A stretch of 64,000 nt of DNA from Acutalibacteraceae bacterium (GTDB taxonomy: Bacteria; Bacillota; Clostridia; Oscillospirales; Acutalibacteraceae): assembly GCA_045538055.1 (NCBI GenBank), contig JAZSQQ010000077.1, positions 20,365 through 84,364 of the forward strand, written 5' to 3'. The number at the start of each line of letters is the position of its first letter. Positions within the stretch are counted from its first letter, which is position 1. Under the pieces are notes generated by a model that saw only the letters and a list, made by a program, of their open reading frames with translations, was not told where the DNA came from and did not search any database. This document shows, piece after piece, positions 1-64,000 of this stretch. A program made the position numbers and the translations under genes.

Positions 1-3000
1 GATATGGTAGCGTTACCTACTCTCTTTCCGCTGACAACGCCATTATCGTTGACAGAGGCAACTCTTGTATCACTCGATTCCCAATAAATTACTTTTAATC
101 CATTAGGTATTTTTTGTGAAAGATTTAAAGATTTGTCCATTGTGATATGATAAAGAGGTTTTATTTTTAAAGCTCTCTTATAAGTGGCACTGTTTCCTGA
201 AGAATCAGTCACTTCAATTACGAAGTTGTAGTTTCCCTCTTTTTCGGGTTTGAACATGAAAGTATTTTCTGTTGAATCTGTTTTGGAATAAACAGGCTCA
301 CCGTTATACGACACATAGTATGACCAGCTATACGGCATTGTTCCACCAGTTGTAGTAACTGTGAAAACTATGTTTTTTCCGGTTTTTAGTTCACCTGATG
401 TTGAAACATCTGATATTTCAATATCAGTTTTTGTGAATCTTGCTTCAAGTGTTCGATTTCGATTAACAGCTAACTCACATTTTTGTGGTAAACCTGCAAT
501 AAGCACACCATCTTCATACCAACCTTCAAATTGATAACCGGGTGAAGGAATTGCACTTATTGAGGCATATGAATCGTTAGCGTATACCCCCGAACCCGAA
601 ACACTTCCGCCGACTTCGCCCATAAGAGTGACTGAATAGTCAGGAAAGATCGTTATGACTTCATCATTATTACCATAGTCCGATTCTGTAGAATCGGATA
701 AAATAGATAAATAATATATCCCGGATTCCTCTGAGTTTAAATCATCTTCGCTTATGGTGAAATCATACTCTACCGTTGACCCCGAATCAATAGATGGTAC
801 ATCAAAACTTTCAATCAGTTCTCCATTTACACTTTTTTTGAATAGTTGAATTTTTGTAGAAGTACTTGTTTCAAATCCTTCGTTATAAATAGAAACAACT
901 ATACTTCTTCCGCTTTCTATTCGTTTTTCTTTAATATCGCTAATAACAAGATCGGCATAACCTAACGAGAATATGGTTTCATTGTCGGAGAGGGAAACAT
1001 CATCACCATCCATTGGCAAAATCTGAATTCTATAATCTTCTCGACATATTTTATCTGGCATCATAAACGGAATTTCTAAATCCACATATTCTCCCGAAGA
1101 TATATCTTGTTCAAAAGAGAATGTATTTATTATATCATCATTGTTATCAAATATATTTATTTCGAGTTGACTGATATTTTTAGAACCACCATTGTAAACA
1201 CCTGCTATCAAATATATTTCTTCACCAGCAACAATTGCATCATCGCACGAAGCAATGGGTTCAACGGCAATGTTATAAAACTCATTTATGGGTTTTTGAA
1301 CAAGACTTAACGTACCGTAAGGCACCCCGTTATTTCTATCTTCTAAATAATCAGCATAACAATATGAAAATTCAATTTGTCCATTAGGCAATATACAAAC
1401 ATCCCAACCACGAACAACACCATCGTTGAATTCTAACGGTTTAACTCTGTCAAACGATAGCGTTTCCAAATTGTAGTTAGAGCCGTAGAATGTCATTCCA
1501 TTTTCATCTTCATATTCCCATATGATCGCTTTTTTACCATGGTTATTACCTATAACTTTGATTTCAGATACGCTCATGCTCAAATTTTCAATTACTGTTT
1601 CCATGGTTGAGACATCTCCATTGGTGGTACAAATGATGGAATCGTCTTTAACCCAGTATAACTCTTCATTGTAGAAACAAGGTGATATATCTGGTGTATT
1701 ATCATTAGTAAGTTGTGTTGTTTGTATACCATCAGTATAATACACCTCAAGGTCATTAATTGATGATGAGTACATACTACTTTGGGCAACATACGCAACT
1801 ACACTTTTGCTATTAACATAGGAAGTGTCAAGATTGGTGATTACGGACAAGTTAGACGATATTGTTTCTTGATTCTGCCAATTTCCAGATATTAGCTGTT
1901 TCCTTAATATGGTATTTGTTCCGCTCAAACCATAAATATCATTTTCACTGTTTTGTTGCCAAACAATTGAAACATCTGAACCTGATGAAACAATTTTATG
2001 TTTCATTTCCAAATCTTGATTGTTACTGGTGATAGGTGCTAGTTTTTCGAATGCATTGCCGTTCCAATGAATATAAAACAAATCTATTTGGGATGCCATT
2101 TCTTCTATAGTTACATCGTTTTCAAATTCAGTGGTTGCATTTTGCCACAAAATATGCACACCACCATTATTATCGCTACATAATATTGGTTCAAAATCGG
2201 CAGTACTATCATTAGAAATTGGCTTAGGTTCGCTCCACGCATCGTTACTGAAAACTGAATACATAAGAATAGGGCAATTTGCGCTTGTTCTATCAGATGC
2301 GGCTTCAATGTAAGTCATAAACATATCGCCATTTTCAAGACTTATAATTTGAGGTTTTGTATATACTTGAACATTTTCTTTAAAAACATCTGGTGAATTA
2401 TAACTTACAATACTCGCTTGAGAACTCGGCTCAATTAGTTTCAAACGATTCTTATCTATTGATAATAGTTCCGTAGACGCAGTTCTTGGATAAATCTGCA
2501 ACTCTTTAAAATCCCATTCATCGTAATTTTCAAAATTAAGAGCATAATATTCTAAATAAAAATAGGCATTTAATTTAGCTGAAAACGAATTCTCAAAAGT
2601 ATCAAAAGGAAAATTAACCGAGCAAGCAAGTTTTCCACCTGCACCAACATATGCATTAGCGACAATCACATTAAAACCAACACCCGCACTTATTTTCAAG
2701 TCTAATCCCATATGACCGCCGAAATCCACAGTATCAGGTTTCCTATAAACAAGTTTAAAACCAGTTTCCAAGTCACCTTCAAATCTTAATTTTAAACATA
2801 CCGTAGGTGCTAACGGGTATTGTATGCTTTTTTCTAATTCTCCAATAATTCCAACTTCTCCATTTGTTAATATCGGTTCCCCATTTTCAAAAGAAAATGA
2901 CATATATCCAACAACACTAATTGATGTATCAAAACCGATTTTTACTCCTTTGTCTAAAAGACAACCTTTTACAGAATTATATTTTCTTGTGAAGGTTTGT

Positions 3001-5207
3001 GGGTTTTTATTTATTGAAGAGACCATCATTTTAATTTCTTCAAATGCTTTTTTGTGTTTTTCTCCTTCTAATTTTTCACGAGTACCATAGTGTTTTTCAG
3101 AGTATTTAAAAGCATCTAATCCTATGATTACATTAAGTTCGTCGTCTTGAGGATCATATGAAGCCTCAACAATTATTTTATCATCTGGCCATGAAAAGCT
3201 TGCATCAAATTCAAACAAATCAACCTTTTTGCCAAGTACTTCTATTGTAGGACCATGGATTGTTTCAGTATCTGAAGAACCACCGTTAAAGTTAAAGTTA
3301 TCGGTGTCAATCATAATACTTTGATCCAATTCACAGACACCTGTATCTCTACCGGAAAAACCATCTTTGTCGATGCTTATTACGCTGTTACCTTCGCCAA
3401 CTGTGACGGTAGCAAATTGGTCAAATGCCCAATTCCCCGGCATTGGGAAGCCAAGATTACCGCTAAAACCTGAAGATAAATTACTTACAAAACTGCTACA
3501 AGCGTAACCTTTATCAGAAACACGGGTACAGACATTTCTTACACCGTAGACACCAGTTTTATAAATGCTTTTCTCCATCGTTTCGTGTACTTTAGCAAAA
3601 TAGGGGAGAACATTATTTGTTATATCGACATCAAGTGCATCAAAGTCAACAGCAAAATAAATAATAGTTCCGTTAGGTACACCGAGCTTGCGAGCTGCTT
3701 CTATCGCCGCATTTGCATCAGCTGTACCTTGTTCCGCAGTAAAATATTCTTTTTTAGTTCCGACGGTTTGATAGATAGGAAAGAAATTTAAACCGGCATC
3801 AAGAATTATTTGAGCTTCTTCAATGGTAATATCTTTATCAAGACCACCGGGAACCTTAGTTAAATAACGACCTACATACCTGTATCCGTTATCGTACAGT
3901 GTTTTTGCTTTATCAGCTGTAAGTTTTGTTGCACAGTCGCAAGCTAATGCCGAGCGACTTTTGTCACCGTAACTTACAAATAAAGATAACCAAGTTGTAA
4001 GATCTACTTTTCCGGTAACCGGTAAGGCGAATTTTTTCTGAAATTCTGTGACATTCTGTTGTGTTTTAGCGTCAAAAATACCGTTAATAGTTCCGTCGCC
4101 AACACCATTAACATACATGCCAAACTGTAACAGTTCAATGAAATCGGATATTTGAGAATCTGAATAATATGAACCCGAATAATTTTTAACCGCAGATGAA
4201 GTTCTATTATAAGGAATATTCGGACAACTTGCTTGTGTTTTAGAACCAAAAGTGCCGGTAGCAACACTGACAGGCATACCTTCAATTGCCTGTAGAACAT
4301 AAATTGTCGCTTTGTTTGTGCTCCTGCCATAAACACCGTCGCACGGCATTAGTCCGATATATTCTTCAAATTCTCTGTTGAATTTCTGTTGCATTTCTCT
4401 GACAACTTCTTTACCACCGTAAGAGGACAGAAGCTTGAATGCATCCATAGATAACAGAGCCTTCATTGTGTTGACAGTTACCACTCCGTCAGGGTCAATT
4501 AAACCAGCATCAGTTTTCATTTCGATGACAGCTTTTTCCACAGCTTCATCAAAAACAGCATCAACCGTTACTGTTTCGGTAATTGAATTATAATTGAAAT
4601 TGTATCCAGGGGAATATCCCTTACACCACAATGCACCCTGCAAGATAGCATACATATTATCTTTAACACCATCTTGTCTTGAAAGAATATTCTCTTTATA
4701 TTTCGCCTGAGTTTGCGATCCGAAATTATCCGCTAGGCTTGTTATACCAAGCTCGTGTTGCAAGGCACGGGTTAAACCATAAATTGTATTCCATCCTGTT
4801 TTTCCGTTTTCTGTAACAGAACCAAAACCAGGAACATCTCCATATTCCTGATTTAACCATTTTTGAGTGAGATATACCATATCGTCACCAGGCAAATCTA
4901 CACCAAGTGGTACAGGGTCGTTTGCGACAGCTTGTGCATAAAGTTCGCTAAAATAGTCATAGTCTGATTGAATGTTTCCAAGTTCATCCCAATTGACATC
5001 ACTAGTTCCATCAGAAAATTCATCTCCCTCATCAAGAACTATTTGAGCATTGCTGAGTGCTTCTGCAATCTGCTCGTTGGTTATTGGTGAGGTATCTTTT
5101 TGCATAGAGGTAGCAAATACAGGCATGTTTGCCGTGTCTAAAAATATTATAATTAAACACAACAAAAATGCAAGTGACCTCATAAGATATTTCTTTGTCT
5201 TTGTCAT
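1..5207 (-). CDS. Giant secreted cell-wall-associated protein, truncated at its 3' end by the window edge (>1735 aa). Signal peptide, peptidoglycan-binding (PG_binding_1-like) repeats, DUF1906/Rv2525c-like glycoside-hydrolase-like domain, then a long beta-rich region ending in a Big_2-like Ig domain
   Basis: Absent from the ORF track because no stop codon lies in the window. ATG at 5207 (cat at 5205-5207) is preceded by an AAAGGAAG RBS. My translation starts MTKTKKYLMRSLAFLLCLIIIFLDTANMPVFATS. I translated it open from 5207 to about 2580 and again at bases 3-110, and all listed minus-strand ORFs in 1-5226 are in other frames. Motifs: GVGDGTINGIFDAKTQQNVTEFQKKFALPVTGKVD (PG-binding), NGYRYVGRYLTKVPGG...IIYFAVDFD (DUF1906), and at bases 3-110 KVIYWESSDTRVASVNDNGVVSGKRVGNATI (Big_2-like). 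Confidence 0.75.
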   Translation of the reverse strand, partial: MTKTKKYLMRSLAFLLCLIIIFLDTANMPVFATSMQKDTSPITNEQIAEALSNAQIVLDEGDEFSDGTSDVNWDELGNIQSDYDYFSELYAQAVANDPVPLGVDLPGDDMVYLTQKWLNQEYGDVPGFGSVTENGKTGWNTIYGLTRALQHELGITSLADNFGSQTQAKYKENILSRQDGVKDNMYAILQGALWCKGYSPGYNFNYNSITETVTVDAVFDEAVEKAVIEMKTDAGLIDPDGVVTVNTMKALLSMDAFKLLSSYGGKEVVREMQQKFNREFEEYIGLMPCDGVYGRSTNKATIYVLQAIEGMPVSVATGTFGSKTQASCPNIPYNRTSSAVKNYSGSYYSDSQISDFIELLQFGMYVNGVGDGTINGIFDAKTQQNVTEFQKKFALPVTGKVDLTTWLSLFVSYGDKSRSALACDCATKLTADKAKTLYDNGYRYVGRYLTKVPGGLDKDITIEEAQIILDAGLNFFPIYQTVGTKKEYFTAEQGTADANAAIEAARKLGVPNGTIIYFAVDFDALDVDITNNVLPYFAKVHETMEKSIYKTGVYGVRNVCTRVSDKGYACSSFVSNLSSGFSGNLGFPMPGNWAFDQFATVTVGEGNSVISIDKDGFSGRDTGVCELDQSIMIDTDNFNFNGGSSDTETIHGPTIEVLGKKVDLFEFDASFSWPDDKIIVEASYDPQDDELNVIIGLDAFKYSEKHYGTREKLEGEKHKKAFEEIKMMVSSINKNPQTFTRKYNSVKGCLLDKGVKIGFDTSISVVGYMSFSFENGEPILTNGEVGIIGELEKSIQYPLAPTVCLKLRFEGDLETGFKLVYRKPDTVDFGGHMGLDLKISAGVGFNVIVANAYVGAGGKLACSVNFPFDTFENSFSAKLNAYFYLEYYALNFENYDEWDFKELQIYPRTASTELLSIDKNRLKLIEPSSQASIVSYNSPDVFKENVQVYTKPQIISLENGDMFMTYIEAASDRTSANCPILMYSVFSNDAWSEPKPISNDSTADFEPILCSDNNGGVHILWQNATTEFENDVTIEEMASQIDLFYIHWNGNAFEKLAPITSNNQDLEMKHKIVSSGSDVSIVWQQNSENDIYGLSGTNTILRKQLISGNWQNQETISSNLSVITNLDTSYVNSKSVVAYVAQSSMYSSSINDLEVYYTDGIQTTQLTNDNTPDISPCFYNEELYWVKDDSIICTTNGDVSTMETVIENLSMSVSEIKVIGNNHGKKAIIWEYEDENGMTFYGSNYNLETLSFDRVKPLEFNDGVVRGWDVCILPNGQIEFSYCYADYLEDRNNGVPYGTLSLVQKPINEFYNIAVEPIASCDDAIVAGEEIYLIAGVYNGGSKNISQLEINIFDNNDDIINTFSFEQDISSGEYVDLEIPFMMPDKICREDYRIQILPMDGDDVSLSDNETIFSLGYADLVISDIKEKRIESGRSIVVSIYNEGFETSTSTKIQLFKKSVNGELIESFDVPSIDSGSTVEYDFTISEDDLNSEESGIYYLSILSDSTESDYGNNDEVITIFPDYSVTLMGEVGGSVSGSGVYANDSYASISAIPSPGYQFEGWYEDGVLIAGLPQKCELAVNRNRTLEARFTKTDIEISDVSTSGELKTGKNIVFTVTTTGGTMPYSWSYYVSYNGEPVYSKTDSTENTFMFKPEKEGNYNFVIEVTDSSGNSATYKRALKIKPLYHITMDKSLNLSQKIPNGLKVIYWESSDTRVASVNDNGVVSGKRVGNATI

Positions 5208-5830
5208 AGTTTCTACTTCCTTTCATTATTTTTGAGGAGTCTAGCTCCTTTTGCCCAAATTTTTATTTAATAATGAATGGTTAATAATCGTAGTAATACT
5301 AATCGGGGAGAAAATCTGTTTGGGTATTGAAGAAAAATTTTATGGTAATGATTTATTAAGTTGTATTTAATTTTTATCCAAACCCTCTATGTATAAATGA
5401 CTGAATAGTTATTTTGTCACACAAAAAGTTTATAATACTTTAATTTTCTGCTTTTTTTACAATGCGAAACAATATAATTTGTGCAATGTTACGATTTGAG
5501 AATAAAAAAGAATTGGAAAGAATATTTCTGATAATGATGTTTTTAAGCGCTAATAACTTTATTTCCCTCTTTTGTTGACATAGCTGTCTCAATATTTTTA
5601 CTATAGCTACCTTTATTTCTTTGTAATATTGCTATTTTTCTATATTTCGGTGTAAAAAGCATAGCATTGACATCTCTTACTTGTATGCTCTAAACTATTT
5701 ATGTTTTTTCTTTTGCGTAAAGTTTTCCTTGATGTTTTAGTTGTGTGGTCGACAATCCACCTCTACTATATCAAGGAGTTTTTTGATCCCCCCTGTAGAA
5801 CAGAGGGTGATTTTGCTACAAACAAATAAA

Positions 5831-5862
5831 AACTGACCTGCTTAAAGTAGGTCAGTTTTTTG
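5831..5862. terminator. Hairpin terminator downstream of the ROK gene, possibly bidirectional
   Basis: CTGACCT-N9-AGGTCAG stem with an A-run on the left and a T-run on the right, about 30 nt beyond the minus-strand stop at 5894. Confidence 0.5.
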
Positions 5863-5893
5863 TAGAATTATATTATTGATTTCTATAATTATG

Positions 5894-7297
5894 TTACCAT
5901 TTAATATAATAACTATTACTTGTATCTGAACGGATATTATAATATGCCATTATTGAGGCTCCAATAGCAACTGCATCTGCTTTGCAACTGCCATCAAGAA
6001 TATGACAGTATTTTATAGATGCTGTGAGAGAGTATTTTGACAACAATCCCTCCATATCTTTTTTTAGACGAGGTATGCCATTTAGCAATCTTCCAGAAAA
6101 AACAATTAAATCTACATTTAGAGTATTAGAAATAAAGCAAAGCATTTGTGCTATTAGGTGTTTGAGAACTTTATATCGATATGGATGTTTTTGGTCAAAA
6201 TCTTTTAGCAAAGAGCTTTGAGTTTTTCTTGAAAAATCATCAATATTGTTTGAATTAAAAACCTTAACTCTAATCAATCTTTCTAAGCAACTGTTGTTTC
6301 CGCACGCACAATCTCCTTCTTCAAGTTTTATACTGTTTTCTTGATGTTCATTGCCTTCTGCGTCCACCCATTCGTATTTTTGTTTATCTCTAGCCTCGCG
6401 ACTTTTTGATTCTGGACTTAAATTTTTATCAATTTTAATTTCATTATATGATATTGGGATATGTCCAAGTTCACCTACAGCTCCAGATGCCCCAAGCATA
6501 AGACTGTTGTTAAAAATAAATCCACAACCTAAACCATACCCCATATATATAGAAGCAAGATTAGGCTTGTCTTTATTAACACGTTCTGCATTTATTTCTT
6601 TATATAACCATTCTTTTTCAAAAACAGTTGCTGCGACAGTATCGTGACATAAGTGATAAGATATTCCAGATCTAGATATTCTGTCTCTAAGATCGCTTCT
6701 CAATAATTTTTCTGTGGGCATTGCAACGAATTTTGGAATATTGGGACAAAAAGAAATCTCATTATTGTTTTTATCTATGATTCCAGGAAGAGAAACGCCA
6801 ATTGCGACTAAATGACGATTCGGGTCCTTGTCAAACAGATCTAAAGCCGTTTCTATGATAATAGAACAGATGTCGTGAACTTCAACATTGTCACATACGG
6901 ATTTAAAACACAATATATCTTCTGATAAACTTTTTCCTAGAACTGATTCAAGGTTTTCTTTAAAAGATTGGAATAGATCTGAATCATCAGAGTTTCTGTC
7001 AACTGGCTCAAAATCAAATTGAGTTATGACCGTTTTACATTCTGTTGCTCCGACAGCAACCCCTAAAAAGTAGGCGAATGAACCGTTTGGGAAAAAACGT
7101 TGCAGCCTTGAATCTTTGTGGTCTAGTAAAATATTCCTATGTATCAAATCATCTATTGTAGATTTGACGGTAGGCCATGAGTAAACAACTTTATCAGAGA
7201 TTGATTTGTAGTCAGTTGAGTCGATATGTCTAAGTGTATCTATGATATAGCGATGATCTTTTATGAGTTGAATTGTTTCAGAGCTTCCTAATCCCAT
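5894..7297 (-). CDS. ROK-family transcriptional regulator (NagC/XylR-like) with an atypical insertion in the zinc motif
   Basis: 467-aa ORF. N-terminal winged-helix-like region, sugar-kinase-fold motifs, GAVGELGH and CACGNNSCLE (ROK signature CxCGxxGCxE, here with Ser in place of the second Gly). Confidence 0.75.
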   Translation of the reverse strand: MGLGSSETIQLIKDHRYIIDTLRHIDSTDYKSISDKVVYSWPTVKSTIDDLIHRNILLDHKDSRLQRFFPNGSFAYFLGVAVGATECKTVITQFDFEPVDRNSDDSDLFQSFKENLESVLGKSLSEDILCFKSVCDNVEVHDICSIIIETALDLFDKDPNRHLVAIGVSLPGIIDKNNNEISFCPNIPKFVAMPTEKLLRSDLRDRISRSGISYHLCHDTVAATVFEKEWLYKEINAERVNKDKPNLASIYMGYGLGCGFIFNNSLMLGASGAVGELGHIPISYNEIKIDKNLSPESKSREARDKQKYEWVDAEGNEHQENSIKLEEGDCACGNNSCLERLIRVKVFNSNNIDDFSRKTQSSLLKDFDQKHPYRYKVLKHLIAQMLCFISNTLNVDLIVFSGRLLNGIPRLKKDMEGLLSKYSLTASIKYCHILDGSCKADAVAIGASIMAYYNIRSDTSNSYYIKW

Positions 7298-7383
7298 ACT
7301 AATCTACCCTTCACTTAATTATAACAGAATAATTATATCAAAAAAAATATCTGTTTGTCAATGCTGTTGCATTTGCTTTTTAA

Positions 7384-7407
7384 AATTTATACGAATTCGT
7401 ATAAATT
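7384..7407. promoter_or_regulatory. Perfect 24-bp palindrome, candidate operator in the divergent ROK / small-secreted-protein intergenic region
   Basis: AATTTATACGAA|TTCGTATAAATT reads identically on both strands. A related half-site ATTACGTATAGAAT follows about 8 nt downstream. Confidence 0.5.
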
Positions 7408-7530
7408 GCACAGAATTACGTATAGAATTTTAACAACGCCGTCTCACTTTTGGCTTGAAATAGAGGTTTTGCTATGATATCCTTATTATAGAGAGTGGTA
7501 ACTCTCAAAAAAATAAGGAGCTGAGATGAG

Positions 7531-7899
7531 ATGAAGAAAAGTATCATGTTTGCACTTTTTCTTGTTGTCGTTGCGATTAATATGATGTGGTCGTTTTCGA
7601 TTGTTTCGTTTGCGATAAGTGAGAATTGCACACAAAGTGCTCAACAGCTTGATACAGGGCAGTATGTTGGTGATGTGGTTGGAAAAGTAGCTGAAACAGA
7701 CACAATTGAAGAAGACAAAAACCAAAAACCGATGGTTGTTTTTGCTGACTTTGTGTTTTGGAAGGTTATAGGAGAAGCAGTGGCGAATTCCATCAAAGAG
7801 GTATTTCAAAAAATCAAAAATTCACGATTCTTGAAAGTAGGTAAAACTAGGAATACGCACAAAAAAAAGAAAAAAAGAAAAAAAGAAAAAAAGAAGTAA
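7531..7899 (+). CDS. Small secreted protein with a poly-lysine C-terminus, function unknown
   Basis: 122-aa ORF. AAGGAG RBS 10 nt upstream. N-terminal hydrophobic signal-like segment MKKSIMFALFLVVVAINMMWSFSIVSFA. C-terminus is HKKKKKRKKEKKK, encoded by an (A7G)n tract. Confidence 0.55.
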   Translation: MKKSIMFALFLVVVAINMMWSFSIVSFAISENCTQSAQQLDTGQYVGDVVGKVAETDTIEEDKNQKPMVVFADFVFWKVIGEAVANSIKEVFQKIKNSRFLKVGKTRNTHKKKKKRKKEKKK

Positions 7900-7951
7900 A
7901 AAAGGAATTTTTAATAGGGGAAAACTAAATATGGTGATTTTACACAAGTAG

Positions 7952-7987
7952 AGGTTACGGTACATAAAAATATCGTAACCTTTTTTA
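7952..7987 (+). terminator. Rho-independent terminator after the 122-aa gene
   Basis: AGGTTACG ... CGTAACCT stem followed by TTTTTT. Confidence 0.55.
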
Positions 7988-8090
7988 TATTTAAATGGAT
8001 ATGTTTGTTTTCTATGTACATAGAGATATTTTCCAAGCAGTTCCCACAAAATGTTATTTGATAGGTTTCAAAACAGTATTAAAATAAAAA

Positions 8091-9941
8091 TTATTCAACT
8101 GAAAATTCAAGTGTACCAACTTGTCTCCACACGCTATTTCGGTAGATGAGAACTCTGATTTCATTGAAACCTTCTTTATTCATCCAAGCCTTGCCAGTAA
8201 AGATTTTGTTTCCGTTTTCGTCTGTTGCTTTTGATGCGACGGTGACGGTTGTGTTGTCAGGCATTTTGAACATTACCATTTCGGTTTTCTCATCAGCTAC
8301 AACCGTTGCCGGGACAGGGCCTTTCTTACCTGATGTTGCAGAAAGCTCCATTGAAACAATGGGGTTTGCAAGTATCATCGGGAAATTGTAGGTTTCACTC
8401 TCCCAAGTGTATCTTGAATCTGAAAGGTACTTTGCTCTTGTTCGAATTTCAACATTTGTCATCATATTCGAATAGATGCTCCATACTTCATAAGCCGCAG
8501 TACGGTCGAGTGAGTTGACCTCATTCCCGTTCGCATCGTAGCTTTTAATGGTTACATTCTTATGATTTCTGTCATAGGTTCTTGTACCGTCTGTCGGCTC
8601 AATAAACTGAATCATAGCAGGTCTGCCTTCAACTGTAACGTTAAATGTGTTTCTTGTTTCAGAAGACTTCTCATATTCAATGTTTGTAATGCTCGGTGCA
8701 ACTGTTCTGCGCTGAAGAGTTTTCGGTATAGGATAACCGTTATTTATATTACCTGTATCGACAACATGTTTTTGAAAGCCTCTTTCTTTGAGGTTTTCGT
8801 CTTTAACATAGCTGATGCCATCATCCATAATAATCTGTCCCATACCGAACGGGTCTTCACGTTTAATGGTTAAAAGGTAGTTTTCGTAATCTTCATCTAT
8901 TTTTCCGTAAAAATCTGCTGTGTCTCCCTCGTCACCCTTAAAGGCACACGAAAAAAAAGTTGAAAATGTTCCGTGACTGTTTGTTACAAATTTGCTCGGA
9001 CGCTTTGCATACACATTACCGGCATTATAACAATAATAATACCAATAATACGGGTCGTAGTTATAATTAACTTCTTTAACGGTTCCTACAAAACCCGCTG
9101 CTTCGTTTATTCCGTAAACATCTCCGGAATTTGAGCAGACTTCGACAGTTGTTGCTGATTCGATTACTCCCGCAAATCCACCGAGAGTTTTGCCATCACC
9201 GTAAACTGTTCCGGCATTTACACAATTTTCAAAATAACCTGTACCTTTTCCGACTACACCGCCGACATTGCCGTATTCGTAAGCACCTTTAAGACCAACA
9301 ACTGTTCCATTAAAAAAGCAATTGGACATTTTTCCGTCAAAACTTCCTGCAATTCCACCGGTACTACCACCACTGATTACAATTGCAGAGGAAAAGCAAT
9401 TAACAATCTTGCTTAAATGTGAACCGCTTGAAAATGAGCCGTCATAAGCCACACCACAAATCGAACCGGCACTTCTATCTCCCATAAACAATGAGTTTTT
9501 GATGTTGATGTTTTTGACAGTACCTCGTGATAATTCTCTGAACAAGCCCACATAATCATCGTCGTATTTCTGATTAACATATAATCCACTGATTGTGTGT
9601 CCCTGACCGTCAAAAGTGCCCCAACAAAAATCAACTGTATCAATCGGTTCGGGCAATACAAAACTGCCGTTATACAACGGCTTCTGATTTTCATCAATGG
9701 TAAAAATACCATCGTAAATTATGATATCGTTTGTCAAAATAACAGTCGTGTTTTCGGGTAATGAATCTATTTCCTCAAATATCAAAAATTCTTCTGAGGT
9801 AGAAATTGAATATGTTTTACCGGATAAAATCACACCTCCACATTCGGAAATTGGGATAACAGTTTCCTCTGCTGATGACATAACAGGTAAAACTGTAAAC
9901 ACCATAATTGTTGCTAAGACCAAAGCTAAAAATTTTTTCAT
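8091..9941 (-). CDS. Secreted GLUG-motif repeat protein
   Basis: 616-aa ORF with signal peptide MKKFLALVLATIMVFTVLPVMSSAEE. Repeated G-rich beta-helix-like motifs (GSICGVA, GGIAGSF, GGVVGKG, GGFAGVI, AAGFVGTV) resemble GLUG motifs. Confidence 0.6.
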   Translation of the reverse strand: MKKFLALVLATIMVFTVLPVMSSAEETVIPISECGGVILSGKTYSISTSEEFLIFEEIDSLPENTTVILTNDIIIYDGIFTIDENQKPLYNGSFVLPEPIDTVDFCWGTFDGQGHTISGLYVNQKYDDDYVGLFRELSRGTVKNINIKNSLFMGDRSAGSICGVAYDGSFSSGSHLSKIVNCFSSAIVISGGSTGGIAGSFDGKMSNCFFNGTVVGLKGAYEYGNVGGVVGKGTGYFENCVNAGTVYGDGKTLGGFAGVIESATTVEVCSNSGDVYGINEAAGFVGTVKEVNYNYDPYYWYYYCYNAGNVYAKRPSKFVTNSHGTFSTFFSCAFKGDEGDTADFYGKIDEDYENYLLTIKREDPFGMGQIIMDDGISYVKDENLKERGFQKHVVDTGNINNGYPIPKTLQRRTVAPSITNIEYEKSSETRNTFNVTVEGRPAMIQFIEPTDGTRTYDRNHKNVTIKSYDANGNEVNSLDRTAAYEVWSIYSNMMTNVEIRTRAKYLSDSRYTWESETYNFPMILANPIVSMELSATSGKKGPVPATVVADEKTEMVMFKMPDNTTVTVASKATDENGNKIFTGKAWMNKEGFNEIRVLIYRNSVWRQVGTLEFSVE

Positions 9942-10007
9942 AAGAGCACCTCCAAGTATATTTTGAGTTAATGTATTACTTTTAAAAAACTATTATTCAC
10001 CTCCCAT

Positions 10008-10045
10008 ATAATTGGATTGAAAAAGTTTCTTTTCAATCCAATTAT
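10008..10045 (-). terminator. Long intercistronic hairpin between the S8-LRR gene and the GLUG gene (attenuator or terminator)
   Basis: About 17-bp stem ATAATTGGATTGAAAAG / CTTTTCAATCCAATTAT. There is no clear U-run on the minus strand, so termination efficiency is uncertain. Confidence 0.35.
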
Positions 10046-10061
10046 ATTTCGGGTTGCATGT

Positions 10062-13000
10062 TTAAATTAGATGATTGTCGTAACCATTATCAACCATATA
10101 AGCTATAATGTCATCAAGGTTATCTCTATATACTTTACCATTACACTCTCGCTGAATATAATCATCAAGTTTATCTTCTAGTGACGGTATAGAACGTTCC
10201 TCAATGTTTTCTAAAGAACTACTATTTGTCGTATTTGATTCGAAAGATCGTCTAAATAAAAAAGTTGACATTGTAGTTTCATCTAATAGTATATAAGGAA
10301 TGTCGTTATCTATAGCATATTGATGTGCATATGTATTGGAATAACAATTAATAACAATGTTTTCACAATCCATAAAAGCATTTTGCCATATTGATGTCAC
10401 ACTTGTTCCTAATATTACATTGGTTAGACTCGGGCAGAAATCAAAGCCATATGCTCCTATAGTTTCAACATTACTCAAATCTATTGATTCAAGACTAGTG
10501 CAGTAGCCGAATGCAGAATTGCCGACACGAGTGATGGATGTTGAATTAACGATGTTTGTTAAATTTATACAATCAGCAAAAGCGACGGCTGATAATTTGA
10601 TATTGTTTGATGCAGGGAGAACCACTGTGGTTAATGCTGAACATCCACCAAATGCAGATGACCCAATTTCACGAACGCCTTCAGGAATTGTAACACTTGT
10701 AATACTTGTGTTACTATCAAATGCATATGAGCCGATAGATGTAATAAACCAATTAGAAGGAATTACTAAGTTGGTTGCGGTTCCATTATACGCATTAAGC
10801 ACACCATCAGAAATATCATAATCGGTATTTACATTGATGTTATTCTCGATGCAGTATCCTTCAATATATGAGCCTTCGTTACAGTAAATAGTGAGATTTG
10901 GAATGCCGTAAAAAGCGTTTTCACCTACACAATCAACATCGTCTGGAATTAATAACGAGTTTAATGATGTGCAGCCACTAAAGCACTCAGAACCGATATT
11001 ATATATACCTGAAGCAATGGATATAGATTCTACAGTTGTATTATTTTTAAATGCAGCATCCCCTATACTATCTAATTGCATATAAGTTGGTACCTGAACA
11101 TTTATGTCGTTACCCGTATAGCCATTTAAGACATCACCAGCAATATTGAATCCTAATCTGCAAACAATAACATTATTCTCGTTTTGAAGAGAGTTATCAT
11201 TTGCATATTGCATTAAATATGAATTGTCATTTCCCCACAATGTAATTGGTTTGTACGCTCCCGCGAATGCGTTTGGATCAATAGAGTTAATATTACCGGG
11301 AATATATACTGATTGCAGGTTTTGACAATCACCGAACGCATCGTTACATATTTCTGTTACAGATTCAGGGATAGTTACCTGCTGAATAGGAGCACAATGC
11401 AAAAAGAATGGCTCTAGTTTGGTAATACCATTAGGAATATCTATACTGGTTATACCTGTTCGGTTAAAAGCAGAACGACCTATACTAATCATAGTTTCAG
11501 GTAATAATATTTCCGTTACAGAGCAATCCATAAATGCGTAATCACCAATCACTAATAGATGCTTTGACGTGTTTACGATATCGACATTATCATTAGCGAA
11601 AAAGACAGAATTTGATATTTCTTCAACTGCATTTGGGATATCAACAACACGTTTTCCACTATCATTGATATAATCATATCCAGTTTCACTCTGATAGTCA
11701 AGTAACACACCATTTACTATTTCATAATTAGGATAAATCGTTAATATTCTTAAATGAATCGGCATTTCATTTAACCAACTTGCATCTGCATCGCAATATA
11801 CTGAGGTTTTGTAATATAATCCGTTTGAATCTATCGAAGTAAGAGATAAAGGGATATATATTTGTGTTAAAGATGTGCAAAAGTTAAAGGCATCTGTTAT
11901 GATTCGCTGGCATCGATTATTCAAGATACATCTTTCTAAACGATTGCAAAAATAAAAACACTTCCTAGAAATATTTGTTATATTACCAGCAAACTTAATT
12001 GTTTTCAGTTTGCTACATTTATAAAAAGCGCCTTCAAACAAATAACTTGTTGAACATACGAATTCATATTCTTCAATTCCGGTTGATGCAAATGCATATT
12101 CGCCGATACTTGTTACAGACTTGAATGTCGAAAAATCTTTTAATTTTGTACAATTTTCGAACACATGGCCTCTAATAAACCGCACATTTGCACCACCTTT
12201 TACTTCTGATAGATTTATGCATGGTGAAAACGCATATTCATCGATATTGTGTACTGAGTCAGCAATATCAACCGTCTTTATTTTTAAGTTTGATGCAAAA
12301 GCTTTAGGACCTATCTCATAGATTTTCAAACATTCTGGCATAACAACATCAACATCGTTACCATTGTATTTTACAAGCATTATATTATCGAACGAATTTA
12401 GCTCTAAAGAATAATCACTACATATCTTTACACCGTTATAAGTAAAATCAGGTACATCAGAAGTATTGTTAATCTCCCCGTTCGAATAAACTGTTAATGA
12501 TTCATTGCAACCGTCAAAAGAGTCATTTTTACAAGAATTCAATGCTCCAGTTAATCCAACTTCCTGCAAAGATTTAGCTCCATAAAATGCTTTTGAGTTA
12601 ACAGTAACTGTTGATGAACAATGTATAGAAGTGATGCTTTCACAATTATAAAAGCTCTCTTCTGGAATAGACCGTCCCGAAAAACTAAAATCACCTGATA
12701 ATTCTTTACAGTTTTTAAAGGCTTTTTCACCGAATAAATATACTTTGCAATCTACTGTATTAAATTTTTTTAACAATTCACAATTCTCAAAGCAACTTGT
12801 ATAAACAAAAACAGCATTTGATTTTTCAATGTTAATAAACATTAAATAACGACAATCTATAAAAGCTCTTGCATTTAAGAAAATAGACTGCGCACTTTTC
12901 AAACTAACAGTTTTCAAGTTTTCACAACATTCAAACGCCGAATTTTCAAGATCACTCATTTCATAAAAAATTAAGCTGATATTTTCTACAGCAGTTTTAT

Positions 13001-16000
13001 AGAATGAGTATGAACCAACATTGATTATTTCTAAGTGACCGCCTATATCCGATAGATATATGCAGTTATAAAAAGCATTGTTGCCTATATCGTTTATAGA
13101 TTTTGATAAATCTATGGAGCGAATAGTATGATTATCCGAAAAAGCACCATCGCCAATTTTTGTAATTCCTAGGTAAGGTGGAATAATAACTTTTTCATCG
13201 TTGCCCCAATAGCCCTCAAGTGCTACAACGCCTGTATCTTCAACTGTTCCGTACTTAAAATCAGAATTTATTACAGCACCTGTAAAATTTTTAATAGGAC
13301 TATCGGCAGAAACATACACCAACATATTTGGGCAATTGTCGAAAATATTTTCATTTATACTTGAACATTTGTTTTTAATGTATACTTCAGAAATTCCACA
13401 ATTGTTGAACGCTTCTGAAGCTATATTGGAAATGTCGCGTGATAAAACAAGTGTCCCAATATTACAATTAGAGTTGATTGCATTAGTAGAAATACCAGTA
13501 ATTTGCAATCCTTCTAAAAACAGTTTTTCAGCGTTACCGAATATATTGCTTACACTACTTCCTGTTATGTTAATATTTATAGTGTTGCTATCGTCGATAG
13601 ACTTTGAATCAAAATATCCGAGTTTATCTCCAGTTGAAACATCGATTTCCTTAGTTAAATCATAGTTATCATCTAGCAAGATTTTAATAATTCTTTCGTT
13701 GCCATAATCCTTATATGTAACATTATGATCGAATAAATCATACTCTTTAGCATTATGATAAACTTGTTTTGTTTTGATTTTAGTAGTATCGATAGTGGTA
13801 ACAATGGAAATATAGTTTTCGTTGACAGACTCATCAAAAGTATATTTTTCCAAGGTTGCCGATTCAATTGCGGGCATAAGAAAAGTAACATCAATCGAAC
13901 CTGTTAAACTATCACACTCATAATTTACTGTGCCGGTAACAGATGGCATTACTTGTTCACTTTGGTAATTTTCGTTATATGATATGGTTTTTGAACGTGG
14001 GTTGAAATAGATAATATCATCATTACTACTAATATTAACACTATGTTTAAATGTTGCATCATATGGGAAAACCTGAACATTAGGTTTTACATATTTTTCT
14101 GTCCTTTTTATGCACATATCATAACCAACAAGTTTTTCTGCAAGAACGATTTGTTTGAAAGGTCTTATTGAAAGTGTCGATAACTTACTGCCAATGATTT
14201 CTTTAGAACCCAAAATGGTTTCAATATTTTTTTCCTGTGTTTCGAGGAAATTGTTATCTAAATATATCAAACTAAGATTCTCTAACAACAAAACATCTGC
14301 AATATCTGATATCAAGTTGTTATTTAAATAAAGACGCCACATATTATCAAGATTATTTAAAGGTGAAATATCTGTAATATAGTTATTGATAAGATCCATT
14401 TGTTCCAAAGTCTGTAAATTCGATAGAGCTTCGATATCAGTGATATGATTATCACTCAAATCAAGTATTCGGATGTTTTTCAAACCAGATAAGAATGATA
14501 CATCATTAATCATACATTCTTGCATTAATAATTTGTTAAGATTATTAAAAGATGTTAACTTTGAAACCCCTCTTAAATTCATGTTTGAGTTAGCATTTAC
14601 AGAATAAAGATTCGGAGAAAAATTTACAGGTATTTCTAAATATGAGATTCTAGTATTTTCTATTTGCAGTATTTCTAAGTTATTAAAAGTATTATTTTGA
14701 AAGATCAAATTTACAGCTTCATCAGTTATTTTACTTCCTGTAAACTTAATACCAATCAAATTATAAAACTCAGATAATTGGTCAGCAAACCTACGTATTG
14801 TGTTTGTTGTTTTTATTTCAAGAAAAGAAATAAGTCTAATGTCTTCGTTAGTAACAATCTCATTTTCAGAAAAATCGTTATCGAACTGTAGTTTTATAAA
14901 GTTGCAAAAATCGAAAAAAGTTTCATCGTTTGGACCAATATATGGAGAATCAATTTCTTCGTTCGGAATAACAGACAAAATATGCGTTATATCTAATTGA
15001 TTAGACAGCAACTGTTCTTCTTCTACTACTTCATCATCTATTGATAAAGCTTCATACTTTTTAACGTTTTTACCGCTGTCCTGCCTAAATGCATCTCGTA
15101 TTTGTCCGGGAGTTGCATTTGGATTAGCTTCCATATATATTGCAACGGCACCTGCTACTATAGGAGAGGCCATTGAGGTTCCACTCATAAAAGTATATTC
15201 AAAAGCTGACGAAATACTACCGGTTTCAGGATCTTTAGTTCTCGCCTTTGTAGAACAAATATTCACTCCGGGGGCAATAATGTCGTAATAGTTTTCCTGA
15301 GAATCAAAATTTGAGCTCCATGACATTGTCATTAAACCTGTTGCTGGATAATTGGCGTTTAATAACGCTTCGTTATTATTAATAATACCAGGATAATCAT
15401 ATGCATATGGGCTACCGCCATAAGCCATTACACCTATAACAGATTTAAATATTGCAGGATATCGTGCACATTTGTCTGTACCATCATTACCTGCAGCGGC
15501 AACGATAACAGCTTTTCGTGCTGCCTTATTACAGGTGAGGTTTAATGTTGGGTCAAAATTGGGTGATCCTAAAGACATATTTATAACATCAGCATTGTGT
15601 TCAAGCGCCCAATCAATGGCCTCTACCAATGTTGCTGTACTAAATCCACCAGACGGATGACTTGCCTGCAAATCCATAATCTGCACATCAGGAGCAATAC
15701 CCTTACAGGTATACTCATCACTTTGTTGCATTGCTATAATTCCAGCTACATGAGTGCCATGGTCATCAGTATATATAGTGTCGTCATTCATTGTGATTTC
15801 AGTATCGGTATATGAATTATATCCAACAACTCCATTGTCGTTCCAAAAACACCCCTCCAAAGCAGGATGAGATAAATCAATACCTGAATCGATTACGGCG
15901 ACAACAACACCATTACCTGTAGGCATTTCAGGTGATACATTTAAAGTGTTCCACATAGCTTGCTGACTTTGTTCACCTTTCGCTTCCTTTTCGCTTATAA

Positions 16001-16487
16001 TGGTATAGCTTGGTGTTGCTTCGCAAGTTTCGTAGATGTAATTAGGTTGAGCATATTCTACTTCTTCAAAGGCAGAAACCTCGTGCACAAGATCAACAAC
16101 TGATGTTTTCTCATCAAATGACAAAACATATAAACCCTCAGCATCAGTTGAATCGTTAACACTTAGGGTGTCGAATGCGTTTGGTTCTTCTTCTAAATCA
16201 CATTCTACGGTCAGTTCAAACTCTTCGGCAAGGTCATCAAGTGTTTGAGAATTAGTAGTAGGCGAATATTTAACGATCATTTCACCCTCAATATAATCCT
16301 CACCGGGAACCAAATCATTTAAATTCTCGTAGTAGTCTTCGGACGTTTCGACGTTTTCAAGGGATTCTTCTGAAACATCATAATTGGTAATCGTTTCTGC
16401 ATGAGCAATTGGAAAAACTGTAATTATCGAGGTAATTACTATCATTAGAGATAACATAATCGACAAATTCTTTTTTACGAATTTCAT
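10062..16487 (-). CDS. Giant secreted subtilisin-like (S8) serine protease fused to internalin-type LRRs and many BspA-type (LRR_5) repeats
   Basis: 2141-aa ORF. AAAGGAG RBS and a signal peptide. Catalytic triad motifs VAVIDSGID, HGTHVAGII and SGTSMASPIVAG. 22-aa LRRs (LDLSDNHITDIEALSNLQTLEQMDL). More than 15 repeats of the AFxxCxxLxxIxIP type. Confidence 0.85.
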   Translation of the reverse strand: MKFVKKNLSIMLSLMIVITSIITVFPIAHAETITNYDVSEESLENVETSEDYYENLNDLVPGEDYIEGEMIVKYSPTTNSQTLDDLAEEFELTVECDLEEEPNAFDTLSVNDSTDAEGLYVLSFDEKTSVVDLVHEVSAFEEVEYAQPNYIYETCEATPSYTIISEKEAKGEQSQQAMWNTLNVSPEMPTGNGVVVAVIDSGIDLSHPALEGCFWNDNGVVGYNSYTDTEITMNDDTIYTDDHGTHVAGIIAMQQSDEYTCKGIAPDVQIMDLQASHPSGGFSTATLVEAIDWALEHNADVINMSLGSPNFDPTLNLTCNKAARKAVIVAAAGNDGTDKCARYPAIFKSVIGVMAYGGSPYAYDYPGIINNNEALLNANYPATGLMTMSWSSNFDSQENYYDIIAPGVNICSTKARTKDPETGSISSAFEYTFMSGTSMASPIVAGAVAIYMEANPNATPGQIRDAFRQDSGKNVKKYEALSIDDEVVEEEQLLSNQLDITHILSVIPNEEIDSPYIGPNDETFFDFCNFIKLQFDNDFSENEIVTNEDIRLISFLEIKTTNTIRRFADQLSEFYNLIGIKFTGSKITDEAVNLIFQNNTFNNLEILQIENTRISYLEIPVNFSPNLYSVNANSNMNLRGVSKLTSFNNLNKLLMQECMINDVSFLSGLKNIRILDLSDNHITDIEALSNLQTLEQMDLINNYITDISPLNNLDNMWRLYLNNNLISDIADVLLLENLSLIYLDNNFLETQEKNIETILGSKEIIGSKLSTLSIRPFKQIVLAEKLVGYDMCIKRTEKYVKPNVQVFPYDATFKHSVNISSNDDIIYFNPRSKTISYNENYQSEQVMPSVTGTVNYECDSLTGSIDVTFLMPAIESATLEKYTFDESVNENYISIVTTIDTTKIKTKQVYHNAKEYDLFDHNVTYKDYGNERIIKILLDDNYDLTKEIDVSTGDKLGYFDSKSIDDSNTININITGSSVSNIFGNAEKLFLEGLQITGISTNAINSNCNIGTLVLSRDISNIASEAFNNCGISEVYIKNKCSSINENIFDNCPNMLVYVSADSPIKNFTGAVINSDFKYGTVEDTGVVALEGYWGNDEKVIIPPYLGITKIGDGAFSDNHTIRSIDLSKSINDIGNNAFYNCIYLSDIGGHLEIINVGSYSFYKTAVENISLIFYEMSDLENSAFECCENLKTVSLKSAQSIFLNARAFIDCRYLMFINIEKSNAVFVYTSCFENCELLKKFNTVDCKVYLFGEKAFKNCKELSGDFSFSGRSIPEESFYNCESITSIHCSSTVTVNSKAFYGAKSLQEVGLTGALNSCKNDSFDGCNESLTVYSNGEINNTSDVPDFTYNGVKICSDYSLELNSFDNIMLVKYNGNDVDVVMPECLKIYEIGPKAFASNLKIKTVDIADSVHNIDEYAFSPCINLSEVKGGANVRFIRGHVFENCTKLKDFSTFKSVTSIGEYAFASTGIEEYEFVCSTSYLFEGAFYKCSKLKTIKFAGNITNISRKCFYFCNRLERCILNNRCQRIITDAFNFCTSLTQIYIPLSLTSIDSNGLYYKTSVYCDADASWLNEMPIHLRILTIYPNYEIVNGVLLDYQSETGYDYINDSGKRVVDIPNAVEEISNSVFFANDNVDIVNTSKHLLVIGDYAFMDCSVTEILLPETMISIGRSAFNRTGITSIDIPNGITKLEPFFLHCAPIQQVTIPESVTEICNDAFGDCQNLQSVYIPGNINSIDPNAFAGAYKPITLWGNDNSYLMQYANDNSLQNENNVIVCRLGFNIAGDVLNGYTGNDINVQVPTYMQLDSIGDAAFKNNTTVESISIASGIYNIGSECFSGCTSLNSLLIPDDVDCVGENAFYGIPNLTIYCNEGSYIEGYCIENNINVNTDYDISDGVLNAYNGTATNLVIPSNWFITSIGSYAFDSNTSITSVTIPEGVREIGSSAFGGCSALTTVVLPASNNIKLSAVAFADCINLTNIVNSTSITRVGNSAFGYCTSLESIDLSNVETIGAYGFDFCPSLTNVILGTSVTSIWQNAFMDCENIVINCYSNTYAHQYAIDNDIPYILLDETTMSTFLFRRSFESNTTNSSSLENIEERSIPSLEDKLDDYIQRECNGKVYRDNLDDIIAYMVDNGYDNHLI

Positions 16488-16670
16488 ATTTATGTCTCCT
16501 TTTTAATTTGTTTTTTTGCATGAAAGGTATTTTAATCGCTGTTTGATGTTTAATATATATTTTAAATATCGCCCCCTAAAACAGATACTATATCTCACTA
16601 AAATTTTACACGTAATTAGCTTGATGATGAAGACTGAATGCAAAAAAATGCAAAAAAATGACAAAAAAAT

Positions 16671-16692
16671 AAACGGTCAAGATTGACCGTTT
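16671..16692. terminator. Bidirectional hairpin terminator at the end of the histidine kinase gene
   Basis: AAACGGTCA-AGAT-TGACCGTTT flanked by an A-run (left) and a T-run (right). Overlaps the kinase stop codon by 2 nt. Confidence 0.6.
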
Positions 16693-17983
16693 ATTTTTTG
16701 GGTATCAATATCACTATTTTAAACTCTTTATTTTCAAACATCCACTCGAGTTCACCATTGTAGTTTTTTAAAGCGTTGTAAACACTCTTCATTCCGTAAC
16801 CATGAATATTCTTGTTCTCTTTGGTAGAGATCAAAGTATCATTTTCTGCCAAAGGAGCAGTTGAACAACTATTCTTGAGAATGATTTTATGGAACTTGTT
16901 GTCGCACTCTAAAGTTAGTTCAATATAAGGATGCGTTTCTTTTTCAGCTCGCTCAATAGCATTACTTAATAGGTTGTCAAGTATAGCAGATAAATCATAG
17001 TCATTAATAAACGATAGGTTTTCGTTTAATGCGAGAATGGAAAAATTTATATGTTTATCTTTACACAACAGTGAATACTTGTTGATTATTACATCTAACA
17101 ATTTGTTCTTGGTTTTAGCCTTAATTGAGATGTCATTAGCTTTATCGTATATGTTGTTAATATATTGCTTAACATTCTCTTCTGTTGTCAGGTTGCTAAT
17201 GTTGATAAGATTGTTTTTGATGTCGTGCACAAGGATTCTTGTTTCTTCATCTTTCTTTTCTAAAATGTCCAAATATTCGAGATTAATGGTTTGTTTTTGT
17301 TCAAGCATTTCTATATCGTGAAGTTTTTTCTGATCACTTATGGCTCGTTCGTGGACAAAAAATACAACAATTATAGAAATAAACATAAATACTTCGCTCA
17401 ATATAAACAGAAGATTAGTTTCTGTATTTGATTTATAATAGATATTTTGGTAGCGAAAAACAACTGTTATAAAAAATGTCATTGCGGGTAGGGTAGTTAA
17501 TATGATTGATGACATATAACCATCTTTTGTCTTAGTTTTTTTTGAAAAAGATGATATGATTGCCAATAAAACGAAGTATATAAGTTTAGAAGCAAATGCT
17601 TCTTCCACAAAAAGAATTGAGTCGTTTTCGTATTGATTAACCGGTACATTCAAGAACGACGATGTTATAAAGAAAATGAAAAATTCAGCAATGTTCATTA
17701 TTGCTACAAGTAATAACGAATGAAAACTTGATAATTTCCAATCACTCTCAAAAGCAGTAAAGAAAATAATCCAATAAAGTATAAGGGTAGCCGGAATGTT
17801 AATATATGGCTTCGAGAAAAAAATAATCAATAGCCATAATATCACATTAGCAACGAAACAAATCAATAAGGATTGTTTGAAATTGTGTTTATAGTTAAAT
17901 ATTCTACCACCGTACCAAAAAACAATATATGTTCCTAATACATAAACAATAAACATAGTTATTGCAAACATTGTCTGGCTCAT
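16691..17983 (-). CDS. AgrC-like membrane sensor histidine kinase (HPK10/GHKL type)
   Basis: 430-aa ORF. The N-terminal half has about 6 hydrophobic helices. The C-terminal half has a phospho-acceptor region (ILVHDIKNNL) and ATPase-like motifs (LDNLLSNAIE, GYGMKSV). The gene abuts the LytTR regulator gene. Confidence 0.8.
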   Translation of the reverse strand: MSQTMFAITMFIVYVLGTYIVFWYGGRIFNYKHNFKQSLLICFVANVILWLLIIFFSKPYINIPATLILYWIIFFTAFESDWKLSSFHSLLLVAIMNIAEFFIFFITSSFLNVPVNQYENDSILFVEEAFASKLIYFVLLAIISSFSKKTKTKDGYMSSIILTTLPAMTFFITVVFRYQNIYYKSNTETNLLFILSEVFMFISIIVVFFVHERAISDQKKLHDIEMLEQKQTINLEYLDILEKKDEETRILVHDIKNNLINISNLTTEENVKQYINNIYDKANDISIKAKTKNKLLDVIINKYSLLCKDKHINFSILALNENLSFINDYDLSAILDNLLSNAIERAEKETHPYIELTLECDNKFHKIILKNSCSTAPLAENDTLISTKENKNIHGYGMKSVYNALKNYNGELEWMFENKEFKIVILIPKK

Positions 17984-18691
17984 TTACATTCCCCTTTCAG
18001 CAAACAGAAACATTTTTGTGCGGAATTCTTGTTGCCTTTTTGGAGCAACAGAAACTATAAAGCTTTTTTCTTCAAAGGCAAGAGTGAGCGTTTTACGAGT
18101 GAAACTTTTGACAAAGTTGAAATTTATGATGTAGCTTGTATGCGGAGAATAAAATTTCAATTCACTTAATTTTTCTTTCCAAAAATCAATATGTTCTTTA
18201 GATATATACTCACCTTGGGTGGTTACAATTTTTGTTTTTCGTTTATACGATTCGCAGAATATTATAGAGTTAGTTGGAATTATTACAGATTCGTTATTTG
18301 GACAAATTATTTTAACGTCTTTACAGGACATTGTTAATAATGCAGCATCCAATGAACGATATAAGCGAGTTACGTCTAAAGGTTTTTGCAAAAATCGATA
18401 AGCACCAAGATCAAATGCATCGTCAAGATATTCGGAATATGCGGTTATCATAAAGATAACTATGTTGTTGGATCTTTGCTTTAGCTTTTTCCCAACATCA
18501 ATACCATTAATGCTTGGCATCTCAACATCTAAAAAAGCCATATCGAAATATACATTGCTATTTAGTAATTGGTTTCCATCCTCGAAGCATAATATCTCAG
18601 TGGATATAATTTTCTCGGAAAAATAGTTTATTAATGCATCTTTGACCTCAGTTATTCTTTTAGGTTCATCATCGCAGATGGCTATCTTCAT
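17984..18691 (-). CDS. LytTR-family response regulator (AgrA-like)
   Basis: Receiver domain MKIAICDDEP...FLDVEMP...ITAY plus a C-terminal LytTR-type domain. I place the start at the ATG at 18691, which has a GGAGGA RBS, rather than the ORF-track start at 18721. Confidence 0.85.
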   Translation of the reverse strand: MKIAICDDEPKRITEVKDALINYFSEKIISTEILCFEDGNQLLNSNVYFDMAFLDVEMPSINGIDVGKKLKQRSNNIVIFMITAYSEYLDDAFDLGAYRFLQKPLDVTRLYRSLDAALLTMSCKDVKIICPNNESVIIPTNSIIFCESYKRKTKIVTTQGEYISKEHIDFWKEKLSELKFYSPHTSYIINFNFVKSFTRKTLTLAFEEKSFIVSVAPKRQQEFRTKMFLFAERGM

Positions 18692-18768
18692 TATTCTATC
18701 CTCCAATAACAAATGCCGCAAACTGATTACAGTTTACGGCATTAAAAATAAATTGTCAAATATAATTT

Positions 18769-19098
18769 TTATTTTGTGTTATTGTGGTTATCGGCGATTG
18801 CTTTAATCATTACCTTGATGAGTTCAATTTCATCATCAGAGCATTCACGGAGATATTCTGATATTTCTTCTATTTTGGTTTTCTTTACAACCCCAAAAGC
18901 GAAGTAGTCAAGGGTAACATCTAAGCATGTGGCAATATCATATAGTAATTCAACCGAGGTCTTGCTTCTTCCGGTTTCAATAGCAGAGATATGCTTAGAG
19001 GTAACATTTACTTTTTCGGCTAGTTCCTCTTGTGTCATATTAAGTTTTCTTCTTCTGTTACTGATTCTGTATCCAAGCATTTTGAAATTTAACTCCAT
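18769..19098 (-). CDS. XRE-family HTH transcriptional regulator
   Basis: 109-aa ORF. HTH_3 signature LNMTQEELAEKVNVTSKHISAIETGRSKTSVELLYDIA. First gene of the minus-strand xre-RR-HK unit. Confidence 0.8.
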   Translation of the reverse strand: MELNFKMLGYRISNRRRKLNMTQEELAEKVNVTSKHISAIETGRSKTSVELLYDIATCLDVTLDYFAFGVVKKTKIEEISEYLRECSDDEIELIKVMIKAIADNHNNTK

Positions 19099-19148
19099 AA
19101 AACCACCATAGTAATTTTATCATTAAAAAGAGTTAAATAACACCAACA

Positions 19149-19218
19149 GATAATAGAAAAATCTATTATTAGATTGATTTTTATGTTTGATAATAGATAA
19201 AAATACCTGACAATAGGA
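19149..19218. promoter_or_regulatory. Repeated GA(T/C)AATAG(A/G)A boxes in the divergent agr control region
   Basis: GATAATAGA at 19149-19157, with its inverted copy TCTATTAT at 19162-19169. GATAATAGA again at 19189-19197 and GACAATAGGA at 19209-19218. The last two are direct repeats with starts 20 bp apart. Confidence 0.4.
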
Positions 19219-19314
19219 TTTGTTATTTTTTTTTATAGATTTTTGATATTTTAGTTTACGTTATTGAAAAGATATTTATCAGAAAGTATATTGAAGTATA
19301 AAGGGGGTGGATTT

Positions 19315-19476
19315 ATGTCTGTAAAAGAAAATATGCAGAAAAAAACTGCGAATTTTATCAAGAGGATTGTAGAACATTCTTTGAGAGTAGATGCAAATAA
19401 TCTTACAAGTCTTTGGGTTTATCAGCCTAAGGTTCCGGCAATGCTAAAAAATTTTAGCAGAATCAATAAAGGATGA
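19315..19476 (+). CDS. agrD: AgrD-like autoinducing-peptide precursor (53 aa), serine type
   Basis: ATG at 19315 with an AAGGGGG RBS. C-terminal half is NNLTSLWVYQPKVPAMLKNF, which contains the QPxxPxxL recognition tail I recall from clostridial AgrD. The stop overlaps the agrB start (ATGA). Confidence 0.65.
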   Translation: MSVKENMQKKTANFIKRIVEHSLRVDANNLTSLWVYQPKVPAMLKNFSRINKG

Positions 19477-20063
19477 TAGGTCGTGTAGTATCTGGTGTTG
19501 TCGAAAAACTTACCGATAGTGCGACTATTAGTGATAGTGAAAAGGAACTATATCGATATGGGTTCTTTATATTAATCTCACAGATATTATATTTCATTAT
19601 AACAATTATTATGGGAATTTTGTTGGATATATTTTCTTTAAGTGTAGTTTTTTATATCTCTTTTCAGTTTATTAGAAGATATGCCGGTGGAATACATGCT
19701 TCAAGTGAATTGAAATGTGAGATTATAAGTACAATATCAATTATTATCTGCCTTTTGTGTGTTAAATCAAATGTAATGTTCGACATGCCAATCCCGACAT
19801 TGATTTTAACCCTCTTTGCTTCTATTGTCATATTTATTCTTTGTCCGCTTGACACACCAGAAAAACCACTTACAAAAGAAGAACTACGATATTTTCGTAA
19901 GATTTCCCTAATAGTTTTGGCAATAATGTTATCTATTAGCATTATTTCAATTGTTATAAGGTTAACTATTGCGTATCCAATCTGTTTTAGCATAATATTA
20001 GAGAGCGTTTTCTTGGCTGCAGGGAAAATTAAAAGAGAACATAGTAACAAAAATGTTGAATAA
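19473..20063 (+). CDS. agrB: AgrB-family membrane peptidase (AIP processing)
   Basis: 196-aa polytopic ORF with the signature FQFIRRYAGGIHASSELKCEIIS (the AgrB R..aGG.H...C motif). Confidence 0.85.
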   Translation: MIGRVVSGVVEKLTDSATISDSEKELYRYGFFILISQILYFIITIIMGILLDIFSLSVVFYISFQFIRRYAGGIHASSELKCEIISTISIIICLLCVKSNVMFDMPIPTLILTLFASIVIFILCPLDTPEKPLTKEELRYFRKISLIVLAIMLSISIISIVIRLTIAYPICFSIILESVFLAAGKIKREHSNKNVE

Positions 20064-20442
20064 TTGTGTGTTTGGTGCGTTTCTCAGGGAAAAAAGACGG
20101 CAGCAAGGCATGTCGTTAAGAACCCTTGCAAATGAGTTGAATTTATCACATTCCTATTTGTCCTGTATTGAAAACGGTAAGAAACCACCTCCTAGTGATG
20201 CTGTGTTAATTAAAATAGCCTCAATATTATCTATGGATTACAATTCAAAATTATTATTGTTCGATATTGCTTCTGAGATTAAAAGTATTAATAGTAATGA
20301 TTTTTATCTTTCAGCTGATGTTTCAAAATACATTAAAGAAAAGGAATCGCTGAAACTTTTGATTCGGGAAGCAGATAAATGTGGTTGTTCTGATGAGTTT
20401 TGGAATGAAATATTACAAAAACTTAAAAATATGTCCCAGTGA
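20053..20442 (+). CDS. XRE-family HTH protein overlapping agrB (probably co-transcribed)
   Basis: 129-aa ORF. Motif MSLRTLANELNLSHSYLSCIENGKK. Its start overlaps the agrB 3' end by 11 nt. Confidence 0.75.
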   Translation: MLNNCVFGAFLREKRRQQGMSLRTLANELNLSHSYLSCIENGKKPPPSDAVLIKIASILSMDYNSKLLLFDIASEIKSINSNDFYLSADVSKYIKEKESLKLLIREADKCGCSDEFWNEILQKLKNMSQ

Positions 20443-20488
20443 ATGGGATATATTTTTTGGTAATTTTGGTAACCAATGGTGAACATAA

Positions 20489-20686
20489 ATGATCGTAATT
20501 ACACAATTTATTTCAATATCTGATAGCGTAAAAAAGGTACATTGCCCGGTGTGTGGAGCAAGATTATGTGATGTTAAAAAAAATCAAAAAATTAGTGAAA
20601 GAATTTTTAACAATAATTCAGACGGAATTATTATTAAGTGTTATAAATGTCGAAGAAAGTTTAATATTGTAACAACAGATTTATAA
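20489..20686 (+). CDS. Small zinc-ribbon protein
   Basis: 65-aa ORF with CPVCGARLC ... CYKCRRKF (two CxxC pairs). Confidence 0.5.
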   Translation: MIVITQFISISDSVKKVHCPVCGARLCDVKKNQKISERIFNNNSDGIIIKCYKCRRKFNIVTTDL

Positions 20687-20724
20687 AACAGATTGAATTA
20701 TATGTACAGTGCACCATAGTAATA

Positions 20725-20762
20725 GGAGCCTGACGAGTTTTCGTCAGGCTCCTATATTTTTT
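20725..20762 (+). terminator. Rho-independent terminator ending the agrD-agrB-xre-zinc-ribbon unit
   Basis: GGAGCCTGACGA-GTTT-TCGTCAGGCTCC followed by TATATTTTTT. Confidence 0.85.
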
Positions 20763-20878
20763 GACTTGATGGAAACAGAAAGGTCAAAATGCAAAAGAAG
20801 TGGCAAACGTATATTGCTAAATATCCATAGTCTCCGAAGTTTTGATAGCTGAAAATTTCAAAATAAGGAGACTAAAAA

Positions 20879-21448
20879 ATGTCAAAAAAATATTTGGTTT
20901 GGAAAGATCCTAATTGTAATGGCAAAAATATTGAGTGGCTTGATTTAAGTAAAGATGAGTTCCTCGATTTGGTCAATCAACCTGAAAGTGCAAACAGATA
21001 TTTTGTAAAACTATCAGGTGAAACACGTGATGAAATAATTTATATTGAAGCCACGGAAGAAAGATATAAGGCTTGGAAAAAGGAAAAGAATAACGAATAT
21101 TATTTAAGGCAGCAGAAACAAAAAAGAGGATTCCAAGAGTGGCCTTTAGCTGTGTTGCTTAGAGATTTAAACGAAGAATTTGTCGCAGATATCGTTTCTC
21201 TGGAAACTGAAACTTTAGAAGATTTTGCTGAGCGTGATATGTTTTTACAAAATCTTCAACTAGCACTCAAAGAACTACCACAAGATGAATTAGATATTGT
21301 GGTGAAATTGTATTTGTTAAAAGAAAAGAATTGGACTGAACGCGAGATTGCGAAAGCCTTGGGAATTTCTCAGGTTGCAGTTAACAAGAAAAAGAAAAAA
21401 ATCTTAAAAAAATTAAGAAATATGGTTATAAATTTTGAAACAGGTTAG
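20879..21448 (+). CDS. Sigma-70 region-4-like HTH protein (the mobile-element type of small sigma or regulator)
   Basis: 189-aa ORF with an AAGGAG RBS. C-terminal WTEREIAKALGISQVAVNKKKKKILKKLRN resembles a sigma region 4.2 HTH. Confidence 0.55.
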   Translation: MSKKYLVWKDPNCNGKNIEWLDLSKDEFLDLVNQPESANRYFVKLSGETRDEIIYIEATEERYKAWKKEKNNEYYLRQQKQKRGFQEWPLAVLLRDLNEEFVADIVSLETETLEDFAERDMFLQNLQLALKELPQDELDIVVKLYLLKEKNWTEREIAKALGISQVAVNKKKKKILKKLRNMVINFETG

Positions 21449-21825
21449 CAATAGTATAGTGTAAGGGTTTAAAAAGCTGATAATTCATAATTATCGTCAA
21501 TATAAGCCGTCAACAAAGTCACAAGACTGTAGATGTTAGAGCGTGACATAGTGTGAAGTTGAATAGTGTGCTTACATAACTGGTGTGAAAACACGGAAGA
21601 AGTAATTTAATAGCCGTTAAGTTTTTCCTCAGAATATATAAGCACACTATTTTAAAAAACATAAATAAAAACAAGTAAGACTTAACTATACATCTATTTT
21701 GTTCATTTATGCTGATGAGCAATCTGCAAGGATTCATATATTTATGCGTAAGTGGTTATGGTGCTCTTGTGTAAAAGAAATAATTTTTGATAATACTAAA
21801 CGAAAAAGATGGGGGAGAAGTTAAT

Positions 21826-22038
21826 GTGAAAGAAGATAATCAGATTAGAATCGATATCATGGCGAGAGAGATAAGATTGCATTATTATAATAATTATCTT
21901 TATGAAAAAGGTGTAATAAAAAAACGTGAATATGAAAAAATGAATCTTACAATAATTGAAAAATGTGGAAAAAGAAGACATAAAGAGCTTGGAGAAATGT
22001 CTTTTGAAGAAAGATTGCCAAGAATGTGGCATATATAA
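21826..22038 (+). CDS. Hypothetical small protein
   Basis: I prefer the GTG at 21826, which follows a GGGGGAG RBS, over the TTG at 21787. No recognisable motif. Confidence 0.35.
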   Translation: MKEDNQIRIDIMAREIRLHYYNNYLYEKGVIKKREYEKMNLTIIEKCGKRRHKELGEMSFEERLPRMWHI

Positions 22039-22283
22039 TTTGGTGATATATAACTATATGACAGAAAGCAGATGCTATAGACGTTGATATAACCCTTAAG
22101 TGATAATTAAGAATTAATGGGGTAATTCTTATCGAAAACATTAAATGAAAATAGGCATATTATGGAATCGTATGGGTTTAATATTGGTGAAATATACATT
22201 GTGTTTTATAATTTATTTGAGATATGATAAGTAATGCAATGGTTTAGTATTTTAACTGAAATGAACCTTGATGTTTTATTAGC

Positions 22284-22388
22284 TTGCAAAATCTGATATA
22301 TTGTGTTATAATGATACAACAGATACAAGATGTTGGTTTGATTGATTGCAAAAAAACACTTGTAATTGTTCTATTGCTGTGTTATAAT
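22284..22388 (+). promoter_or_regulatory. Two tandem near-consensus sigma-A promoters in front of the RelA/SpoT operon
   Basis: P1: TTGCAA (22284-22289), 17-nt spacer, TATAAT (22307-22312). P2: TTGTAA (22360-22365), 17-nt spacer, TATAAT (22383-22388). Both have TGTGT immediately upstream of the -10 (extended -10). Confidence 0.65.
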
Positions 22389-22433
22389 ATTACCACTTTT
22401 TTATTAGTACTATCTATTGTAGGAGTGAGAAGG

Positions 22434-22622
22434 TTGAAAAGAATTAATGAGGAAGAGTCTGCAAAGGTGTTTATTCAAAAATTGAGCAACGGATATTATC
22501 AGTATGACAGATCACAAAACAATGAAGTGGATTATTGCGAAGTCAAAGAAAAACGTGATACCGATGCGGTGAAGAGTTTTGTTCAGAGTAAATGTTTCGA
22601 AACCTTAAAAAAAATGAAGTAA
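22434..22622 (+). CDS. Small hypothetical protein (62 aa), first gene of the RelA/SpoT operon
   Basis: TTG at 22434 lies 8 nt after an AGGAG RBS (22421-22425). The longer 112-aa ORF-track version would overlap both promoters. Confidence 0.45.
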   Translation: MKRINEEESAKVFIQKLSNGYYQYDRSQNNEVDYCEVKEKRDTDAVKSFVQSKCFETLKKMK

Positions 22623-22637
22623 AAACGAGGGCTAGCC

Positions 22638-23168
22638 GTGTGTGACAAGAATCAAGATTATATTATTCATTTAAAGGATACATATCCTTTTGAACAAAGA
22701 TATATCAATATATTAACGCAAATTCAAGATATTCTTGAAGCTCTTGACATTATGGACTTTGTCAATATAAATACCGACTTGTTAGGACAGGCAATATTGG
22801 ATTATTTTGAAGACATTGATAGGTTGAAGAAATATGAAGATATTAAAAAGGTGAATGTCGACAAGATCTATTCGTATCAAACTTATTGGCTTATCAAAAG
22901 AAAGCCGATACAAATTACAGATAATGATATTGCAAAAGAATATTTACATATCAATGAAAAAGTGTTTACTTGCCTTTTGATCATTAAAATGCTCACAGAG
23001 ACTCACAAAGGTTTTGATGATGTTAACCCTAAGATGTCATCATTTATCGAGCTTATATACTATAATTTTAAGTATAGGACATATACACAAAAAACTCTTG
23101 AGTTAATGGTTTCTAGCTTCATTTGTGGATGCAGTTTTAAAATTTCGGAGGCAAGTGTAGATGCTTAA
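22638..23168 (+). CDS. Hypothetical 176-aa protein, candidate antitoxin or partner of the RelA/SpoT protein
   Basis: GTG start after a GAGGG RBS. Its 3' end overlaps the next gene by 8 nt, which suggests translational coupling. No recognisable motif. Confidence 0.55.
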   Translation: MCDKNQDYIIHLKDTYPFEQRYINILTQIQDILEALDIMDFVNINTDLLGQAILDYFEDIDRLKKYEDIKKVNVDKIYSYQTYWLIKRKPIQITDNDIAKEYLHINEKVFTCLLIIKMLTETHKGFDDVNPKMSSFIELIYYNFKYRTYTQKTLELMVSSFICGCSFKISEASVDA

Positions 23169-24000
23169 TGGTAAGATGACGTTTGAGCAGATAAAAAATA
23201 ATAAAGATGAGTTTTTGTCTGTGTACGGTTTAAAAGATAAATTTAATGAATGCTGTTGTACATGGGAAGAACTGATGGCAATAGGTGAAGACTTTGAAGC
23301 TAAAAGAAATGGTGACTATTTTGAACTATTGAACAAGTATATTGTAGAGATTTCAAAGTTTGATAATGTACACTCTTATCGTTATAGGATTAAAAGTACA
23401 GATAGTTTGCTTGCTAAGATTATAAGTAAAAGCGCAAAAAAGAAAGAGCCAATTACGCTTGACAATTATTTTTGTGAAATAAGTGACCTTCTAGGAATTC
23501 GAATTCTTTATGTTTTTAAAGAGGATTATTGGTCAGTTCATAAACAGATTATGGACTGTTACAAGAAACGTTTTGCTGAAAATATTCATTTGAAACTTCG
23601 TGACGGAGATGACGAAAAAACATATGAAAAACTGTTGAGTAGTCGAGATGTCCAAGTTGAAAAAAACATGGTTTATAGATCTATCCATTACACAATATAT
23701 GCTGATCCGTCTGATATTGAACATAGTCCCAAAATAGAAATTCAGACTAGAACAATTTTTGAAGAGGGTTGGAGTGAAATTAATCATAAACTTGTATATA
23801 AGAAAGGTATGGTCAGTAATCCTAATCTTGAAAAAACCTCTTGTATACTAAGTGAATTAGTGGGCAGTTGTGATGCGGTTGGAACTTTGATGAAATATCT
23901 ATATGACGAAGGAATAATATCACAACCTCTTTCTGAAACAGATGAAAGTGATTCAACAGAACGCGTTGGTGAGGCAATACGTAAACTGCTGCTTAAATAA
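23161..24000 (+). CDS. Stand-alone RelA/SpoT-domain nucleotide pyrophosphokinase (small alarmone synthetase / toxSAS-like)
   Basis: 279-aa ORF with synthetase-fold motifs YRYRIKSTDSLLAKI, DLLGIRILYVF, YRSIHYTIY and IEIQTRTIFEEGWSEINHKLVYK. No hydrolase (HD) domain. Confidence 0.8.
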   Translation: MLNGKMTFEQIKNNKDEFLSVYGLKDKFNECCCTWEELMAIGEDFEAKRNGDYFELLNKYIVEISKFDNVHSYRYRIKSTDSLLAKIISKSAKKKEPITLDNYFCEISDLLGIRILYVFKEDYWSVHKQIMDCYKKRFAENIHLKLRDGDDEKTYEKLLSSRDVQVEKNMVYRSIHYTIYADPSDIEHSPKIEIQTRTIFEEGWSEINHKLVYKKGMVSNPNLEKTSCILSELVGSCDAVGTLMKYLYDEGIISQPLSETDESDSTERVGEAIRKLLLK

Positions 24001-24009
24001 AATAACGAA

Positions 24010-24040
24010 TAAGCCAGCCAATACAGGCTGGCTTATTTAT
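24010..24040 (+). terminator. Rho-independent terminator after the RelA/SpoT gene
   Basis: AAGCCAGCC-AATACA-GGCTGGCTT followed by ATTTAT. Confidence 0.7.
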
Positions 24041-24180
24041 ATTGAGGGGATTGAAGGTTGCACTCGGTACTATTAGTGTAAAAGACGTGGCTGAACAGTA
24101 AATGTTTATAAATTTGCTTAAATACGGTATTCATCCATATATTTAAATGGTGTGTTATTTTACAAAAAGGGGGACTACTA

Positions 24181-27100
24181 ATGAATGAGATAAATTGGAA
24201 CCAATTTATGCTTAAAAATTCAAATCCACAGGAAGCGTTTGAAACGATTTGTAGAAATTTATTTCTGAGAGAATATAAAGTGAGTAGCCATGGTTTTACT
24301 TCCAATTACAATCAAATAGGATTAGAAACTGAACCTGTTCACTTTAAAGGTAAATACTATGGCTTTCAGTGTAAGTACTCTGAAAGTGAGAATGGTGCGG
24401 CTTTATATAAACAGGTATATGATTCACTTGATAAAGCGGTGAAATTGTATCCACAATTAGATGTGGTAATTATTTATACCAATCTTGATGTTAAACCAAA
24501 TGTTTCAAAACAAGAATTAGAGGAGTCTAAAGTAACAAATAGAATAAAAATACATAAGCTCGGAATGGAGAATGATATAGAAATACGCTGGTTTTTAAAA
24601 TCAAATTTCGAAAAAGCTTTGAATGATGTAAAAAATTATGATTTGTACAGAACATTCTTTTCTTCGCAAAATCTCCGAGGATTATTGAATGATGCCATAA
24701 CACATGATGATCGTACATTTTTAGCATCTGAACAATTTATAGATTTATCGCTAAATGGCAAAAAGTTTTCGAATATTAAAGAAGATATTCTTTCACAAAA
24801 TATCAGTATTATTATTGGTTCTGCCGGTACTGGCAAAAGTGAGATTTTAAAAAATTTATATTTTCAGTGTGAAACCCAATATTTATCAAACATTAACACA
24901 GTTTTCTCTGATAGTGATATTTCTATTCCTATTTTCTTGAGAATGAGAGAGTGCTTAAATGGTGATTTAGAGGGATTGCTTAGAAACAGGTTAAAGGATT
25001 TTGATGTTGATTTTTTAAACAAGAGAAATCATTATATTTATTTTTTGGATGGCATTGATGAGATAAGCACAGGTGACTTTGGCGGTGTGATTACATATAT
25101 TACACGTTTAGAGAGTCAAGAAACAACAAAAGCATTTGTGCTCACATCACGTAACAACACTACTAATTTGACAACGGTTTTACGTGATTTAAAACCGAAG
25201 GTTTACACGATTGAACCATTGAATAGTAATGCCGTGGAAGATTATTTCAGCCGGTATAACAATCCTGAAAAACAGAAAAAATTACAAGAAATAAAAGAGA
25301 ATAATCCATCCTTTTTTGAAGATATTACGGATATTTTTTCTGCAGTATTGTTTAATAAAAACATATTTCAAATTGATGAAACTACAACAAAGATTGATTT
25401 GATAAAATTCAATGCTGAAAAATTAGTTGAAAACAATCAAAAATACTCATTAATTAATTTGCCAGAACCCAAATTACTATCCGTAGAGAAAATATTGGGA
25501 CAAGTTTCTGAATTGATGCAACGTTCAGGTAATATTTCGGTGAGTCAAGAAGATTTACAGAGAATAATTGATAAGTTATTCCCTAATTGTAGTTACTTGC
25601 AGGTTGATGAAATTATTGATTTTATTTCCGAAATGTTTTTTGAACATTCGTTTTATGAACTTTCTGGTAGAAGATATTCATATAGACATAAGCGATATTT
25701 TGAGTTCTATTTGTATAGTGCAGTAAAAAATGTGTTTTATGATAATCCTGCAATTTTGAGAGAATTACGATTGTTGTCAAACCAAGATTTTATTATAAAT
25801 ATTTTTTTGCTTCAGGAACTTAAAAATAACATATTAAATAACAACCTTCAACGAACTCTTGTATTGCGTTTCTTTGAAGCATATTTGGGTCAGGCTTATT
25901 TGTGTAACGTGAAATCTCCGTGGCTTGTATCAAAAGAATTATTGCTTTGGGATACTGATTTTTACTTACAATCGCCATACTTGAACGATTTTCTATGCAC
26001 AAAACGAGAGGAGGATTTACGAGATTTTATAAAAAATGATCCACTGTCTATTAGTAAGTTTTTAACAACTAAAAACTATTATTCTTTTGTTAAGCAATAT
26101 CACATAGCAAATGGTATTGATATTAGAAAATTGCTAATTGAAACTTATTTTTTAAGTGAAGAATGGTTGGAACAAGCTGCACAAAAAGACCAAAGTTCAT
26201 TGTGGTATTGTAAATGTGTAATTGATGGTGAATCGATAAATGATGTATACATTAACCTTTGTTGTTTGGAAGCTGTGACAATAAACGACGTAGAACACTA
26301 CAGATACAATTTAAATAAAGCTAATGTTGTTGCAGAGTTTTTTGAAATGGCAATTGAATATTTTAATGAGTGGTTAGTTTCAATTGTAACAGTTATTCCT
26401 GTTCGGCATTTGGAAGCACTAAGTTATGTGTTATTAAGATCTCATAACCTTCGGCACATACAAACACATGAAGGTTTGTCTCCAATATCCGCAGCAATTG
26501 TGGATAGAGTAAATTCATTTGTAGAACATTATGAGATTCACACAATTACATTGTATAAAGTATTAACTGGTGATACCATTCAAGGCGAAGATATTCAACA
26601 ACAAGCTAAAACTGCCAATACCACTCACTGTGAAACATGGCAAGAAAATTTTGAATTAAATAGTTATATTGGGTCACTATATAGAGATTTTGAACCTTAT
26701 TGCTATGATTGCAAATTAGGAATTGCGTTAAGAGAAAAAATGAGTTTTTCTTATTTGAAAAGAAAAACTGATGTATTACCAACAATATTAGAGGAAGTGA
26801 AGAAGTTTAATTTGGTATGCAAAAACCGATTTTCACATTATAATGCGATATTTATAGGAGAAATTATTGCGTATTTTAATGTTGGTAGCTCAGAGGTAAA
26901 GAAGTTTATTGCTGATTTGAGGAGATATAGTAGCGTTGTCTCAACTTTTCAAGTTTTGTACACTATAATGAAAAGTAATCCGAAATTATTTAGTATTATT
27001 GCAAATCCAAGTTTAATTACCTCAGAATACGAAAAAGTTTCTAAAGATCTATCTCATTATGATTATACTTTAGAGCTAGGTTTTATGTACGCAACTATGA

Positions 27101-28275
27101 TTTCTTGTTTTGATATATTGAAGGCAGATTCCTTGTTTGAACGTGCACTGAATAACAGTGTTTTTAGACCTATTTCCCAAAAGGAAAACCTGATTGATTA
27201 TCATTTGTCTAGTTGTTTGTTAACAGCATATAATAACTATTGGTTTTCAAATGAGGAGTTGGAACTTTTAATAAGAAGACAATATGTCATTATGAAAATA
27301 GCTAAAGACACATTATATAACGGTGCCGATTATGGATATTTTAAATATTTAATTGAGCAAAGTTGTCCACACTTGTTAAATATATTTGAAACTTTAGACA
27401 TTGAGTCTATAAAGATAGAAAGAGAAATAGAATGGGAATCGTTTGGCAGTAATTTGCCAAAAGAGAATGTTTCAATAGATAATATTTCAGAATATTATAA
27501 TTGCAACATAAGTGGTATTAATTATTCATCGATTTCTGTTTGGGAAGAACTTATAGGAATAGAATTAATGTATGATAGTGAACTTAACATCTTATATAAA
27601 GTACTAGATGAGAAGATTTTTCCTGGTGCTGAGTCTACAAAGATAAGTAATTGTTTTCATATTATAATAGCAGTCTTGATTTCAAATATTAAAACTAGAC
27701 CGAAAGTTATTGATTTTATCATAAGACATACAGGGCGAATGGGGTTAGTTTACATGATTAAATCTTTTGCCTTGATAGGTGACGATCAATCTGGTCGCCA
27801 CTATATAGAAATGTTGATGAAATTGTGCGAAACTATAGTATATCCGCTTACATGGAACATGAAAAAGATAGAAGGACTTAACAACAACACAGAAAAGATA
27901 GTTGATATTGTTTGTGACAGCAAAACTAATGATTGGGAAGTTGAAAGTCAAGAGTGTATAATGATTTATAAGTTAGACCCTAAAATTTCTGTTAGGTGGG
28001 ATCAGCCTGAAATGCAAGAACCTTATACTGAACAGTGGGCTAAAAAACATTCAAACAAAAAAGCTTCTAGTGTTAGGTATTACATTTACTATCGGGAGGA
28101 AAAAATTAAGACTTTTAACATGGTGTGGGTCGATGATTATAAAGCCTTGATTCCTATGCCCAATATTACAAATAAACATATTGATAGAAAGAGCTATAGT
28201 TTTAGTTGTTTGATTAATCATGATATAGACACTCTGAATAGATATATTATGTCTTCTGGATTGATAGTAGATTAA
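24181..28275 (+). CDS. STAND/NACHT-type P-loop NTPase with an N-terminal PD-(D/E)xK-like nuclease module and a >1000-aa C-terminal helical region (Avs/bNACHT-like antiphage candidate)
   Basis: 1364-aa ORF with a GGGGGA RBS. N-terminus has GLETEP...YGFQCKY (an E-x-E...Q-x-K arrangement). Walker A IIIGSAGTGKSE (aa 211-221). Walker B/NACHT motif YIYFLDGIDEIS. Confidence 0.75.
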   Translation: MNEINWNQFMLKNSNPQEAFETICRNLFLREYKVSSHGFTSNYNQIGLETEPVHFKGKYYGFQCKYSESENGAALYKQVYDSLDKAVKLYPQLDVVIIYTNLDVKPNVSKQELEESKVTNRIKIHKLGMENDIEIRWFLKSNFEKALNDVKNYDLYRTFFSSQNLRGLLNDAITHDDRTFLASEQFIDLSLNGKKFSNIKEDILSQNISIIIGSAGTGKSEILKNLYFQCETQYLSNINTVFSDSDISIPIFLRMRECLNGDLEGLLRNRLKDFDVDFLNKRNHYIYFLDGIDEISTGDFGGVITYITRLESQETTKAFVLTSRNNTTNLTTVLRDLKPKVYTIEPLNSNAVEDYFSRYNNPEKQKKLQEIKENNPSFFEDITDIFSAVLFNKNIFQIDETTTKIDLIKFNAEKLVENNQKYSLINLPEPKLLSVEKILGQVSELMQRSGNISVSQEDLQRIIDKLFPNCSYLQVDEIIDFISEMFFEHSFYELSGRRYSYRHKRYFEFYLYSAVKNVFYDNPAILRELRLLSNQDFIINIFLLQELKNNILNNNLQRTLVLRFFEAYLGQAYLCNVKSPWLVSKELLLWDTDFYLQSPYLNDFLCTKREEDLRDFIKNDPLSISKFLTTKNYYSFVKQYHIANGIDIRKLLIETYFLSEEWLEQAAQKDQSSLWYCKCVIDGESINDVYINLCCLEAVTINDVEHYRYNLNKANVVAEFFEMAIEYFNEWLVSIVTVIPVRHLEALSYVLLRSHNLRHIQTHEGLSPISAAIVDRVNSFVEHYEIHTITLYKVLTGDTIQGEDIQQQAKTANTTHCETWQENFELNSYIGSLYRDFEPYCYDCKLGIALREKMSFSYLKRKTDVLPTILEEVKKFNLVCKNRFSHYNAIFIGEIIAYFNVGSSEVKKFIADLRRYSSVVSTFQVLYTIMKSNPKLFSIIANPSLITSEYEKVSKDLSHYDYTLELGFMYATMISCFDILKADSLFERALNNSVFRPISQKENLIDYHLSSCLLTAYNNYWFSNEELELLIRRQYVIMKIAKDTLYNGADYGYFKYLIEQSCPHLLNIFETLDIESIKIEREIEWESFGSNLPKENVSIDNISEYYNCNISGINYSSISVWEELIGIELMYDSELNILYKVLDEKIFPGAESTKISNCFHIIIAVLISNIKTRPKVIDFIIRHTGRMGLVYMIKSFALIGDDQSGRHYIEMLMKLCETIVYPLTWNMKKIEGLNNNTEKIVDIVCDSKTNDWEVESQECIMIYKLDPKISVRWDQPEMQEPYTEQWAKKHSNKKASSVRYYIYYREEKIKTFNMVWVDDYKALIPMPNITNKHIDRKSYSFSCLINHDIDTLNRYIMSSGLIVD

Positions 28276-28626
28276 CCATATAGCAGTTTGATTTATTTAT
28301 TAATCGTGCATTAATGAAAAGAAGCAATAATCAAACAAATCTACAAAGGGAACCAATAGTTGTAGAGTGTTCGAGTAAAACTGAGTGCTATACACGGTGG
28401 CTGGTAAAGAAGAAGGCTCATGCAAAGTTAAAGGTATGTTTGGATCTATTAGTTGAGATTTCAAAGATAATCAAATTATAAGATTATCACTTAGTAAAAA
28501 ACTATAACTATACAAATAATAGTTTAACTGATGAACTGATTGATAGTAAATTAAATATGCATTTTGAGTTTCAAAAAAACAAGACATTCTGACAAAGAAA
28601 AAATGCTGTTGCATTTGAGATGAAAT

Positions 28627-28660
28627 AAAAGAGCAGTTCAATTTTGAACTGCTCTTTTAT
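28627..28660. terminator. Bidirectional terminator between the NACHT gene and the mobC-like gene
   Basis: AAAAGAGCAGTTCA-ATTT-TGAACTGCTCTTTT, a perfect 14-bp stem with A and T runs on each side. Confidence 0.8.
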
Positions 28661-28769
28661 TGAACTTAAACAACCAATTTGAAATTATATACAAACTGTT
28701 TTTCGTGACCAACAATCCAACGATAGTTACGAGTGAATTGCATATGTCGTACAGGACATATCTTCTTAG

Positions 28770-29096
28770 TCATATGGATTTCTCCTTAAAACCGTATAAG
28801 GTTTTGTTGATTTGGTCGATGACTTCAAGTAAATCTTTGCTGACATTATTACCGTTTTCGATACGCTTCAGTTCATTAAGTACGGCAGCAAGTTCCAGTT
28901 TAAGTGCCTTATATACCTTGGGATTTCCCTCGACAACAATTTCACGATCGGTGCACTTCCTGTAACAGTATTCCTGTTTGGAAAATCCTGAGAGAGCAAC
29001 AATGCGATTAATGGTTTCATATTCTTCGGGAGAGACTCTGAACCCTACGGTTATGGACCTGAATCGATTATGTTTATCTAAATTTTTAGCTGACAT
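28770..29096 (-). CDS. MobC-like ribbon-helix-helix relaxosome accessory protein
   Basis: 108 aa, MSAKNLDKHNRFRSITVGFRVSPEEYETINRIVALSGFSKQEY. A paralog of the product of 59660-59983. Overlaps the int stop. Confidence 0.65.
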   Translation of the reverse strand: MSAKNLDKHNRFRSITVGFRVSPEEYETINRIVALSGFSKQEYCYRKCTDREIVVEGNPKVYKALKLELAAVLNELKRIENGNNVSKDLLEVIDQINKTLYGFKEKSI

Positions 29097-30177
29097 TTTG
29101 CATTGTCTCCTTTCGGAAATTGTTTAGCTGATCTGCCATATCCGTTTGTGTAGACGGAAACAGATGAGCGTAATTATAAGTGATGTTGATGCTTTCGTGT
29201 CCTACACGTTCAGCAATCGCAACTGCCGAATATCCCATTTCTATTAAGAGAGAAATGTGACTATGTCTCAAATCATGGATACGGATACGCTTAATGCCTG
29301 CTTCATCTGCACCTCGTGTCATTTCACGATGCAAATAATTTTTTGATATATTAAAAATTCGATCATTCTTTTTAAGTCCATAAATTTTTGAAATATAAGT
29401 TTTAATTTCTTCAGCAAGAAAATCAGGCATTTTAATAACACGATTACTTTTTGTCGTTTTGGGGTCAGTAATAACATCTCGACCGTCTATGCGTTGATAG
29501 GATTTATTAATTGTAACTGTGCTATGTTCAAAATCGAAATCACCCGCCGTCAACGCTAACAATTCTCCTTCACGAATACCGCACCAATAAAGCATTTCAA
29601 AAGCATAGTATGATATCGGTTTATTCATCACAGCAAATGCGAATTTCTGATATTCCTCTTGTGTCCAAAACAACATCTCACGGTTTTTAGATTTACCCAT
29701 ATTACCAACCTTTGCTGCAGGGTTTTCTTTCAATCCATAGAACTTAACTGCGTGATTGAAAATTGCGCTAAGCTGATTGTGTAATGTTTTAAGGTATACC
29801 GGGGAGTAGGTTTGATGATTTTTGTTGCGAGCTTTAATCATTTCATTTTGCCAAGCGATAATATCCCTTGGCTGAATTTCATTTATTTTACGTTTACCGA
29901 AGTACGGCAGAATCTTCGTTCGAATAATATGCTCTTTAGTTTGCCAAGTATTTTCTTTAAGGCGAGTTTTCATATCCACCGTATAGGTTTCAATAAAGCT
30001 CGCGAAGGTCATACTGAGGTCAGCCTGACTCTTGTTCAAAAACTCACGCTCCCAAGCAAGTGCATCTCGCTTTGTAGGAAATCCTCTCTTGGTGCTTTGC
30101 TTTCGCTCTCCCTTCCAATCGGTTACTCGGTAGTAAACCATCCAGGTGTTTGTTTTTTCATCTTTGTAAACAGCCAT
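29086..30177 (-). CDS. int: Tyrosine site-specific integrase (element A)
   Basis: 363 aa. N-terminal arm-binding-type domain MAVYKDEKTNTWMVYYRVTDWKGERKQSTKRGF. Catalytic region HDLRHSHISLL...GHESINITYNYAHL. Confidence 0.9.
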   Translation of the reverse strand: MAVYKDEKTNTWMVYYRVTDWKGERKQSTKRGFPTKRDALAWEREFLNKSQADLSMTFASFIETYTVDMKTRLKENTWQTKEHIIRTKILPYFGKRKINEIQPRDIIAWQNEMIKARNKNHQTYSPVYLKTLHNQLSAIFNHAVKFYGLKENPAAKVGNMGKSKNREMLFWTQEEYQKFAFAVMNKPISYYAFEMLYWCGIREGELLALTAGDFDFEHSTVTINKSYQRIDGRDVITDPKTTKSNRVIKMPDFLAEEIKTYISKIYGLKKNDRIFNISKNYLHREMTRGADEAGIKRIRIHDLRHSHISLLIEMGYSAVAIAERVGHESINITYNYAHLFPSTQTDMADQLNNFRKETMQNVS

Positions 30178-30182
30178 TTATA

Positions 30183-30383
30183 TCACTTCCTTTCCTTATT
30201 TTTGGCTGCATCATAACATGTTTTTTCTAAAAAGAATTGTTTATTGACTTTGCCGGCCATTACGAAAAAGCCTTGTTCTTTTAATTCGGCGTTCATTTTT
30301 CGGATTACTTTATAAGCAAATGATTTTGAAATTTTGAGTGCTTGTGCAACATCGTCAGCAGTCATATAATAATCTTCAAACAT
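30183..30383 (-). CDS. xis: Excisionase-type small HTH DNA-binding protein (element A)
   Basis: 66 aa, MTADDVAQALKISKSFAYKVIRKMN. Lies immediately upstream of int, with an AAAGGAGA RBS. Confidence 0.7.
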   Translation of the reverse strand: MFEDYYMTADDVAQALKISKSFAYKVIRKMNAELKEQGFFVMAGKVNKQFFLEKTCYDAAKNKERK

Positions 30384-30416
30384 TGTACCATCTCCTTTCT
30401 TGATTTTTAATCACAT

Positions 30417-30547
30417 GACTTAACTTGATTTGTTTAGTGCATCTGTATTATACTAAACAAATTTGATTAAGTCAAGCGTGTTTTGAAAAAATATTAAACA
30501 AAAATGTTTATATTATATTGACTTAACTTAAACATTTGTGCTATACT
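30417..30547. promoter_or_regulatory. Divergent promoters with shared TTGACTTAA boxes (xis-int promoter and XRE promoter)
   Basis: Minus strand: TTGACT (30475-30470), 17-nt spacer, TATAAT (30452-30447). Plus strand: TTGACT (30518-30523), 18-nt spacer, TATACT (30542-30547). An imperfect inverted repeat (30417-30438 with 30452-30473) overlaps the minus-strand promoter. Confidence 0.6.
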
Positions 30548-30581
30548 ATCGCATATTGCATAAGCAAGGAGTGAAATTTCT

Positions 30582-31076
30582 ATGGCAATTGGTGAAAGAA
30601 TTCGATTTTTTCGAAAACTGAAAGGAATGACACAAAAGTTTCTCGGCGTTAAGGTTGGATTCCCGGAGAAAACTGCCGACATCCGCTTAGCTCAATATGA
30701 GTCCGGCACAAGAACACCTAAAGCAGATTTAACTGAAGCACTTGCCGATGCTTTGGGCATTTCTACTATGGCACTGAATGTTCCTGATATTGATACGGAT
30801 CTCGGCTTTATGCATACCCTCTTTGCATTAGAGGATATTTACGGCTTGAAGATCGACAAGCTCAATGACGAGGTTTGTATTCGCCTTGATAAAAACAGAG
30901 GAACATCTAACATTTCTTTGCTTGAGCGTTTTGCCGCTTGGCAGAAAGAAGCGGAGAAGTATCGCAACGGTGAAATCAGCAAAGAGGAATATGACCGTTG
31001 GCGTTATACATATCCCGAAGTAGAAGTACAGCGCACAAGGGATGCCCTTGATGCACTGCGAGATCAAGAGGGGTAA
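30582..31076 (+). CDS. XRE-family regulator of element A
   Basis: 164 aa, IRFFRKLKGMTQKFLGVKVGF...RLAQYESGTRTPK. Confidence 0.75.
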   Translation: MAIGERIRFFRKLKGMTQKFLGVKVGFPEKTADIRLAQYESGTRTPKADLTEALADALGISTMALNVPDIDTDLGFMHTLFALEDIYGLKIDKLNDEVCIRLDKNRGTSNISLLERFAAWQKEAEKYRNGEISKEEYDRWRYTYPEVEVQRTRDALDALRDQEG

Positions 31077-31087
31077 TTCAAAACAAA

Positions 31088-32176
31088 ATGGAAGATAAAG
31101 ATGCGTTGAATACAGCTTTAAAAGCGTTCTATGATGCCGAAGTTGAGCACCAGGAAAAGTTAAAGGAAAAATATCCTGATGATGTACCTAATACTGTGTG
31201 TAATCACGCTTTCATCCGTGGATATTCTTTAGAGAACAGTTTTGGACCTAAAGAAGGAGATTACAACTATTTTTGTCAGATAGGATTTGAAACCCTTTAC
31301 ATATGGACATATCAAAAGAACGTTAATTCTGCTTTGGTATCTGAAACCCAACTTGCAGTTAAAGAATTACCATATTGGAAAGCGGCAGCCAATCTAATAT
31401 GGCTCTCCCTGTCTTTTGCAAAATGTTTCGAGTGTGCAACGATAGACGATCTGCCCGATTATAAATGGATGTATTATTTTGATCCTTGTAAATCCACCAT
31501 TGACAACACTACTTTTTATAACTTATCGAGCATTGAGCAAAAATTTATGTCGACAGGAATCCATTTAAAACCAACGGAAATTGCTTCATTGGCATCGGTA
31601 ATTGAGTTACTCATACGAGATGATCAAGCATATACTGCACTTTCTCTTGTGTTTTCTGCCTTTTGCACTCACTCTTGTTGTCTAATCTGCGAAATGAGTA
31701 AGCATCCTTGGCATGACCATTTAGCTGAAGAACCCTCAATATGGCAACAAGCACAAATGTTGCCAAGCCTTGAAACAGCAGTTGTTCAATCATGCCGAGC
31801 TATTGAAGCTATAATTGGTGAACCACCAAATCAAAAAAAGCACGGAAAAGTATTTGCACATAAGCAGCACTGGAAAGACACAATTGGTATTGACCCCGAC
31901 GATATATTTGAAAAAGCAAATATGTCGTATTTAGATTTTTACTACAAACTTTTCTTCGACCTTCGAAACCCTTCTGCTCACAGTTACGGAAATATACACT
32001 ATGATTTGGCTCGTAAGCGAGCAGTTGAGTCTCAATGCTTTGCAGCGATAATTGTTCAAAAATACATTGATAAACATACTGTTGATAACGAAACAGCAAT
32101 TGATTCTCTAAAATTCAATAGAGAATTGCTTGATAAAGTATCAGAAACAATGTCAACCTGCATGACAAAAGAATAA
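31088..32176 (+). CDS. Hypothetical 362-aa protein with a possible HEPN-type Rx4H motif
   Basis: Good ORF directly downstream of the XRE gene. The motif FDLRNPSAHSYG (R-N-x-x-x-H) lies near the C-terminal third. No other recognisable domain. Confidence 0.5.
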   Translation: MEDKDALNTALKAFYDAEVEHQEKLKEKYPDDVPNTVCNHAFIRGYSLENSFGPKEGDYNYFCQIGFETLYIWTYQKNVNSALVSETQLAVKELPYWKAAANLIWLSLSFAKCFECATIDDLPDYKWMYYFDPCKSTIDNTTFYNLSSIEQKFMSTGIHLKPTEIASLASVIELLIRDDQAYTALSLVFSAFCTHSCCLICEMSKHPWHDHLAEEPSIWQQAQMLPSLETAVVQSCRAIEAIIGEPPNQKKHGKVFAHKQHWKDTIGIDPDDIFEKANMSYLDFYYKLFFDLRNPSAHSYGNIHYDLARKRAVESQCFAAIIVQKYIDKHTVDNETAIDSLKFNRELLDKVSETMSTCMTKE

Positions 32177-32179
32177 AAA

Positions 32180-32224
32180 AGAGCTAACAGACTTTGTAAC
32201 AAAAATCTGTTAGCTCTTTATTTA
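32180..32224 (+). terminator. Rho-independent terminator
   Basis: AGAGCTAACAGA ... TCTGTTAGCTCT followed by TTATTTAT. Confidence 0.7.
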
Positions 32225-32317
32225 TGAATAATCTGAAATTGTTGTCAAAACGTTGTCACGAGGCTTTTTGAAACCTCGAAAACCTAGTGTTTATGCGGGT
32301 TTTCAGCGTTTTTGGTA

Positions 32318-32329
32318 TTATTCCCACTC
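32318..32329. repeat. att core copy 1 (identical to the guaA 3' terminus)
   Basis: TTATTCCCACTC matches 61826-61837 at 12 of 12 positions. The upstream GGTATTA also resembles GGTTATTA at 61821. Confidence 0.75.
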
Positions 32330-32594
32330 ACTTAAGTTCGTTATTTTAAATTTTATGAAACCGCGTAAAATCAAGCTTTTTTAAAAGTCGGGACAGGGCA
32401 AAATGACCACTTTTGACCACTTGATACTGTACTTTCAGTATCACCGACACTTTTACCGGGCCGAAAACCAACCCCATCAGCCTGAAAATATGTATTTCAC
32501 GATTCCAAATGGATTGTACCACACAAAAATATAAATGTCAACACTTTAAAGTGATAAAGTACAATCTCTTAGTGTTTTGTTGTTATATCAGTTT
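32319..32594 (+). repeat. Copy 1 of a direct repeat of about 265 bp (element left arm)
   Basis: Aligns with 42968-43230. I count 4 mismatches in the first 165 nt or so, with more divergence after that. Contains TGATACTG (32422) and CAGTATCA (32436). Confidence 0.85.
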
Positions 32595-32770
32595 TAGTTT
32601 TATAAAAGCTGTTGTTTTTTCGTTTGGCTTTGAATTTTGCATAGCTCTTGAAACGGCAATATTTCTGCCGAATTGTTAAAAATAATCACGATATTATTGT
32701 ATTTTATTTTCTATTGTGATATTATCAAATGGGTATCTACATTCAATAGTATAATAAGGGCGATGATTCT

Positions 32771-33133
32771 GTGACTGATAAAGAATTAAAAAGGTTAAGC
32801 CGACTTGAATTGCTGGAGCTTCTTCTGACAGAGACCCGTGAAAACGAAAGACTCAGAGAAGAACTTGAAAAAGCAAAACAGGAAAACAGCATAGAAAAAA
32901 GTGCGGTGCTCCTTAACGAAACTGCAAAGCAACTGGATGAAGCTTTGAAAAAAGTTTCTTCGATGAGCAACATACCGACTGATGCAGGCAGTACCGCTAA
33001 AAAGTCTTTCGCGGGACATAAGATTTTCTCAGGTAATAAACCGAAATTGCTTGATGTTTTTTCAAAAGATATATTCAAGTTAACTGCAAAAGACCGTAAG
33101 ATTAAAAGCCAAAAGAAAACAAAAGCGAAATGA
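32771..33133 (+). CDS. Coiled-coil, lysine-rich hypothetical protein
   Basis: 120-aa ORF with a GTG start. KELKRLSRLELLELLLTETRENERLREELEKAKQEN. The coding call is supported mainly by its position upstream of the signal peptidase. Confidence 0.4.
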   Translation: MTDKELKRLSRLELLELLLTETRENERLREELEKAKQENSIEKSAVLLNETAKQLDEALKKVSSMSNIPTDAGSTAKKSFAGHKIFSGNKPKLLDVFSKDIFKLTAKDRKIKSQKKTKAK

Positions 33134-33174
33134 TTACGATTCTTCTGGTATATTAACGGAGGACATTTTTGTAA

Positions 33175-33822
33175 ATGGCATTCAAAAGAAAGAAAAAAGA
33201 ACTTCAATTTCCCACGTCGATGCAAATCGAAAAAGCGATTGCTAAAGAGCAATACAGCCGTAAGTACAAGAAGGTGCTGAAAAGTACTCTTTCTTCGCTT
33301 ATTGTTGTGGCTGCTATCGCCGTGCTTATTGCAACGCTTGCTTTGCCTGTTCTTCAGATTCAGGGAAGCAGTATGGAACCGACGCTTAATGACGAAGAAA
33401 TTGTTGTTCTTATAAAAACACCAAATCTGAAAAGGGGACAGCTTTGTTGCTTCTCTTATCAGAATAAACTTCTTATAAAAAGAATAATCGGTGTACCGGG
33501 AGATACAATCCTCATTAACGAAAAAGGTTTTGTTTATGTTAATGATGAATTGCTGGACGAACCGTACATTCTTGACCGTGCTCTCGGTGAATGTGATATC
33601 GATTTTCCTTTTCATGTAACCGAAAATCACTACTTCATTCTCGGTGACCACCGTTCTACATCAATCGACAGCCGAAGCTCAGTTGTAGGACTTGTAAGCT
33701 CCGAACAGATTGTCGGCAGGATATTCTTCAGAATCTGGCCTTTTGAGAAGATGGGCGACATAGATTATGAAGAATATCAGGAAAATATCGAAAATCCTGA
33801 TGAACAGAAAACCCAGGAGTAA
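33175..33822 (+). CDS. Type I signal peptidase (S26), pilus-locus associated
   Basis: 215 aa. N-terminal TM segment, catalytic Ser box GSSMEPTL, Lys box LIKRIIGVPGD, and LGDHRSTSIDSR. Confidence 0.85.
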   Translation: MAFKRKKKELQFPTSMQIEKAIAKEQYSRKYKKVLKSTLSSLIVVAAIAVLIATLALPVLQIQGSSMEPTLNDEEIVVLIKTPNLKRGQLCCFSYQNKLLIKRIIGVPGDTILINEKGFVYVNDELLDEPYILDRALGECDIDFPFHVTENHYFILGDHRSTSIDSRSSVVGLVSSEQIVGRIFFRIWPFEKMGDIDYEEYQENIENPDEQKTQE

Positions 33823-33857
33823 ATTGCTGAAAAAATAACAGAAAGGGGGAAGCAATT

Positions 33858-36800
33858 ATGTCAGGTGTGAATCATGAATATCTCAAAGACCATAAGTTGT
33901 TCAGAGTGCGCAACAAAAGAATAGTTGCTTTGTTCCCTGTTATTGCTGTTATTGTTGCAATTGCAGTTTTCTGGTGTCTTAAGCTTGTCGGTATTACGAT
34001 TACGAGTGACGCATTGTGCGAGCTTAATGAGCATACTCATATCAGCAGCTGTTATTCGGGCGACGAGCTTGTCTGCCTTAAGCCTGAGCATACTCATACT
34101 GCAGAATGCTTCCCTGACAAGACAGTTGACACGGAAACAACAGCAGACTGGCTGAAAACCTTAGAACATATAACAATCACAAATAATCTTTCAGAAAATC
34201 TTGTTGCTGTTGCAACGTCGCAGGTCGGATACAGCGAAAGCGACCGCAACTATGAATACAATGCATTCGCTGAAAAGAATAATTACACCCGCTACGGTGA
34301 ATGGTACGGAAGTCCTTACGGTAACTGGAACACGATGTTTGTTTCTTTCTGTATCGGACACGCAAATATCAATAATTCAGATTTGTTGACAAGCGCTTCT
34401 GCAGAATCGATGAGACAGGCATGGCAGAAAAAGGCTGTTTATTCTTCGGCTGAAAGCTATGACGCTCAGAGAGGCGACGTTGTTTTCTTCGATACGGACG
34501 CTAACGGTAAGGCAGACCGTACGGGCATTGCAATTTACAAAAGTGACAAGCTTCTTATGGTTATTGAGGGCGACGTTGACGGTGAGGTAAAGAAGGTTAA
34601 TTACACCAAAACAGATACTGTTCTCGGCTACGGTAAGACAAGCAAACTTTATGTTGCAGAGCATATCACCTCGGTTGATAAAGGCGAGTCAGATATCGGT
34701 ACCGTCAAGCCGACACTTGTGGGTAAGCTTAAGTATTACATCCCAAACAGTGCAACTCATACTACATACAATCTCAGACATTCAGTTCCGCAAAGTGTTT
34801 ACGACAGTGAACCGCTCATTATGATGGCTGCAGCAAATCAGGATATTACATACACCTCACAGCTTGAAGATGAAGTTGTTAATGCTGTGTTTAAAGACCT
34901 GAACGGCAATGTGCTTGGCAGCGGTTCAACTGTTCATATAGGTCAGTCTTACGTTGTTTCGCTTGAATTCAGCGAAATCAACAAGGGCAGTCAGTGGATT
35001 CAGTTTGAGCACAATGATGACGGATATCTAACATATCATATTCCGTCAAACCTCCATTGCGATGAGTTTGACAGCTGGCATAAAATTTCAGCAAAAACCG
35101 AAGCAGGAACTGTTGAAGATGTTGGTGAATATTATGTTGACGGCAACGGATTGTTGAAAGTTAAATTTTATGAAGATGCCAATGGTGTCAACTTCGTTGA
35201 TAAATACGCTAACGTTGACTTCACTATCGATTTCAGTGCAACGGTTGATGCAACACAGTCAGGCGATTCTACAGAAATAAAATTCAACGACGATATTAAA
35301 ATTAACCTCGAAATCGATGGCGAAGCAGGTATTATTGTTACAAAAACTCACGGTGAATACAACGAAGACGATAACACTCTTGAATACACTATCAGGGTCG
35401 ATGCAACGCACGGTCTTGTTAAGGATCTTGTTATCGATGACCAGATATGGGAAAACCATTATGCATTAAGAGACACAATCGTGGTAACAGATCTTGACGG
35501 TAATCTTATCGTTCCGCAGCCGACAGTCAGCGATCATCCTGATCAGTACGCGAACTCAGGCTTCAGGCTTTCCGGTTTTCCTGATTTTTCAGCGGGAGAA
35601 GGTTTCCTTATCAAATACAAATCAACTCCGTATGAAAATCTTCTTTCCAACGATTTCGTTGATATGTGGAACGGTATCGACGCTAACGGTAAAAATCCGA
35701 ATGGCGGAAATGTTTACGACTGGGGTGAAGACTGGATAAAGGTTGAGTTTACAAGGATTGAAAAAGACGGTAAAATGGTCGTTCTTACTGACGCTCAGGG
35801 CAACAAAATTCCTGTCATCGAATGGGGCGTTGGTATCAGAAAAACAGCCGAAAACCTTCAGGGTACTGTTATTATCGATACCCTCGGTGAAGGCCTGGCA
35901 TATTACACAGACCAACCGATTACGATCAAACGTTATGATGAATGGGGTAACAGACTCCCCGATACATACCTTAGTTGGGATCAGGTAACTATCACAAATA
36001 CTAACGGTAAAACTTCAATGCAGTTTGCCCTTCCTTCGGGTTATGCATTTGATCTTATTTACTACACCACTTTCCCACCGTTGGATGAAGGTGAAACAAA
36101 TACCCATACAAACAGAGTTGAAGCAATTATCAACACAAGACCTGAGGGTACTGAAGGTACGGCAGACGTTATCGGCTTCGTGCCTCACGTTGAGAAGCAC
36201 GCAAGCGGTAATGACGGTGAATATATCAACTTCGAAATTAAAGCGGAAGTTTCCGGTGCGATCAAGGATTGGGGTCATTTTTTCATCACTGACCTTGCAG
36301 CTTTCTGGGGATACAACAACGCAGAAGGATATCTTTACGTTCAGAACCTTCCCGAAAATCTTGTTGTAACCGCAACAACCGAAAGCGGACAGGTTATAAC
36401 ATTCACACCTTATGTAGAAGGCGGTCCGACAGAAAATACATATATTCTTGTTGCTCCTGCAGAGGGTAATCAGCACCACAGCTTCAATATTCTGTTTAAC
36501 ACAGCGGACACGAATCCTGACACAATGTTCGAATCATCAAAGTGGCTTTTCCACGAAGATGCAACACTCAAGGTTACCTACAGACTTCCGTTTGATGCTA
36601 AAACAGGTACTGAATGGATCGGTGAGCTTACAGGTGATAAAACTCTCGAAGATGTCCTTCTTGAAGGCTACAAAATGTCAAACGAAGTTTATATGAACTT
36701 TACACAGGCTATTCAGGGCGTTGCAAGTTCACAGTACGAATACTCCCCGATGATAACCAAAAAAGGTTATGTCAATGATAACGGAACGATTGATTACAAT

Positions 36801-38195
36801 GTTGTGTTTAATAACTCCGTTCCGGGCTCGGGCGGTCACAGCGGATATCTTAATAACCAGATATCAAACGTAGTGTTCCACGATGATTTTGACGAAAAGC
36901 TTGAATATGTTAACGGTTCGCTTGTTGTTACTTGTTATTCACCGTATAATGCAAACACATGGCTTGCGAAGTACAGGTACAACGGTACAGTATCAGGCAA
37001 TTCCTTTGACATACGTGCAGAAGATTTCCAACTTGTTGAATACAATACCGAAGCCGGATGGGGCGGACTTGCATATACTGCAAATTTAAAGGATTACTAT
37101 GAACACATCAACGCCGGCGGTAAGTATGTTTTTAACTATCAGCTCAAGGTTAAGGATGAGCACCTTACCACAACCGACCATTCAAAGTATCAGCTTGATA
37201 ACGTAGTTGAACTTACTTGGGGCAGAGACAACACATCGGGTCCTGCACACGAATCCGTAGAGTTTGAAACGGGACTTCTTGATAAGACGGTTGTTCAGGA
37301 AGATTCAAAGCTGTTGTTCGGTATTCACGTCAACCGCGGTGCGCGTGACATCCTTGAAGGTGCAGACACACTGACGATTGAAGACGTGATGACAGAAAAT
37401 CTTTCCGTTTATTGGGATTCAATCAAGCTCAAGTATGAGGACGTTCAGGGCAATTGGGTTGATTTTAATACCGAACAAAGCGAATATGAATACACAATCA
37501 CCTACGACCCTGCAAGCAATAAGCTGACTTTTGTTGTTCCTGATGAGCTTCATATTATAATTGATTATCAAACACTTATTACGGAAAGTGGTCTTGTTTC
37601 TGTCAGCAACTCAATTGTTGTTGACGGTAAGGCTGAAGTTTCCGATATCGTTGATGCTATCTTCCGTGTTGAAGACTACAGTGGTGATGCATCAGGTTCA
37701 AACCAAGAGATAACTCTTATCAAGCAGGACGGCATTACGAACCATCCGCTTCCGGGCGCAAAGTTTATGCTTTTCGGCCCGATGGGTGATGCAAATGCAC
37801 CGCTTCCGCCGGGTGTGACCAGCCGTACAATCACTGCAGAGGACGGCACGGTACTTGACTACATTGGCACTTACACAACGGGTACAGACGGAATCTGCAA
37901 TATTGAGACACAGTATCTTACTCAGGGCGGTCCGTATGCGTTTGTTGAGCATACTGCACCTGAAGGGTATGATCTTTTGGATAAGCCCGTATATTTCTAT
38001 TTCTACGATACGGATCCCGAAGGTTTTATCCAAAGCGTTACCACCCTTATCGCAATTGAAAATTTCAAGGGTTCCCCGATAATTTCGGAAACCGGCGGTA
38101 ACGGTGTTTTATATTCGGCAATGATCGGTTTTGCCTTTACGGCTTCTCCGATTTTGTATAGTTTTATTCGTCGCAAGAGGAAAATGAGGTTTTAG
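33858..38195 (+). CDS. Large pilus tip adhesin candidate: N-terminal TM segment, Cys/His motif pair, CHAP-like domain, multiple Ig/CnaB-like domains, C-terminal sorting signal
   Basis: 1445 aa. CELNEHTHISSCY and CLKPEHTHTAECF motifs. CHAP-like YTRYGEWYGSPYGNWNTMFVSFC...RGDVVFFD...ADRTGIA...IEGD. CnaB-like LPGAKFMLFGP...YAFVEHTAPEGYDLL. C-terminus ISETGG, then a hydrophobic helix, then RRKRKMRF. Confidence 0.75.
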   Translation: MSGVNHEYLKDHKLFRVRNKRIVALFPVIAVIVAIAVFWCLKLVGITITSDALCELNEHTHISSCYSGDELVCLKPEHTHTAECFPDKTVDTETTADWLKTLEHITITNNLSENLVAVATSQVGYSESDRNYEYNAFAEKNNYTRYGEWYGSPYGNWNTMFVSFCIGHANINNSDLLTSASAESMRQAWQKKAVYSSAESYDAQRGDVVFFDTDANGKADRTGIAIYKSDKLLMVIEGDVDGEVKKVNYTKTDTVLGYGKTSKLYVAEHITSVDKGESDIGTVKPTLVGKLKYYIPNSATHTTYNLRHSVPQSVYDSEPLIMMAAANQDITYTSQLEDEVVNAVFKDLNGNVLGSGSTVHIGQSYVVSLEFSEINKGSQWIQFEHNDDGYLTYHIPSNLHCDEFDSWHKISAKTEAGTVEDVGEYYVDGNGLLKVKFYEDANGVNFVDKYANVDFTIDFSATVDATQSGDSTEIKFNDDIKINLEIDGEAGIIVTKTHGEYNEDDNTLEYTIRVDATHGLVKDLVIDDQIWENHYALRDTIVVTDLDGNLIVPQPTVSDHPDQYANSGFRLSGFPDFSAGEGFLIKYKSTPYENLLSNDFVDMWNGIDANGKNPNGGNVYDWGEDWIKVEFTRIEKDGKMVVLTDAQGNKIPVIEWGVGIRKTAENLQGTVIIDTLGEGLAYYTDQPITIKRYDEWGNRLPDTYLSWDQVTITNTNGKTSMQFALPSGYAFDLIYYTTFPPLDEGETNTHTNRVEAIINTRPEGTEGTADVIGFVPHVEKHASGNDGEYINFEIKAEVSGAIKDWGHFFITDLAAFWGYNNAEGYLYVQNLPENLVVTATTESGQVITFTPYVEGGPTENTYILVAPAEGNQHHSFNILFNTADTNPDTMFESSKWLFHEDATLKVTYRLPFDAKTGTEWIGELTGDKTLEDVLLEGYKMSNEVYMNFTQAIQGVASSQYEYSPMITKKGYVNDNGTIDYNVVFNNSVPGSGGHSGYLNNQISNVVFHDDFDEKLEYVNGSLVVTCYSPYNANTWLAKYRYNGTVSGNSFDIRAEDFQLVEYNTEAGWGGLAYTANLKDYYEHINAGGKYVFNYQLKVKDEHLTTTDHSKYQLDNVVELTWGRDNTSGPAHESVEFETGLLDKTVVQEDSKLLFGIHVNRGARDILEGADTLTIEDVMTENLSVYWDSIKLKYEDVQGNWVDFNTEQSEYEYTITYDPASNKLTFVVPDELHIIIDYQTLITESGLVSVSNSIVVDGKAEVSDIVDAIFRVEDYSGDASGSNQEITLIKQDGITNHPLPGAKFMLFGPMGDANAPLPPGVTSRTITAEDGTVLDYIGTYTTGTDGICNIETQYLTQGGPYAFVEHTAPEGYDLLDKPVYFYFYDTDPEGFIQSVTTLIAIENFKGSPIISETGGNGVLYSAMIGFAFTASPILYSFIRRKRKMRF

Positions 38196-38205
38196 GATCT
38201 CAAGG

Positions 38206-38480
38206 CCTAGGGAAACAGTGCAAATCCGAACCCGTCTGAAAGCTGTTCTGGTCGTAGCTTTTTGGACGAATCGGGTTTGAATGGCGCAAGCCTTACTGTA
38301 TCCCATAAGCCACCGAAACGCCAAGAGAATCTTATTTCGGAAGTGAAGATTTTTACGGAGCTTTTCGGTACATAACTTCAAAACGCAACAGATTCTTTTG
38401 AATTTGCAGAAGTTTTAACGAAGGGACGGCAGAAATCCACCCAAAACAAACGGGCTCGGATTTTAACTGTTTCCCTAAGC
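38206..38480. repeat. 275-bp intergenic element bounded by imperfect inverted repeats of about 29 bp, between the tip adhesin and major pilin genes
   Basis: CCTAGGGAAACAGTGCAAATCCGAACCCG (38206-38234) against CGGGCTCGGATTTTAACTGTTTCCCTAAGC (38451-38480). A 12-bp perfect block (TAGGGAAACAGT) and a 9-bp block (AAATCCGA + CCCG) are separated by a 2x2 mismatch. Confidence 0.7.
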
Positions 38481-38543
38481 TAAAACCGATTGCGGCGGAA
38501 AAAACAAAAATTGCAAATTAAATTATAGAAAGGAAGTAAGATT

Positions 38544-40085
38544 ATGAAAAAATTATTTGCAGTTTTAGTAGCAATGGCTCTCGTTCTCACAATGGGAACA
38601 ACATTCGCATTCGCAGCGGGTGAAACAGGCACAATCACAATCAACCATGCTGTGACAGGCGCTGTTTACGAAGCTTACAAAATGCTTGACTTTGAACCGT
38701 CTAAGACAGCAGACCAGGGTATCTACACAATCGCAGATGATAAGTGGGATGCATTCTTCGAAACAGGAGAAGGCGCAAACTACTTTGATGTAACAGTACA
38801 GGGCGATGATAAGGTAGTTACACTCAAAGAAGATGTTGACGAAGTTGACCAGACTCTTGCAAAGGCAGCAATTGCTTACGCTAAGGCTAACTCTATTGCT
38901 CCTACAGCAACAGCACCGGAAGATGCACCGGCAACAAGTCCGGAGGAAACAAAAGTAACATTCGAGAATCTTCCGCTCGGTTACTATGCAATTGACACTT
39001 CACTCGGTACTCTTTGTGCAATTACAAACACAGACTCAGACGAAGACATCTGGGAAAAGAACGGCCAGCCGGGTATCGACAAGTACGTTCAGGAAGACAG
39101 CCTTGCAACACAGCCCACAGGCGGTTGGCAGAAGGTAAACGATGCTGACATCGGTCAGGTTGTTAACTACAAGTCAACAATCACAGTTGGCGAAGGCGTT
39201 ACAAACTATGTAATGCACGATAAGATGGAAGACGGTCTTACATTTATCGAAGACAGTGTAGAGGTTAAGATCGGTGACCAGGTTGTTTATCCGCCAAACT
39301 ACACAGTAGTTGTTGATCCTGATGACGGTGACACCTTTGATATCGTGTTCGAGGATGATTTCATTCTTGGTCTTGCAAAGAATTCAACATTCACAGTTTA
39401 CTACTCAGCAACTCTTGATGAGGACGCAGTTATCGGTAACGTAGAAAACGGTAACGAAAACGAAGTTTACCTTTCATACGGTGAAAACAACAGATGGGAA
39501 ACATCTAAGGATAACACATCAACATTCACATGGAAGATTGATATCTCCAAGGTTGACGGCGAAACAAAAGACAAGCTTGCAGGTGCTGAATTCGAACTTT
39601 ACAACACTGATCCTGAGGCTGAAGGCGCAACACCCATTAAGCTTGTAAAGATCAGCGACGGTTCTGTTGCTGAAGACGGCACAGTTACACCCGCAGTTTA
39701 CGAAGTTTATGACGGTACAGCTGAAGTAGAAACAACTACTACAATCGTAACTGATGCAAGCGGTGAGTTCTATGTACAGGGTCTTGACGAAGGTACATAT
39801 TACCTCAAGGAAACAAAAGCTCCTGAAGGATATAATATGCTTCCTGACCCCGAAACAATTACAATCGCAAGCACATACAATGAGGCTGATAAAGCTAACC
39901 TTCAGGCTGACTACACAGTTAACGGAAGTACTCCTGCAGTAATTGAAATTGAAAATAACTCCGGTTCATTGCTTCCTGAAACAGGCGGCATCGGTACAAC
40001 AATTTTCTACGTTGTAGGCGGTCTCCTTATGGTAGGTGCTGTTGTATTCCTCGTTTCCAAGAAGAGAATGGCAACATTTGCTTGA
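38544..40085 (+). CDS. Major pilin (LPXTG-anchored, CnaB/SpaA-type)
   Basis: 513 aa with an AAAGGAAG RBS. Signal peptide MKKLFAVLVAMALVLTMGTTFAFA. Pilin-motif-like IWEKNGQPGIDKYV. CnaB-like LAGAEFELYN...GTYYLKETKAPEGYNML. Sorting signal LPETGG, then a TM segment, then KKRMATFA. Confidence 0.85.
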   Translation: MKKLFAVLVAMALVLTMGTTFAFAAGETGTITINHAVTGAVYEAYKMLDFEPSKTADQGIYTIADDKWDAFFETGEGANYFDVTVQGDDKVVTLKEDVDEVDQTLAKAAIAYAKANSIAPTATAPEDAPATSPEETKVTFENLPLGYYAIDTSLGTLCAITNTDSDEDIWEKNGQPGIDKYVQEDSLATQPTGGWQKVNDADIGQVVNYKSTITVGEGVTNYVMHDKMEDGLTFIEDSVEVKIGDQVVYPPNYTVVVDPDDGDTFDIVFEDDFILGLAKNSTFTVYYSATLDEDAVIGNVENGNENEVYLSYGENNRWETSKDNTSTFTWKIDISKVDGETKDKLAGAEFELYNTDPEAEGATPIKLVKISDGSVAEDGTVTPAVYEVYDGTAEVETTTTIVTDASGEFYVQGLDEGTYYLKETKAPEGYNMLPDPETITIASTYNEADKANLQADYTVNGSTPAVIEIENNSGSLLPETGGIGTTIFYVVGGLLMVGAVVFLVSKKRMATFA

Positions 40086-40300
40086 AAGGATAAAGAATCG
40101 GACGATTCTGAGGAATCAGAAGATTCTGATACTTCCGAAGAATCCTAAGATTCCCGCAGCAGCTGCTGCACAGTAAAAACTCAACCCCTGCCGGCCTTGT
40201 GCCGGTGGGGGCGAATGAAAAAACATTTAAAATTCTGACCGTTGTTATCGAATTCTCGGTGGTAACGTTGAAAATTTTAAAATGAATCAAGAGATAAGCT

Positions 40301-41293
40301 ATGGAAGAGAAAAAAACTAAAAAGAAAATAAAGAAGAAAAAAGCCCCGAAAAAGAAAAGCGGACTCACCTCTACAATAGTACTGGTAGCAATCTTTTTTA
40401 TCGGGTTATGTGTTCTGCTTTATCCGACGATAAGTGACTTCTGGAACGAGAAAAGACAGTCCAAGGCAATTATGAACTATGATGAGTTGCTTGTTGACCT
40501 CACTCCCGAAGATTTTGCGGAATACTTTGAAAAAGCAGATAACTATAACCGTAAGCTTCGTCGTATGAACGCACCGATGTCGGGTTATTCCGCACTTGAA
40601 AAGGAATACTACTCAACGCTCGACATCAACGGTGACGGAATGATGGGTTACATCACTATTGAAAAAATCAAGGTGCAGCTGCCCATTTACCACGGCACAA
40701 GCGCAAAAGTTCTTAACTCTGCTGTCGGTCACGTTGAGGGCACAAGCCTGCCTGTCGGTGGCGAGAATACGCACGCTGTTCTTTCTGCTCACCGTGGTCT
40801 GCCGTCTGCAAAGCTTTTTACAAACCTTGACAAAGTCGAGGTCGGCGACGTATTCACAGTAACAATCCTCGACCGCACAATTACTTACCAGGTTGACCAG
40901 ATACGTGTTGTTCTGCCGAACAAAACAGAGGATCTTCAGATTCAGAAAGGTGAAGATTTCTGTACCCTTGTAACCTGTACGCCTTACGGTATCAATACTC
41001 ACCGAATGCTCGTCAGGGGAACAAGAATTGAGAATATCGAAGAAGCAAAGAAGATAAACGTTATTACGGAAGCTTACCTTGTTGACCCGTTCATCGTAAC
41101 TCCTGCCGTTGCGGCTCCGATGCTTGGCGGACTTCTTATCTTCCTTATGGTTAAGTCTTCAAAGGAAAAAAAGCTTAACGAGGCAAAGCAGAGAGAGAAA
41201 GCAAAAAACAACGGTCAGGAACTTCCCGAAGAACCGAAAAAGAAAGAAAAGAAATTAAAGAAAACTAAAAAGAATAAAAAGAATGAAAAATAA
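40301..41293 (+). CDS. Class C (pilin-polymerising) sortase
   Basis: 330 aa. N- and C-terminal TM segments. VLSAHRG (His), TLVTCTPYGINTHRMLVRG (the TLxTC Cys and the Arg). Confidence 0.85.
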   Translation: MEEKKTKKKIKKKKAPKKKSGLTSTIVLVAIFFIGLCVLLYPTISDFWNEKRQSKAIMNYDELLVDLTPEDFAEYFEKADNYNRKLRRMNAPMSGYSALEKEYYSTLDINGDGMMGYITIEKIKVQLPIYHGTSAKVLNSAVGHVEGTSLPVGGENTHAVLSAHRGLPSAKLFTNLDKVEVGDVFTVTILDRTITYQVDQIRVVLPNKTEDLQIQKGEDFCTLVTCTPYGINTHRMLVRGTRIENIEEAKKINVITEAYLVDPFIVTPAVAAPMLGGLLIFLMVKSSKEKKLNEAKQREKAKNNGQELPEEPKKKEKKLKKTKKNKKNEK

Positions 41294-41319
41294 ATTCAAA
41301 AAGAAAGGTGGTTAAAGGA

Positions 41320-42300
41320 ATGAAAATCAGAAAGATTGTATCGCTTGTTGCAATACTCATATCTTTTGCGATTGTTGCGTTTACTCTGTCTGCAACAGCT
41401 GCCGCTTTTCTTGACAAAAACGGAAGCGTAACTCTCCGCGTTACGGATTCAGAAACAGACATACCGCTGAAAAACGTAGCGTTCCGTCTTTACTTTGTTG
41501 CACGTGCATATGAAAGCGGAAACTCAATTCGTTATGAACTGATTCCACCGTATGACGAAAGCAAAATCGGAATAGACGATCTGCAGGACGCATCCTTGCC
41601 CATTCATCTTGCATATTTCGCAGAGTCCCGTTCTTTGCCATACACAGAAAAGAGCACGGATGAAAACGGTGTTCTCGTTTTTGAAGACCTTACACCGGGG
41701 TTGTATCTCATAGTTCCTGCTCAGGAGATTGAGGGCTGTTATATGCCGTCGCCGTTTGTTGTAAGCGTTCCCGAATACGACACAGTAAATAAAACTTGGG
41801 TGTTCGATGTTGACGCTTCTCCGAAAATTATCGGAGGTGTCGTTGACGGGGATGAGGATACTTATATAAGCGTTGTTAAAAAGTGGAAAACAGAAAAAGA
41901 AATCCCCGAAAAAATTACAATTGTCCTTCTTCGTGATTTCAAAGAATTTGCAAAAATCGAGCTGAACGAAGATAACAATTGGCATTACCGCTGGGACGGC
42001 CTTTCAAAGGATTTCGTCTGGAGTGTTGTTGAATCGCAGGTCCCCGACGGATACAAGGTTTGTTACGAAACCTCGTCTAACACAGTTACAATCATCAACA
42101 AGTATAACGAAGAAGGTACAACCGAACCGGGTGAGGGAACGACCCGACCGTCAGATGGCGAAGAAGATGACGACGGCAAGGATGACCTCGCTGATACGGG
42201 TCAGCTCAATTGGCCGATACCTGTTTTTGCAGTCGCAGGACTTTTACTCTTCAGCATCGGCTGGGCTGTATTGAATTTCGGTAAAAAAGAAAACGAATAA
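41320..42300 (+). CDS. Minor or basal pilin with CnaB-type domains and an LADTG sorting signal
   Basis: I prefer the ATG at 41320, which has a GGTGG RBS. Signal peptide present. LKNVAFRLYF...GVLVFEDLTPGLYLIVPAQ, VVKKWKTEKE...VPDGYKV. C-terminus LADTG, then a TM segment, then GKKENE. Confidence 0.8.
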   Translation: MKIRKIVSLVAILISFAIVAFTLSATAAAFLDKNGSVTLRVTDSETDIPLKNVAFRLYFVARAYESGNSIRYELIPPYDESKIGIDDLQDASLPIHLAYFAESRSLPYTEKSTDENGVLVFEDLTPGLYLIVPAQEIEGCYMPSPFVVSVPEYDTVNKTWVFDVDASPKIIGGVVDGDEDTYISVVKKWKTEKEIPEKITIVLLRDFKEFAKIELNEDNNWHYRWDGLSKDFVWSVVESQVPDGYKVCYETSSNTVTIINKYNEEGTTEPGEGTTRPSDGEEDDDGKDDLADTGQLNWPIPVFAVAGLLLFSIGWAVLNFGKKENE

Positions 42301-42320
42301 ACAGAAAGGGGAGCAATTGC

Positions 42321-42899
42321 ATGAAGAGAAAAGTCGGTATTTCGCTTATAACGATAGGACTGATTCTCATTTTCTGTGCGGCAGCTCTCCTTGTTTACAA
42401 CAATTACGAAAACCGTAGAGCCAAGGAGCATACAGATGCTTTGATGGGTTCTATTGCAGATGAAATCAACAGCAATCATTCAGGTGATGTTGACCCGTTT
42501 GATAAGGAAATGAAGGTTGTTGACATCAACGGATACGGATATATCGGATATATTTCTGTGCCTAACCTGAAAATCGATCTTCCTGTTATGTCTGAGCTGG
42601 ATCAGGGACGACTGAAAATAGCTCCCTGCCGCTATTACGGTTCAACAAAAACAGATAATCTTGTTATCGCCGCACATAATTACAGAAGTCACTTCGGATA
42701 TCTCGGAAGACTTGATATCGGATCTGCAATTTCTTTCACTGATATGGAGGGGAAGAAAAAATCTTACACCGTCACATCGGTTGAAATCCTGCAACCTTCT
42801 GATTCCGATAAAGTAAAGGATACGGGAGACGATCTTATTCTGTATACCTGTACGTACCGAGGTGTCAGCAGAATTGTTGTAAGGTGTTCTGAAGTATAA
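42321..42899 (+). CDS. Second, small sortase (housekeeping or anchoring type)
   Basis: 192 aa. N-terminal TM segment, IAAHNY (His), LILYTCTYRG (Cys), SRIVVRC (Arg). Confidence 0.75.
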   Translation: MKRKVGISLITIGLILIFCAAALLVYNNYENRRAKEHTDALMGSIADEINSNHSGDVDPFDKEMKVVDINGYGYIGYISVPNLKIDLPVMSELDQGRLKIAPCRYYGSTKTDNLVIAAHNYRSHFGYLGRLDIGSAISFTDMEGKKKSYTVTSVEILQPSDSDKVKDTGDDLILYTCTYRGVSRIVVRCSEV

Positions 42900-42901
42900 A
42901 A

Positions 42902-42937
42902 ACAAACAACCGAGATCGTTAGATCTCGGTTGTTTGT
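42902..42937 (+). terminator. Strong hairpin terminator closing the pilus operon
   Basis: ACAAACAACCGAGATC-GTTA-GATCTCGGTTGTTTGT, a 16-bp perfect stem, followed by TGT. Confidence 0.7.
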
Positions 42938-42967
42938 TGTAATGAAGAGCTTTGTTATACAAAACTC

Positions 42968-42977
42968 ATTCCCACTC
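42968..42977. repeat. att core copy 2 (10 nt)
   Basis: ATTCCCACTC, followed by the same arm sequence (ACTTAAGTTCG...) as at 32330. Confidence 0.7.
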
Positions 42978-43230
42978 ACTTAAGTTCGTTATTTTAAATT
43001 TTATGAAACCGCGTAAGATCAAGCTTTTTTAAAAGTCGGGACAGGGCAAAAAGACCACTTTTGACCACTTGATACTGTACTTTCAGTATCACCGACACTT
43101 TTGCCGGGCCGAAAAGCAACCCCATTTACCAAAAAATCTTCATTTCACAATTGCAAATGGATTGTACCACACAAAAAGCCAAATGTCAACACTTTAAAGC
43201 AATGAAGTTAAATGTGTTTGTTGTTATTCT
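42968..43230 (+). repeat. Copy 2 of the direct repeat of about 265 bp (left arm of element B)
   Basis: See 32319-32594. Contains TGATACTG (43070) and CAGTATCA (43084). Confidence 0.85.
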
Positions 43231-43254
43231 TACATAGCTAATTATCATAGTTAA

Positions 43255-45759
43255 TCATGCATTTTTAAAAGTTTCCATATAATTTGCAACAATATCGGTA
43301 CTTCTCAATTTATATTGAGTTATCAAGGTATTAATTCTACTTTCATCTAACCAGTTGTCATTTTGAGAAACAGCAATCACAAATTCATTCACATTCCTTT
43401 TAAGTGAATCAAGTTTATCAGGTGTAATAATCATCATATTAGGAATAGAAGTTGCTTGCCTATCAATAATTGTTGATTTGTGAACCATTATAGGGGTTGC
43501 TGAATAAAGATCACCATATTCAGCATCAAACCATCTTATAGAACCACCTAATTGATTACAATAATCTTTTGAAATTGTTTCTGAAACAGCTGCACTTTTA
43601 CATTCAATTACAAAATATTTGTTGTTTCCGACGGCCCAAAGATTATCAGGACCTTCTCCACAAGTCTCTTTATCTGGACGAGTTGATACAAAACCGATCA
43701 TTTCACCAATGGTTTGCAATGCATTCTCGAATTCATCAGCGTCAGCCGAAAACACAAGAGAAGAAGAGATTGCATTTGCATGGATTACATAATCGTTTTG
43801 TGAAATTTTATTTTTTTCTATATACTCACATACAGCCTTAGCTTGAGCAATATTATTGATTGATTTATCGTATCTAATTCCGTTAATAGGAGCAAGAGTG
43901 CTAATATTAACCGATCTTCCCGCCAGTAAAATTTGCTGCGCTCTTGATCCATCGATAAAATTCATAAATTTTGCTTTTGTTTGCAACAGATAACCTTTAG
44001 TCGATTTGGTTGCTTCACGATTAATAACTTGATCAATAAAATCAACAGATTTTTGCCATTGTAACATCATAGCAGAATCATACGCATTGCGTAAAGCGAG
44101 TGTATTATCATCAAACTGTGGTTCTGTTGAATACATAACACTAGATAAACGCTCTTTACTTTTTTGTATCCATTCAACATTCCTATTAAGTGAAAAATAT
44201 GCTAAGTCAAACACATCATCAACAGTAGGCTTGGGATTTTCTTCTTTTAACAACCACCACAACTCTTTTGATAAATTATATTGTTCTCTTGTAGCGTTAC
44301 TAAAAAATGATACTCCATTACTTCTAAGTAAGATATCAGCAAGATTATCACCCATTAAAACAACGCAACAAGAGTCACTATTTGACCTAACGCCTCGTCC
44401 CATTCCTTGCTCAATTCGCTGTATCTGTTCTCTTCTTAGAATGTTACTAGATGGATCTATACTTTGTATGTATTTGTCTTTTTCATTTCTTAAAGGTGGC
44501 AAGCCATCAATGATCAACATCCTACAGGCATCATCCGGCAAATCAATCCCATCATATCTATTAACAAAAACAAAAAGTCCAACATGATTATTTTTTAATG
44601 AGCTAACGAATTTATCTATATTGTCTTTTGTTGCAGTCCTCAAACCATCTGGATCCCAATATTTTGCCCTATCAAACGAAGGTACAATAACAACAACATT
44701 GAAATCTTGAGCAATTGAAAGCACCTTATTTTTGATATCGTCATTTGTTATTTCGTTATTGAGATGCCTAGGAAAAAGAATTAGCCTATCACCAATATCG
44801 TTTGCATTATCTGGCGATATCACCCCGCGCACATCTTCTTTATGTAAGCCAATTGCAGAAATAAAAACACTATCATCTGAAAGCGTTGCGCTCATAAAGA
44901 TTCTTCTTTGAGCATTCATAAAACTTTGAATTTTTGAAATAGAGATTCCCTCTGGTATTATTTCAATATATCTTGATGTTACGAAACAATCACAAGTTTT
45001 TAAAGAGTCATCAATCAAAGGCAGATTAAAATAAATGCAACGATTTGCTTCTTCATCGGTATTATACTTGGAAAGTAAAGTGTATACTTCCGCCTGCTTT
45101 TCTTGCCACATCCAAAATGGAATAATAAAGTTTTTTGACAAATCACTATTTTTTACAATATTAATGTATGAACTGCTATTATAACTTTTCCATTGTTCAG
45201 CAAATAAAGCAATTAGTTCCTTATAAAGATTATGCGTGGACGGTATTTTTACGGAGAATTGAGTTGTAATTGTATCAAAACAAGCATGAACATCATCCAT
45301 TAAAATACTACCAATAGGATAATTAGTTGTTTGTCTCATTCCAAAAACGCTGTGTCCATTAACCAAAGAAAAAATAGACATAACTAATATTGCCTTGTTC
45401 TCAGTATAGGCATAGTCCTCTCTATTCGTTACTGCTTGTATTCCAAGTTTTTTTGCTTCGTCGCATACTTGATCTACTAGATAATTATCTGGCACAACAT
45501 ATACAGCCGGACCTTTTCCTTCATTTAAACAACTTTGTAATATCATTAATCCAACAACAGTTTTTCCACTACCTGTATTCATTTTAATGATACAGTTTTT
45601 TTCGTTTCTTACATCGAACCATTTTTTCCACACCTCAGATTGAACATCCCTTGGATACTCGTATCTTTTGTCTTTCTGTGGCAAAGCCATAAAAATTTCT
45701 CTTGGTTCAATAGGAACAGATTTAGTTGTTCCACTTAGTTTAGAAAGTAATGAAGTCAT
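43255..45759 (-). CDS. SF2 DEAD/DEAH-type helicase fused to a C-terminal PD-(D/E)xK-like nuclease (single-gene helicase-nuclease defence candidate, Hna-like architecture)
   Basis: 834 aa with a GGAGGA RBS. Motif I MNTGSGKTVVG, motif II ILMDDVHAC, motif III FMSATLSD, motif VI EQGMGRGVRS. C-terminus has GPDNLWAVGNNKYFVIECKS (D...E-x-K). Confidence 0.75.
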   Translation of the reverse strand: MTSLLSKLSGTTKSVPIEPREIFMALPQKDKRYEYPRDVQSEVWKKWFDVRNEKNCIIKMNTGSGKTVVGLMILQSCLNEGKGPAVYVVPDNYLVDQVCDEAKKLGIQAVTNREDYAYTENKAILVMSIFSLVNGHSVFGMRQTTNYPIGSILMDDVHACFDTITTQFSVKIPSTHNLYKELIALFAEQWKSYNSSSYINIVKNSDLSKNFIIPFWMWQEKQAEVYTLLSKYNTDEEANRCIYFNLPLIDDSLKTCDCFVTSRYIEIIPEGISISKIQSFMNAQRRIFMSATLSDDSVFISAIGLHKEDVRGVISPDNANDIGDRLILFPRHLNNEITNDDIKNKVLSIAQDFNVVVIVPSFDRAKYWDPDGLRTATKDNIDKFVSSLKNNHVGLFVFVNRYDGIDLPDDACRMLIIDGLPPLRNEKDKYIQSIDPSSNILRREQIQRIEQGMGRGVRSNSDSCCVVLMGDNLADILLRSNGVSFFSNATREQYNLSKELWWLLKEENPKPTVDDVFDLAYFSLNRNVEWIQKSKERLSSVMYSTEPQFDDNTLALRNAYDSAMMLQWQKSVDFIDQVINREATKSTKGYLLQTKAKFMNFIDGSRAQQILLAGRSVNISTLAPINGIRYDKSINNIAQAKAVCEYIEKNKISQNDYVIHANAISSSLVFSADADEFENALQTIGEMIGFVSTRPDKETCGEGPDNLWAVGNNKYFVIECKSAAVSETISKDYCNQLGGSIRWFDAEYGDLYSATPIMVHKSTIIDRQATSIPNMMIITPDKLDSLKRNVNEFVIAVSQNDNWLDESRINTLITQYKLRSTDIVANYMETFKNA

Positions 45760-45816
45760 AAATAATCCTCCTAGTTGATTGGTCTTTTGCGCAAAACGTA
45801 TCCTTTATTGTATTTG

Positions 45817-45885
45817 TTATTTTAACTTTTTGCACAGCTACAGAATTTGCTCAAGTTTAGCAACAATGCGTTTTTATTGGTAGAA
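45817..45885 (-). pseudogene. Orphan remnant of an hsdS 3' conserved tail
   Basis: The minus strand reads AAACGCATTGTTGCTAAACTTGAGCAAATTCTGTAGCTGTGCAAAAAGTTAAAATAA, which translates as KRIVAKLEQIL*LCKKLK*. The intact hsdS tail at 46466-46525 reads KRIVAKLEEILPLCERLK*. About 70% nucleotide identity by eye. Confidence 0.7.
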
Positions 45886-45903
45886 AAATATTCTTTGTCG
45901 TGA

Positions 45904-46458
45904 CTATCCTCGTTCTTTTTTTGTGTACACATAATCTTTTTTATCTTCGTCTGCGTGCATACATGTAGCTACAACATAATCATTGCCTACAAAATCCATA
46001 TATGCAAGCCAATCTTTCAACTCAATTCTGTAAAGCATTTTGTTTCTGTCATAGTCAGAAGAAACATAAAAGCCGTCAATTGCACCATTATCATTATAGG
46101 ATAAAAAGAAAACATATGAATGAATCAGCCAATTACATATATCAGCACCAGATTTTGTATACGTTTCTTCGTGCCCCCAATTATGCGTATCGTCATCAGG
46201 CCATCTATGCATTAAATCGATTTCTTTTGTGGGGCGAACACCCTTCAAATGGAATGTATACTCATCTACTTCATCGCTAACCTTCCCTTTGCAATCAATC
46301 AGCTTTCTGATAATAAATGCGGAATAAAAGATTGCTTTCTCTATAACTGTGTATGCTCGATCATACTCTTCAGCAAGAAGCTCAGCACGATTATATTTTT
46401 GAATAAGTCGTCTTCTTCGTAACAAGTCTTGCTTCCACGGATAGCTTTCGTAAATCAT
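45904..46458 (-). CDS. Hypothetical 184-aa protein lodged between hsdS and the duplicated hsdS tail
   Basis: The ORF starts 7 nt after the hsdS stop. No recognisable motif (MIYESYPWKQDLLRRRRLIQKYN...). Confidence 0.6.
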   Translation of the reverse strand: MIYESYPWKQDLLRRRRLIQKYNRAELLAEEYDRAYTVIEKAIFYSAFIIRKLIDCKGKVSDEVDEYTFHLKGVRPTKEIDLMHRWPDDDTHNWGHEETYTKSGADICNWLIHSYVFFLSYNDNGAIDGFYVSSDYDRNKMLYRIELKDWLAYMDFVGNDYVVATCMHADEDKKDYVYTKKERG

Positions 46459-46465
46459 AATACAA

Positions 46466-47896
46466 TCATTTCAACCTTTCACACAGCGGCAGGATTTCTT
46501 CGAGTTTGGCGACGATGCGCTTCTGTTCGGCAAGAGGCGGAAGTGGAACAAACAGCGAGTGGAGTGTTCCCGAAGACAATCCTTTAATGCCGATTCCTTT
46601 ACCATTGATCATTCCTGCATTCTTGTACAGGTAAAAAACATGATAGAAGTATTTGATGCTTAAATTTCCATAAGGACGCAGTCTGTGAATATGGTTTTGT
46701 ATTCGCATTGGAAAATCATAGTTCCAAATAGCAGCTCTACCAACATCGCCGCCTTCAAGAACCAGAAGGTCGCCTTTTTGAACAGTACATTTGTCAACCT
46801 CTGTTTCTGTAAATAGCATTGTTTTCAGTTTGTCAAGCGTGAAGCTGTTCCAGTATACATTTGAGGTTGTGATATATTCCATTGGGTTTCCGGATTTATC
46901 AGAAGAGTTCAATGCTTTTCCTGTATTATGTTGAAACAAATCACCTATATATACCCATTTCCAACTTTCCGGAATATCAAACGGGATTTCGTCCTCTGTA
47001 ATTTCGGATAGGGGCTTTTCTTTTTTGGTTTTGCCTGCTTTGATAAGAGATTGCTTTTCTGCCTGAATCTGCTGGAACAGTTCTTCTCCGGTGCCTTCTT
47101 CGGGGCGTTGCTCTACAAGCTTGCCCTGAATGGCCATTTGAAGGATAGATTTCTGCATATCCACAGGGAAACGCTTGTTGAAGTCTTCCAACTTGCTCCA
47201 TGCCTGTTCGTAGCGGTCAATCAGAGGCAACAATTCCTCAATTTTCGCCACAATGCGCTTCTGCTCTGCAAGCGGGGGTAGTGGTACAACCTGGTTTTTG
47301 ACCACATCACCTGTTATTGCTACAAAAGTGGTGCCAGTAGCTTTCTTAACAAAGATGTTTTCCATTGTTGCAAGCCAGTAGTAAACAAAATCTACAGAAA
47401 CACCACAAATAGGCTTTACAGCACACAAACCACGACCGATACAAATTTGTCTTTTGGTAATATTCACTTTGCCCACTGGAGCGCGGACACAAAGTAATAC
47501 AGAATTTGGTTCCGCATATTTAGTAGGCGCGGTAGTCTTTTGTGGGGAAAGTTGTAACTCCATCTTACCAAAATGGACTTTTCCCTGATGAAATTCTATT
47601 CCATCACCTATTTCTGATACAGTGTTACCGTCGGGAGATTGTCCCATTTCAAGACAAAACACCTCTCCTAATCTAACATGCCTCCAACTTTCAGGAATAT
47701 CGAATTGAATCTCGTCTTCAGTAATTTCAGGTAATAGCTTTTCTTTTTTAATTTTGCCTGATTTAATCAACACCTGCTTTTCTGTCCGGATCTGCTGAAA
47801 GAGTTCTTCGCCTGTGCCTTCTTCGGAAAGCTGAGGAACCAGTTTGCCCTGAATTGCCAACTGCAGAATACTTGCTTTTAATTCCTGCGGTGTCAT
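46466..47896 (-). CDS. hsdS: Type I restriction-modification specificity subunit
   Basis: 476 aa. Two variable target-recognition regions are separated by duplicated conserved repeats (LPPLAEQKRIVAKIEELLPLIDRYEQAW and LPPLAEQKRIVAKLEEILPLCERLK; AIQGKLV...EEGTGEELFQQI occurs twice). Confidence 0.9.
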   Translation of the reverse strand: MTPQELKASILQLAIQGKLVPQLSEEGTGEELFQQIRTEKQVLIKSGKIKKEKLLPEITEDEIQFDIPESWRHVRLGEVFCLEMGQSPDGNTVSEIGDGIEFHQGKVHFGKMELQLSPQKTTAPTKYAEPNSVLLCVRAPVGKVNITKRQICIGRGLCAVKPICGVSVDFVYYWLATMENIFVKKATGTTFVAITGDVVKNQVVPLPPLAEQKRIVAKIEELLPLIDRYEQAWSKLEDFNKRFPVDMQKSILQMAIQGKLVEQRPEEGTGEELFQQIQAEKQSLIKAGKTKKEKPLSEITEDEIPFDIPESWKWVYIGDLFQHNTGKALNSSDKSGNPMEYITTSNVYWNSFTLDKLKTMLFTETEVDKCTVQKGDLLVLEGGDVGRAAIWNYDFPMRIQNHIHRLRPYGNLSIKYFYHVFYLYKNAGMINGKGIGIKGLSSGTLHSLFVPLPPLAEQKRIVAKLEEILPLCERLK

Positions 47897-49413
47897 TCCT
47901 GACCACCTCCGAGAATTGCGGTTATATCAGCTAGCACACGGTCAATCTCTGCATTGAGAGATGCACGCTCGCCCTGATATCGCTGAATCAAATCCATTGG
48001 AGCAAGAATTTCTTCTTCTATGTGAGGATAGCCGCACTGGTCGAAGTTGTAACCCAGTTCTTCTGTCAACTGCTGAACCGTAAATTTCTTTGATTTATCA
48101 AAACCGTCAACAGTGATTTCTTGACGGTTGTTCCACCACTCAACAACAGGTGCAAAGTGTTCAACCTTCATAGGCTTGGTCTTTGAGAAATGTTTATAAC
48201 CTTCCGGCATATCCATACGGTAGAACCAAGTTTCTTCTGTCGGCTTTGTTCTGTCAAAGAAAAGGATATTGGTAGTAATTGATGTATAAGGCGCAAAAAC
48301 ACTACCCGGCATACGAATAACTGTATGCAGATTAAATTCTGATAAAAGTTTCTTTTTAAGATTTACCTTTGCATTATCTGTGCCGAAAAGGAAACCATCA
48401 GGCAGAATAACAGCAGCACGACCATATTTCTTTAAACGATACATAATAACTGCCATAAACAAGTCGGCTGTTTCACTGCTTGCAAGGTCATCAGGGAAGT
48501 GGTTTTTAACATCAGCTTTTTCACTTCCGCCATACGGAGGATTCATAAGAATAACATTAAACTGATCATCAACGGTATAGTCAAGAACATCTCTTAAAAG
48601 AGTGTTATCGTGAAAAACCTGAGGAATATCCAAACCGTGTAACAAGAGATTTGTTACACAGAGCATATAAGGAAACTGCTTCTTCTCAATACCGTAAACT
48701 GATTCACCGTACTTTTTAGCATCTGCAGTACTGTTAACTTGCTTCTGTAAAACTTTAAGCCAGCTTGTGATAAATCCACCTGTACCGCAAGCAAAGTCAG
48801 CCATCTTTTCACCGATTTTCGGCTGAATCATCTGTGCCATAAAATCAGTTACAGCACGAGGGGTATAAAATTCACCTGCAGAGCCTGCACTTTGTAATTC
48901 CTTAAGTATAGACTCATAAATCTCACCGAAAGCGTGGCTTTCTTCGTAGTCATCGAGTTCAAGTTCATCAATAACGTTGATAACCTGACGAAGAAGAACA
49001 CCGTCTTTCATATACTGGTTCGCATCGGCAAATGTTGTCTGAACAATAGCTTTTTTGATAGGTGTATCTGCAGTTACTTTAACACCTTCAATCAGAACAT
49101 TGCCTGATGAATCCTTGATATCAGTACCTTTAAGAACCGGGAAAAGAGTGTTGTTGACAAAATTCAGCAATGTATCACCCGTCATAGCTGAGCCTGATTT
49201 ATCATCATGTGCCCAGCTGCTCCAACGGCAGGGTTCGGGAATGATAGATTCATAATTTGTTTCATCAAATTCCCAGTCCTGTTCCTTTGCATCATATACT
49301 TTCAAAAAGAGCATCCATGCAATCTGCTCGATACGCTGTGCATCACCGTTGATACCGGCATCATTACGCATAATGTCACGGAGTCTTTTTATAAATCCTG
49401 ATAAATTACTCAT
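47893..49413 (-). CDS. hsdM: Type I R-M N6-adenine DNA methyltransferase subunit
   Basis: 506 aa. HsdM N-terminal region, FYTPRAV, DFACGTGGF, ILMNPPYG. Overlaps the hsdS start by 4 nt. Confidence 0.9.
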   Translation of the reverse strand: MSNLSGFIKRLRDIMRNDAGINGDAQRIEQIAWMLFLKVYDAKEQDWEFDETNYESIIPEPCRWSSWAHDDKSGSAMTGDTLLNFVNNTLFPVLKGTDIKDSSGNVLIEGVKVTADTPIKKAIVQTTFADANQYMKDGVLLRQVINVIDELELDDYEESHAFGEIYESILKELQSAGSAGEFYTPRAVTDFMAQMIQPKIGEKMADFACGTGGFITSWLKVLQKQVNSTADAKKYGESVYGIEKKQFPYMLCVTNLLLHGLDIPQVFHDNTLLRDVLDYTVDDQFNVILMNPPYGGSEKADVKNHFPDDLASSETADLFMAVIMYRLKKYGRAAVILPDGFLFGTDNAKVNLKKKLLSEFNLHTVIRMPGSVFAPYTSITTNILFFDRTKPTEETWFYRMDMPEGYKHFSKTKPMKVEHFAPVVEWWNNRQEITVDGFDKSKKFTVQQLTEELGYNFDQCGYPHIEEEILAPMDLIQRYQGERASLNAEIDRVLADITAILGGGQE

Positions 49414-49418
49414 TATAA

Positions 49419-50048
49419 TTAACCTGCGCTTTCTTCTATTTCCGAGAAGTCAAGAGGAATATCAATCCCCATTACATCTTTGATCCTTTTGTTTTGCTCT
49501 ATCTGCAATTCTTTTATCATTTCTCTTGTGGGATATATTTTATGTGGTTGGTCTGCATCTACTGTGCAATCAAAAGCGACATAAGGTGGCATATGCTTTT
49601 CTGCATAAAGAAATGGGTCATTATCATCGCTTTGCTGTTGATCGCTGGAATGGGAAAGATATTCAAAATGATAATCTTCGGCTTTAATCAAAGCAATTCC
49701 ATGTGATTTAGCGTATTCAATTGCACCACTTTGAAAATCACTAGTAGAAATTAAAATACCTTTTTGCGCACCAATGCTTTCAAGTTTCCGATGTAAAATA
49801 GCAACCTTATCTCTATTTACCCTGTTTTTGTATTTCTTGCATTCACATAAAACTTTATGATGCACACCCAAAGCAGTATATTCAATATAAACATCAATTT
49901 GATATTTACCATCAGGTGCTTTGATTTTTGTATCGTGTGTTATTTTAAAATCTGGCAACTTTTCTTTTTCTGCATACCCCTTTAAAAATTCACAACAATA
50001 TTTCTCAAATTCTGTTGGTGTAAGCTCATAAATACTTTTACGTTCCAT
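49419..50048 (-). CDS. Mrr-like restriction endonuclease domain protein embedded in the type I R-M operon
   Basis: 209 aa. TPTEFEKYCCEFL...DGKYQIDVYIEY...VLCECKKYKNRV (D...E-x-K), then ISTSDFQSGAIEYA. Confidence 0.7.
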   Translation of the reverse strand: MERKSIYELTPTEFEKYCCEFLKGYAEKEKLPDFKITHDTKIKAPDGKYQIDVYIEYTALGVHHKVLCECKKYKNRVNRDKVAILHRKLESIGAQKGILISTSDFQSGAIEYAKSHGIALIKAEDYHFEYLSHSSDQQQSDDNDPFLYAEKHMPPYVAFDCTVDADQPHKIYPTREMIKELQIEQNKRIKDVMGIDIPLDFSEIEESAG

Positions 50049-50065
50049 TCAACCACCTTTGATCT

Positions 50066-52447
50066 TTAACTTGCTTTATACAATTCTTCTTCCAATTCTT
50101 TTATAGCTTTAAGATAGCCGTCCTTTCCGCCAAAATAGTTCGCAATTTTTGAAGGTTTGCCGAACTTCTTAAACGGATCAAGCTGAAGAATTTCAGTCTT
50201 CTCTATTTCATAAATACCGGTATTCATATATTTATCAAGTAAAGCCTCAAGCACTTCTCTTGCAACACCACTGTATTTGCTCAAGAAATCACGCTTTTTA
50301 ACATTGTTTGCTCTCTCTCGGCGGGTAAGCGGTTTCTGGTCATAAGCAACATGACAAATGAAGTCAAAGTCATCCACATCGCTCAATCCCTGATCAGCTT
50401 TCATCTGCTCAAGATCAATACCTTGTTCTCTCAGCAATTCACGAATTGCTTCTTTCTTTTCTTCACCTGTCCATTTAAGAATGAAGTTATCAAGAGACGC
50501 GTATTTGCCGAGAATGTTTGACTTTGTATAGTCAACAATGCTTTCCTGACGAAGAAGTTTCCCATCAGAATCGTATACCTCTACACGTTTACCGATAATA
50601 TGAACATCACAACCGTTTTCATCAACAATGGGTTTGATTCTTGGCTGTGGAGGAGTGTCGGGACCTGTGCCTCCTCCGGGTGTGTCAGGTCCTGTTCCGC
50701 CTTTCTTCTTCGGGTTTGGATCATATCCGTCAACCATCTCAATAGGTCCGTCCCAATCAGGGTCAGAGAACAATCTTGTAACGTTACGGAAATCCATAAC
50801 AACAAAGTGACTCTTACCTTCTTTCTCTCTAAGACGAGTGCCACGACCGATAATCTGCTTAAACTCAGTCATTGAGCTTATCATTTCATCGAGAACTATA
50901 AGCTTAGTCATTTTGCAGTCTGCACCTGTTGAAAGGAGCTTTGATGTTGTGGCAATAACTGGGCCTTCGGGATTAACTGAAATAAAATATTTCAATTTGC
51001 TCTTACCATAAGGGTCTGAACCGGTAATTCTGACTACATAGTCAGGATTATCTTTACACATATCAGCGTTTAGATTGGTAAGAGCAGTTCTCATTCTGTC
51101 TGCATGGTCTTCGTTAGCACAGAACACGATAGTTTTCTGCATTCTGTCAGTGCTTTTAAGATATTCTGTTATTTCTTTTGCAACCTCAAAAGTACGGTCT
51201 TCAAGAATAATGTTGTAATCAAAATCACTATTAGTGTAAATTCGGTCTTCAATTTCATTACCGAATTTATCTCTCTGACCATAGCATGGGCGCCAACCTT
51301 CACCGATATCGGTTTTGATGTTGATAACTTTAAAAGGTGCGAGGAAACCGTCTTCAATACCTTCACGAAGGCTATATGTATATACAGGCTCACCGAAGTA
51401 ATCAATATTTGAAATATACTTTGTTTCCTTTGGTGTTGCTGTCATACCTATCTGAGTTGCAGATGAGAAGTATTCAAGAATCTTTCGCCAGTTGCTATCC
51501 TTTTTAGCGGAACCTCTGTGACACTCATCTACGATAATGAGGTCAAAGAAATCTTTGCTGAACAGCTGTGCAAAACGCTCTACTGCATCTTCACCAGAGG
51601 TTTCATCTTCTTCATCAGCATTATTGCCTGCAAGCTGCTGATAGAGTGAGAAATATACTTCGTGAGAAGTTATAGTAACGGGGTCATCCTTTGCAAAATT
51701 GATTTTATGAATCGTTTTTTCAAGCGGTGAAAAGTCCTGCTGAATAGACTGGTCAACAAGAATGTTTCTATCCGCAAGATATAAAACCTTCTTCTTTAAA
51801 CCACTTTTAAGCAAACGGTAAACAATCTGAAATGCAGTATATGTTTTACCCGTACCTGTTGCCATTACAAGCAACAGACGATCTTGTCCTTTTGCTATTG
51901 CTTCTACAGTACGGTTGATAGCATTACGCTGATAATAACGAGGAGCGTAAGTGTTCTGACTCGAATAGTAAGGCTGTGCAATAACTTTTCTCTCATTATC
52001 AGAAATGCCTTCACCGTCATTAGCTCCGACTTCCCAACGAGCAGTCAACTCCTCAACTGTGGGGAACTCGTCCATAGCTAAAGTTCTTTCTTTTCCTGTA
52101 AGGAAATCATACTCCTGAAAACCATCACCGTTAGAACTGTACGCAAACGGTACGTCAAGCATCAACGCATATAATTTTGCTTGTTGTAAGCCATAGGAAA
52201 TAGAGTGATTATTATCCTTTGCTTCAACAATAGCAATAGGTTTATATTTATTAAGATATAAAACATAGTCTGCCTTTTTGGGCTTTTCTCTTGCAACAAG
52301 ATTACCTTTAATGTTGACTCTACCGTCAGTTATCCTTGTTTCCATGGTAATACGGTCAAGACCCCATTTACCCTGAATAGCAGGAGTTATGTAGTGAAGT
52401 TTTATGTCTTCTTCTGTCATTTGCTTTTTATTTAATATGGGACCCAT
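50066..52447 (-). CDS. hsdR: Type I restriction enzyme R subunit
   Basis: 793 aa. N-terminal nuclease region ADYVLY...IVEAKD, helicase motifs MATGTGKT and IVDECHRG, and a C-terminal EcoEI-R-like tail. Confidence 0.9.
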   Translation of the reverse strand: MGPILNKKQMTEEDIKLHYITPAIQGKWGLDRITMETRITDGRVNIKGNLVAREKPKKADYVLYLNKYKPIAIVEAKDNNHSISYGLQQAKLYALMLDVPFAYSSNGDGFQEYDFLTGKERTLAMDEFPTVEELTARWEVGANDGEGISDNERKVIAQPYYSSQNTYAPRYYQRNAINRTVEAIAKGQDRLLLVMATGTGKTYTAFQIVYRLLKSGLKKKVLYLADRNILVDQSIQQDFSPLEKTIHKINFAKDDPVTITSHEVYFSLYQQLAGNNADEEDETSGEDAVERFAQLFSKDFFDLIIVDECHRGSAKKDSNWRKILEYFSSATQIGMTATPKETKYISNIDYFGEPVYTYSLREGIEDGFLAPFKVINIKTDIGEGWRPCYGQRDKFGNEIEDRIYTNSDFDYNIILEDRTFEVAKEITEYLKSTDRMQKTIVFCANEDHADRMRTALTNLNADMCKDNPDYVVRITGSDPYGKSKLKYFISVNPEGPVIATTSKLLSTGADCKMTKLIVLDEMISSMTEFKQIIGRGTRLREKEGKSHFVVMDFRNVTRLFSDPDWDGPIEMVDGYDPNPKKKGGTGPDTPGGGTGPDTPPQPRIKPIVDENGCDVHIIGKRVEVYDSDGKLLRQESIVDYTKSNILGKYASLDNFILKWTGEEKKEAIRELLREQGIDLEQMKADQGLSDVDDFDFICHVAYDQKPLTRRERANNVKKRDFLSKYSGVAREVLEALLDKYMNTGIYEIEKTEILQLDPFKKFGKPSKIANYFGGKDGYLKAIKELEEELYKAS

Positions 52448-52525
52448 TTTGTGTCCTCCTTGTTATGACTGCTACAAGTGTTTTGTAGCTACTTTTAGTT
52501 TAGTCTTTTACATTTCAACTCATTA

Positions 52526-53383
52526 TTAATGATTGCACTGTATAGCATTTATTTTGGATTTTAATTCTTTAACTTTTATGGCTCTATCTACATTATCTAA
52601 AGTCAAAAAAGCTAGCAATATCATTTGATATAACTCGTCATACCATTTTTCGAGTCTCTGTTTGCTCATTTTTGCAACATATTCTTTATATTTTCCTTTA
52701 TCTTTTTTACTTCGATTATTATGTCGAATATTCATGTTATTCAACATAAAGAAAATATCTTCGGATAGTTGCTTGTTAACTGCTTGAAGTTCTTTACGTT
52801 TTGGCTCTAATTCAGCACCTAAAGATATTAAAATGGTTTTCTTTAACTCAATTTCACCTTGTAAAGAACGATGGTTATATCGAATGATATCCAAAGCCAA
52901 GTTTTCTTCTATTATTTCGGCAACAGCAGTTACCTCGGGTTTATGTTCTATGATCAATACTTGATCACCGTCCACATAAGCTGTATGGTTATACTTTTCA
53001 ATGTTATCAAGCATTACATCGTGAAGATGATAAAAATTGTTTTGCCAACGACTGTCTGATGATTTGTCTTGCAAATCATTATGGGCCAAAAGCCAAAAGT
53101 TATATGTTAACTCAATTAGCGTGATGAATGAATCCGTGTCTCCTTGTTTCGCAGAGTCTTTTAAATCCATATATTTAACAGATTGAAGATAATCTTTTAC
53201 ATCAATAAAATGTCCTCTTTTACTCCATTTTTTGAAACAATATTTGTCAACGAAATCAAAAACTGAATGGCTATAAGGTCGATAGTACATATTTTTCTCT
53301 TCTAATGACATTGATACAATTCGATCCACTTCATTAGACATATTTATTGATTGTTCTGCTATGTCAAAAATACTTCGTCTCAC
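52526..53383 (-). CDS. Hypothetical 285-aa protein between hsdR and the GmrSD-like gene
   Basis: Clean ORF with no recognisable motif. The C-terminal half looks helical and coiled-coil-like. Confidence 0.5.
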   Translation of the reverse strand: MRRSIFDIAEQSINMSNEVDRIVSMSLEEKNMYYRPYSHSVFDFVDKYCFKKWSKRGHFIDVKDYLQSVKYMDLKDSAKQGDTDSFITLIELTYNFWLLAHNDLQDKSSDSRWQNNFYHLHDVMLDNIEKYNHTAYVDGDQVLIIEHKPEVTAVAEIIEENLALDIIRYNHRSLQGEIELKKTILISLGAELEPKRKELQAVNKQLSEDIFFMLNNMNIRHNNRSKKDKGKYKEYVAKMSKQRLEKWYDELYQMILLAFLTLDNVDRAIKVKELKSKINAIQCNH

Positions 53384-53502
53384 TACGTTCCTCCTTTAAC
53401 AGAAACTTATCTTTTAAATTGATATTTTTTTATGTGATTTCGGTTTACATAAAACAACCTGTTAAATGTTCTAAATTTAAGAATTATTTAATCGTTTTAG
53501 AT

Positions 53503-55350
53503 TTACCACTTATACATATCCATCAAAGTTGCAACAATCTTGTCTGTACGGTCCTTGATTTTATCTACAGTCCAAGTATTTTCAGTTACAACATCCTGAT
53601 TTAAGAACAGACCGTTTCGATAACCGATATCTTTTGTCTTGTCTTTAGATTTTCTATCCTTCTTATGTTCAAAAGACATGTTTGAAAGGTTTTGGTTATA
53701 ACCGGTAATTGTTAAATTACCCAGTGTATGTACATAATCAAATCTATATTGCTTTGCTTTTGCTGCATCACCATCCGCAATCATATTTACCCAATCAGAC
53801 GGTATGTTTTCACCTTCGGGGAAAATATGTTCAATTGTCCAGATATACTTGTTGCTACTGTCTCTTGACCATAAATCAGAATATATTTCTTTTGTCTGAT
53901 GCTGAGCTTCGATGCTGCAAAGCACAAAACGAGTAGCTTCAGGGTTTTCATCATAGATAGGACCACGCAGTTTATCTTCAAACATTTCATCGGTGGCAGA
54001 GACATTTTTCAACATCTCTTTAACAGCGTTTACAATGTCTGTTCCAGATTCAGTCTTGATTTTTAAAATTATATCTATAAATAACTGTGTGAGCTTACGA
54101 GTGTTGGGTACATCAGTAAGATTACGACGAACAAAGAATATTATTAGTGTTTCAACTATTTCTTTTATGGAATCATCGGTAAGTGCTAAAGCTTCCTGAT
54201 TAGTGAGTAAATACATTAAGAGAATATATGAAGGAGCACCTGAGATTCTTGCAAGATTTTGCATGCTTGATGTATATACATAATCGTCATCAGTGTTATT
54301 CACAAGAATTGCATATTTGGATGCTTTCTCCAACAAATCATTCAACAAATCCTGATAATTATGTTTTATCATTTTTTCATAAATATCGATCAATGTAGTT
54401 CTAGTAGCCAAGTAACCAAGATAATATTTCTTGTCGCCATCTTTATATGGCTCATTAAGTTCATCTCTGAAAGCATTGTAGAATTGTCTAAAGAAACGCT
54501 CTTGAATCGAATAGTCGTCCTGACCAACATATTTCAAAATTTGTTTCCATTGCTCATAAGCATTATCCGCATCTGATGAGTTTTCTGCCTGAGCAATGAG
54601 TGAGTTTTTTATAAGGTCAAGAGCAGAGAGTGGAACACCTCTGTGGTTTAATGATTCAAAAAGCATATATGCATCCTTATTAGTGTCAACTTCAATTCCA
54701 ACTAATACGGCTGCTTCAAATTTTCTAACAATCTGAAATAAAGCTCCAATATCAGAAAAATTTGGATTTTCTGCTTTGATTTCAGCGATTTCTTCATTTA
54801 TAAGTTTAATAAAGTGTCTGTAAGCTTTAGCGATTCTTCTATTACCAAAATTATACGGCTTGTTTTTAGGTGCGGTAATAATTCCGTTGTCAGCCAAGAT
54901 GAATGTGTAATCTTCATCATTAGAATTCTGCTTCTGCAAGAGAAGTCTCTGTGTATATTCAGTTATCTTACTTCCGTTCGGAGTAAACTTTTGATTTTTG
55001 TTAGCAAGTTCATTTCGAAGATTTGCTAAGTCACTTAAATCATCTTCGTCCATTTCGCTTTTTCGACTTGCCAATTCAAAATATAAAGCGGCAAGTAAAA
55101 GGGTAATTGTAGAAAAACGTTGTTGTCCATCAATCACTTCTAAAGTTGTTCCTTTTAATGAACCGCTATTCACACAAATATATGAGCCTAAGAAATATCC
55201 AGCATCGTTCTCAGTTACATCTTTAAACAAAGCATCCCATTCCTTGATGCCCCAAGTATATTCTCTTTGATACTTAGGAATTCGGTACACTTTGTCACTT
55301 GAAATAGAAAATACATCTGCAATTGTAGTTTGTGAAACAGTTTTAATCAT
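53503..55350 (-). CDS. DUF262/DUF1524 (GmrSD-family) type IV restriction-like enzyme
   Basis: 615 aa. N-terminal IPKYQREYTW and VIDGQQRFSTITLL (DUF262, ParB-like). C-terminal WTIEHIFPEG...GNLTITGYNQNLSN (a His-Me finger as in DUF1524). Confidence 0.85.
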   Translation of the reverse strand: MIKTVSQTTIADVFSISSDKVYRIPKYQREYTWGIKEWDALFKDVTENDAGYFLGSYICVNSGSLKGTTLEVIDGQQRFSTITLLLAALYFELASRKSEMDEDDLSDLANLRNELANKNQKFTPNGSKITEYTQRLLLQKQNSNDEDYTFILADNGIITAPKNKPYNFGNRRIAKAYRHFIKLINEEIAEIKAENPNFSDIGALFQIVRKFEAAVLVGIEVDTNKDAYMLFESLNHRGVPLSALDLIKNSLIAQAENSSDADNAYEQWKQILKYVGQDDYSIQERFFRQFYNAFRDELNEPYKDGDKKYYLGYLATRTTLIDIYEKMIKHNYQDLLNDLLEKASKYAILVNNTDDDYVYTSSMQNLARISGAPSYILLMYLLTNQEALALTDDSIKEIVETLIIFFVRRNLTDVPNTRKLTQLFIDIILKIKTESGTDIVNAVKEMLKNVSATDEMFEDKLRGPIYDENPEATRFVLCSIEAQHQTKEIYSDLWSRDSSNKYIWTIEHIFPEGENIPSDWVNMIADGDAAKAKQYRFDYVHTLGNLTITGYNQNLSNMSFEHKKDRKSKDKTKDIGYRNGLFLNQDVVTENTWTVDKIKDRTDKIVATLMDMYKW

Positions 55351-55368
55351 ATTTTTACTCCTTACATT

Positions 55369-55575
55369 TTACTCTTCCGCAACAAATTCCATAATATCAT
55401 CTACACCGCAATCGAGGGCTTTGCAGATTTTGCCGAGGGTTTCGACGGTAACGTTTTCTCCTTTGCTCATTTTTGTAATTGTGTAGTTGCTGATATCGGC
55501 GACCTTTGCAAGGTCCTTTTTCTTCATATCGTGATCAATCAGAAGCTTCCATAATTTCTTATAACTTACAGACAT
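55369..55575 (-). CDS. XRE-family HTH regulator preceding the GmrSD-like gene
   Basis: 68 aa, LIDHDMKKKDLAKVADISNYTITKMSKGENVTVETLGKICKAL. Confidence 0.8.
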   Translation of the reverse strand: MSVSYKKLWKLLIDHDMKKKDLAKVADISNYTITKMSKGENVTVETLGKICKALDCGVDDIMEFVAEE

Positions 55576-55590
55576 AATTACACCTCAGAA

Positions 55591-55621
55591 AGAATATAAT
55601 TTTACTTCTACATTATATTCT
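55591..55621. promoter_or_regulatory. Perfect 10-bp inverted repeat operator overlapping the XRE promoter
   Basis: AGAATATAAT-N11-ATTATATTCT lies 15 nt upstream of the XRE start. A TATAAT hexamer is present on the minus strand within it. Confidence 0.55.
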
Positions 55622-55853
55622 TCTTGAATAGCTTTTGCAAGAAAAAATGAAGCGAAAACTAAATTTTTATTCAAAAGACCTACAATGTGCACATATATTC
55701 CCTGAAGTGTCTGTGAAGACATACTTTTCCTATATATATAAATGACTAAAATCGCAGAATGTCACATATAATTTTCAGTTTCTTACAATGTTCTACCTTT
55801 TACACAGTACAAGGTAATACAGATTGTGCAGTATTACGACAGAAAACGACAAA

Positions 55854-55883
55854 ATCGGCAGAGAGATTATTCTCCCTGCCGAT
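55854..55883 (-). terminator. Hairpin terminator after the 151-aa gene
   Basis: ATCGGCAGAGAG-ATTATT-CTCCCTGCCGAT (one mismatch). An A-run on the plus strand gives a U-run on the minus-strand transcript. Confidence 0.5.
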
Positions 55884-55921
55884 TGCGGTTATCAGTTAAA
55901 ACTAAAAATATTTTGATGTAA

Positions 55922-56377
55922 TTAACATTCCAGCTTCTTGTTTCGATCGATTATCTCATTAGCACACTCAACGAACTTGCTGACGTCTGCTTCATGCAGA
56001 GTATCATACATTGACAATACGGTTGAAACAGAAAGTCCGCACTTTACGATGTCTTCAAAAGTTTGGTTTGTTTTCCATTGGTAATATGCGAGAATCCAAC
56101 CTGCCCAATACTCTCTGCCGAAGGCTATTGGCGTTGTGGGGTCTTTATATTCATAGGGTATATTCAATTCTCTGAGTATCAATAATGCGAGTTCATAGCC
56201 TGATATACCGGCGGTATATTGAGGATTACCGTGTCCGAATAACCGCGCATATCCTGATGTGATAAATAGGTTAAAAAATTCATCAGGCTCAAAGCCTAAG
56301 TCGCAGACGGTATATTCAATCATTACTCCGAGATTTTCCATTGCTTCATCTATGTATAATTCGTTATAAGCTTCCAT
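55922..56377 (-). CDS. Hypothetical 151-aa protein in the mobile-element backbone
   Basis: Clean ORF within the backbone module. No motif I can name with confidence. Confidence 0.5.
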   Translation of the reverse strand: MEAYNELYIDEAMENLGVMIEYTVCDLGFEPDEFFNLFITSGYARLFGHGNPQYTAGISGYELALLILRELNIPYEYKDPTTPIAFGREYWAGWILAYYQWKTNQTFEDIVKCGLSVSTVLSMYDTLHEADVSKFVECANEIIDRNKKLEC

Positions 56378-56434
56378 ATTTAATATCCTTTCTTCTGTGA
56401 GGAGTAGCAGAGTTTTCTGCTACTCCTGTTTTAG

Positions 56435-56788
56435 TTAAGCGTAAATCAATTCTCTGTTCACAACTTCGGTTGCACGTTGGTGGATGTTATTCATTCGCTC
56501 AACCCATTCGAGCTGATTGTTTTCTTTGAGCTCCTCGGTCACGTTTTCTGCTTTTGCGATTTGTGTTACGAGTGTATCGAAAAGTTCTCCTGCCTGCTTG
56601 TCAATCTCTGCGAGATGACTCCATAGTTTACCTGCCGAGAAGAGCTGAGTGAAAAGCACCTGTTTGTTTTTCTGCAGATATAAACCGTGGGCTCGTCCCC
56701 ATTTACCGAGTCTGATTTCCTTCGCTTCGGTTGGTAAGGTGAGATTCGGGATTTTATAATCTCCGACCTGTCTGTAAGTGATGTTCAT
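56435..56788 (-). CDS. tnpV: TnpV-family protein
   Basis: 117 aa. MNITYRQVGDYKIPNLTLP...WGRAHGLYLQKNK...LAEIDKQA...EWVERMNNIHQRATEVVNRELIYA matches the TnpV pattern known from clostridial transposons. Confidence 0.7.
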   Translation of the reverse strand: MNITYRQVGDYKIPNLTLPTEAKEIRLGKWGRAHGLYLQKNKQVLFTQLFSAGKLWSHLAEIDKQAGELFDTLVTQIAKAENVTEELKENNQLEWVERMNNIHQRATEVVNRELIYA

Positions 56789-56800
56789 AATTTTCTCCTT

Positions 56801-57067
56801 TCATTTTACAAATACATCGTGTGTGAATTTTGCTCCGAGTCTGAATCCTGAAATAAAACTGTCGGCAATACTTATGCTGAGAAATTCATTGTATGAATTT
56901 GTGTATTGCTGAAACATTTTCTTTTCTTCTTCGGATAGCTTTTCTCTGAACTCATCTTCGTTTTTTACGAGTGAGTTCAGTTCCTTTTTAAGGGAAGAGC
57001 CGAGCTCAGAACTGAGTTCCTGCGGCTCTATGTTGCCGTAATAAAATTCTTCAATAAAGCTTTTCAT
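56801..57067 (-). CDS. Small hypothetical protein in the mobile-element backbone
   Basis: 88-aa ORF tightly packed between mob and tnpV. Confidence 0.5.
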   Translation of the reverse strand: MKSFIEEFYYGNIEPQELSSELGSSLKKELNSLVKNEDEFREKLSEEEKKMFQQYTNSYNEFLSISIADSFISGFRLGAKFTHDVFVK

Positions 57068-57073
57068 ACCGAC

Positions 57074-58267
57074 CTACCTTTCTTCTCTGTCTTTGTGTCT
57101 TTGCCTTGGTGTGGGTTTTGTTCTGAACGGTTTTTTGTAACGTGCCTGACGATTGTTCCATTCTATTTCCTTTGCTTGTGAAACAAGTGTGTTTATCTGC
57201 TCATCTCCGAAAATTTTGCGAAGCAGTTTGTGGTCCTGAACCTCTCTGTTGAGTTCATCGTTGCGGGATAACAGTGAACGATTTTCTTTTCTTAATCTTT
57301 CTGTTCGCTCTTCTGCAAGTCTTTCGTAATACTTTCGGTCTTTTACTCTGTCCTGAAGATGAATACAAAGCAGTACCGCAGCTTTCGCAATTCCGATAAT
57401 TTTTTTGAAAAGCGGTTCAACAATTTTTGTTTTGTAAGCCTTTGCAGTCATAAGGGGAGAGGGATCCGGCAATTTGAATTCTTCCTCTTCATCAAAATTC
57501 CTGTGTATTACGTCAATATCAATTTCAAATTGAGTCAGACTTTCTACCTGTTCTCTGAGCAGGTCAACTTTTATATTCAGTTCCTGTGCTTCGTCTGTGA
57601 GCTTTTCGACTTCCTCGGAACGCATTTTCTTTTCGTAATCATAAACCGATAAGTGTTTTTCGTGAGTGCCTTTGTGCTCCCATTCGATACCGTAACGCTC
57701 CATAACTTTTGAAAGCTCTTCCTTTTCTGACTCAACCCAAAGGCTCCATTCGGTTTCGTGTTTTGAACTTCCGACAAAACCCTGATTCGCTAAAGCTTGT
57801 TTAAGAGATACCCTTGTGTCAAGTCCGCGATTGCTTTTTGTTGTGAATGGTACAAAGTCAATGTGCAGATGCGGCGTCGCTTCATCCATATGAAGGTGAG
57901 CAGAGAAAACTTTCAGGTACGGATTGCGTTTCTGAAAATCCTGATAATACTCATCAAGTATTTTTTCAGCGAGTTCACCGTCGGAAGTTTTTGCATTCAT
58001 GTTGTCACAGTTACCGACCTGAATTATGATTTCGTGAAAAGTTTTTTCCTGTCTGCCTGAACGGATTTTCTCATAGTAGTTTTCAATTTTTCTGTCAGCA
58101 CGTTTTTGCTTTTGGTTATATCTTCCGAGTGCATCGTCGAATAGCTCGTGATACACATCTTTGATTTTCTCATTGCAGTATTCGGTGTTCAGATGAGTTC
58201 TTTCGGGATCTGTGTTTTTTGCATTGAACTCACGGCTGTTATGATTGACCGAACCTTTTCCGACCAT
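57074..58267 (-). CDS. mob: MobV-family (Mob_Pre) relaxase
   Basis: 397 aa. HLHMDEATPHLHIDFVPF (the HxDE...PHxH motif) with a coiled-coil C-terminal half. Confidence 0.85.
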   Translation of the reverse strand: MVGKGSVNHNSREFNAKNTDPERTHLNTEYCNEKIKDVYHELFDDALGRYNQKQKRADRKIENYYEKIRSGRQEKTFHEIIIQVGNCDNMNAKTSDGELAEKILDEYYQDFQKRNPYLKVFSAHLHMDEATPHLHIDFVPFTTKSNRGLDTRVSLKQALANQGFVGSSKHETEWSLWVESEKEELSKVMERYGIEWEHKGTHEKHLSVYDYEKKMRSEEVEKLTDEAQELNIKVDLLREQVESLTQFEIDIDVIHRNFDEEEEFKLPDPSPLMTAKAYKTKIVEPLFKKIIGIAKAAVLLCIHLQDRVKDRKYYERLAEERTERLRKENRSLLSRNDELNREVQDHKLLRKIFGDEQINTLVSQAKEIEWNNRQARYKKPFRTKPTPRQRHKDREER

Positions 58268-58439
58268 AATACTTATTGTCCGTCTTATACAATCACTGTC
58301 CTTCTTCTTTATAATCTACAAACCTTTTTTGTTCTGTTACTCTTGTCAAGAGTAACGCAAAAGCACTTTTGACACACCTTGTATATCAAAAGGTGCTGTT
58401 GCGCTCTCCGAGGGTTCGGAACTGTACACCAAACGGCTG

Positions 58440-58530
58440 TTGATGCACAGTTCCCCGTGTCAACCGTGACGACTGTGACAACCTTGAGAGGGGCCCCTAT
58501 AGGTTGTCACGGTTGACGCGGTTGTCACGC
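58440..58530. other. Candidate oriT: nested palindrome plus GTTGTCAC / GTTGAC repeats upstream of mob
   Basis: GTGACAACCT-TGAG-AGGGGCCCCT-ATA-AGGTTGTCAC. Outer 10-bp arms enclose a 10-bp self-complementary core. Flanked by CGTGTCAACCGTGAC and GGTTGACGCGGTTGTCACGC. Confidence 0.5.
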
Positions 58531-59667
58531 TTGCAGTACGAATTTTATTCTTCTGCCTGCGTGAGTGCGTCTGCTTTCGTAGAGAATGTTGTACTCATTA
58601 AGCAGTCGCCCGGCGGTGACATTAAGCTTCATTCCTAACTGAATGGGCGTAATGTCCATTGGTAAAAAATCTCTGAAGTCGGAAATACTTCCCTCCCAAT
58701 CAGGATTTTCTACTGTGATTTTTTCTGCAATAACTTCGAGCAAAGGGTCGGGTTTTTCTTTCCAAAGTTCAGTTTCAACTTTATCAAGTTCCCATATAAG
58801 CCGCTCTTCGTTTCTTACAAGGAAAAGTTTTTGGTCAGGTTGGTCTCTTCCTGAGACAGCAAGTGTTGCAGTTTTTGCAGTTCGCTTTTCTTTATACATA
58901 ACAAATGCTCCGTCAGCTGCACCGAATAAACCGTGAGTACCTGATATCATTGCGAAGATATCTTCTGCTTTTTCTTTTCTTGTGTGATGAACAAGCAGAA
59001 AACAAATTCCGTATTTGTCCGAAAAACTTTTGAGCTTGGATGCAACATCATAATCATTTGCATAAGAACATGTTTCGGATAAGTCCTCTCTGACTTTTTG
59101 CAAAGTGTCAATAATGATAAGACTTGTATCAGGATTGTTACATAAAAACTTTTCAAGTTGGTCAAAGAGTCCGTTACTTAAGTTCTTTGCCGAAATAGAG
59201 AAAAGCAATTTATCTGTTCCGTCAGTTCCGAACATTCGGTAAAGTCTTTTCTGCAGTCTTGCATAATCATCTTCGAGTGCAAGATAAAGCACCTTACCTT
59301 GTCGTACTTCGTTTCCCCATAACGGTTTACCTGTGCTGATATGATAAGCAAGCTGTGCCATTAAAAAACTTTTTCCCACCTTAGGGGCACCTACGAAAAG
59401 GTAGGTGCCGGGAAGAAGAAGGTCGTCAATGATCGGAGGTTTGCCGAGATAAGCTGAATCATAAAGTTGATTCATTGTTACCGTTTCCATATATGACGGG
59501 TCAAGACTCTTATGGATTTCTCTTTGCATCTCTTCGATTTTTTCTTTATAGCTATTGATGTTTGTTTTACTTTCGGGTATACTATTGTCAGTGTTTTGAT
59601 TTGACTGTCCGTCATCTGCGCCAACAGATGAGAAGAGGACGGTCATTTCTTTTTTTATTTCATTCAT
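58525..59667 (-). CDS. AAA_25/RepA-like P-loop ATPase (element replication or primase-helicase-type protein)
   Basis: 380 aa. Walker A FVGAPKVGKSF, Walker B-like LIIIDTLQK, and YLALEDD. Confidence 0.7.
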   Translation of the reverse strand: MNEIKKEMTVLFSSVGADDGQSNQNTDNSIPESKTNINSYKEKIEEMQREIHKSLDPSYMETVTMNQLYDSAYLGKPPIIDDLLLPGTYLFVGAPKVGKSFLMAQLAYHISTGKPLWGNEVRQGKVLYLALEDDYARLQKRLYRMFGTDGTDKLLFSISAKNLSNGLFDQLEKFLCNNPDTSLIIIDTLQKVREDLSETCSYANDYDVASKLKSFSDKYGICFLLVHHTRKEKAEDIFAMISGTHGLFGAADGAFVMYKEKRTAKTATLAVSGRDQPDQKLFLVRNEERLIWELDKVETELWKEKPDPLLEVIAEKITVENPDWEGSISDFRDFLPMDITPIQLGMKLNVTAGRLLNEYNILYESRRTHAGRRIKFVLQA

Positions 59668-59983
59668 TTAATTCTCCTTTCATTTCGCGAAGTGTCTCGG
59701 TGATGAGCCTGATAATCTCAAGCATCTCATCGGACACTTCGTTTTTGTTTTTTAATTCAGTGAGTATATCTGCAAGATTGTTTTTCAAAGCCTTGAACAC
59801 TTTCGGGTTACCGCCGTGAACTACAATGTCTTGCTTCATACAACGGCGGTAGCAATATTCCTGTTTGCTGAGTCCCGATATCGCAACGACTCTGTTTATC
59901 TGTTCGTTCTCTTCGGGTGAGACTCTGAATCCGACAGTTATACTGCGGAAGCGGTTGTGCCGATCTAAATTTTTTGCTGACAT
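59660..59983 (-). CDS. MobC-like ribbon-helix-helix relaxosome accessory protein (element B)
   Basis: The start is set at MSAKNLDRHNRFRSITVGFRVSPEE by analogy with 28770-29096. The 158-aa ORF-track version runs into int. Confidence 0.65.
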   Translation of the reverse strand: MSAKNLDRHNRFRSITVGFRVSPEENEQINRVVAISGLSKQEYCYRRCMKQDIVVHGGNPKVFKALKNNLADILTELKNKNEVSDEMLEIIRLITETLREMKGELNE

Positions 59984-59984
59984 T

Positions 59985-61052
59985 TTATTCACGCTCCAGG
60001 CTGAGTTTTTGTGCAATCTCCGTTTGCTTTGACGGGAACAGGTGAGCATAGCGGTAAGTGATGTCGATGCTTTCGTGACCGACTCTGTCCGCAATCGCAA
60101 GTGCAGGCAATCCGATATCGATGAGAAGTGACACATGCGAATGTCTCAGATCGTGAATACGGATTTTCTTCACTCCCGTTTCGGCACAGCCTCTTCGCAT
60201 CTCGCGATGAAGATAACCTTTGGTTATGAGAAAAATTCTGTCATCCTTTTTCGGCTTGTAAAACCCGCTGAAGTATCTTTGCATTTCATCACAGATGAAG
60301 TCAGGCATTGTGACTGTGCGTATGCTCTTTTTTGTTTTCGGGTCAGTAATAACATCACGTCCGTCGATACGCTGATATGACTTGTTGATTCGCACGGTCT
60401 GATTTTCAAAATCAAAATCACCGATAGTCAGTGCGAGCAACTCACCGAGACGGATGCCGCACCAATAGAGCATTTCAAATGCGAAGAAAGATACAGGCTT
60501 GTCCATCATTGCTTCTGAAAACTTAAGATATTCTGCCTTTGTCCAGAAAAGCATTTCGCGGTGTTTTTCTCTGCCCATATTACCTGCCTTTGCTGCAGGG
60601 TTTGATGGTAGATCGTAATATCTCACTGCGTGATTGAAAATTGCACTGAGCTGATTGTGAATTGTTTTAAGATAACCGGGCGAATACGGTTGGTCATTTT
60701 CATCGCGGTAGCACATCAGCTCCTTCTGCCACGCGATGACATCGGCAACCTTGATTTCACACATCCTCTTCAGACGGAAGTAGGGGAGTATTTTTGTTTC
60801 AATAACATTTGCTTTCATAATCCACGTGCTTTCCCTGAGCTTAATCTCAAGGTCACTTTTGTAGACGTCATAAAACTCTGCAAAGGTCATTGTCAGATCG
60901 CCTGTGTGCTTGTTGATGAATGTGGTCTCCCACGCTATTGCATCACGGCGTGTTTTGAAACCGCGTTTGAGCTTTCGGTCATTTTCGCCTTTCCAGTTCG
61001 TGAAGTAGACCGAAACATACCACGTACCGTTTTTGTCTTTGTAAGCTGGCAT
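59985..61052 (-). CDS. int: Tyrosine site-specific integrase (element B)
   Basis: 355 aa. MPAYKDKNGTWYVSVYFTNWKGE (arm-binding-type N-terminus). HDLRHSHVSLL...GHESIDITYRYAHL. A paralog of the integrase at 29086-30177. Confidence 0.9.
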   Translation of the reverse strand: MPAYKDKNGTWYVSVYFTNWKGENDRKLKRGFKTRRDAIAWETTFINKHTGDLTMTFAEFYDVYKSDLEIKLRESTWIMKANVIETKILPYFRLKRMCEIKVADVIAWQKELMCYRDENDQPYSPGYLKTIHNQLSAIFNHAVRYYDLPSNPAAKAGNMGREKHREMLFWTKAEYLKFSEAMMDKPVSFFAFEMLYWCGIRLGELLALTIGDFDFENQTVRINKSYQRIDGRDVITDPKTKKSIRTVTMPDFICDEMQRYFSGFYKPKKDDRIFLITKGYLHREMRRGCAETGVKKIRIHDLRHSHVSLLIDIGLPALAIADRVGHESIDITYRYAHLFPSKQTEIAQKLSLERE

Positions 61053-61069
61053 TTAATTTCTCCTTTCTT

Positions 61070-61252
61070 TTAATTTGCCGACATACCGTAAATCTGCTCT
61101 GAAAGATAACGACGGCTTACTTTGCCCTTGAATACATAGTATCCCTTGGCTTCAAGTTCCTTGTTAAACTGCTCGATAATCTGATAAGCAAGAGTCAGGG
61201 AGATACCGAGCTCTTCGCTTACCTGCTTTGCTGTCATAAGAACGCTTGGCAT
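61070..61252 (-). CDS. xis: Excisionase-type small HTH protein (element B)
   Basis: Start at the ATG at 61252 after an AAAGGAGGA RBS. MPSVLMTAKQVSEELGISLTLAYQIIEQFN. Confidence 0.7.
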   Translation of the reverse strand: MPSVLMTAKQVSEELGISLTLAYQIIEQFNKELEAKGYYVFKGKVSRRYLSEQIYGMSAN

Positions 61253-61825
61253 AAGCTTTTCCTCCTTTCCTGTAAAATTTATTACAAGTCGGTTGCCCGA
61301 CGTGAAATACGAAGAAACCCCTTCACTTATTAACGGACATTTTTTAGTCAAAACAGGACCCCTTTTTTTGAAAAAATTTTTTACCCTCTATTATGTACGC
61401 ACTGGGAGAGACCAAATTCGGCATCATTTTCCAAAAAGTTCACAAAAATTTCAAAAAAGTCCTTGAAAAACCCCTCTATTTACTTATTGCTGTCTTTTTT
61501 CAGAATTTATAACCAAAAATTTGATTTTGCTGAAAAATGCTTTTATTTTACCTATCTACTTATCTGTTGCTGACTGTTTTGAAAATTTATAACTAAAACT
61601 TTAAAAATTTATTTCAGAGGAAAAATACGATCGGATTTACAGTATCACTCTTCTGATTTTGGACATAAAAAATACCCCTCTCGGATGAACTAAGTGTTCA
61701 AACGAGAGAGGTTATCTCTGTATGATTTTATTGTGAACAAGCCGTATTCAGTATCATTTGAGTATCAGACGGCTTTCCCGAAGTCCTGAAACCCTTGATA
61801 AATAAGGACTTTTTCGCTTCGGTTA

Positions 61826-61837
61826 TTATTCCCACTC
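61826..61837. repeat. att core copy 3, which is the authentic guaA 3' terminus
   Basis: TTATTCCCACTC encodes ...E-W-E-stop on the minus strand. Confidence 0.8.
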
Positions 61838-62827
61838 GATTGTGCCTGTCGGCTTGGGAGTGAGGTCGAAGAGGACACGGTTGATGCCTTCAACTTCGTT
61901 TGTGATTCTTGCTGTGATCTTATGAAGAACAGGGTAGGGGATTTCTTCGATTGTAGCTGTCATGGCATCCTTTGTGTTGACTGCGCGGATGATTGCCGGC
62001 CAACCTTCGTAGCGGCTTTCGTCCTTGACACCGACACTCTTGATATCAGGCACAGCGATGAAATACTGCCATACTTTTTCAGCAAGTCCGCAGTTGTCAA
62101 ATTCCTCGCGGAGAATTGCATCTGCTTCGCGGAGAGCGTGAAGTCTGTCACGTGTGATTGCACCAAGGCAACGTACGCCGAGTCCGGGACCCGGGAACGG
62201 CTGACGGTAAACCATAGCGTGAGGAAGACCGAGAGCTTCACCGACAACTCTTACTTCGTCCTTGAAGAGGAGCTTGATCGGCTCAACGAGCTGCAATTCC
62301 ATTTCTTCGGGAAGGCCGCCTACGTTGTGGTGAGATTTTACTGCTTTCTTGCCCTCTGCCTGCTTGATGCTTTCAAGGATGTCAGGGTAAATTGTACCCT
62401 GAGCGAGGAATGAAATGCCGTCAAGCTTTGCAGCTTCTTCGTCGAAAACCTTGATAAATTCTGCACCGATGATTTTTCTTTTGCTTTCAGGGTCGCTTAC
62501 ACCTGCAAGAAGGTCAAGGAAACGGTCTGTTGCATCAACATAGATGAGGTTTGCGTCGAGCTGATTTTGGAAAACTTCGATAACGTTTTCGCTTTCGCCC
62601 TTACGCATAAGTCCGTGGTTAACGTGAACGCATACGAGCTGCTTGCCGATTGCCTTAATGAGCAATGCTGCAACGACTGATGAGTCAACACCGCCTGAGA
62701 GAGCGAGAAGAACTTTCTTGTCGCCTACCTGCTCCTGAACGGCTTTTACCTGCTCATCGATGAATGCATTTGCAAGCTCAAGATTGGTGATTCTTTCCAT
62801 TGATTCGGGTCTTTTGTTCTGATCCAT
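61826..62827 (-). CDS. guaA: GMP synthase, ATP-pyrophosphatase and dimerisation domains only (no glutamine amidotransferase domain)
   Basis: LALSGGVDSSVVAALL (PP-loop), VCVHVNHGLMRKGE, HHNVGGLP, C-terminus GTIEWE. Start set at the ATG at 62827, 8 nt after AGGAGG. Confidence 0.9.
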   Translation of the reverse strand: MDQNKRPESMERITNLELANAFIDEQVKAVQEQVGDKKVLLALSGGVDSSVVAALLIKAIGKQLVCVHVNHGLMRKGESENVIEVFQNQLDANLIYVDATDRFLDLLAGVSDPESKRKIIGAEFIKVFDEEAAKLDGISFLAQGTIYPDILESIKQAEGKKAVKSHHNVGGLPEEMELQLVEPIKLLFKDEVRVVGEALGLPHAMVYRQPFPGPGLGVRCLGAITRDRLHALREADAILREEFDNCGLAEKVWQYFIAVPDIKSVGVKDESRYEGWPAIIRAVNTKDAMTATIEEIPYPVLHKITARITNEVEGINRVLFDLTPKPTGTIEWE

Positions 62828-62890
62828 ATTACTGACCTCCTGCATATAGTTTTCGAGAAAATCTCGCAGTTAGTATTTTTAATGTAGAAG

Positions 62891-62919
62891 ATTATATCAC
62901 ATCGTTTTTTGAATATCAA
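62891..62919 (-). promoter_or_regulatory. Consensus-like sigma-A promoter of guaA
   Basis: On the minus strand: TTGATA (62919-62914), 17-nt spacer, TATAAT (62896-62891). Confidence 0.65.
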
Positions 62920-63002
62920 TATTTTATTGAGTAAAATAATGCACTTTTTTGATGCAATTTTTGTTATATTCAAGACAGAAACAATTTTCGTCCATACACT
63001 CA

Positions 63003-63200
63003 TGTAAATTCGGGTTTGTCCATTTCTTGGTTACCACCTTATCCGCCTCGTTCCTCGGCACCTTCTCCTCAAGGAGAAGGCTGAAAAACTACGCAAGTCC
63101 AAGGCTTCCCCTTGAGGGGAAGCTGTCACGAAGTGACTGATGAGGTGTAGGTTGCAACGCAACAGTTATAATAAAACATCCCGACAAACCCGAATTTGCG
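63003..63200. other. Hairpin-rich intergenic element of about 195 bp closed by a 15-bp perfect terminal stem (structured RNA or MITE-like repeat)
   Basis: AAATTCGGGTTTGTC (63006-63020) is the exact reverse complement of GACAAACCCGAATTT (63183-63197). Internal hairpins at 63061-63080 (8 bp), 63104-63123 (8 bp), 63125-63137 (5 bp) and 63151-63163 (5 bp). Confidence 0.6.
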
Positions 63201-63217
63201 CAATTGTTTTTCAGTAC

Positions 63218-63246
63218 TTGACAAGCGGAGAGATTTGAATTATACT
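63218..63246 (+). promoter_or_regulatory. Sigma-A promoter of the GNAT gene
   Basis: TTGACA (63218-63223), 17-nt spacer, TATACT (63241-63246). Confidence 0.65.
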
Positions 63247-63288
63247 ACCTTAAAAGAACAAATGTTCGGGAAAAGGCAGGTTTTAGCG

Positions 63289-63861
63289 ATGGATGTTTAT
63301 GAATCCTATCCGAAATATAACGGACTGCGATATTCACTCAGAATAGTCGAAAGAAGTGACTGTGATGATTTGCTTAAGGTGTATTCGGATATCAAATCAG
63401 TTCCGCTTTTTAACAGCGATAATTGTTACGGCGATGATTTTCACTATACTACAAAAGAAGAGGTTATGAATGCAATCGGTTTCTGGCTTGACAAGTACAA
63501 TCGTAGGGAATTCGTAAGATGGTCTGTTGTTGACAATACAGAAAAAGAGGTTGTCGGTACAATAGAAATGTTTCACCGTGATGCGGACGATGCATTTACA
63601 AATTGCGGATTGCTTCGCCTTGATTTGAGGAGCGACTATGAATTTTCAACCGAAATCATAAAAATTCTCCGTCCGTTGCTGAATGTGGCTTTTTCATGGT
63701 TCGATTGTGATAAAGTCGCTACAAAGGCAATTCCTGCGGCGGATGAGAGGATTAACGCTTTGAAAAGCCTCGGTTTCGGGAAGTCTGACGAAAAGCTTAT
63801 CGGTCACGATGGGACTGAATACGGTGACTATTATGTTTGCCGTAAATCTGTACCAGCATAG
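63289..63861 (+). CDS. GNAT-family N-acetyltransferase (RimJ/RimL-like)
   Basis: Start moved to the ATG at 63289, downstream of the promoter, with an AAAGGCAGG RBS. Pattern LRIVERSDCDDLLKVYSD...VVGTIEMFHRD...KVATKAIPAADERINALKSLGF. Confidence 0.6.
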   Translation: MDVYESYPKYNGLRYSLRIVERSDCDDLLKVYSDIKSVPLFNSDNCYGDDFHYTTKEEVMNAIGFWLDKYNRREFVRWSVVDNTEKEVVGTIEMFHRDADDAFTNCGLLRLDLRSDYEFSTEIIKILRPLLNVAFSWFDCDKVATKAIPAADERINALKSLGFGKSDEKLIGHDGTEYGDYYVCRKSVPA

Positions 63862-64000
63862 GAGAATCCGCTACCGCTACTGAAAGAATTTGAAAAATTT
63901 ATATTGAAATAGGTTTTGTTCCTAAAGCGGTTCTGAAATAGTGAATTATCATAACACTTTCCTTTGGGGAGAGTGTTATTTTTATTGCTTTTAAAAAAGA

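What the first reader, a model, noticed from the sequence alone, without database searches (positions are those of the whole stretch)
22284..24040. Three-gene operon ending in a stand-alone RelA/SpoT synthetase (toxSAS-like), driven by two tandem consensus promoters
A 279-aa protein has all the RelA/SpoT synthetase motifs I can recognise (DLLGIRILYVF, YRSIHYTIY, EIQTRTIFEEGW...H) and no hydrolase domain. It is translationally coupled (8-nt overlap) to an upstream unknown 176-aa protein, which is in turn preceded by a 62-aa ORF. The unit has its own terminator and two near-identical TTG(C/T)AA-17-TGTGTTATAAT promoters 76 bp apart. Small alarmone-synthetase toxins (FaRel, PhRel and CapRel types) paired with unrelated small antitoxins are an established toxin-antitoxin and antiphage theme. 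Here both partner proteins are unrecognisable to me, the arrangement has three components, and it lies next to a NACHT gene within about 6 kb of the element A integrase module. It could be a new toxSAS-antitoxin family or a new signalling-nucleotide defence module.
Basis: partly seen in the sequence, partly recalled or inferred. Interest (0 to 1): 0.7.

Follow-up and report, generated by a model that had tools for sequence, protein, structure and literature searches.

The report
Alarmone-synthetase operon with novel two-protein partner
This is a real, conserved three-gene unit on a mobile element: an intact RelA/SpoT-type pyrophosphokinase coupled to two proteins of unknown fold that elsewhere pair with other anti-phage killing enzymes, so it is most likely a new variant of alarmone-synthetase toxin/defence system.

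Summary
There are three co-directional genes: orfA (62 aa), orfB (176 aa) and orfC (279 aa). orfB and orfC overlap by 8 nt. Two 10/12 extended -10 promoters lie 76 bp apart, and a 12-bp hairpin terminator follows orfC.

orfC is a RelA_SpoT synthetase (Pfam 4.7e-18) with every catalytic motif invariant and no hydrolase domain. Its closest solved relatives are RelP and RelQ.

The order A-B-C, or C-A-B, recurs in many Clostridia MAGs at 45-65% identity. Neighbours differ from locus to locus and are often mobile-element genes.

orfA and orfB match nothing in Pfam, NCBIfam, PADLOC or PDB, although the orfB model is confident (pLDDT 90).

The main new result is that A-B is a widespread cassette in its own right (768 representative clusters).
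- A and B are sometimes fused into one protein.
- In some loci B is fused to a ThsA/LmuA-like SIR2 domain.
- In others B is followed by a CBASS-effector-like metallophosphoesterase.
- One variant adds a 4-TM protein and a membrane-anchored A.
- About 60% of well-flanked loci have no partner enzyme at all.

Best reading: orfC is the effector of a TA-like or abortive-infection module controlled by the A-B cassette. Toxicity, the direction of control and the substrate are untested. I rate it a new variant of a known kind.

The parts
22284..22312 (+). Promoter P1: TTGCAA, 17-nt spacer, TATAAT, with a TGTG extended -10
   Evidence: scores it 10/12 with a TG extension. The exact 11-mer TGTGTTATAAT is unique to P1 and P2 in the window.
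22360..22388 (+). Promoter P2: TTGTAA, 17-nt spacer, TATAAT, with a TGTG extended -10, 76 bp downstream of P1. P1 and P2 look like a partial local duplication.
   Evidence: The tandem arrangement is not conserved in homologous loci.
22434..22622 (+). orfA, 62 aa, TTG start. A small conserved partner protein with invariant residues G20, R26, N29, Y34, K38, R41-D42-T43, V46 and F55.
   Evidence: tblastn and the HMM find it directly upstream of orfB in homologous loci, at the same length of 61-65 aa and with a ribosome-binding site. Gene callers call it in L081-L088. It is fused to orfB in P0242, P0266, P0335 and P0282. There is no family match.
22638..23168 (+). orfB, 176 aa, GTG start. An acidic all-alpha protein of unknown fold. 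It is the core of the A-B cassette and the presumed controller or sensor of the effector.
   Evidence: 97 close homologues share contigs with orfC homologues. 768 representative clusters match at E<=1e-3. The AF2 model has pLDDT 90 and pTM 0.85, with 8 helices. There is no PDB or BFVD fold match and no family match.
23161..24000 (+). orfC, 279 aa. A RelA/SpoT-family small alarmone synthetase (pyrophosphokinase) and the presumed effector or toxin. It overlaps orfB by 8 nt.
   Evidence: Pfam PF04607 E 4.7e-18, 66 bits against a cut-off of 27. The family profile hits RelP at 3.5e-13 and RelQ at 1e-5. The catalytic residues R76, K78, S82, D109, G112, R114, Y172, R173, S174, H176, E193-T198, H209, Y213 and K214 are invariant in 23 homologues.
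24008..24037 (.). Intrinsic terminator hairpin: 12-bp stem, 6-nt loop, T-rich tails on both sides. It ends the operon.
   Evidence: sequence.

Best explanation
The unit is a self-contained, horizontally mobile conflict module of the toxin-antitoxin / abortive-infection type.

orfC is the effector. It is an active RelA/SpoT pyrophosphokinase that moves pyrophosphate from ATP onto the 3'-OH of a purine nucleotide, making (p)ppGpp- or (p)ppApp-like alarmones and draining NTP pools. Less likely, it acts on the tRNA CCA end. Either way it would stop growth of an infected or deregulated cell.

orfA and orfB form a two-protein control cassette. They act together, being fused into one chain in some lineages. 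orfB holds the enzyme in check until a trigger arrives, most likely a phage-derived one. The same cassette controls other killing enzymes elsewhere: SIR2 in cis, and a metallophosphoesterase, SAS or membrane protein in trans.

Shown here:
- the gene structure;
- the intact active site;
- conservation of the trio;
- A-B fusion;
- B-effector fusion;
- clade-specific pairing of B with defence-type effectors.

Inferred:
- a physical B-C interaction;
- toxicity of orfC;
- the direction of control. I lean about 60:40 towards inhibition-then-release over partner-dependent activation as in PANGU;
- the trigger;
- the substrate.
For: Effector
- orfC carries the RelA_SpoT domain with all synthetase motifs invariant. 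These include the equivalents of FaRel2 D90 and Y128 (D109 and Y172 here), which are essential for toxSAS activity (bioRxiv 10.1101/2021.04.30.441581).

Operon
- orfB and orfC overlap by 8 nt. The unit has its own promoters and terminator.

Conservation of the trio
- A-B-C occurs in 11 GTDB genomes and C-A-B in 1, all Clostridia/Bacillota. It also occurs in many metagenome contigs at 45-65% identity, with differing flanks.

A and B act together
- A-B fusions: P0242, P0266, P0335, P0282.
- A lies directly upstream of B in about three quarters of surveyed loci.

B controls effectors
- P0248 is B fused to SIR2_2 (Pfam 4e-19; PADLOC ThsA 9e-25, LmuA 4e-19). An orfA homologue lies upstream of it.
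- Metallophos proteins lie directly downstream of B in L127 and L147. They match the PADLOC 'Effector' endonuclease model at 2e-20 and 6e-21.
- A variant has a 4-TM protein plus a TM-anchored A.
- Partner type follows B clade in the B tree.
- A-B-linked synthetases cluster apart from the solo long forms. They lack the C-terminal coiled-coil extension of those forms.

Mobile or defence setting
- Window: an Avs4-like gene and a tyrosine integrase are adjacent. GC is 31.5% against 36.3% for the window.
- Homologous loci: serine recombinases, a relaxase, Abi_2, and IMG/VR viral contigs.

Precedents
- toxSAS TA operons of two or three genes (PMC7229694).
- A SAS licensed by a partner protein in PANGU (bioRxiv 10.64898/2026.04.06.716658).
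Against: - There is no experiment. Toxicity, neutralisation, phage defence and protein-protein contact are all inferred.
- Of 30 unique A-B loci with at least 1 kb on both sides, 19 have no recognisable adjacent effector. The cassette therefore has a function of its own that this model does not explain.
- Neither A nor B matches any PADLOC model.
- I made no statistical test of defence-island enrichment for the family.
- Relatives of orfC exist widely as solo genes with no conserved partner, so the enzyme family is not intrinsically dependent on a neutraliser.
- orfA is poorly modelled, with pLDDT below 50 over its conserved motif. Its role is unknown.
- The PANGU precedent shows that a conserved SAS operon need not be a toxin-antitoxin pair.
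Confidence: 0.5

Rival explanations
1. A classical, addiction-type toxSAS toxin-antitoxin operon and nothing more. orfC is a constitutively toxic synthetase. orfB is its dedicated type II antitoxin and sequesters it. orfA is a small autoregulator or third component, an arrangement analogous to omega-epsilon-zeta. The module stabilises the mobile element and does not sense phage.
For: - The antitoxin-first order with translational coupling and a strong own promoter region with repeated elements that could serve as operators.
- Conserved two- or three-gene SAS operons proved to be TA systems in five subfamilies (PMC7229694).
- The location is cargo on integrative or conjugative elements.
Against: - orfB homologues are mostly found without any synthetase. 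They also occur fused to, or followed by, unrelated effector enzymes. That is not what a dedicated antitoxin looks like.
- orfA has no recognisable DNA-binding domain.
- orfB has no similarity to known toxSAS antitoxins: no DUF4065/Panacea or HD hit, and no fold match in PDB.
Confidence: 0.2
2. The core system is A-B itself, for example a small antitoxin A with a toxin or effector B. The synthetase is an accessory gene recruited in one clade. It might act as a signal generator whose nucleotide product acts on B, or as a second independent toxin.
For: - Stand-alone A-B units flanked by convergent or divergent genes are the majority.
- B carries many invariant polar residues (K76, W84, N106, D59, E107, R147, E155), compatible with an active or ligand-binding site.
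- The sizes and order (62 aa upstream, 176 aa downstream, 15-nt spacer) are typical of a TA pair.
- Tandem B-B proteins exist.
Against: - B has no similarity to any known toxin, enzyme or nucleotide-binding fold.
- A-B fusions are unusual for an antitoxin-toxin pair, though CapRel is a precedent.
- Partner enzymes are all classical terminal effectors and not signal generators.
- B is soluble and acidic, with no TM segment.
Confidence: 0.15
3. A physiological small alarmone synthetase in the manner of RelP/RelQ. It adjusts (p)ppGpp levels in the host or element, and A and B are ordinary regulatory subunits. It would not be a conflict system.
For: - The closest solved relatives are the non-toxic housekeeping enzymes RelP and RelQ.
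- The protein is acidic like RelQ, whose negative surface is thought to exclude tRNA.
- Solo relatives are tolerated without partners.
Against: - Distribution is patchy and lies on mobile elements, plasmids and prophage-like contigs. The setting is low in GC.
- The same A-B cassette is coupled to SIR2 (ThsA/LmuA-like) and CBASS-effector-like phosphoesterase.
- The NCBIfam RelQ equivalog scores only 29.7 bits against a cut-off of 320.
Confidence: 0.07
4. An exported interbacterial alarmone-synthetase toxin with an immunity protein (B) and a secretion adaptor (A).
For: - Exported alarmone synthetases and Tas1-type toxins exist (PMC12691689).
- SIR2, TIR and phosphoesterase domains are also polymorphic-toxin domains.
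Against: - orfC has no signal peptide and no LXG, PAAR or other trafficking domain. Its N-terminal 70 residues are conserved across the cytoplasmic solo family.
- No secretion-system genes are conserved nearby.
Confidence: 0.03

Closest known systems
toxSAS toxin-antitoxin modules (FaRel, FaRel2, PhRel, PhRel2, CapRel; Jimmy et al. 2020, PMC7229694; Kurata et al. 2021)
   Same: - A stand-alone RelA/SpoT synthetase with an intact active site in a tightly packed, conserved two- or three-gene operon on mobile DNA.
- The partner proteins have no known domains.
- FaRel is also a three-gene operon.
   Different: - The family profile of orfC matches RelP and RelQ. No other synthetase chain in the PDB sequence set appears at E<=10. 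I could not place it in the published subfamily tree.
- The partners are not homologous to any known toxSAS antitoxin: not SAH, not Panacea/DUF4065, not the PAD1/D27/pseudo-ZBD fold.
- The partner is a two-protein cassette with a life of its own and with other effector partners.
PANGU type I (YejK-like nucleoid protein Pag1A plus GRel synthetase Pag1B; bioRxiv 10.64898/2026.04.06.716658)
   Same: - A SAS effector paired with a non-enzymatic partner that also pairs with many other effector types, giving a modular and polyphyletic family.
- It shows that the partner may license the synthetase instead of neutralising it.
   Different: - There is no YejK/NA37 protein here, nor next to 40 neighbouring genes (>=120 aa, same strand, within 200 nt) flanking the solo relatives of orfC.
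- The partner here is a 62-aa plus 176-aa pair of unknown fold.
- This is a three-gene unit, not a bicistronic one.
CapRel (fused toxSAS-antitoxin anti-phage protein; PMC9712102)
   Same: The idea of a synthetase held inactive by a sensor or antitoxin module that responds to a phage protein. The long solo relatives of orfC carry a C-terminal extension that could play that part.
   Different: - orfC has no C-terminal extension.
- Its control module, if B is one, is encoded separately and is unrelated in sequence and fold.
- PADLOC gives only a marginal hit to PDC-S33 (E 0.011).
RelP / RelQ small alarmone synthetases (PDB 6FGK, 6EWZ, 5DEC)
   Same: They are the closest solved structures by sequence. 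Catalytic motifs are the same and the size class is similar.
   Different: - The NCBIfam RelQ (YjbM) equivalog score is 29.7 against a cut-off of 320.
- orfC has a conserved extra N-terminal region of about 70 residues and a conserved C-terminal helix, both shared with its own family.
- It has an operonic partner cassette and a mobile-element context.
Single-chain or two-gene defence systems with swappable effectors (Thoeris ThsA, Lamassu LmuA, CBASS effectors)
   Same: The effector domains found attached to orfB homologues match ThsA/LmuA SIR2 and a CBASS-type phosphoesterase effector. Effector choice is modular.
   Different: There is no TIR/cyclase signal generator and no SLOG/SAVED sensor. 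The shared module is the novel A-B cassette.

Membership tests
RelA/SpoT homologue superfamily, small alarmone synthetase (SAS) class | RelA_SpoT (PF04607) synthetase domain above the curated threshold | tested here: met
   66 bits against a cut-off of 27, E 4.7e-18, residues 76-216.
RelA/SpoT homologue superfamily, small alarmone synthetase (SAS) class | Intact catalytic motifs: RxKxxxS, DxxGxR, YxSxH, ExQxRT, HxxxYK | tested here: met
   R76, K78, S82, D109, G112, R114, Y172, S174, H176, E193, Q195, R197, T198, H209, Y213 and K214 are invariant in 23 homologues. They align to RelP/RelQ.
RelA/SpoT homologue superfamily, small alarmone synthetase (SAS) class | No HD hydrolase domain and no TGS/ACT regulatory domains | tested here: met
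   PF04607 is the only Pfam hit at E<=0.1 in a 279-aa protein.
toxSAS toxin-antitoxin systems | A conserved, tightly linked two- or three-gene operon with the SAS | tested here: met
   A-B-C or C-A-B is found in 12 GTDB genomes and in many metagenome contigs with differing flanks.
toxSAS toxin-antitoxin systems | SAS is toxic on expression, and toxicity depends on the active site | not testable with these tools
   This needs expression of orfC and of D109/Y172 mutants.
toxSAS toxin-antitoxin systems | The neighbouring gene product neutralises the SAS | not testable with these tools
   This needs co-expression of orfB, with and without orfA.
toxSAS toxin-antitoxin systems | Membership of a validated toxic subfamily (FaRel, FaRel2, PhRel, PhRel2, CapRel) | tested here: inconclusive
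   The family profile against all PDB chain sequences returns only RelP, RelQ and unnamed GTP pyrophosphokinase chains (3L9D, 2BE3) at E<=10. The reference subfamily HMMs and datasets were not available. The taxon spread of the wider family resembles fpRel of Atkinson 2011, which is an inference only.
toxSAS toxin-antitoxin systems | The antitoxin belongs to a known anti-toxSAS class: SAH/HD, Panacea DUF4065, or the PAD1/D27/pseudo-ZBD fold | tested here: not met
   There is no Pfam, NCBIfam or PADLOC hit for A or B. Foldseek of a pLDDT-90 model of B against PDB gives no match at E<1.
PANGU type I | A YejK-like (NA37) nucleoid-associated protein encoded with the SAS | tested here: not met
   A and B have no Pfam hit. 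None of 40 neighbouring genes flanking the solo relatives of orfC hits NA37.
PANGU type I | SAS of the GRel subfamily, inert alone and activated by the partner | not tested
   The subfamily reference was unavailable. The activity test is experimental.
CapRel fused toxin-antitoxin | A single polypeptide with an N-terminal SAS and a C-terminal pseudo-ZBD antitoxin/sensor domain | tested here: not met
   orfC ends about 60 residues after the catalytic core and has no extra domain. There is only a marginal PADLOC hit, to PDC-S33 at E 0.011.
Known anti-phage defence systems (PADLOC 2.0) | Any component matches a defence-system model | tested here: not met
   A and B have no hit. C has only PDC-S33 at E 0.011. 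Effector partners of B homologues do match: ThsA/LmuA SIR2 and a CBASS-type effector.

The most novel reading that the evidence does not exclude
orfA+orfB is a previously undescribed, structurally novel two-protein sensor/regulator cassette. It defines a new family of modular anti-phage systems in gut anaerobes. The same cassette commands interchangeable killing enzymes: a RelA/SpoT pyrophosphokinase, a ThsA/LmuA-like SIR2, a CBASS-type metallophosphoesterase, and a membrane protein. It also exists alone. The window carries the synthetase-armed version, whose enzyme belongs to an uncharacterised SAS lineage.
Probability: 0.4. Interest if true: 0.8.

Novelty: new variant of a known kind. Interest (0 to 1): 0.66.

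Why it matters
Alarmone-synthetase toxins are a young and active field covering tRNA pyrophosphorylation, (p)ppApp poisoning, CapRel and PANGU. Each newly characterised subfamily has so far revealed a new control principle.

This locus offers three things:
1. A synthetase lineage that has not been tested.
2. A compact, clonable three-gene unit with clear promoters.
3. A partner cassette of unknown fold that natural gene fusions tie to SIR2 and phosphoesterase effectors.

The third point makes the question [quoted passage not shown] directly testable. It also points to hundreds of unannotated relatives in gut metagenomes.

Tried and rejected
Searches on orfA and orfB that found nothing
- Pfam, NCBIfam, PADLOC and PHROGs gave nothing usable.
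- PDB sequence searches with orfB alone and with the broad B profile gave nothing.
- Foldseek of the orfB model against PDB and BFVD, and of the A-B fusion model against PDB, gave no match at E<1.
- hhalign of the B profile against an Abi_2 protein from a neighbouring locus and against the window's sigma-like protein showed no relation.
- orfB was absent from the phage and plasmid collections by tblastn.

- The word-index search for orfA found only 3 proteins. orfA homologues were recovered by tblastn and HMM on fetched loci instead.
I modelled the natural A-B fusion P0242 instead. Its A part is low-confidence.
- The exact-match look-up of P0121 for the source contig was not on record.
No defence-island enrichment statistic is therefore given.
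- The first broad B alignment was too divergent for the locus scan. A narrower one worked.

Hypotheses tested and rejected
- The wider SAS family is PANGU type I: no YejK/NA37 and no recurrent partner among 40 neighbouring genes.
- The sigma-like gene upstream belongs to the unit: it shares only generic region-4 similarity with the one in L081 and is not recurrent.
- The Avs4-like/NACHT neighbour is a component: the downstream gene differs in every homologous locus.

Not possible
- Subfamily placement in the Atkinson/Hauryliuk RSH scheme, because the supplementary datasets are not held.
Full report
OBSERVATION

- Three co-directional ORFs are present: orfA at 22434-22622 (62 aa, TTG start behind an AGGAG-type ribosome-binding site), orfB at 22638-23168 (176 aa, GTG start) and orfC at 23161-24000 (279 aa, ATG start).
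- orfB and orfC overlap by 8 nt. orfA and orfB are 15 nt apart.
- The 62-aa and 176-aa products are identical to proteins called on an NCBI contig of 106,247 bp. The start choices therefore agree with an independent annotation.
- The two best sigma-70-like sites in a 3-kb scan are TTGCAA-17-TATAAT at 22284-22312 and TTGTAA-17-TATAAT at 22360-22388. Both have a TG extension.
- The shared 11-mer TGTGTTATAAT occurs nowhere else in the 64 kb. The expected count is 0.07, and 0 of 100 shuffles reached 2.
- A 12-bp-stem hairpin at 24008-24037 closes the unit.
- The promoter region looks like a partial local duplication.
- Homologous loci usually have a single strong promoter 60-120 nt upstream of orfA. 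The tandem arrangement is therefore a local feature and not part of the system's design.

THE SYNTHETASE

orfC carries the Pfam RelA_SpoT domain (66 bits against a cut-off of 27, E 4.7e-18) and nothing else.
- In an alignment of 23 homologues at 45-65% identity, all catalytic positions are invariant: R76, K78, S82; D109, G112, R114; Y172, R173, S174, H176; E193-I-Q-T-R-T198; H209, Y213, K214.
- D109 and Y172 correspond to FaRel2 D90 and Y128, whose mutation abolishes toxSAS activity.
- By sequence, the nearest solved structures are the housekeeping enzymes RelP (profile E 3.5e-13) and RelQ (1e-5). No other synthetase in the PDB sequence set appears at E<=10.
- orfC is far from being a RelQ orthologue. 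NCBIfam gives 29.7 bits against a cut-off of 320.

orfC belongs to a wide family.
- 186 confirmed loci were found in one-genome-per-species GTDB contigs, spanning Bacillota, Pseudomonadota, Bacteroidota, CPR and others.
- Most of these relatives (31-41% identity) are longer, at 330-530 aa. They carry a variable coiled-coil-like C-terminal extension.
- They have no conserved neighbour. Forty flanking genes gave 74 different Pfam families, none in more than two loci, and no YejK/NA37.
- Examples include a 349-aa protein on Bacillus anthracis pXO1 and proteins on Geobacillus, Paracoccus, Ralstonia and Fusobacterium plasmids.
- There is also a phage family, phrog_2211 (E 1e-27).
- That taxon spread resembles the 'fpRel' group of Atkinson et al. 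2011. I could not test this placement.
- In a neighbour-joining tree, the synthetases linked to orfA-orfB cluster together and apart from the solo long forms. They lack the extension.

THE TRIO IS CONSERVED

- orfB has 97 close homologues.
- In the GTDB loci, orfB is present in 12 of the 80 kept, all Clostridia/Bacillota MAGs: Eubacterium, Christensenella, Lachnospiraceae, Anaerofustis and others. In each it lies next to the synthetase.
- orfA is found by tblastn directly upstream in ten of these loci. It has the same length (61-65 aa), its own ribosome-binding site and invariant residues G20, R26, N29, Y34, K38, R41-D42-T43, V46 and F55.
- Gene callers independently call the 61-62 / 168-178 / 275-291 aa trio in metagenome contigs.
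- Flanking genes differ from locus to locus. They include serine recombinases with a relaxase, Abi_2, a ParB/Tad region and tRNA synthetases. The trio is therefore the unit.
- A second order, C-A-B, exists with a divergent orfA.
- In the window, the unit lies in a 31.5% GC stretch against 36.3% overall. Upstream is an ICE-type sigma-like gene, and downstream are an Avs4-like gene and a tyrosine integrase.

THE A-B CASSETTE: THE MAIN NEW FINDING

Neither protein matches Pfam, NCBIfam, PADLOC or PHROGs.
- orfB gives a confident all-alpha model of eight helices (pLDDT 90, pTM 0.85).
- That model has no Foldseek match at E<1 in PDB or BFVD.
- The family profile finds nothing in PDB sequences.

A profile search of 1.84 billion representative proteins returns 768 clusters at E<=1e-3 and 394 at E<=1e-10. 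This is far more than the synthetase-linked clade. Among these hits:
- Four clusters are orfA-orfB fusions: P0242, P0266, P0335, P0282.
- Two are tandem B-B proteins.
- P0248 is orfB fused to a SIR2_2 domain (Pfam 4e-19). The SIR2 part matches Thoeris ThsA (9e-25) and Lamassu LmuA (4e-19) models.
- In its contigs, P0248 is preceded by a 71-aa gene that matches the orfA HMM at 1e-9.

A viral-contig scan confirmed 4. In the 94 loci examined there were 82 distinct orfB genes.
- An orfA-HMM hit lies directly upstream in about three quarters of them.
- 16 have an orfC-type synthetase.
- Two have a calcineurin-like phosphoesterase immediately downstream (12-nt gap in one, overlapping in the other). 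These match the PADLOC 'Effector' endonuclease model at 2e-20 and 6e-21.
- Five have a 4-TM protein plus a membrane-anchored orfA variant upstream.
- One C-A-B locus is followed by a TIR-TPR protein.

Counting only the 30 distinct loci with at least 1 kb on both sides gives 8 with the synthetase, 2 with the phosphoesterase, 1 with the 4-TM protein and 19 with no recognisable partner. Many of the 19 are bracketed by genes on the opposite strand.

In a tree of orfB, partner type follows clade. This argues for stable functional coupling and against chance adjacency.

MECHANISM

What is shown:
- an intact pyrophosphokinase;
- translational coupling to orfB;
- a conserved trio;
- A-B fusion, which is Rosetta-stone evidence that A and B work together;
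- B fused or adjacent to effector enzymes of the kind used by known defence systems;
- mobile-element settings.

What I infer is that orfC is the growth-arresting effector and that A-B is a control or sensor cassette gating it.

I lean about 60:40 to 'held inactive, released by a trigger'. This is the logic of CapRel and of N-terminal sensor domains fused to SIR2. Three observations favour it:
- B lies upstream of C and is translationally coupled to it.
- B is the N-terminal domain of the SIR2 fusion.
- The A-B-linked synthetases have lost the C-terminal extension of their solo relatives.

PANGU shows the opposite polarity is possible: a synthetase inert alone and licensed by its partner, with the operon not a TA pair.

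The substrate cannot be read from sequence. Kurata et al. state there is no signature that separates tRNA-modifying from nucleotide-forming SAS. The acidic character of orfC (pI about 5.6) weakly favours nucleotides over tRNA.

The role of orfA is open. Its conserved motif is modelled with low confidence, even inside the natural fusion.

RIVALS

- A plain addiction-type toxSAS TA with B as a dedicated antitoxin fits the operon. It does not fit B's independent distribution or its other partners.
- A-B could itself be the core system, with A as antitoxin and B as toxin or receptor. This is suggested by the stand-alone majority and by B's many invariant polar residues. It lacks any fold or family support.
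- A housekeeping alarmone synthetase is unlikely given the mobile, patchy, low-GC setting and the partner swapping.
- An exported toxin is unlikely because there is no export signal.

COMPARISON AND NOVELTY

The locus works like a toxSAS TA or defence module, and the enzyme is a bona fide SAS.
- It fails the tests for known anti-toxSAS partners, for PANGU (no YejK) and for CapRel (no fused C-terminal domain).
- I found no paper describing this trio or the A-B cassette in the searches made.
- I therefore rate it a new variant of a known kind.
- There is a substantial chance (about 0.4) that the A-B cassette defines a new modular defence family.

LIMITS

- Everything functional is inference.
- The stand-alone A-B loci are unexplained.
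- No enrichment statistic for defence neighbourhoods was obtained.
- The trees are neighbour-joining on BLOSUM distances, without support values.
- The metagenome loci come largely from a handful of samples.

Noticed in passing
window 24181-28275 (+): A 1364-aa protein. Its first 233 residues match the Avs4 N-terminal region (PADLOC 9e-34, NCBIfam 4e-36). The rest matches NACHT/nSTAND3 only weakly, below the Pfam thresholds. It looks like a divergent Avs4-like STAND defence protein. It is not conserved next to the trio in other loci.
   Followed up: partly
window 16691-20063: An agr-like quorum-sensing cluster: a GHKL histidine kinase (430 aa, -), a LytTR response regulator (245 aa, -), an XRE regulator (109 aa, -) and AgrB (196 aa, +; Pfam 4e-37). 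I did not look for an AgrD-type peptide gene.
   Followed up: no
window 20053-22038: ICE- or transposon-like regulatory genes lie upstream of the operon: an XRE protein (129 aa), a 65-aa ORF with two CxxC pairs (20489-20686), a sigma-70 region-4 protein (189 aa, 20879-21448) and an 83-aa ORF. A sigma-like gene also precedes the trio in L081, but only generic region-4 similarity is shared.
   Followed up: partly
window 29086-30177 (-), and 20000-30200 overall: A tyrosine integrase with Arm-DNA-binding, SAM-like and catalytic domains. The 10-kb stretch holding the operon and the Avs4-like gene is 31.5% GC against 36.3% for the window, consistent with an acquired island.
   Followed up: partly
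window 10062-16487 (-): A 2141-aa protein with a subtilase S8 domain and many BspA-type leucine-rich repeats (LRR_5, 6.9e-132).
   Followed up: no
window 22184-22212 (+): A third, weaker promoter-like element (TTGGTG-17-TATAAT, 9/12). It has a one-mismatch copy of the same extended -10 (TGTTTTATAAT) about 100 bp upstream of P1.
   Followed up: no
L175 3022-4071 (B. anthracis pXO1, WP_001176696.1): The anthrax plasmid pXO1 carries a solo 349-aa relative of orfC (31.8% identity over 91% of orfC), next to a XerS recombinase. 95 Bacillus plasmid records match. I found no paper on it.
   Followed up: partly
L148, L151, L161, L163, L172 (upstream of the orfB homologue): A sub-family in which orfA carries an N-terminal transmembrane helix (119-144 aa) and is preceded by a 157-200-aa protein with about four TM segments. 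This may be a membrane-effector version of the cassette.
   Followed up: partly
P0222, P0234: Proteins made of two tandem orfB domains (370 and 363 aa). They suggest that orfB works as a dimer or higher oligomer.
   Followed up: no
L009 and L006, immediately upstream of orfA: A homologous small ORF ends just before orfA in two loci (its C-terminal part reads ...RGDQMTAVFKRVLGLRRLEVFNQMYQQF in L009 and ...RGKGEKSPTFERLVGVKRIKTFDSLFTQ in L006). It could be a fourth gene in that sub-clade.
   Followed up: no

What the first reader, a model, noticed from the sequence alone, without database searches (positions are those of the whole stretch)
28770..61837. Three integrative elements stacked in tandem at the 3' end of guaA (accretion array)
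The last 12 nt of guaA including the stop (plus strand TTATTCCCACTC, 61826-61837) recur exactly at 32318-32329 and as ATTCCCACTC at 42968-42977. Immediately left of the copies at 32318 and 61826 sit paralogous mobC-int-xis modules. The two integrases (363 and 355 aa) are roughly 60% identical by eye, with the same arm-binding N-terminus and the same HDLRHSH...GH...Y catalytic region. Immediately right of the copies at 32318 and 42968 lies the same arm of about 265 bp. This is the footprint of repeated site-specific integration into one attB, each event regenerating the guaA end: element A, then the pilus island, then element B, then guaA. Integration into the 3' end of guaA is a known specificity for some tyrosine-integrase elements of Firmicutes. 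A three-unit array with different cargo in each unit is still worth documenting.
Basis: partly seen in the sequence, partly recalled or inferred. Interest (0 to 1): 0.7.

Follow-up and report, generated by a model that had tools for sequence, protein, structure and literature searches.

The report
Mobile-element pile-up behind the guaA gene
Mobile DNA elements that all insert into the last 12 bases of the guaA gene have piled up behind it: one complete mobilizable element carrying anti-phage genes, an integrase-less pilus island, and a truncated third element. This is a clear but ordinary example of a known process, seen here in little-studied gut bacteria.

Summary
The 10-mer ATTCCCACTC occurs three times (0.08 expected), the 12-mer of the guaA end twice, and a ~255-bp arm (89% identical) follows two copies. 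The two integrases are 63% identical.

This is a site-specific accretion array, but it holds one complete element, not three.

- **Unit B (42978-61825)** is a complete integrative mobilizable element. It has xis, int, mobC, an AAA_25 protein and a MobV relaxase, plus defence cargo.
- **The pilus unit (32330-42967)** has no integrase and no proximal arm. In two other genomes the pilus island lies between two core+arm repeats, with different left flanks and no element A. It therefore behaves as a hitch-hiking cis-mobilizable unit.
- **"Element A" (28770-32317)** is a 3.5-kb remnant. Homology to complete A-type elements stops at the mobC stop codon. The AAA_25 gene, relaxase, TnpV and the distal att site are gone.

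Of 49 species with at least 3 kb downstream of guaA, 32 look empty, 6 carry a related integrase and 11 carry an integrase-less unit ending in a second core. Within one species the site holds different occupants.

Integration at the guaA 3' end and IME/CIME accretion are already described. This is a new member of a known kind.

The parts
28770..29096 (-). mobC_A (NikA-like, 108 aa). This is the last surviving gene of the truncated A-type element. Homology to complete A-type elements ends at its stop codon.
   Evidence: Pfam NikA-like, E 9e-12. It is 67% identical to mobC_B. Homology with L057 and L119 stops at window 28766, and in those loci an AAA_25 gene follows.
29086..30177 (-). intA, an apparently intact tyrosine integrase (363 aa)
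   Evidence: Arm-DNA-bind_4, Phage_int_SAM_3 and Phage_integrase domains. 63% identical to IntB. 80-89% identical homologues lie downstream of guaA in L057 and a 363-aa integrase gene in L119.
30183..30383 (-). xisA (66 aa), a putative excisionase
   Evidence: Weak HTH_17 match. 35% identical to xisB. 92% identical homologue in L057.
30582..32176 (+). A-type HTH regulator (30582-31076) and a 362-aa ORF of unknown function (31088-32176), which is variable cargo
   Evidence: HTH_3 match. HTH homologues of 73-94% identity lie between guaA and xis in L018, L022, L057 and L087. The 362-aa ORF has no hit in Pfam, NCBIfam or PADLOC, and other genes take its place in L057 and L119.
32168..32317 (.). 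A-type proximal (integrase-side) att arm, including a terminator hairpin at 32175-32222
   Evidence: 94-99% identical to the sequence that directly follows the guaA stop in L057, L069, L086, L087, L119 and L120; L037 is 93% identical and L022 83%.
32318..32329 (.). Core copy 3, TTATTCCCACTC. It joins the A proximal arm to arm 1.
32330..32586 (.). Arm 1, the distal-type att arm at the left end of the pilus unit. It holds the TGATACTG-N6-CAGTATCA pair at 32422-32443.
   Evidence: 89-90% identical to arm 2. The same arm flanks the pilus island in L106 and L107. The motif is enriched, 8 copies against 2.06 expected, and 6 of the 8 lie in att arms.
32771..42899 (+). Sortase-dependent pilus island. 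It comprises a 120-aa conserved ORF, signal peptidase I (33175-33822), a 1445-aa tip adhesin (33858-38195), the backbone pilin (38544-40085), a sortase (40301-41293), a minor pilin (41308-42300) and a second sortase (42321-42899). It has no integrase, excisionase or relaxase.
   Evidence: Pfam Peptidase_S26, SpaA, GramPos_pilinBB, LPXTG anchor, Sortase and Cna_B. The same gene set is present in L106 (98% nt identity) and L107 (87%).
42901..42938 (.). Terminator-like hairpin at the right end of the pilus unit
   Evidence: Inverted repeat. Conserved in L091, L106 and L107.
42966..42977 (.). Core copy 2, TCATTCCCACTC, an internal relic with one mismatch
   Evidence: The equivalent site is TCATTCCCACTC in L106, canonical TTATTCCCACTC in L107 and TTACTCCCACTC in L091.
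42978..43227 (.). Arm 2, inferred to be the distal att arm of element B. It holds the motif pair at 43070-43091.
   Evidence: Assigning it to B is an inference; no distal end of any other B-type element was reached.
43255..55575 (-). Cargo of element B, a defence island. It comprises a PDC-S28 candidate helicase (43255-45759), a type I restriction-modification system with HsdS (46466-47896), HsdM (47893-49413), an Mrr-like nuclease (49419-50048) and HsdR (50066-52447), a GmrSD type IV nuclease (53503-55350) and an HTH_26 regulator (55369-55575).
   Evidence: Pfam. PADLOC PDC-S28 at E 3e-294 and GmrSD-type (Orf5, HEC-06) hits. The cargo differs in otherwise 95-97% identical B-type elements.
56435..59983 (-). 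Mobilization and maintenance module of B: TnpV (56435-56788), DUF6809 (56801-57067), MobV/Mob_Pre relaxase (57074-58267), an inverted-repeat-rich intergenic region (58418-58529) that is a candidate oriT or iteron set, an AAA_25 protein (58525-59667) and mobC_B (59660-59983)
   Evidence: Pfam and NCBIfam. Inverted repeats. 95-97% nt identity to L001, L002, L004 and L006; L003 matches at the same level apart from a deletion of the relaxase gene.
59985..61252 (-). intB (59985-61052, 355 aa) and xisB (61070-61252, 60 aa, ICEBs1-Xis-like)
   Evidence: Pfam. NCBIfam ICEBs1 excisionase, E 2e-11, below the curated cutoff. An integrase of exactly this sequence is carried on at least 23 public contigs.
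61253..61825 (.). B-type proximal att arm. It holds CAGTATCA at 61640 and 61749 (and a TTGAGTATCA variant at 61758) and a hairpin that terminates guaA.
   Evidence: The motif keeps its position (+81/83 and +190/193 from the core) in B elements and in relatives whose integrase is only 78% identical.
61826..61837 (.). Core copy 1, TTATTCCCACTC. It is the last four codons (I-E-W-E is ...GAGTGGGAA) plus the stop codon of guaA.
   Evidence: The 12-mer is exact in 59 of 84 guaA ends across loci L002-L090 (75 of them from the 80 species genomes), and the other 25 differ by one or two bases.
61826..62827 (-). guaA, the target gene. It encodes a 333-aa GMP-synthase ATP-pyrophosphatase and dimerisation domain only, and has its own promoter and ribosome-binding site.
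   Evidence: Pfam GMP_synt_C. NCBIfam guaA_Cterm at 441 bits; it matches positions 197-512 of the full-length model. Sequence read directly. The same 333-aa form occurs in 80 Oscillospirales-type genomes.

Best explanation
Window 28770-61837 is a site-specific accretion array at the 3' end of guaA. It was built by a family of lambda-type tyrosine integrases whose crossover lies within the 12 bp GAGTGGGAATAA, the last codons and stop codon of guaA. Every integration rebuilds the end of the gene.

Reading away from guaA, the array holds three things.

1. Element B (18,860 bp from core to core) is a complete integrative mobilizable element. It consists of a proximal arm, xis, int, mobC, an AAA_25 protein, a MobV relaxase, DUF6809, TnpV, defence cargo and a distal arm.
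2. The pilus unit (10,648 bp) consists of a distal-type arm, a sortase-pilus operon and a relic core. It has no recombination or mobilization genes and no proximal arm.
3. The last 3.5 kb of an A-type element survive: proximal arm, cargo, HTH regulator, xis, int and mobC. Its AAA_25 gene, relaxase, TnpV, remaining cargo and distal att site were lost in a deletion or replacement that ends at the mobC stop codon.

Inferred mechanism. IntB and XisB can recombine core 1 (attR: B proximal arm plus core) with core 2 (attL: core plus arm 2). That releases B alone. They can also recombine core 1 with core 3 (attL: core plus arm 1). That releases a 29.5-kb pilus+B composite. The pilus island is therefore a cis-mobilizable passenger. 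It most likely cannot excise alone, because its right end has no proximal arm. Once excised, B would be transferred by its MobV relaxase using the mating pore of a co-resident conjugative element. Element A can no longer excise.

Shown: the anatomy, the shared att system, the truncation of A, and the polymorphism of the site in related genomes. Inferred: that arm 2 belongs to B, that CAGTATCA is the arm-type binding site of IntB, which excision products form, and the order in which the elements arrived.
For: Cores and arms. The 10-mer occurs 3 times against 0.08 expected. The arms are 89% identical, and their homology begins exactly at the core in seven copies from four assemblies.

Gene content..

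Site specificity.
- B-type proximal arms follow the guaA stop directly in L002-L006, L011, L108-L113 and L117, in at least three different upstream backgrounds.
- A-type proximal arms follow it directly in L022, L037, L057, L069, L086, L087, L119 and L120.

Tandems elsewhere. In L001, L007, L009 and L114 a B-type element is joined through the same 12-mer to sequence that is not guaA. In L001 and L114 that sequence is another TnpV-bearing element.

Truncation of A. Homology with L057 and L119 ends at window 28766. Complete A-type elements continue with AAA_25, Mob_Pre and TnpV. No further core (up to 2 mismatches) or arm lies to the left in the window.

Pilus unit.
- In L106 (98% identical) and L107 (87%) the island lies between two core+arm repeats, with other left flanks and no element A.
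- The left flank in L107 is a radical-SAM gene. Its homologues lie 1.5-3.7 kb downstream of guaA in L021, L035 and L060, with further homologues downstream in L045 and L074.
- L091 keeps the junction of island, core and arm at only 73-83% island identity.
- In the window, L106 and L107 a different gene on the opposite strand to the pilus operon ends 9-28 bp beyond the right-hand arm. That is the pattern expected for the variable-cargo end of an element.

Shared arm motif. CAGTATCA occurs 8 times against 2.06 expected. Six copies lie in arm 1, arm 2 and the B proximal arm. The positions are conserved in relatives whose integrase is 78% identical.

Site polymorphism. Of 49 species loci with at least 3 kb downstream, 32 have no integrase and no second core, 6 have a related integrase and 11 have no integrase but a second core. 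Loci carrying the same guaA protein hold an A-type element, a third type, or a decayed element.
Against: - No distal end of any other B-type element was reached, because the fetch limit is 10 kb either side of the looked-up gene. That arm 2 is B's own distal arm is therefore inferred, not observed.
- The part of the L106 contig to the right of the pilus unit (19491-34344) could not be fetched. No close IntB or guaA homologue listed in the searches had a longest contig of 34,344 bp. The prediction that an element and guaA follow there is untested.
- Core 2 carries a mismatch, which could hinder excision of B alone.
- There is no direct evidence of excision, circular forms or transfer.
- The native chromosomal flank of this organism was not identified. 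An att site for A beyond the window start cannot be strictly excluded.
Confidence: 0.75

Rival explanations
1. Three separate, self-sufficient integrative elements (A, the pilus island, B) each integrated in turn into the regenerated guaA end.
For: There are three core copies and two paralogous mobC-int-xis modules. A-type and B-type elements each target guaA on their own elsewhere.
Against: The pilus unit encodes no integrase, excisionase or relaxase and has no proximal arm. A lacks the AAA_25 gene, relaxase, TnpV and any left att site. In the window, L106, L107 and L091 the pilus unit is always followed by a right-hand arm and never directly by guaA.
Confidence: 0.08
2. The two core+arm copies are terminal direct repeats of an independent pilus cassette and have nothing to do with element B. 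On this view B ends without that arm, and the cassette moved here by another route, such as homologous recombination between repeats.
For: In L106 and L107 the island carries core+arm on both sides. No integrase is visible in the fetched DNA, up to about 0.7 kb beyond the right-hand arm. The arm was found only next to pilus islands among 123 loci.
Against: A circle carrying one core+arm yields a second arm on integration only if its target already had that arm. The CAGTATCA arm motif is shared with B-type proximal arms at conserved positions. The repeat begins exactly at the guaA 12-mer. The L107 array sits at the locus downstream of guaA. Distal ends of B-type elements were simply out of fetch range, so not seeing the arm there says little.
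Confidence: 0.12
3. The internal cores and arms came from a local segmental duplication or an assembly artefact, without integrase activity.
For: Long direct repeats can arise by duplication, and assemblers can collapse or misjoin repeats.
Against: The arms are only 89% identical and have indels, and the DNA between and beyond them is unrelated. Repeat homology starts exactly at the 12-mer target of a family of guaA-specific integrases. The same double-arm structure occurs in independent assemblies with different flanks.
Confidence: 0.03

Closest known systems
Tandem accretion of IMEs and CIMEs at the 3' end of a housekeeping gene. Examples are the ICESt1/ICESt3-CIME arrays of Streptococcus thermophilus and the IME1-IME2 or CIME-IME tandems of streptococci (Pavlovic 2004 and Bellanger 2011 as cited in PMC5357655; review PMC5704250).
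   Same: Tyrosine integrases have different sequences but the same target. [quoted passage not shown] Decayed elements lie in tandem with a functional one. Cis-mobilization of an integrase-less unit bounded by att sites is predicted. 63% integrase identity falls within the 21-69% reported for elements in accretion.
   Different: The host clade is uncultured gut Oscillospirales-type Clostridia, judged from the record titles. The target is guaA; the streptococcal IME tandems reported were in rpsI, rpmG and rplL. The integrase-less unit keeps only the distal arm and a bare core, whereas a textbook CIME keeps both attL and attR.
Elements specific for the guaA 3' end: Tn5801 and related islands of Staphylococcus and Enterococcus (11-bp direct repeats, PMC4844618), streptococcal ICE_SmiB6_guaA and the Tyr_3 IMEs (PMC4701971, PMC5357655), ATE-1, GIsul2 and the Brucella IncP island (PMC5704250)
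   Same: A tyrosine integrase, insertion at the extreme 3' end of guaA, a short direct repeat made of the end of the gene, and the integrase gene next to guaA.
   Different: Whether IntA and IntB are related to those integrases was not tested. The target here is a 333-aa synthetase-only guaA. The elements carry a MobV/AAA_25/NikA/TnpV module with defence or pilus cargo, not Tn916-type conjugation genes or resistance genes.
Tn4451/Tn4453-type mobilizable transposons of clostridia (TnpV and a Mob_Pre-type relaxase, TnpZ)
   Same: A TnpV homologue and a Mob_Pre/MobV relaxase are encoded together.
   Different: Tn4451 uses a serine recombinase and inserts at many sites (table in PMC5704250). These elements use a site-specific tyrosine integrase with an excisionase.

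Membership tests
Integrative and mobilizable element (IME): unit B | Encodes its own site-specific integrase, here with an excisionase | tested here: met
   intB has the arm-binding, SAM-like and catalytic domains. xisB resembles ICEBs1 Xis at E 2e-11, below the curated cutoff.
Integrative and mobilizable element (IME): unit B | Bounded by att sites that share a direct repeat with the target | tested here: met
   Core 1 at 61826-61837 and core 2 at 42966-42977 match at 11 of 12 positions. The proximal arm is confirmed in many loci. The distal arm is inferred.
Integrative and mobilizable element (IME): unit B | Carries a relaxase and/or oriT but no conjugative pore (no VirB4 or type IV secretion genes) | tested here: met
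   A MobV/Mob_Pre relaxase and a NikA-like MobC are present. No VirB4, VirD4 or TcpA domain was found in any ORF between 42978 and 61825 that was scanned.
Integrative and mobilizable element (IME): unit B | Excises and is mobilized in trans by a conjugative element | not testable with these tools
   The only support is indirect. An identical integrase and a module of 95-97% identity lie behind guaA in different genomic backgrounds.
Cis-mobilizable element (CIME): pilus unit | Has no integration or transfer genes | tested here: met
   It holds only a signal peptidase, pilins, sortases and a 120-aa ORF.
Cis-mobilizable element (CIME): pilus unit | Retains functional attL and attR | tested here: inconclusive
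   The left end has a core and a full distal-type arm. The right end has only a core with one mismatch after a terminator, and no proximal arm with CAGTATCA sites. It can be carried out with B from core 3 to core 1, but probably cannot leave alone.
Integrative and mobilizable element (IME): 'element A' | Two att sites and a mobilization module | tested here: not met
   There is no left core or arm in the window. The AAA_25, Mob_Pre and TnpV genes present in complete A-type elements are absent, and homology ends at 28766. It is a decayed element.
Site-specific accretion array | Two or more units in tandem, separated by copies of the same att core, at a target that is empty or differently occupied in relatives | tested here: met
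   There are three cores. Among relatives the site is empty, singly occupied, decayed or holds a tandem.
Tn5801 / streptococcal Tyr_3 family of guaA-specific integrases | Integrase sequence falls within that family | not tested
   No reference sequence was available in the tools used. Only the target gene is shared.

The most novel reading that the evidence does not exclude
The sortase-pilus island may be a long-lived passenger that spreads among gut Oscillospirales only as a composite with guaA-specific, defence-carrying elements. The composite would excise from the outer core to the guaA core. An adhesion organelle and an anti-phage arsenal would then travel as one 30-kb unit, and the internal relic core would be free to decay. 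The relic already differs between lineages: TCATTCCCACTC, TTACTCCCACTC and canonical TTATTCCCACTC.
Probability: 0.35. Interest if true: 0.45.

Novelty: new member of a known kind. Interest (0 to 1): 0.3.

Why it matters
The window shows that the guaA 3' end is a busy and highly polymorphic landing pad in an abundant but mostly uncultured group of gut Clostridia. At least three related integrase types use it. Their cargo turns over quickly (restriction-modification systems, GmrSD, a PDC-S28 candidate), and integrase-less units are frequent. The window also gives a concrete, testable case of a host-colonisation trait, a sortase-dependent pilus, positioned to be moved by a mobilizable element that itself depends on a conjugative helper.

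For annotation, the 12-mer GAGTGGGAATAA plus the A-type, B-type and distal arms are ready markers for delimiting such islands in metagenome-assembled genomes. Conceptually nothing here departs from the established accretion and cis-mobilization model.

Tried and rejected
- Exact-protein look-ups found nothing on record for guaA (both start codons), IntA, the 1364-aa STAND protein, the backbone pilin and the PDC-S28 protein.
- A scan of viral contigs for the core/arm junction found nothing. IntB relatives in viral contigs were at most 59% identical and were not pursued.
- The first metagenome scan, with a 28-nt core/arm pattern, found nothing. The second, with the 24-nt motif region, gave one contig, L091.
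- One look-up was wasted on P0121, which is the window's own IntB sequence.
- I searched guaA and IntB homologues hoping to recover the unfetched half of the L106 contig. No listed hit had a longest contig of 34,344 bp.
- I looked for the native downstream flank of guaA in the window's left 28 kb. None of the window's left-hand proteins has a homologue in the 80 species loci, apart from one weak LytTR hit. The flanks of L106 and L107 have no match in the window. The left boundary of the array in this genome therefore stays undefined beyond the truncation at 28766.
- There are no tRNA genes and no Rfam matches in the window. A tRNA-type att site or a known RNA in the arms is excluded.
- I considered that guaA might be a truncated pseudogene. 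I rejected this because the 333-aa form has its own promoter and ribosome-binding site and is the standard form in 80 related genomes.

Full report
**Observation**

The sequence features are real. TTATTCCCACTC is exact at 32318-32329 and at 61826-61837, and TCATTCCCACTC lies at 42966-42977. The shared 10-mer occurs three times against 0.08 expected, and none of 100 shuffles reached three. The copy at 61826 is the end of a minus-strand ORF whose product ends ...TGTIEWE*. That ORF is a GMP-synthase C-terminal-domain protein.

To the right of the copies at 32318 and 42966 lies a 254-267-bp repeat that is 89-90% identical. The two integrases are 63% identical over 352 residues. Both have arm-binding, SAM-like and catalytic domains. 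The mobC products are 67% identical and the xis products 35%.

Two details need correcting:
- In element A, an HTH gene and a 362-aa ORF separate xis from the core.
- guaA is a 333-aa synthetase-only protein with its own -35/-10 promoter and AGGAGG ribosome-binding site. It matches positions 197-512 of the full-length model. The same 333-aa form is found in 80 genomes labelled Acutalibacteraceae, Oscillospiraceae, Faecousia, Clostridia and similar.

**Anatomy**

Unit B (42978-61825) reads as follows, going away from guaA:
- a 573-bp non-coding proximal arm;
- xis (60 aa, ICEBs1-Xis-like) and int;
- a NikA-like MobC, an AAA_25 protein, a region rich in inverted repeats, a MobV/Mob_Pre relaxase, DUF6809 and TnpV;
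- cargo: an HTH regulator, GmrSD, a type I restriction-modification system with an Mrr-like nuclease, and a PDC-S28 candidate defence helicase;
- arm 2.

None of the ORFs scanned in this unit matched a conjugative-pore or coupling-protein family, so B is an integrative mobilizable element.

The middle unit (32330-42967) consists of arm 1, a 120-aa ORF, a signal peptidase, a 1445-aa tip adhesin, the backbone pilin, a sortase, a minor pilin, a second sortase, a terminator hairpin, 27 bp and core 2. It has no integrase, excisionase, relaxase or proximal arm.

"Element A" (28770-32317) consists of mobC, int, xis, the HTH gene, the 362-aa ORF and a 150-bp proximal arm.

**Site specificity, from related sequences**

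An integrase with exactly the IntB sequence is carried on at least 23 public contigs. A variant of 99-100% identity is on 18 more.
- In L002-L006, L011, L108-L113 and L117 the B-type proximal arm follows GAGTGGGAATAA of a 333-aa guaA directly. At least three different upstream backgrounds are represented.
- In L001, L007, L009 and L114 the same 12-mer joins the B-type arm to sequence that is not guaA. In L001 and L114 that sequence is another TnpV-bearing element, so these are tandems.
- The A-type proximal arm (TACCAAAAACGCTGAAAACCCGCATAAACACT...) follows the guaA stop directly in L022, L037, L057, L069, L086, L087, L119 and L120.

Both integrase types are therefore specific for the guaA end. 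The segment of identity between element and target is at most about 12 bp. The 12-mer is exact in 59 of 84 guaA ends across loci L002-L090 (75 of them from the 80 species genomes); the other 25 differ by one or two bases.

**Element A is a stump**

DNA homology between the window and the A-type elements of L057 and L119 runs from the core through mobC. It stops at window 28766. L057 and L119 continue with AAA_25, and L119 then has Mob_Pre, TnpV and cargo. In the window a short unrelated stretch follows, then a hairpin, then a convergent 1364-aa STAND NTPase gene in 30% G+C DNA.

No further core (up to two mismatches) and no arm lies to the left in the window. Such decay is common. L037 and L069 keep only the A-type arm and some cargo. 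L118 keeps a relaxase gene and TnpV but no integrase.

**The pilus unit**

The arm motif region retrieved one metagenome contig, L091. There a pilus island only 73-83% identical ends in the same way: a hairpin, then TTACTCCCACTC, then the arm.

A homologue search with the signal peptidase led to two MAG contigs:
- In L106 the island is 98% identical. It lies between two core+arm copies. ABC-transporter genes are on its left, and a DUF4238 gene on the opposite strand to the pilus operon begins 20 bp after the right-hand arm.
- In L107 the island is 87% identical and is again between two core+arm copies. A radical-SAM gene is on its left, and a methyltransferase gene on the opposite strand begins 9 bp after the right-hand arm.

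Neither locus has element A. Homologues of that radical-SAM gene lie 1.5-3.7 kb downstream of guaA in L021, L035 and L060, with further homologues downstream in L045 and L074. The L107 array therefore sits at the locus downstream of guaA and abuts native flank.

An alignment of seven arm copies shows near-invariance from the core for about 245 bp. Homology begins exactly at the core. The left-hand copies have three different flanks, and three of the four right-hand copies share the island's end, which has diverged in L091.

**Which element owns the arms**

CAGTATCA occurs 8 times in the window against 2.06 expected, and no shuffle reached 8. Six copies lie in att regions: an inverted pair in each arm, and two direct copies plus one variant in the B proximal arm. 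In proximal arms the motif keeps its position (+81/83 and +190/193 from the core). This holds even in elements whose integrase is only 78% identical and whose arm sequence is otherwise different. I read it as the arm-type binding site of the IntB family, which is an inference.

The recombination logic points the same way. A circle carrying one core+arm, on integrating, gives a structure with an arm to the right of both cores only if its target already had that arm. The right-hand arm must therefore be the distal end of the neighbouring element. In the window, L106 and L107 a different opposite-strand cargo gene abuts that arm. This fits the highly variable cargo end seen in B-type elements.

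The weak point is that the 10-kb fetch limit never reached the distal end of another B-type element. The right half of the L106 contig could not be recovered either.

**Mechanism and history**

The best reading is the standard accretion model (PMC5704250 and PMC5357655). Elements with related integrases enter the same attB, or the attL or attR of a resident element. Older units decay.

Core-to-core distances are 18,860 bp for B, 10,648 bp for the pilus unit and 29,508 bp for both together. Canonical attL x attR excision is possible for B alone, although core 2 has one mismatch. It is also possible for the pilus+B composite, whose two cores are identical. The pilus unit alone lacks a proximal arm, and A lacks an attL.

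The junction of island, core and arm recurs at 73-98% identity with different outer flanks, and the relic core has decayed differently in different lineages. This fits the pilus unit travelling with a right-hand element as a composite. Vertical inheritance followed by flank turnover is not excluded.

The order of arrival of A relative to the composite cannot be decided.

**Population picture**

Of 49 species-level loci with at least 3 kb downstream of guaA:
- 32 have neither a related integrase nor a second core;
- 6 have a related integrase;
- 11 have no integrase but a second core 1.1-4.8 kb downstream.

Six contigs encode one identical guaA protein, 98% identical to the window's, and three of them share upstream synteny. 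They hold an A-type element (L119, L120), a third type with a 354-aa integrase (L121, L122), or a decayed element followed by chromosomal genes (L118).

**Comparison with what is known**

Insertion at the guaA 3' end is documented for Tn5801-like islands, for streptococcal ICEs and Tyr_3 IMEs, and for ATE-1, GIsul2 and a Brucella island. Tandem IME/CIME accretion and cis-mobilization are also established. What is new is modest:
- the host clade;
- the synthetase-only guaA as the target;
- the combination of MobV, AAA_25, NikA and TnpV with defence cargo;
- a pilus island as the integrase-less passenger, which keeps only half of a canonical att pair.

**Verdict**

This is a real and well-delimited accretion array, and a new member of a known kind. 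Interest is 0.3.

Noticed in passing
window 61826-63000: guaA encodes only the ATP-pyrophosphatase and dimerisation half of GMP synthase (333 aa). It has its own promoter, and no glutamine amidotransferase domain lies upstream. The same split form is standard in 80 related gut Clostridia genomes, so the amidotransferase partner must be encoded elsewhere.
   Followed up: partly
window 63040-63160: A G+C-rich palindromic stretch lies between the guaA promoter and a divergent GNAT gene (63196-63861). In one frame it reads ...QSLRDSFPSRGSLG.... It looks like an intergenic repeat element. Synteny with close relatives breaks about 125 bp upstream of the guaA start.
   Followed up: no
window 20879-28275: A low-G+C (30%) block directly left of the truncated element A holds a sigma-70-like gene, two unknown ORFs, a RelA/SpoT-domain protein (23161-24000) and a 1364-aa STAND NTPase. 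The first 233 residues of the NTPase match PADLOC Avs4 (E 9e-34). This may be a defence island, and it may be what replaced the rest of element A.
   Followed up: partly
window 16691-20442: An agr-like quorum-sensing module: a GHKL histidine kinase, a LytTR response regulator, HTH regulators and AgrB.
   Followed up: no
window 1-16487: Very large minus-strand surface proteins. One ORF of at least 1740 aa runs off the window start. Another is a 2141-aa subtilase with BspA-type leucine-rich repeats.
   Followed up: no
window 58418-58529 and 32241-32258: The gap between the AAA_25 and MobV genes of B is packed with inverted and direct GTTGTCAC/GTGACAAC repeats, which are candidates for an oriT or for iterons. 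The heptamer GTTGTCA also occurs twice, 11 bp apart, in the proximal arm of element A. A one-mismatch relative, TGACCAC, occurs twice in arms 1 and 2.
   Followed up: no
L032, L042, L045, L064 (0.6-2.4 kb downstream of guaA): Very small integrase-less units are bounded by two GAGTGGGAATAA-type cores (one copy in L042 has a mismatch). They share a conserved distal arm...GACCTAAATTCACTCGATATAATGCTAATTTAAGC. They look like miniature cis-mobilizable elements at the same site.
   Followed up: no
L018 10941-11002 and 13275-13336: The last 62 or so nt of guaA are duplicated 2.3 kb downstream, ahead of an A-like element. The duplicated target segment is much longer than the 12-bp core.
   Followed up: no
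L003, L109, L110, L111: Several otherwise near-identical B-type elements lack the MobV relaxase gene, so AAA_25 is followed directly by DUF6809. They would depend on a relaxase supplied in trans.
   Followed up: no
L107 3955-4113; L001 4812-4957; L114 4990-5148: A 150-bp sequence inside the left flank of L107 is 73% identical to the distal arms of the elements that precede B-type elements in L001 and L114. It may be a relic att arm of yet another element type.
   Followed up: no
alignment A1 columns 170-200 (window arm 1 and arm 2, L106, L107, L091): The arms are mosaic. Two sequence variants of a 30-bp stretch are distributed without regard to left or right position; for example, both L106 arms carry the 'left' variant. 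This suggests gene conversion or recombination between arm copies.
   Followed up: no

Follow-up and report, generated by a model that had tools for sequence, protein, structure and literature searches.

An integrase-less sortase-pilus island in a tandem array of IMEs at the 3′ end of guaA in an uncultured Acutalibacteraceae bacterium

In a 64,000-nucleotide stretch of DNA (the window) from an uncultured ruminant-gut Acutalibacteraceae bacterium, we found a 10.6-kb island of seven genes (32318-42977) whose sole cargo is a complete sortase-dependent pilus operon. The explanation that we favour, with a probability of about 0.7 for the whole of it, is that this integrase-less island accreted in a tandem array of IMEs at guaA and can be moved in cis with its neighbour, element B. 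In this explanation, a large family of tyrosine-integrase IMEs attaches at the guaA 3′ end in this host, and repeated site-specific integration gave rise to the order decayed element A, pilus island, complete IME B and guaA.

The initial annotation had described the pilus segment as flanked by att sites, and this holds. A 12-nt core occurs three times in the window (0.34 copies expected by chance), as TTATTCCCACTC at 32318-32329 and 61826-61837 and as the variant TCATTCCCACTC at 42966-42977; the sequence at 32320-32573 recurs at 42968-43221 as a direct repeat of 254 nt with 90% identity. On the minus strand, the core copy at 61826-61837 supplies the final codons and the stop of guaA. Neither the Rfam scan nor the tRNA scan produced a match in the window. 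The array is laid out as follows:

28770..32317, minus strand: decayed A-type element (from Pfam results)
32177-32317: integrase-proximal arm of A, with GTTGTCA twice at 32241-32258
32318..32329: site 1 core, TTATTCCCACTC, a hybrid junction with A's proximal arm on its left and a B-type distal arm on its right
32330..32573: distal (P′) arm, copy 1, with a motif pair and a promoter-like site by sequence
42901..42938: hairpin, 17-bp stem, −27.8 kcal/mol, z = −9.3, ending 27 nt short of the core
42966..42977: site 2 core, TCATTCCCACTC, attL of element B
42978..43221: distal (P′) arm, copy 2, left end of element B
43255..61351, minus strand: body of element B, an IME
61352..61825: integrase-proximal (P) arm of B; TGATACT occurs twice as a direct repeat at 61750-61766
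61826..62845, minus strand: guaA, GMP synthase ATP-pyrophosphatase subunit (333 aa as called in relatives); the site 3 core makes up its final 12 nt

Element B is integrated at the guaA 3′ end, with the core duplicated at its far end (sites 2 and 3). Its cargo includes a helicase, and its other genes are:

46466-47896: HsdS (type I R-M), cargo
47893-49413: HsdM (type I R-M), cargo
49419-50048: Mrr, cargo
50066-52447: HsdR (type I R-M), cargo
53503-55350: GmrSD, cargo
56435-56788: TnpV, backbone
56801-57067: DUF6809, backbone
57074-58267: Mob_Pre relaxase, backbone
58525-59667: AAA_25, backbone
59660-60136: NikA-like, backbone
59985-61052: tyrosine integrase, backbone
61070-61351: Xis-like, backbone

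Judged by its gene content, B is a guaA-targeting tyrosine-integrase IME with its own relaxase and no conjugation pore. The integrase carries Phage_integrase, SAM_3 and Arm-DNA-bind_4 domains, a 93-aa ORF beside it resembles the Xis of ICEBs1 (E = 7e-11, below the curated cutoff), and neither VirB4 nor coupling-protein domains were found among the ORFs of B. A backbone 97% identical to that of B adjoins guaA, with other cargo, in two further assemblies (L175 and L177), and many gut Clostridia have integrases at the guaA end and arrays with several cores.

The left element, A, is itself decayed, which corrects the earlier account of this DNA. It consists, besides its arm, of the following:

28770-29096: NikA-like gene
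29086-30177: tyrosine integrase
30222-30365: Xis-like ORF
30582-31076, plus strand: HTH gene
31088-32176, plus strand: 362-aa ORF

Neither a fourth core nor a distal arm of A was found in 1-29 kb, and tblastn found no second AAA_25 or Mob_Pre gene in the window. On its left side the array extends past the edge of the window. The arm of A is 96-99% identical to arms that directly adjoin guaA in three assemblies (L176, L185 and L186), and a complete A-type backbone is present in L185.

Between A and B lies the pilus island, with these features:

32574..32770, plus strand: leader and promoter region of the pilus operon
32771..33133, plus strand: 120-aa charged/coiled-coil ORF, no family match; first operon gene in all relatives
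33175..33822, plus strand: signal peptidase I (S26)
33858..38195, plus strand: putative tip adhesin, 1445 aa; C-terminal SpaA domain, sorting-like signal IISETGG, hydrophobic tail
38544..40085, plus strand: major (backbone) pilin, 513 aa, SpaH/EbpB family, with E-box YYLKETKAPEGY and LPETG
40301..41293, plus strand: class C (pilus-polymerising) sortase, TLVTC motif
41308..42300, plus strand: minor or base pilin, 330 aa, SpaA and Cna_B domains, LADTG
42321..42899, plus strand: second sortase, 192 aa

These are the genes that had been listed from the sequence at the outset, from the coiled ORF to the second sortase. Also as claimed then, no recombinase, relaxase or replication gene lies between the cores: Pfam and NCBIfam domain searches of the island found no integrase, relaxase or replication domain, and everything else in it was pilus- or secretion-related or matched no family. 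The features of a sortase-dependent pilus operon are present, with a class C sortase (NF033745, 278 bits; cutoff 160) beside LPXTG pilins that carry isopeptide (SpaA/CnaB) domains, and the major pilin matches NF033902 (123 bits; cutoff 95). A simple pattern search found no YPK motif in the backbone pilin, whose linking lysine may lie in a variant motif, and the N-terminal ~1,280 aa of the adhesin had no match in Pfam, NCBIfam or a PDB sequence search. The second sortase has an identical protein in at least 23 other contigs; no identical protein is on record for guaA of the window (339-aa and 333-aa forms), the 120-aa ORF, the 513-aa pilin or the helicase of B. The leader from 32574 to ~32715 is limited to the att-flanked context, and the sequence from ~32715 onwards is common to operon copies elsewhere. 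The GC content of the island (0.41-0.44) is above that of 1-28 kb (0.30-0.38), as had been pointed out, but is misleading as a sign of foreignness because the island (43%) equals the chromosome in GC (0.42-0.43 in the guaA flank).

The two distal arms resemble each other closely near the core. Counted from the first core base, they differ at positions 2, 52, 87, 138 and 151 within the first 160 nt, that is, at four positions in the arm proper, which agrees with an initial count of four differences in about 165 nt; over the whole repeat there are 26 mismatches in 256 nt. At +52, +87, +138 and +151 the site 1 arm reads A/T/A/C and the site 2 arm G/A/G/G. Copy 1 carries an inverted motif pair, GATACTG...CAGTATC, at 32423-32442 and a promoter-like TTGACA-17-TGnTACAAT on the minus strand (32541->32513), and copy 2 has the same pair at 43071-43090 and the same promoter-like site, again on the minus strand, at 43189->43161. 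The putative arm-type motif GATACT is common to the proximal arm of B and both distal arms, whereas the motif in the arm of element A differs (GTTGTCA). The island has thus kept an attL, core plus 254-nt distal arm, that is predicted to match the integrase of its neighbour.

The right end of the island is reduced to the core, 27 nt and the hairpin, and an attR (core plus integrase-proximal arm) has not been kept. The 42300-42977 segment has neither a GATACT nor a GTTGTCA motif and does not resemble the proximal arms of A or B. The hairpin is the terminator that the initial annotation had placed near the right core, and with its minus-strand T-tract it would stop transcripts that arrive from the guaA side. 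It is absent behind the sortase gene where the operon stands in a non-att context. Comparable hairpins adjoin the core in the A arm, the B arm and the empty attB, and its orientation follows the guaA direction, as in real proximal arms and the native attB. From these features, the hairpin is likely to belong to a stump (~65 nt) of a lost integrase-proximal arm, and it also closes the operon. The ends of the island, arm and hairpin stump, are thus element-derived in look, but the island is not a textbook attL-plus-attR CIME, because only the left arm is kept and the right end is without arm-type motifs. The island may have originated by decay, through deletion of an IME backbone, although no remnant or pseudogene of an IME backbone gene was found inside it. 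The earlier description of a decayed, cis-mobilizable island is therefore supported by the attL and by the accessory status of the island, but not by its right end, where the arm is missing; its cis-mobilization is something that we infer.

Accessory status is evident from related genomes; all comparison sequences are metagenome assemblies. L183, a conspecific contig (guaA protein, 99% identity; flank beyond guaA, 99.65% nucleotide identity to the window), has an empty site that reads ABC transporter, terminator, GGAATTATTCCCACTC, guaA; neither a pilus operon nor an element is present there, and the operon is thus not a conserved core locus at this position. In the sister lineage L018, the flank is as in L183 up to the core and is followed by the arm and the pilus island. 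The island of the window is 97-100% identical to that of L018 over ~8 kb, whereas the chromosomal flank of L018 is 91.3% identical to that of L183, a disparity that at the sequence level shows horizontal exchange. The relatives that guaA retrieved in a metagenome scan were all at 89% identity or less; they made the hot spot evident but were of no use for comparing strains.

The junctions of the island are exact. Independent assemblies, namely L018, L020, L022 and those of the L001 group, also carry the core-plus-arm repeat, and the left flanks that join it exactly at the core are unrelated in the window, L018 and L020; in a fourth, L001, the junction lies within the core. At site 2, the window and L018/L002 are 100% identical through the second sortase gene, the terminator and the core, and then only ~91% identical in the arm, with the first difference 40 nt beyond the core and different cargo further on. 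The left flank of site 2 is identical in the L001 group assemblies, L002 and L018 and 95% identical in L020, and to the right of this invariant site at least three kinds of element or arm occur across assemblies. The sequences thus show turnover of IMEs at site 2, with different IMEs following the island in different assemblies.

These comparisons bear on whether the pilus operon could instead be old chromosomal DNA beside the guaA hot spot, boxed in by insertions and never mobile, with att copies that belong to its neighbours. In the Acutalibacteraceae, operons of this family occur widely at loci that lack att sites; among 80 pilus loci from a signal peptidase scan of species-representative genomes, none had guaA or an integrase within reach. 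L022 and L019 have the operon without the left arm, and the divergence of the L022 operon from the window (72-84%) is in a similar range to that of the L022 flank from L018 and L183 (74-83%), which fits a long vertical residence of the operon in L022. The GC match with the guaA flank, the missing proximal arm at the right end, a TGA/TAA difference at the site 2 core and the native-looking terminator point the same way. But the TGA/TAA pattern is inconsistent (L020 and L022 have TTA at site 2), the empty site of L183 makes the ABC transporter gene the native neighbour of guaA, and in L018 the island directly follows the native attB flank. The identity between the islands exceeds that between the flanks. 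The att topology places the island within an element, since the distal arm at site 1 is directed towards the island. We therefore consider a purely chromosomal history unlikely. An assembly artefact, in which a MAG contig was misjoined at the repeated arm and the operon does not really lie between A and B, is very improbable. The sequence probably comes from a metagenome assembly, and breaks close to the arm occur in many related contigs, but the arm copies differ at 26 of 256 positions, enough to resolve them, and the arm-island-core-arm order recurs in independent assemblies from other samples and species (L018/L002, L020, L001 and L003).

Homologous recombination could have produced a similar arrangement. 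The island might have been inserted, as a cassette, at the left end of an IME by Campbell-type exchange through the ~250-nt arm, the repeats then being of RecA type and not a product of serial integration; entry would duplicate the arm, and the cassette would likewise leave as an integrase-independent circle. Arms of type 1 occur in the window, L018 and L020 and arms of type 2 in L001, and in both classes the arm type at site 1 is that of the IME at site 2, as this would predict. In two Logan contigs (L008 and L009), the right end of the island is followed by the core, a site-1-variant arm and then the left end of the island, as from a circle or a tandem. However, the two arm copies within a genome are 85-93% identical, no closer than between genomes, and within-genome homogenisation of the arms was looked for and not found for type 1. 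The meaning of the circle-like contigs is uncertain: they can also come from graph simplification where strains share the island and differ in their flanks. A left boundary exactly at the 12-nt core, next to unrelated flanks, points to site-specific exchange, and we regard entry by homologous recombination as quite unlikely. Since the operon of the window is a recombinational mosaic, homologous recombination alone could nevertheless explain part of the horizontal signal. The end-to-start joins and the arm-type match in both classes also hint that the island might leave and re-enter alone, with the integrase of whichever IME adjoins it acting in trans on the core-plus-distal-arm sites at site 1 and site 2. 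The resulting circle, without integrase or relaxase, would dock at the left end of any arm-matched IME. This is a doubtful proposal; if true, the lone island would be a cassette that parasitises IMEs, themselves parasites of ICEs.

In the favoured explanation, an accreted island that moves in cis with B, the Int and Xis of B would bring together site 3, with the proximal arm of B and its core, and either of the two distal arms with its core. Recombination of site 2 with site 3 would release B alone (18.9 kb), and recombination of site 1 with site 3 would yield a 29.5-kb circle of pilus island plus B with a normal attP. The Mob_Pre relaxase of B could then pass the composite circle through a helper conjugation pore, and the circle could reintegrate at guaA. 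B might later leave via site 2, in which case the island would stay and site 2 would serve as a landing pad for the next IME. Because it has no relaxase, no backbone oriT region and no proximal arm, the island should move only in cis or by homologous recombination.

The closest precedent is provided by the CIMEs in tandem with ICESt1/ICESt3 at fda of Streptococcus thermophilus (Pavlovic 2004; Bellanger 2011; as summarised in PMC5704250). There, as here, an integrase-less island lies between att cores of a competent neighbour in a tandem at the 3′ end of a housekeeping gene, and co-excision via the outer att sites is predicted. By contrast, the island here is partnered not by an ICE but by an IME, which has a Mob_Pre relaxase and lacks type IV secretion genes; the island has a distal arm and a hairpin stump in place of the proximal arm, its cargo is a pilus, and the system is known from sequence alone. 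Elements at the guaA 3′ end include ATE-1 of Trueperella pyogenes, GIsul2 and the Brucella suis IncP island (PMC5704250) and streptococcal IMEs (PMC5357655). They share the target gene and its logic, in which the element carries the last codons and stop codon of guaA, but the host here is an uncultured member of the Acutalibacteraceae (Oscillospirales) and the backbone of B is Xis-Int-NikA-AAA_25-Mob_Pre-DUF6809-TnpV. In Faecalibacterium, from the same bacterial order and habitat, composite arrays of ICEs and IMEs with decayed remnants are common and the remnants are held to be cis-mobilizable; the main text of that study does not mention sortases or pili (PMC12084326). The published CIME/accretion model matches the arrangement described here (PMC5704250, PMC12084326). 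As tandem accretion, CIMEs and guaA-targeting IMEs are all well described, current concepts are unchanged, and the island, being absent from a genome of the same species, adds a new instance to a known class of hitch-hiking islands.

Sortase-pilus operons also form strain-variable, repeat-bounded islands in pathogens, as in the rlrA islet/PI-1 of S. pneumoniae and PI-1 of S. agalactiae, and the island of the window is similar in these respects. In those Gram-positive pathogens, however, the boundaries of the pilus islands are IS elements or short direct repeats and not integrase-family att sites, and no link between them and IME-driven mobilization is known. The arrangement at guaA ties a colonisation trait, an adhesive heterotrimeric pilus, to mobilizable-element traffic at a single hot spot, in a family of ruminant-gut Clostridia that is abundant but uncultured. 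The empty site of L183, the island plus IME of L018 and the decayed IME, island and IME of the window form a clean natural series, well suited to testing how surface adhesins pass from species to species through accretion and cis-mobilization.

The guaA gene (61826-62845, minus strand), which encodes the ATP-pyrophosphatase subunit of GMP synthase, lies at the right end of the window, and on the plus strand its final codons with the stop have the sequence TTATTCCCACTC. This 12-mer recurs exactly at 32318 and with one mismatch, as TCATTCCCACTC, at 42966, giving three matches in the window where 0.34 would be expected by chance. We refer to the cores at 32318, 42966 and 61826 as sites 1, 2 and 3. 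Sites 1 and 2 are each followed by a non-coding arm of ~254 nt (the distal arm), and the two copies are 90% identical overall (26 differences in 256 nt). The initial annotation had described the start of the pilus island as near-identical to the left arm of element B, and this held: numbering from the first core base, there are five mismatches in the first 160 nt (positions 2, 52, 87, 138 and 151), position 2 lying within the core. The conserved inner end of both copies contains a strong promoter-like site on the minus strand (TTGACA-17-TGnTACAAT, 11/12 matches; 32513-32541 and 43161-43189), kept also in the second class of distal arm (type 2). It is directed across the core and, if the element were circular, would read into xis and int.

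Between the site 1 and site 2 cores lie seven genes and no others, all on the plus strand, in this order:
Gene 1, plus: charged open reading frame of 120 aa (orf120)
Gene 2, plus: signal peptidase I
Gene 3, plus: protein of 1445 aa (putative tip adhesin), SpaA domain at the C terminus, IISETGG tail
Gene 4, plus: major pilin of the SpaH/EbpB type, with an E-box and LPETG
Gene 5, plus: class C sortase
Gene 6, plus: Cna_B pilin with LADTG
Gene 7, plus: second sortase, 192 aa

A hairpin with a 17-bp stem (-27.8 kcal/mol) stops 27 nt short of the site 2 core; the pilus-operon gene set and the hairpin before the core had thus been described accurately. For the putative tip adhesin, the first ~1280 aa (33858-37700) had no Pfam, NCBIfam or PDB sequence match. 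Several independent assemblies begin or end at the equivalent of ~32725-32753, 18-45 nt upstream of the orf120 start (L004, L005, L007, L008 and L010), and in L007 the T/A run at this point differs by a 1-nt indel; this may be a length-variable promoter tract.

To the right of the island, element B (42966-61837) is a complete integrative mobilizable element (IME). Its backbone comprises TnpV, DUF6809, a Mob_Pre relaxase, AAA_25, a NikA-like gene, a tyrosine integrase and an Xis-like ORF, its defence cargo a helicase, a type I restriction-modification (R-M) system, Mrr and GmrSD, and its right end a 474-nt integrase-proximal arm followed by the guaA core. The same backbone adjoins guaA with other cargo at 97% identity in two comparison contigs (L175 and L177). 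The defence island spans 43255-55350, and its HsdS carries an internal 188-nt repeat (46960-47147 and 47683-47870); in other contigs, the defence sets of the IMEs at site 2 are different (DUF3800, DUF4238 and other R-M systems). To the left, element A (28770-32317) is a decayed relative of B, with a NikA-like gene, an integrase (63% protein identity to that of B), an Xis-like ORF and two plus-strand genes, then a 141-nt proximal arm; it lacks AAA_25 and the Mob_Pre relaxase. A complete A-type element is present in L185. The two elements have different candidate arm-type integrase sites: GTTGTCA occurs twice in the A arm and TGATACT twice in the B proximal arm. Both distal-arm copies, that at the start of the pilus island among them, contain GATACTG...CAGTATC. 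Because the distal arms match the B type, site 1 is a hybrid of A proximal arm, core and B-type distal arm. Integrases of this family at guaA ends, and two-core arrays, are common in gut Clostridia metagenomes. Many human-gut relatives (L118-L173; for example, L123 9039-10978) have a tandem pair of guaA-like paralogues, about 53% and 84% identical to the window guaA, with IMEs at the 3' end of the second and frequent two-core arrays.

The pilus operon is not a conserved core locus at this position. In the protein collection, the guaA nearest to that of the window (P0002, 99% identical) comes from contig L183, whose flank beyond guaA matches 62846-64000 at 99.65% identity over 1156 nt, and which is therefore conspecific. 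Its guaA site holds neither pilus operon nor element: directly after guaA come two ABC-transporter genes, a Na+/H+ antiporter and an FMN oxidoreductase. At the junction the order is ABC stop, terminator, GGAATTATTCCCACTC, guaA. If this is the empty state, the inserted array exceeds 61.8 kb and extends past the left edge of the window; within 1-29 kb, we found neither a distal arm for A nor a fourth core. The sister lineage L018 (same contig as L002) has the gene order of L183 (flank 91.3% identical over 7.3 kb) up to the core and, from there onward, a distal arm, the island, another core with its arm, and an IME other than B; it thus corresponds to the empty site with an insertion at the core. 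The window, L018 and L020 have three unrelated left flanks, each joined exactly at the core, and the L001 group has a fourth, joined within it.

Site 2 differs among assemblies on one side. Its left flank, including the core, is invariant, and to its right the assemblies have either a type-1 arm carrying other cargo, or a type-2 arm, or else a third sequence. The window and L018 islands are 97-100% identical over the 3' ~8 kb, reaching 100% through the last sortase gene, hairpin and core; the arm after the site 2 core is ~91% identical, the first difference coming 40 nt beyond that core, and further on the cargo differs. In its 5' 2.5 kb the window operon instead follows a third allele group (L011-L013; 98-99.7% identity), whose locus has no att sequences. 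The L011/L012/L013-like part covers 32771-34300 (orf120, signal peptidase and the first ~450 nt of the adhesin gene) and the remainder is L018-like, making the operon a recombinational mosaic. Since the island is 97-100% identical between two lineages whose chromosomal flanks share 91% identity, and since its 5' end matches another allele group, these alignments indicate that the island passes between lineages and is also reshuffled by homologous recombination.

A cis-mobilizable element (CIME) is defined as retaining both attL and attR (PMC5704250). The island is integrase-less, with cores at both ends, a left distal arm and no mobility genes, as first proposed, but its right end retains only the core: no proximal arm, no arm-type motif and no resemblance to either the A or the B arm was found there. 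The ~65 nt remaining may be the stump of a proximal arm, because the hairpin carries its T-tract on the guaA-direction strand, real proximal arms and the native attB have comparable hairpins at 10-45 nt from the core, and operons outside att contexts lack it. GC content is a weak sign of foreign origin; the island, at 43%, equals the chromosomal guaA flank, and the AT-richer DNA is that of the IMEs. Operons of this family occur widely across Acutalibacteraceae, in most cases with no att sites. L022, which is more distant, carries the operon without a left arm, and its divergence from the window copy (72-84%) falls in the range seen for the L022 chromosomal flank. The operon was probably acquired from a chromosome at some point and is long resident in some lineages.

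We consider it most likely, with a probability of roughly 0.7, that the island is an integrase-less remnant accreted with IMEs. One alternative, that the operon is a chromosomal segment trapped between elements, is contradicted by L183 and L018 and seems unlikely. Slightly less probable still is a Campbell-type insertion through the arm; the arm types match, and two Logan contigs (L008 10031-10503 and L009 10087-10363) run from the island right end and core into an arm with site-1 variants and then the island's left leader, but the boundaries are exact at the core and the arm copies are only 85-93% identical. That junction has the look of a circle or tandem copy, but could be an assembly-graph artefact. 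Misassembly of the arrangement as a whole is very improbable, given its recurrence in independent assemblies.

For the accreted remnant, we infer excision and transfer together with B. Using B Int and Xis, pairing of site 3 with site 2 would release B alone, and pairing with site 1 would release island and B as 29.5 kb with a normal attP, which the B relaxase could mobilize through a helper pore. Once integrated elsewhere, B may exit via site 2, leaving the island in place and site 2 open to the next IME, which would explain the turnover observed there.

The initial observation is thus confirmed and its interpretation supported, with corrections on the right arm and the GC argument. Such island and IME arrays are of a kind already known (PMC5704250; PMC12084326); this one, of moderate interest, offers a natural series in which an adhesin pilus is tied to the traffic of IMEs within a gut family that is uncultured. 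Elsewhere in the window, an Agr-like quorum-sensing set (16691-20063) comprises a GHKL histidine kinase (16691-17983), a LytTR response regulator (17984-18721) and AgrB (19473-20063), and adjoins an S8 subtilase of 2141 aa that has BspA-type LRRs (10062-16487); this block is ~30% GC. On the minus strand, 1-5700 holds an open frame that exceeds 1740 aa, includes a signal peptide and continues past the left window edge.
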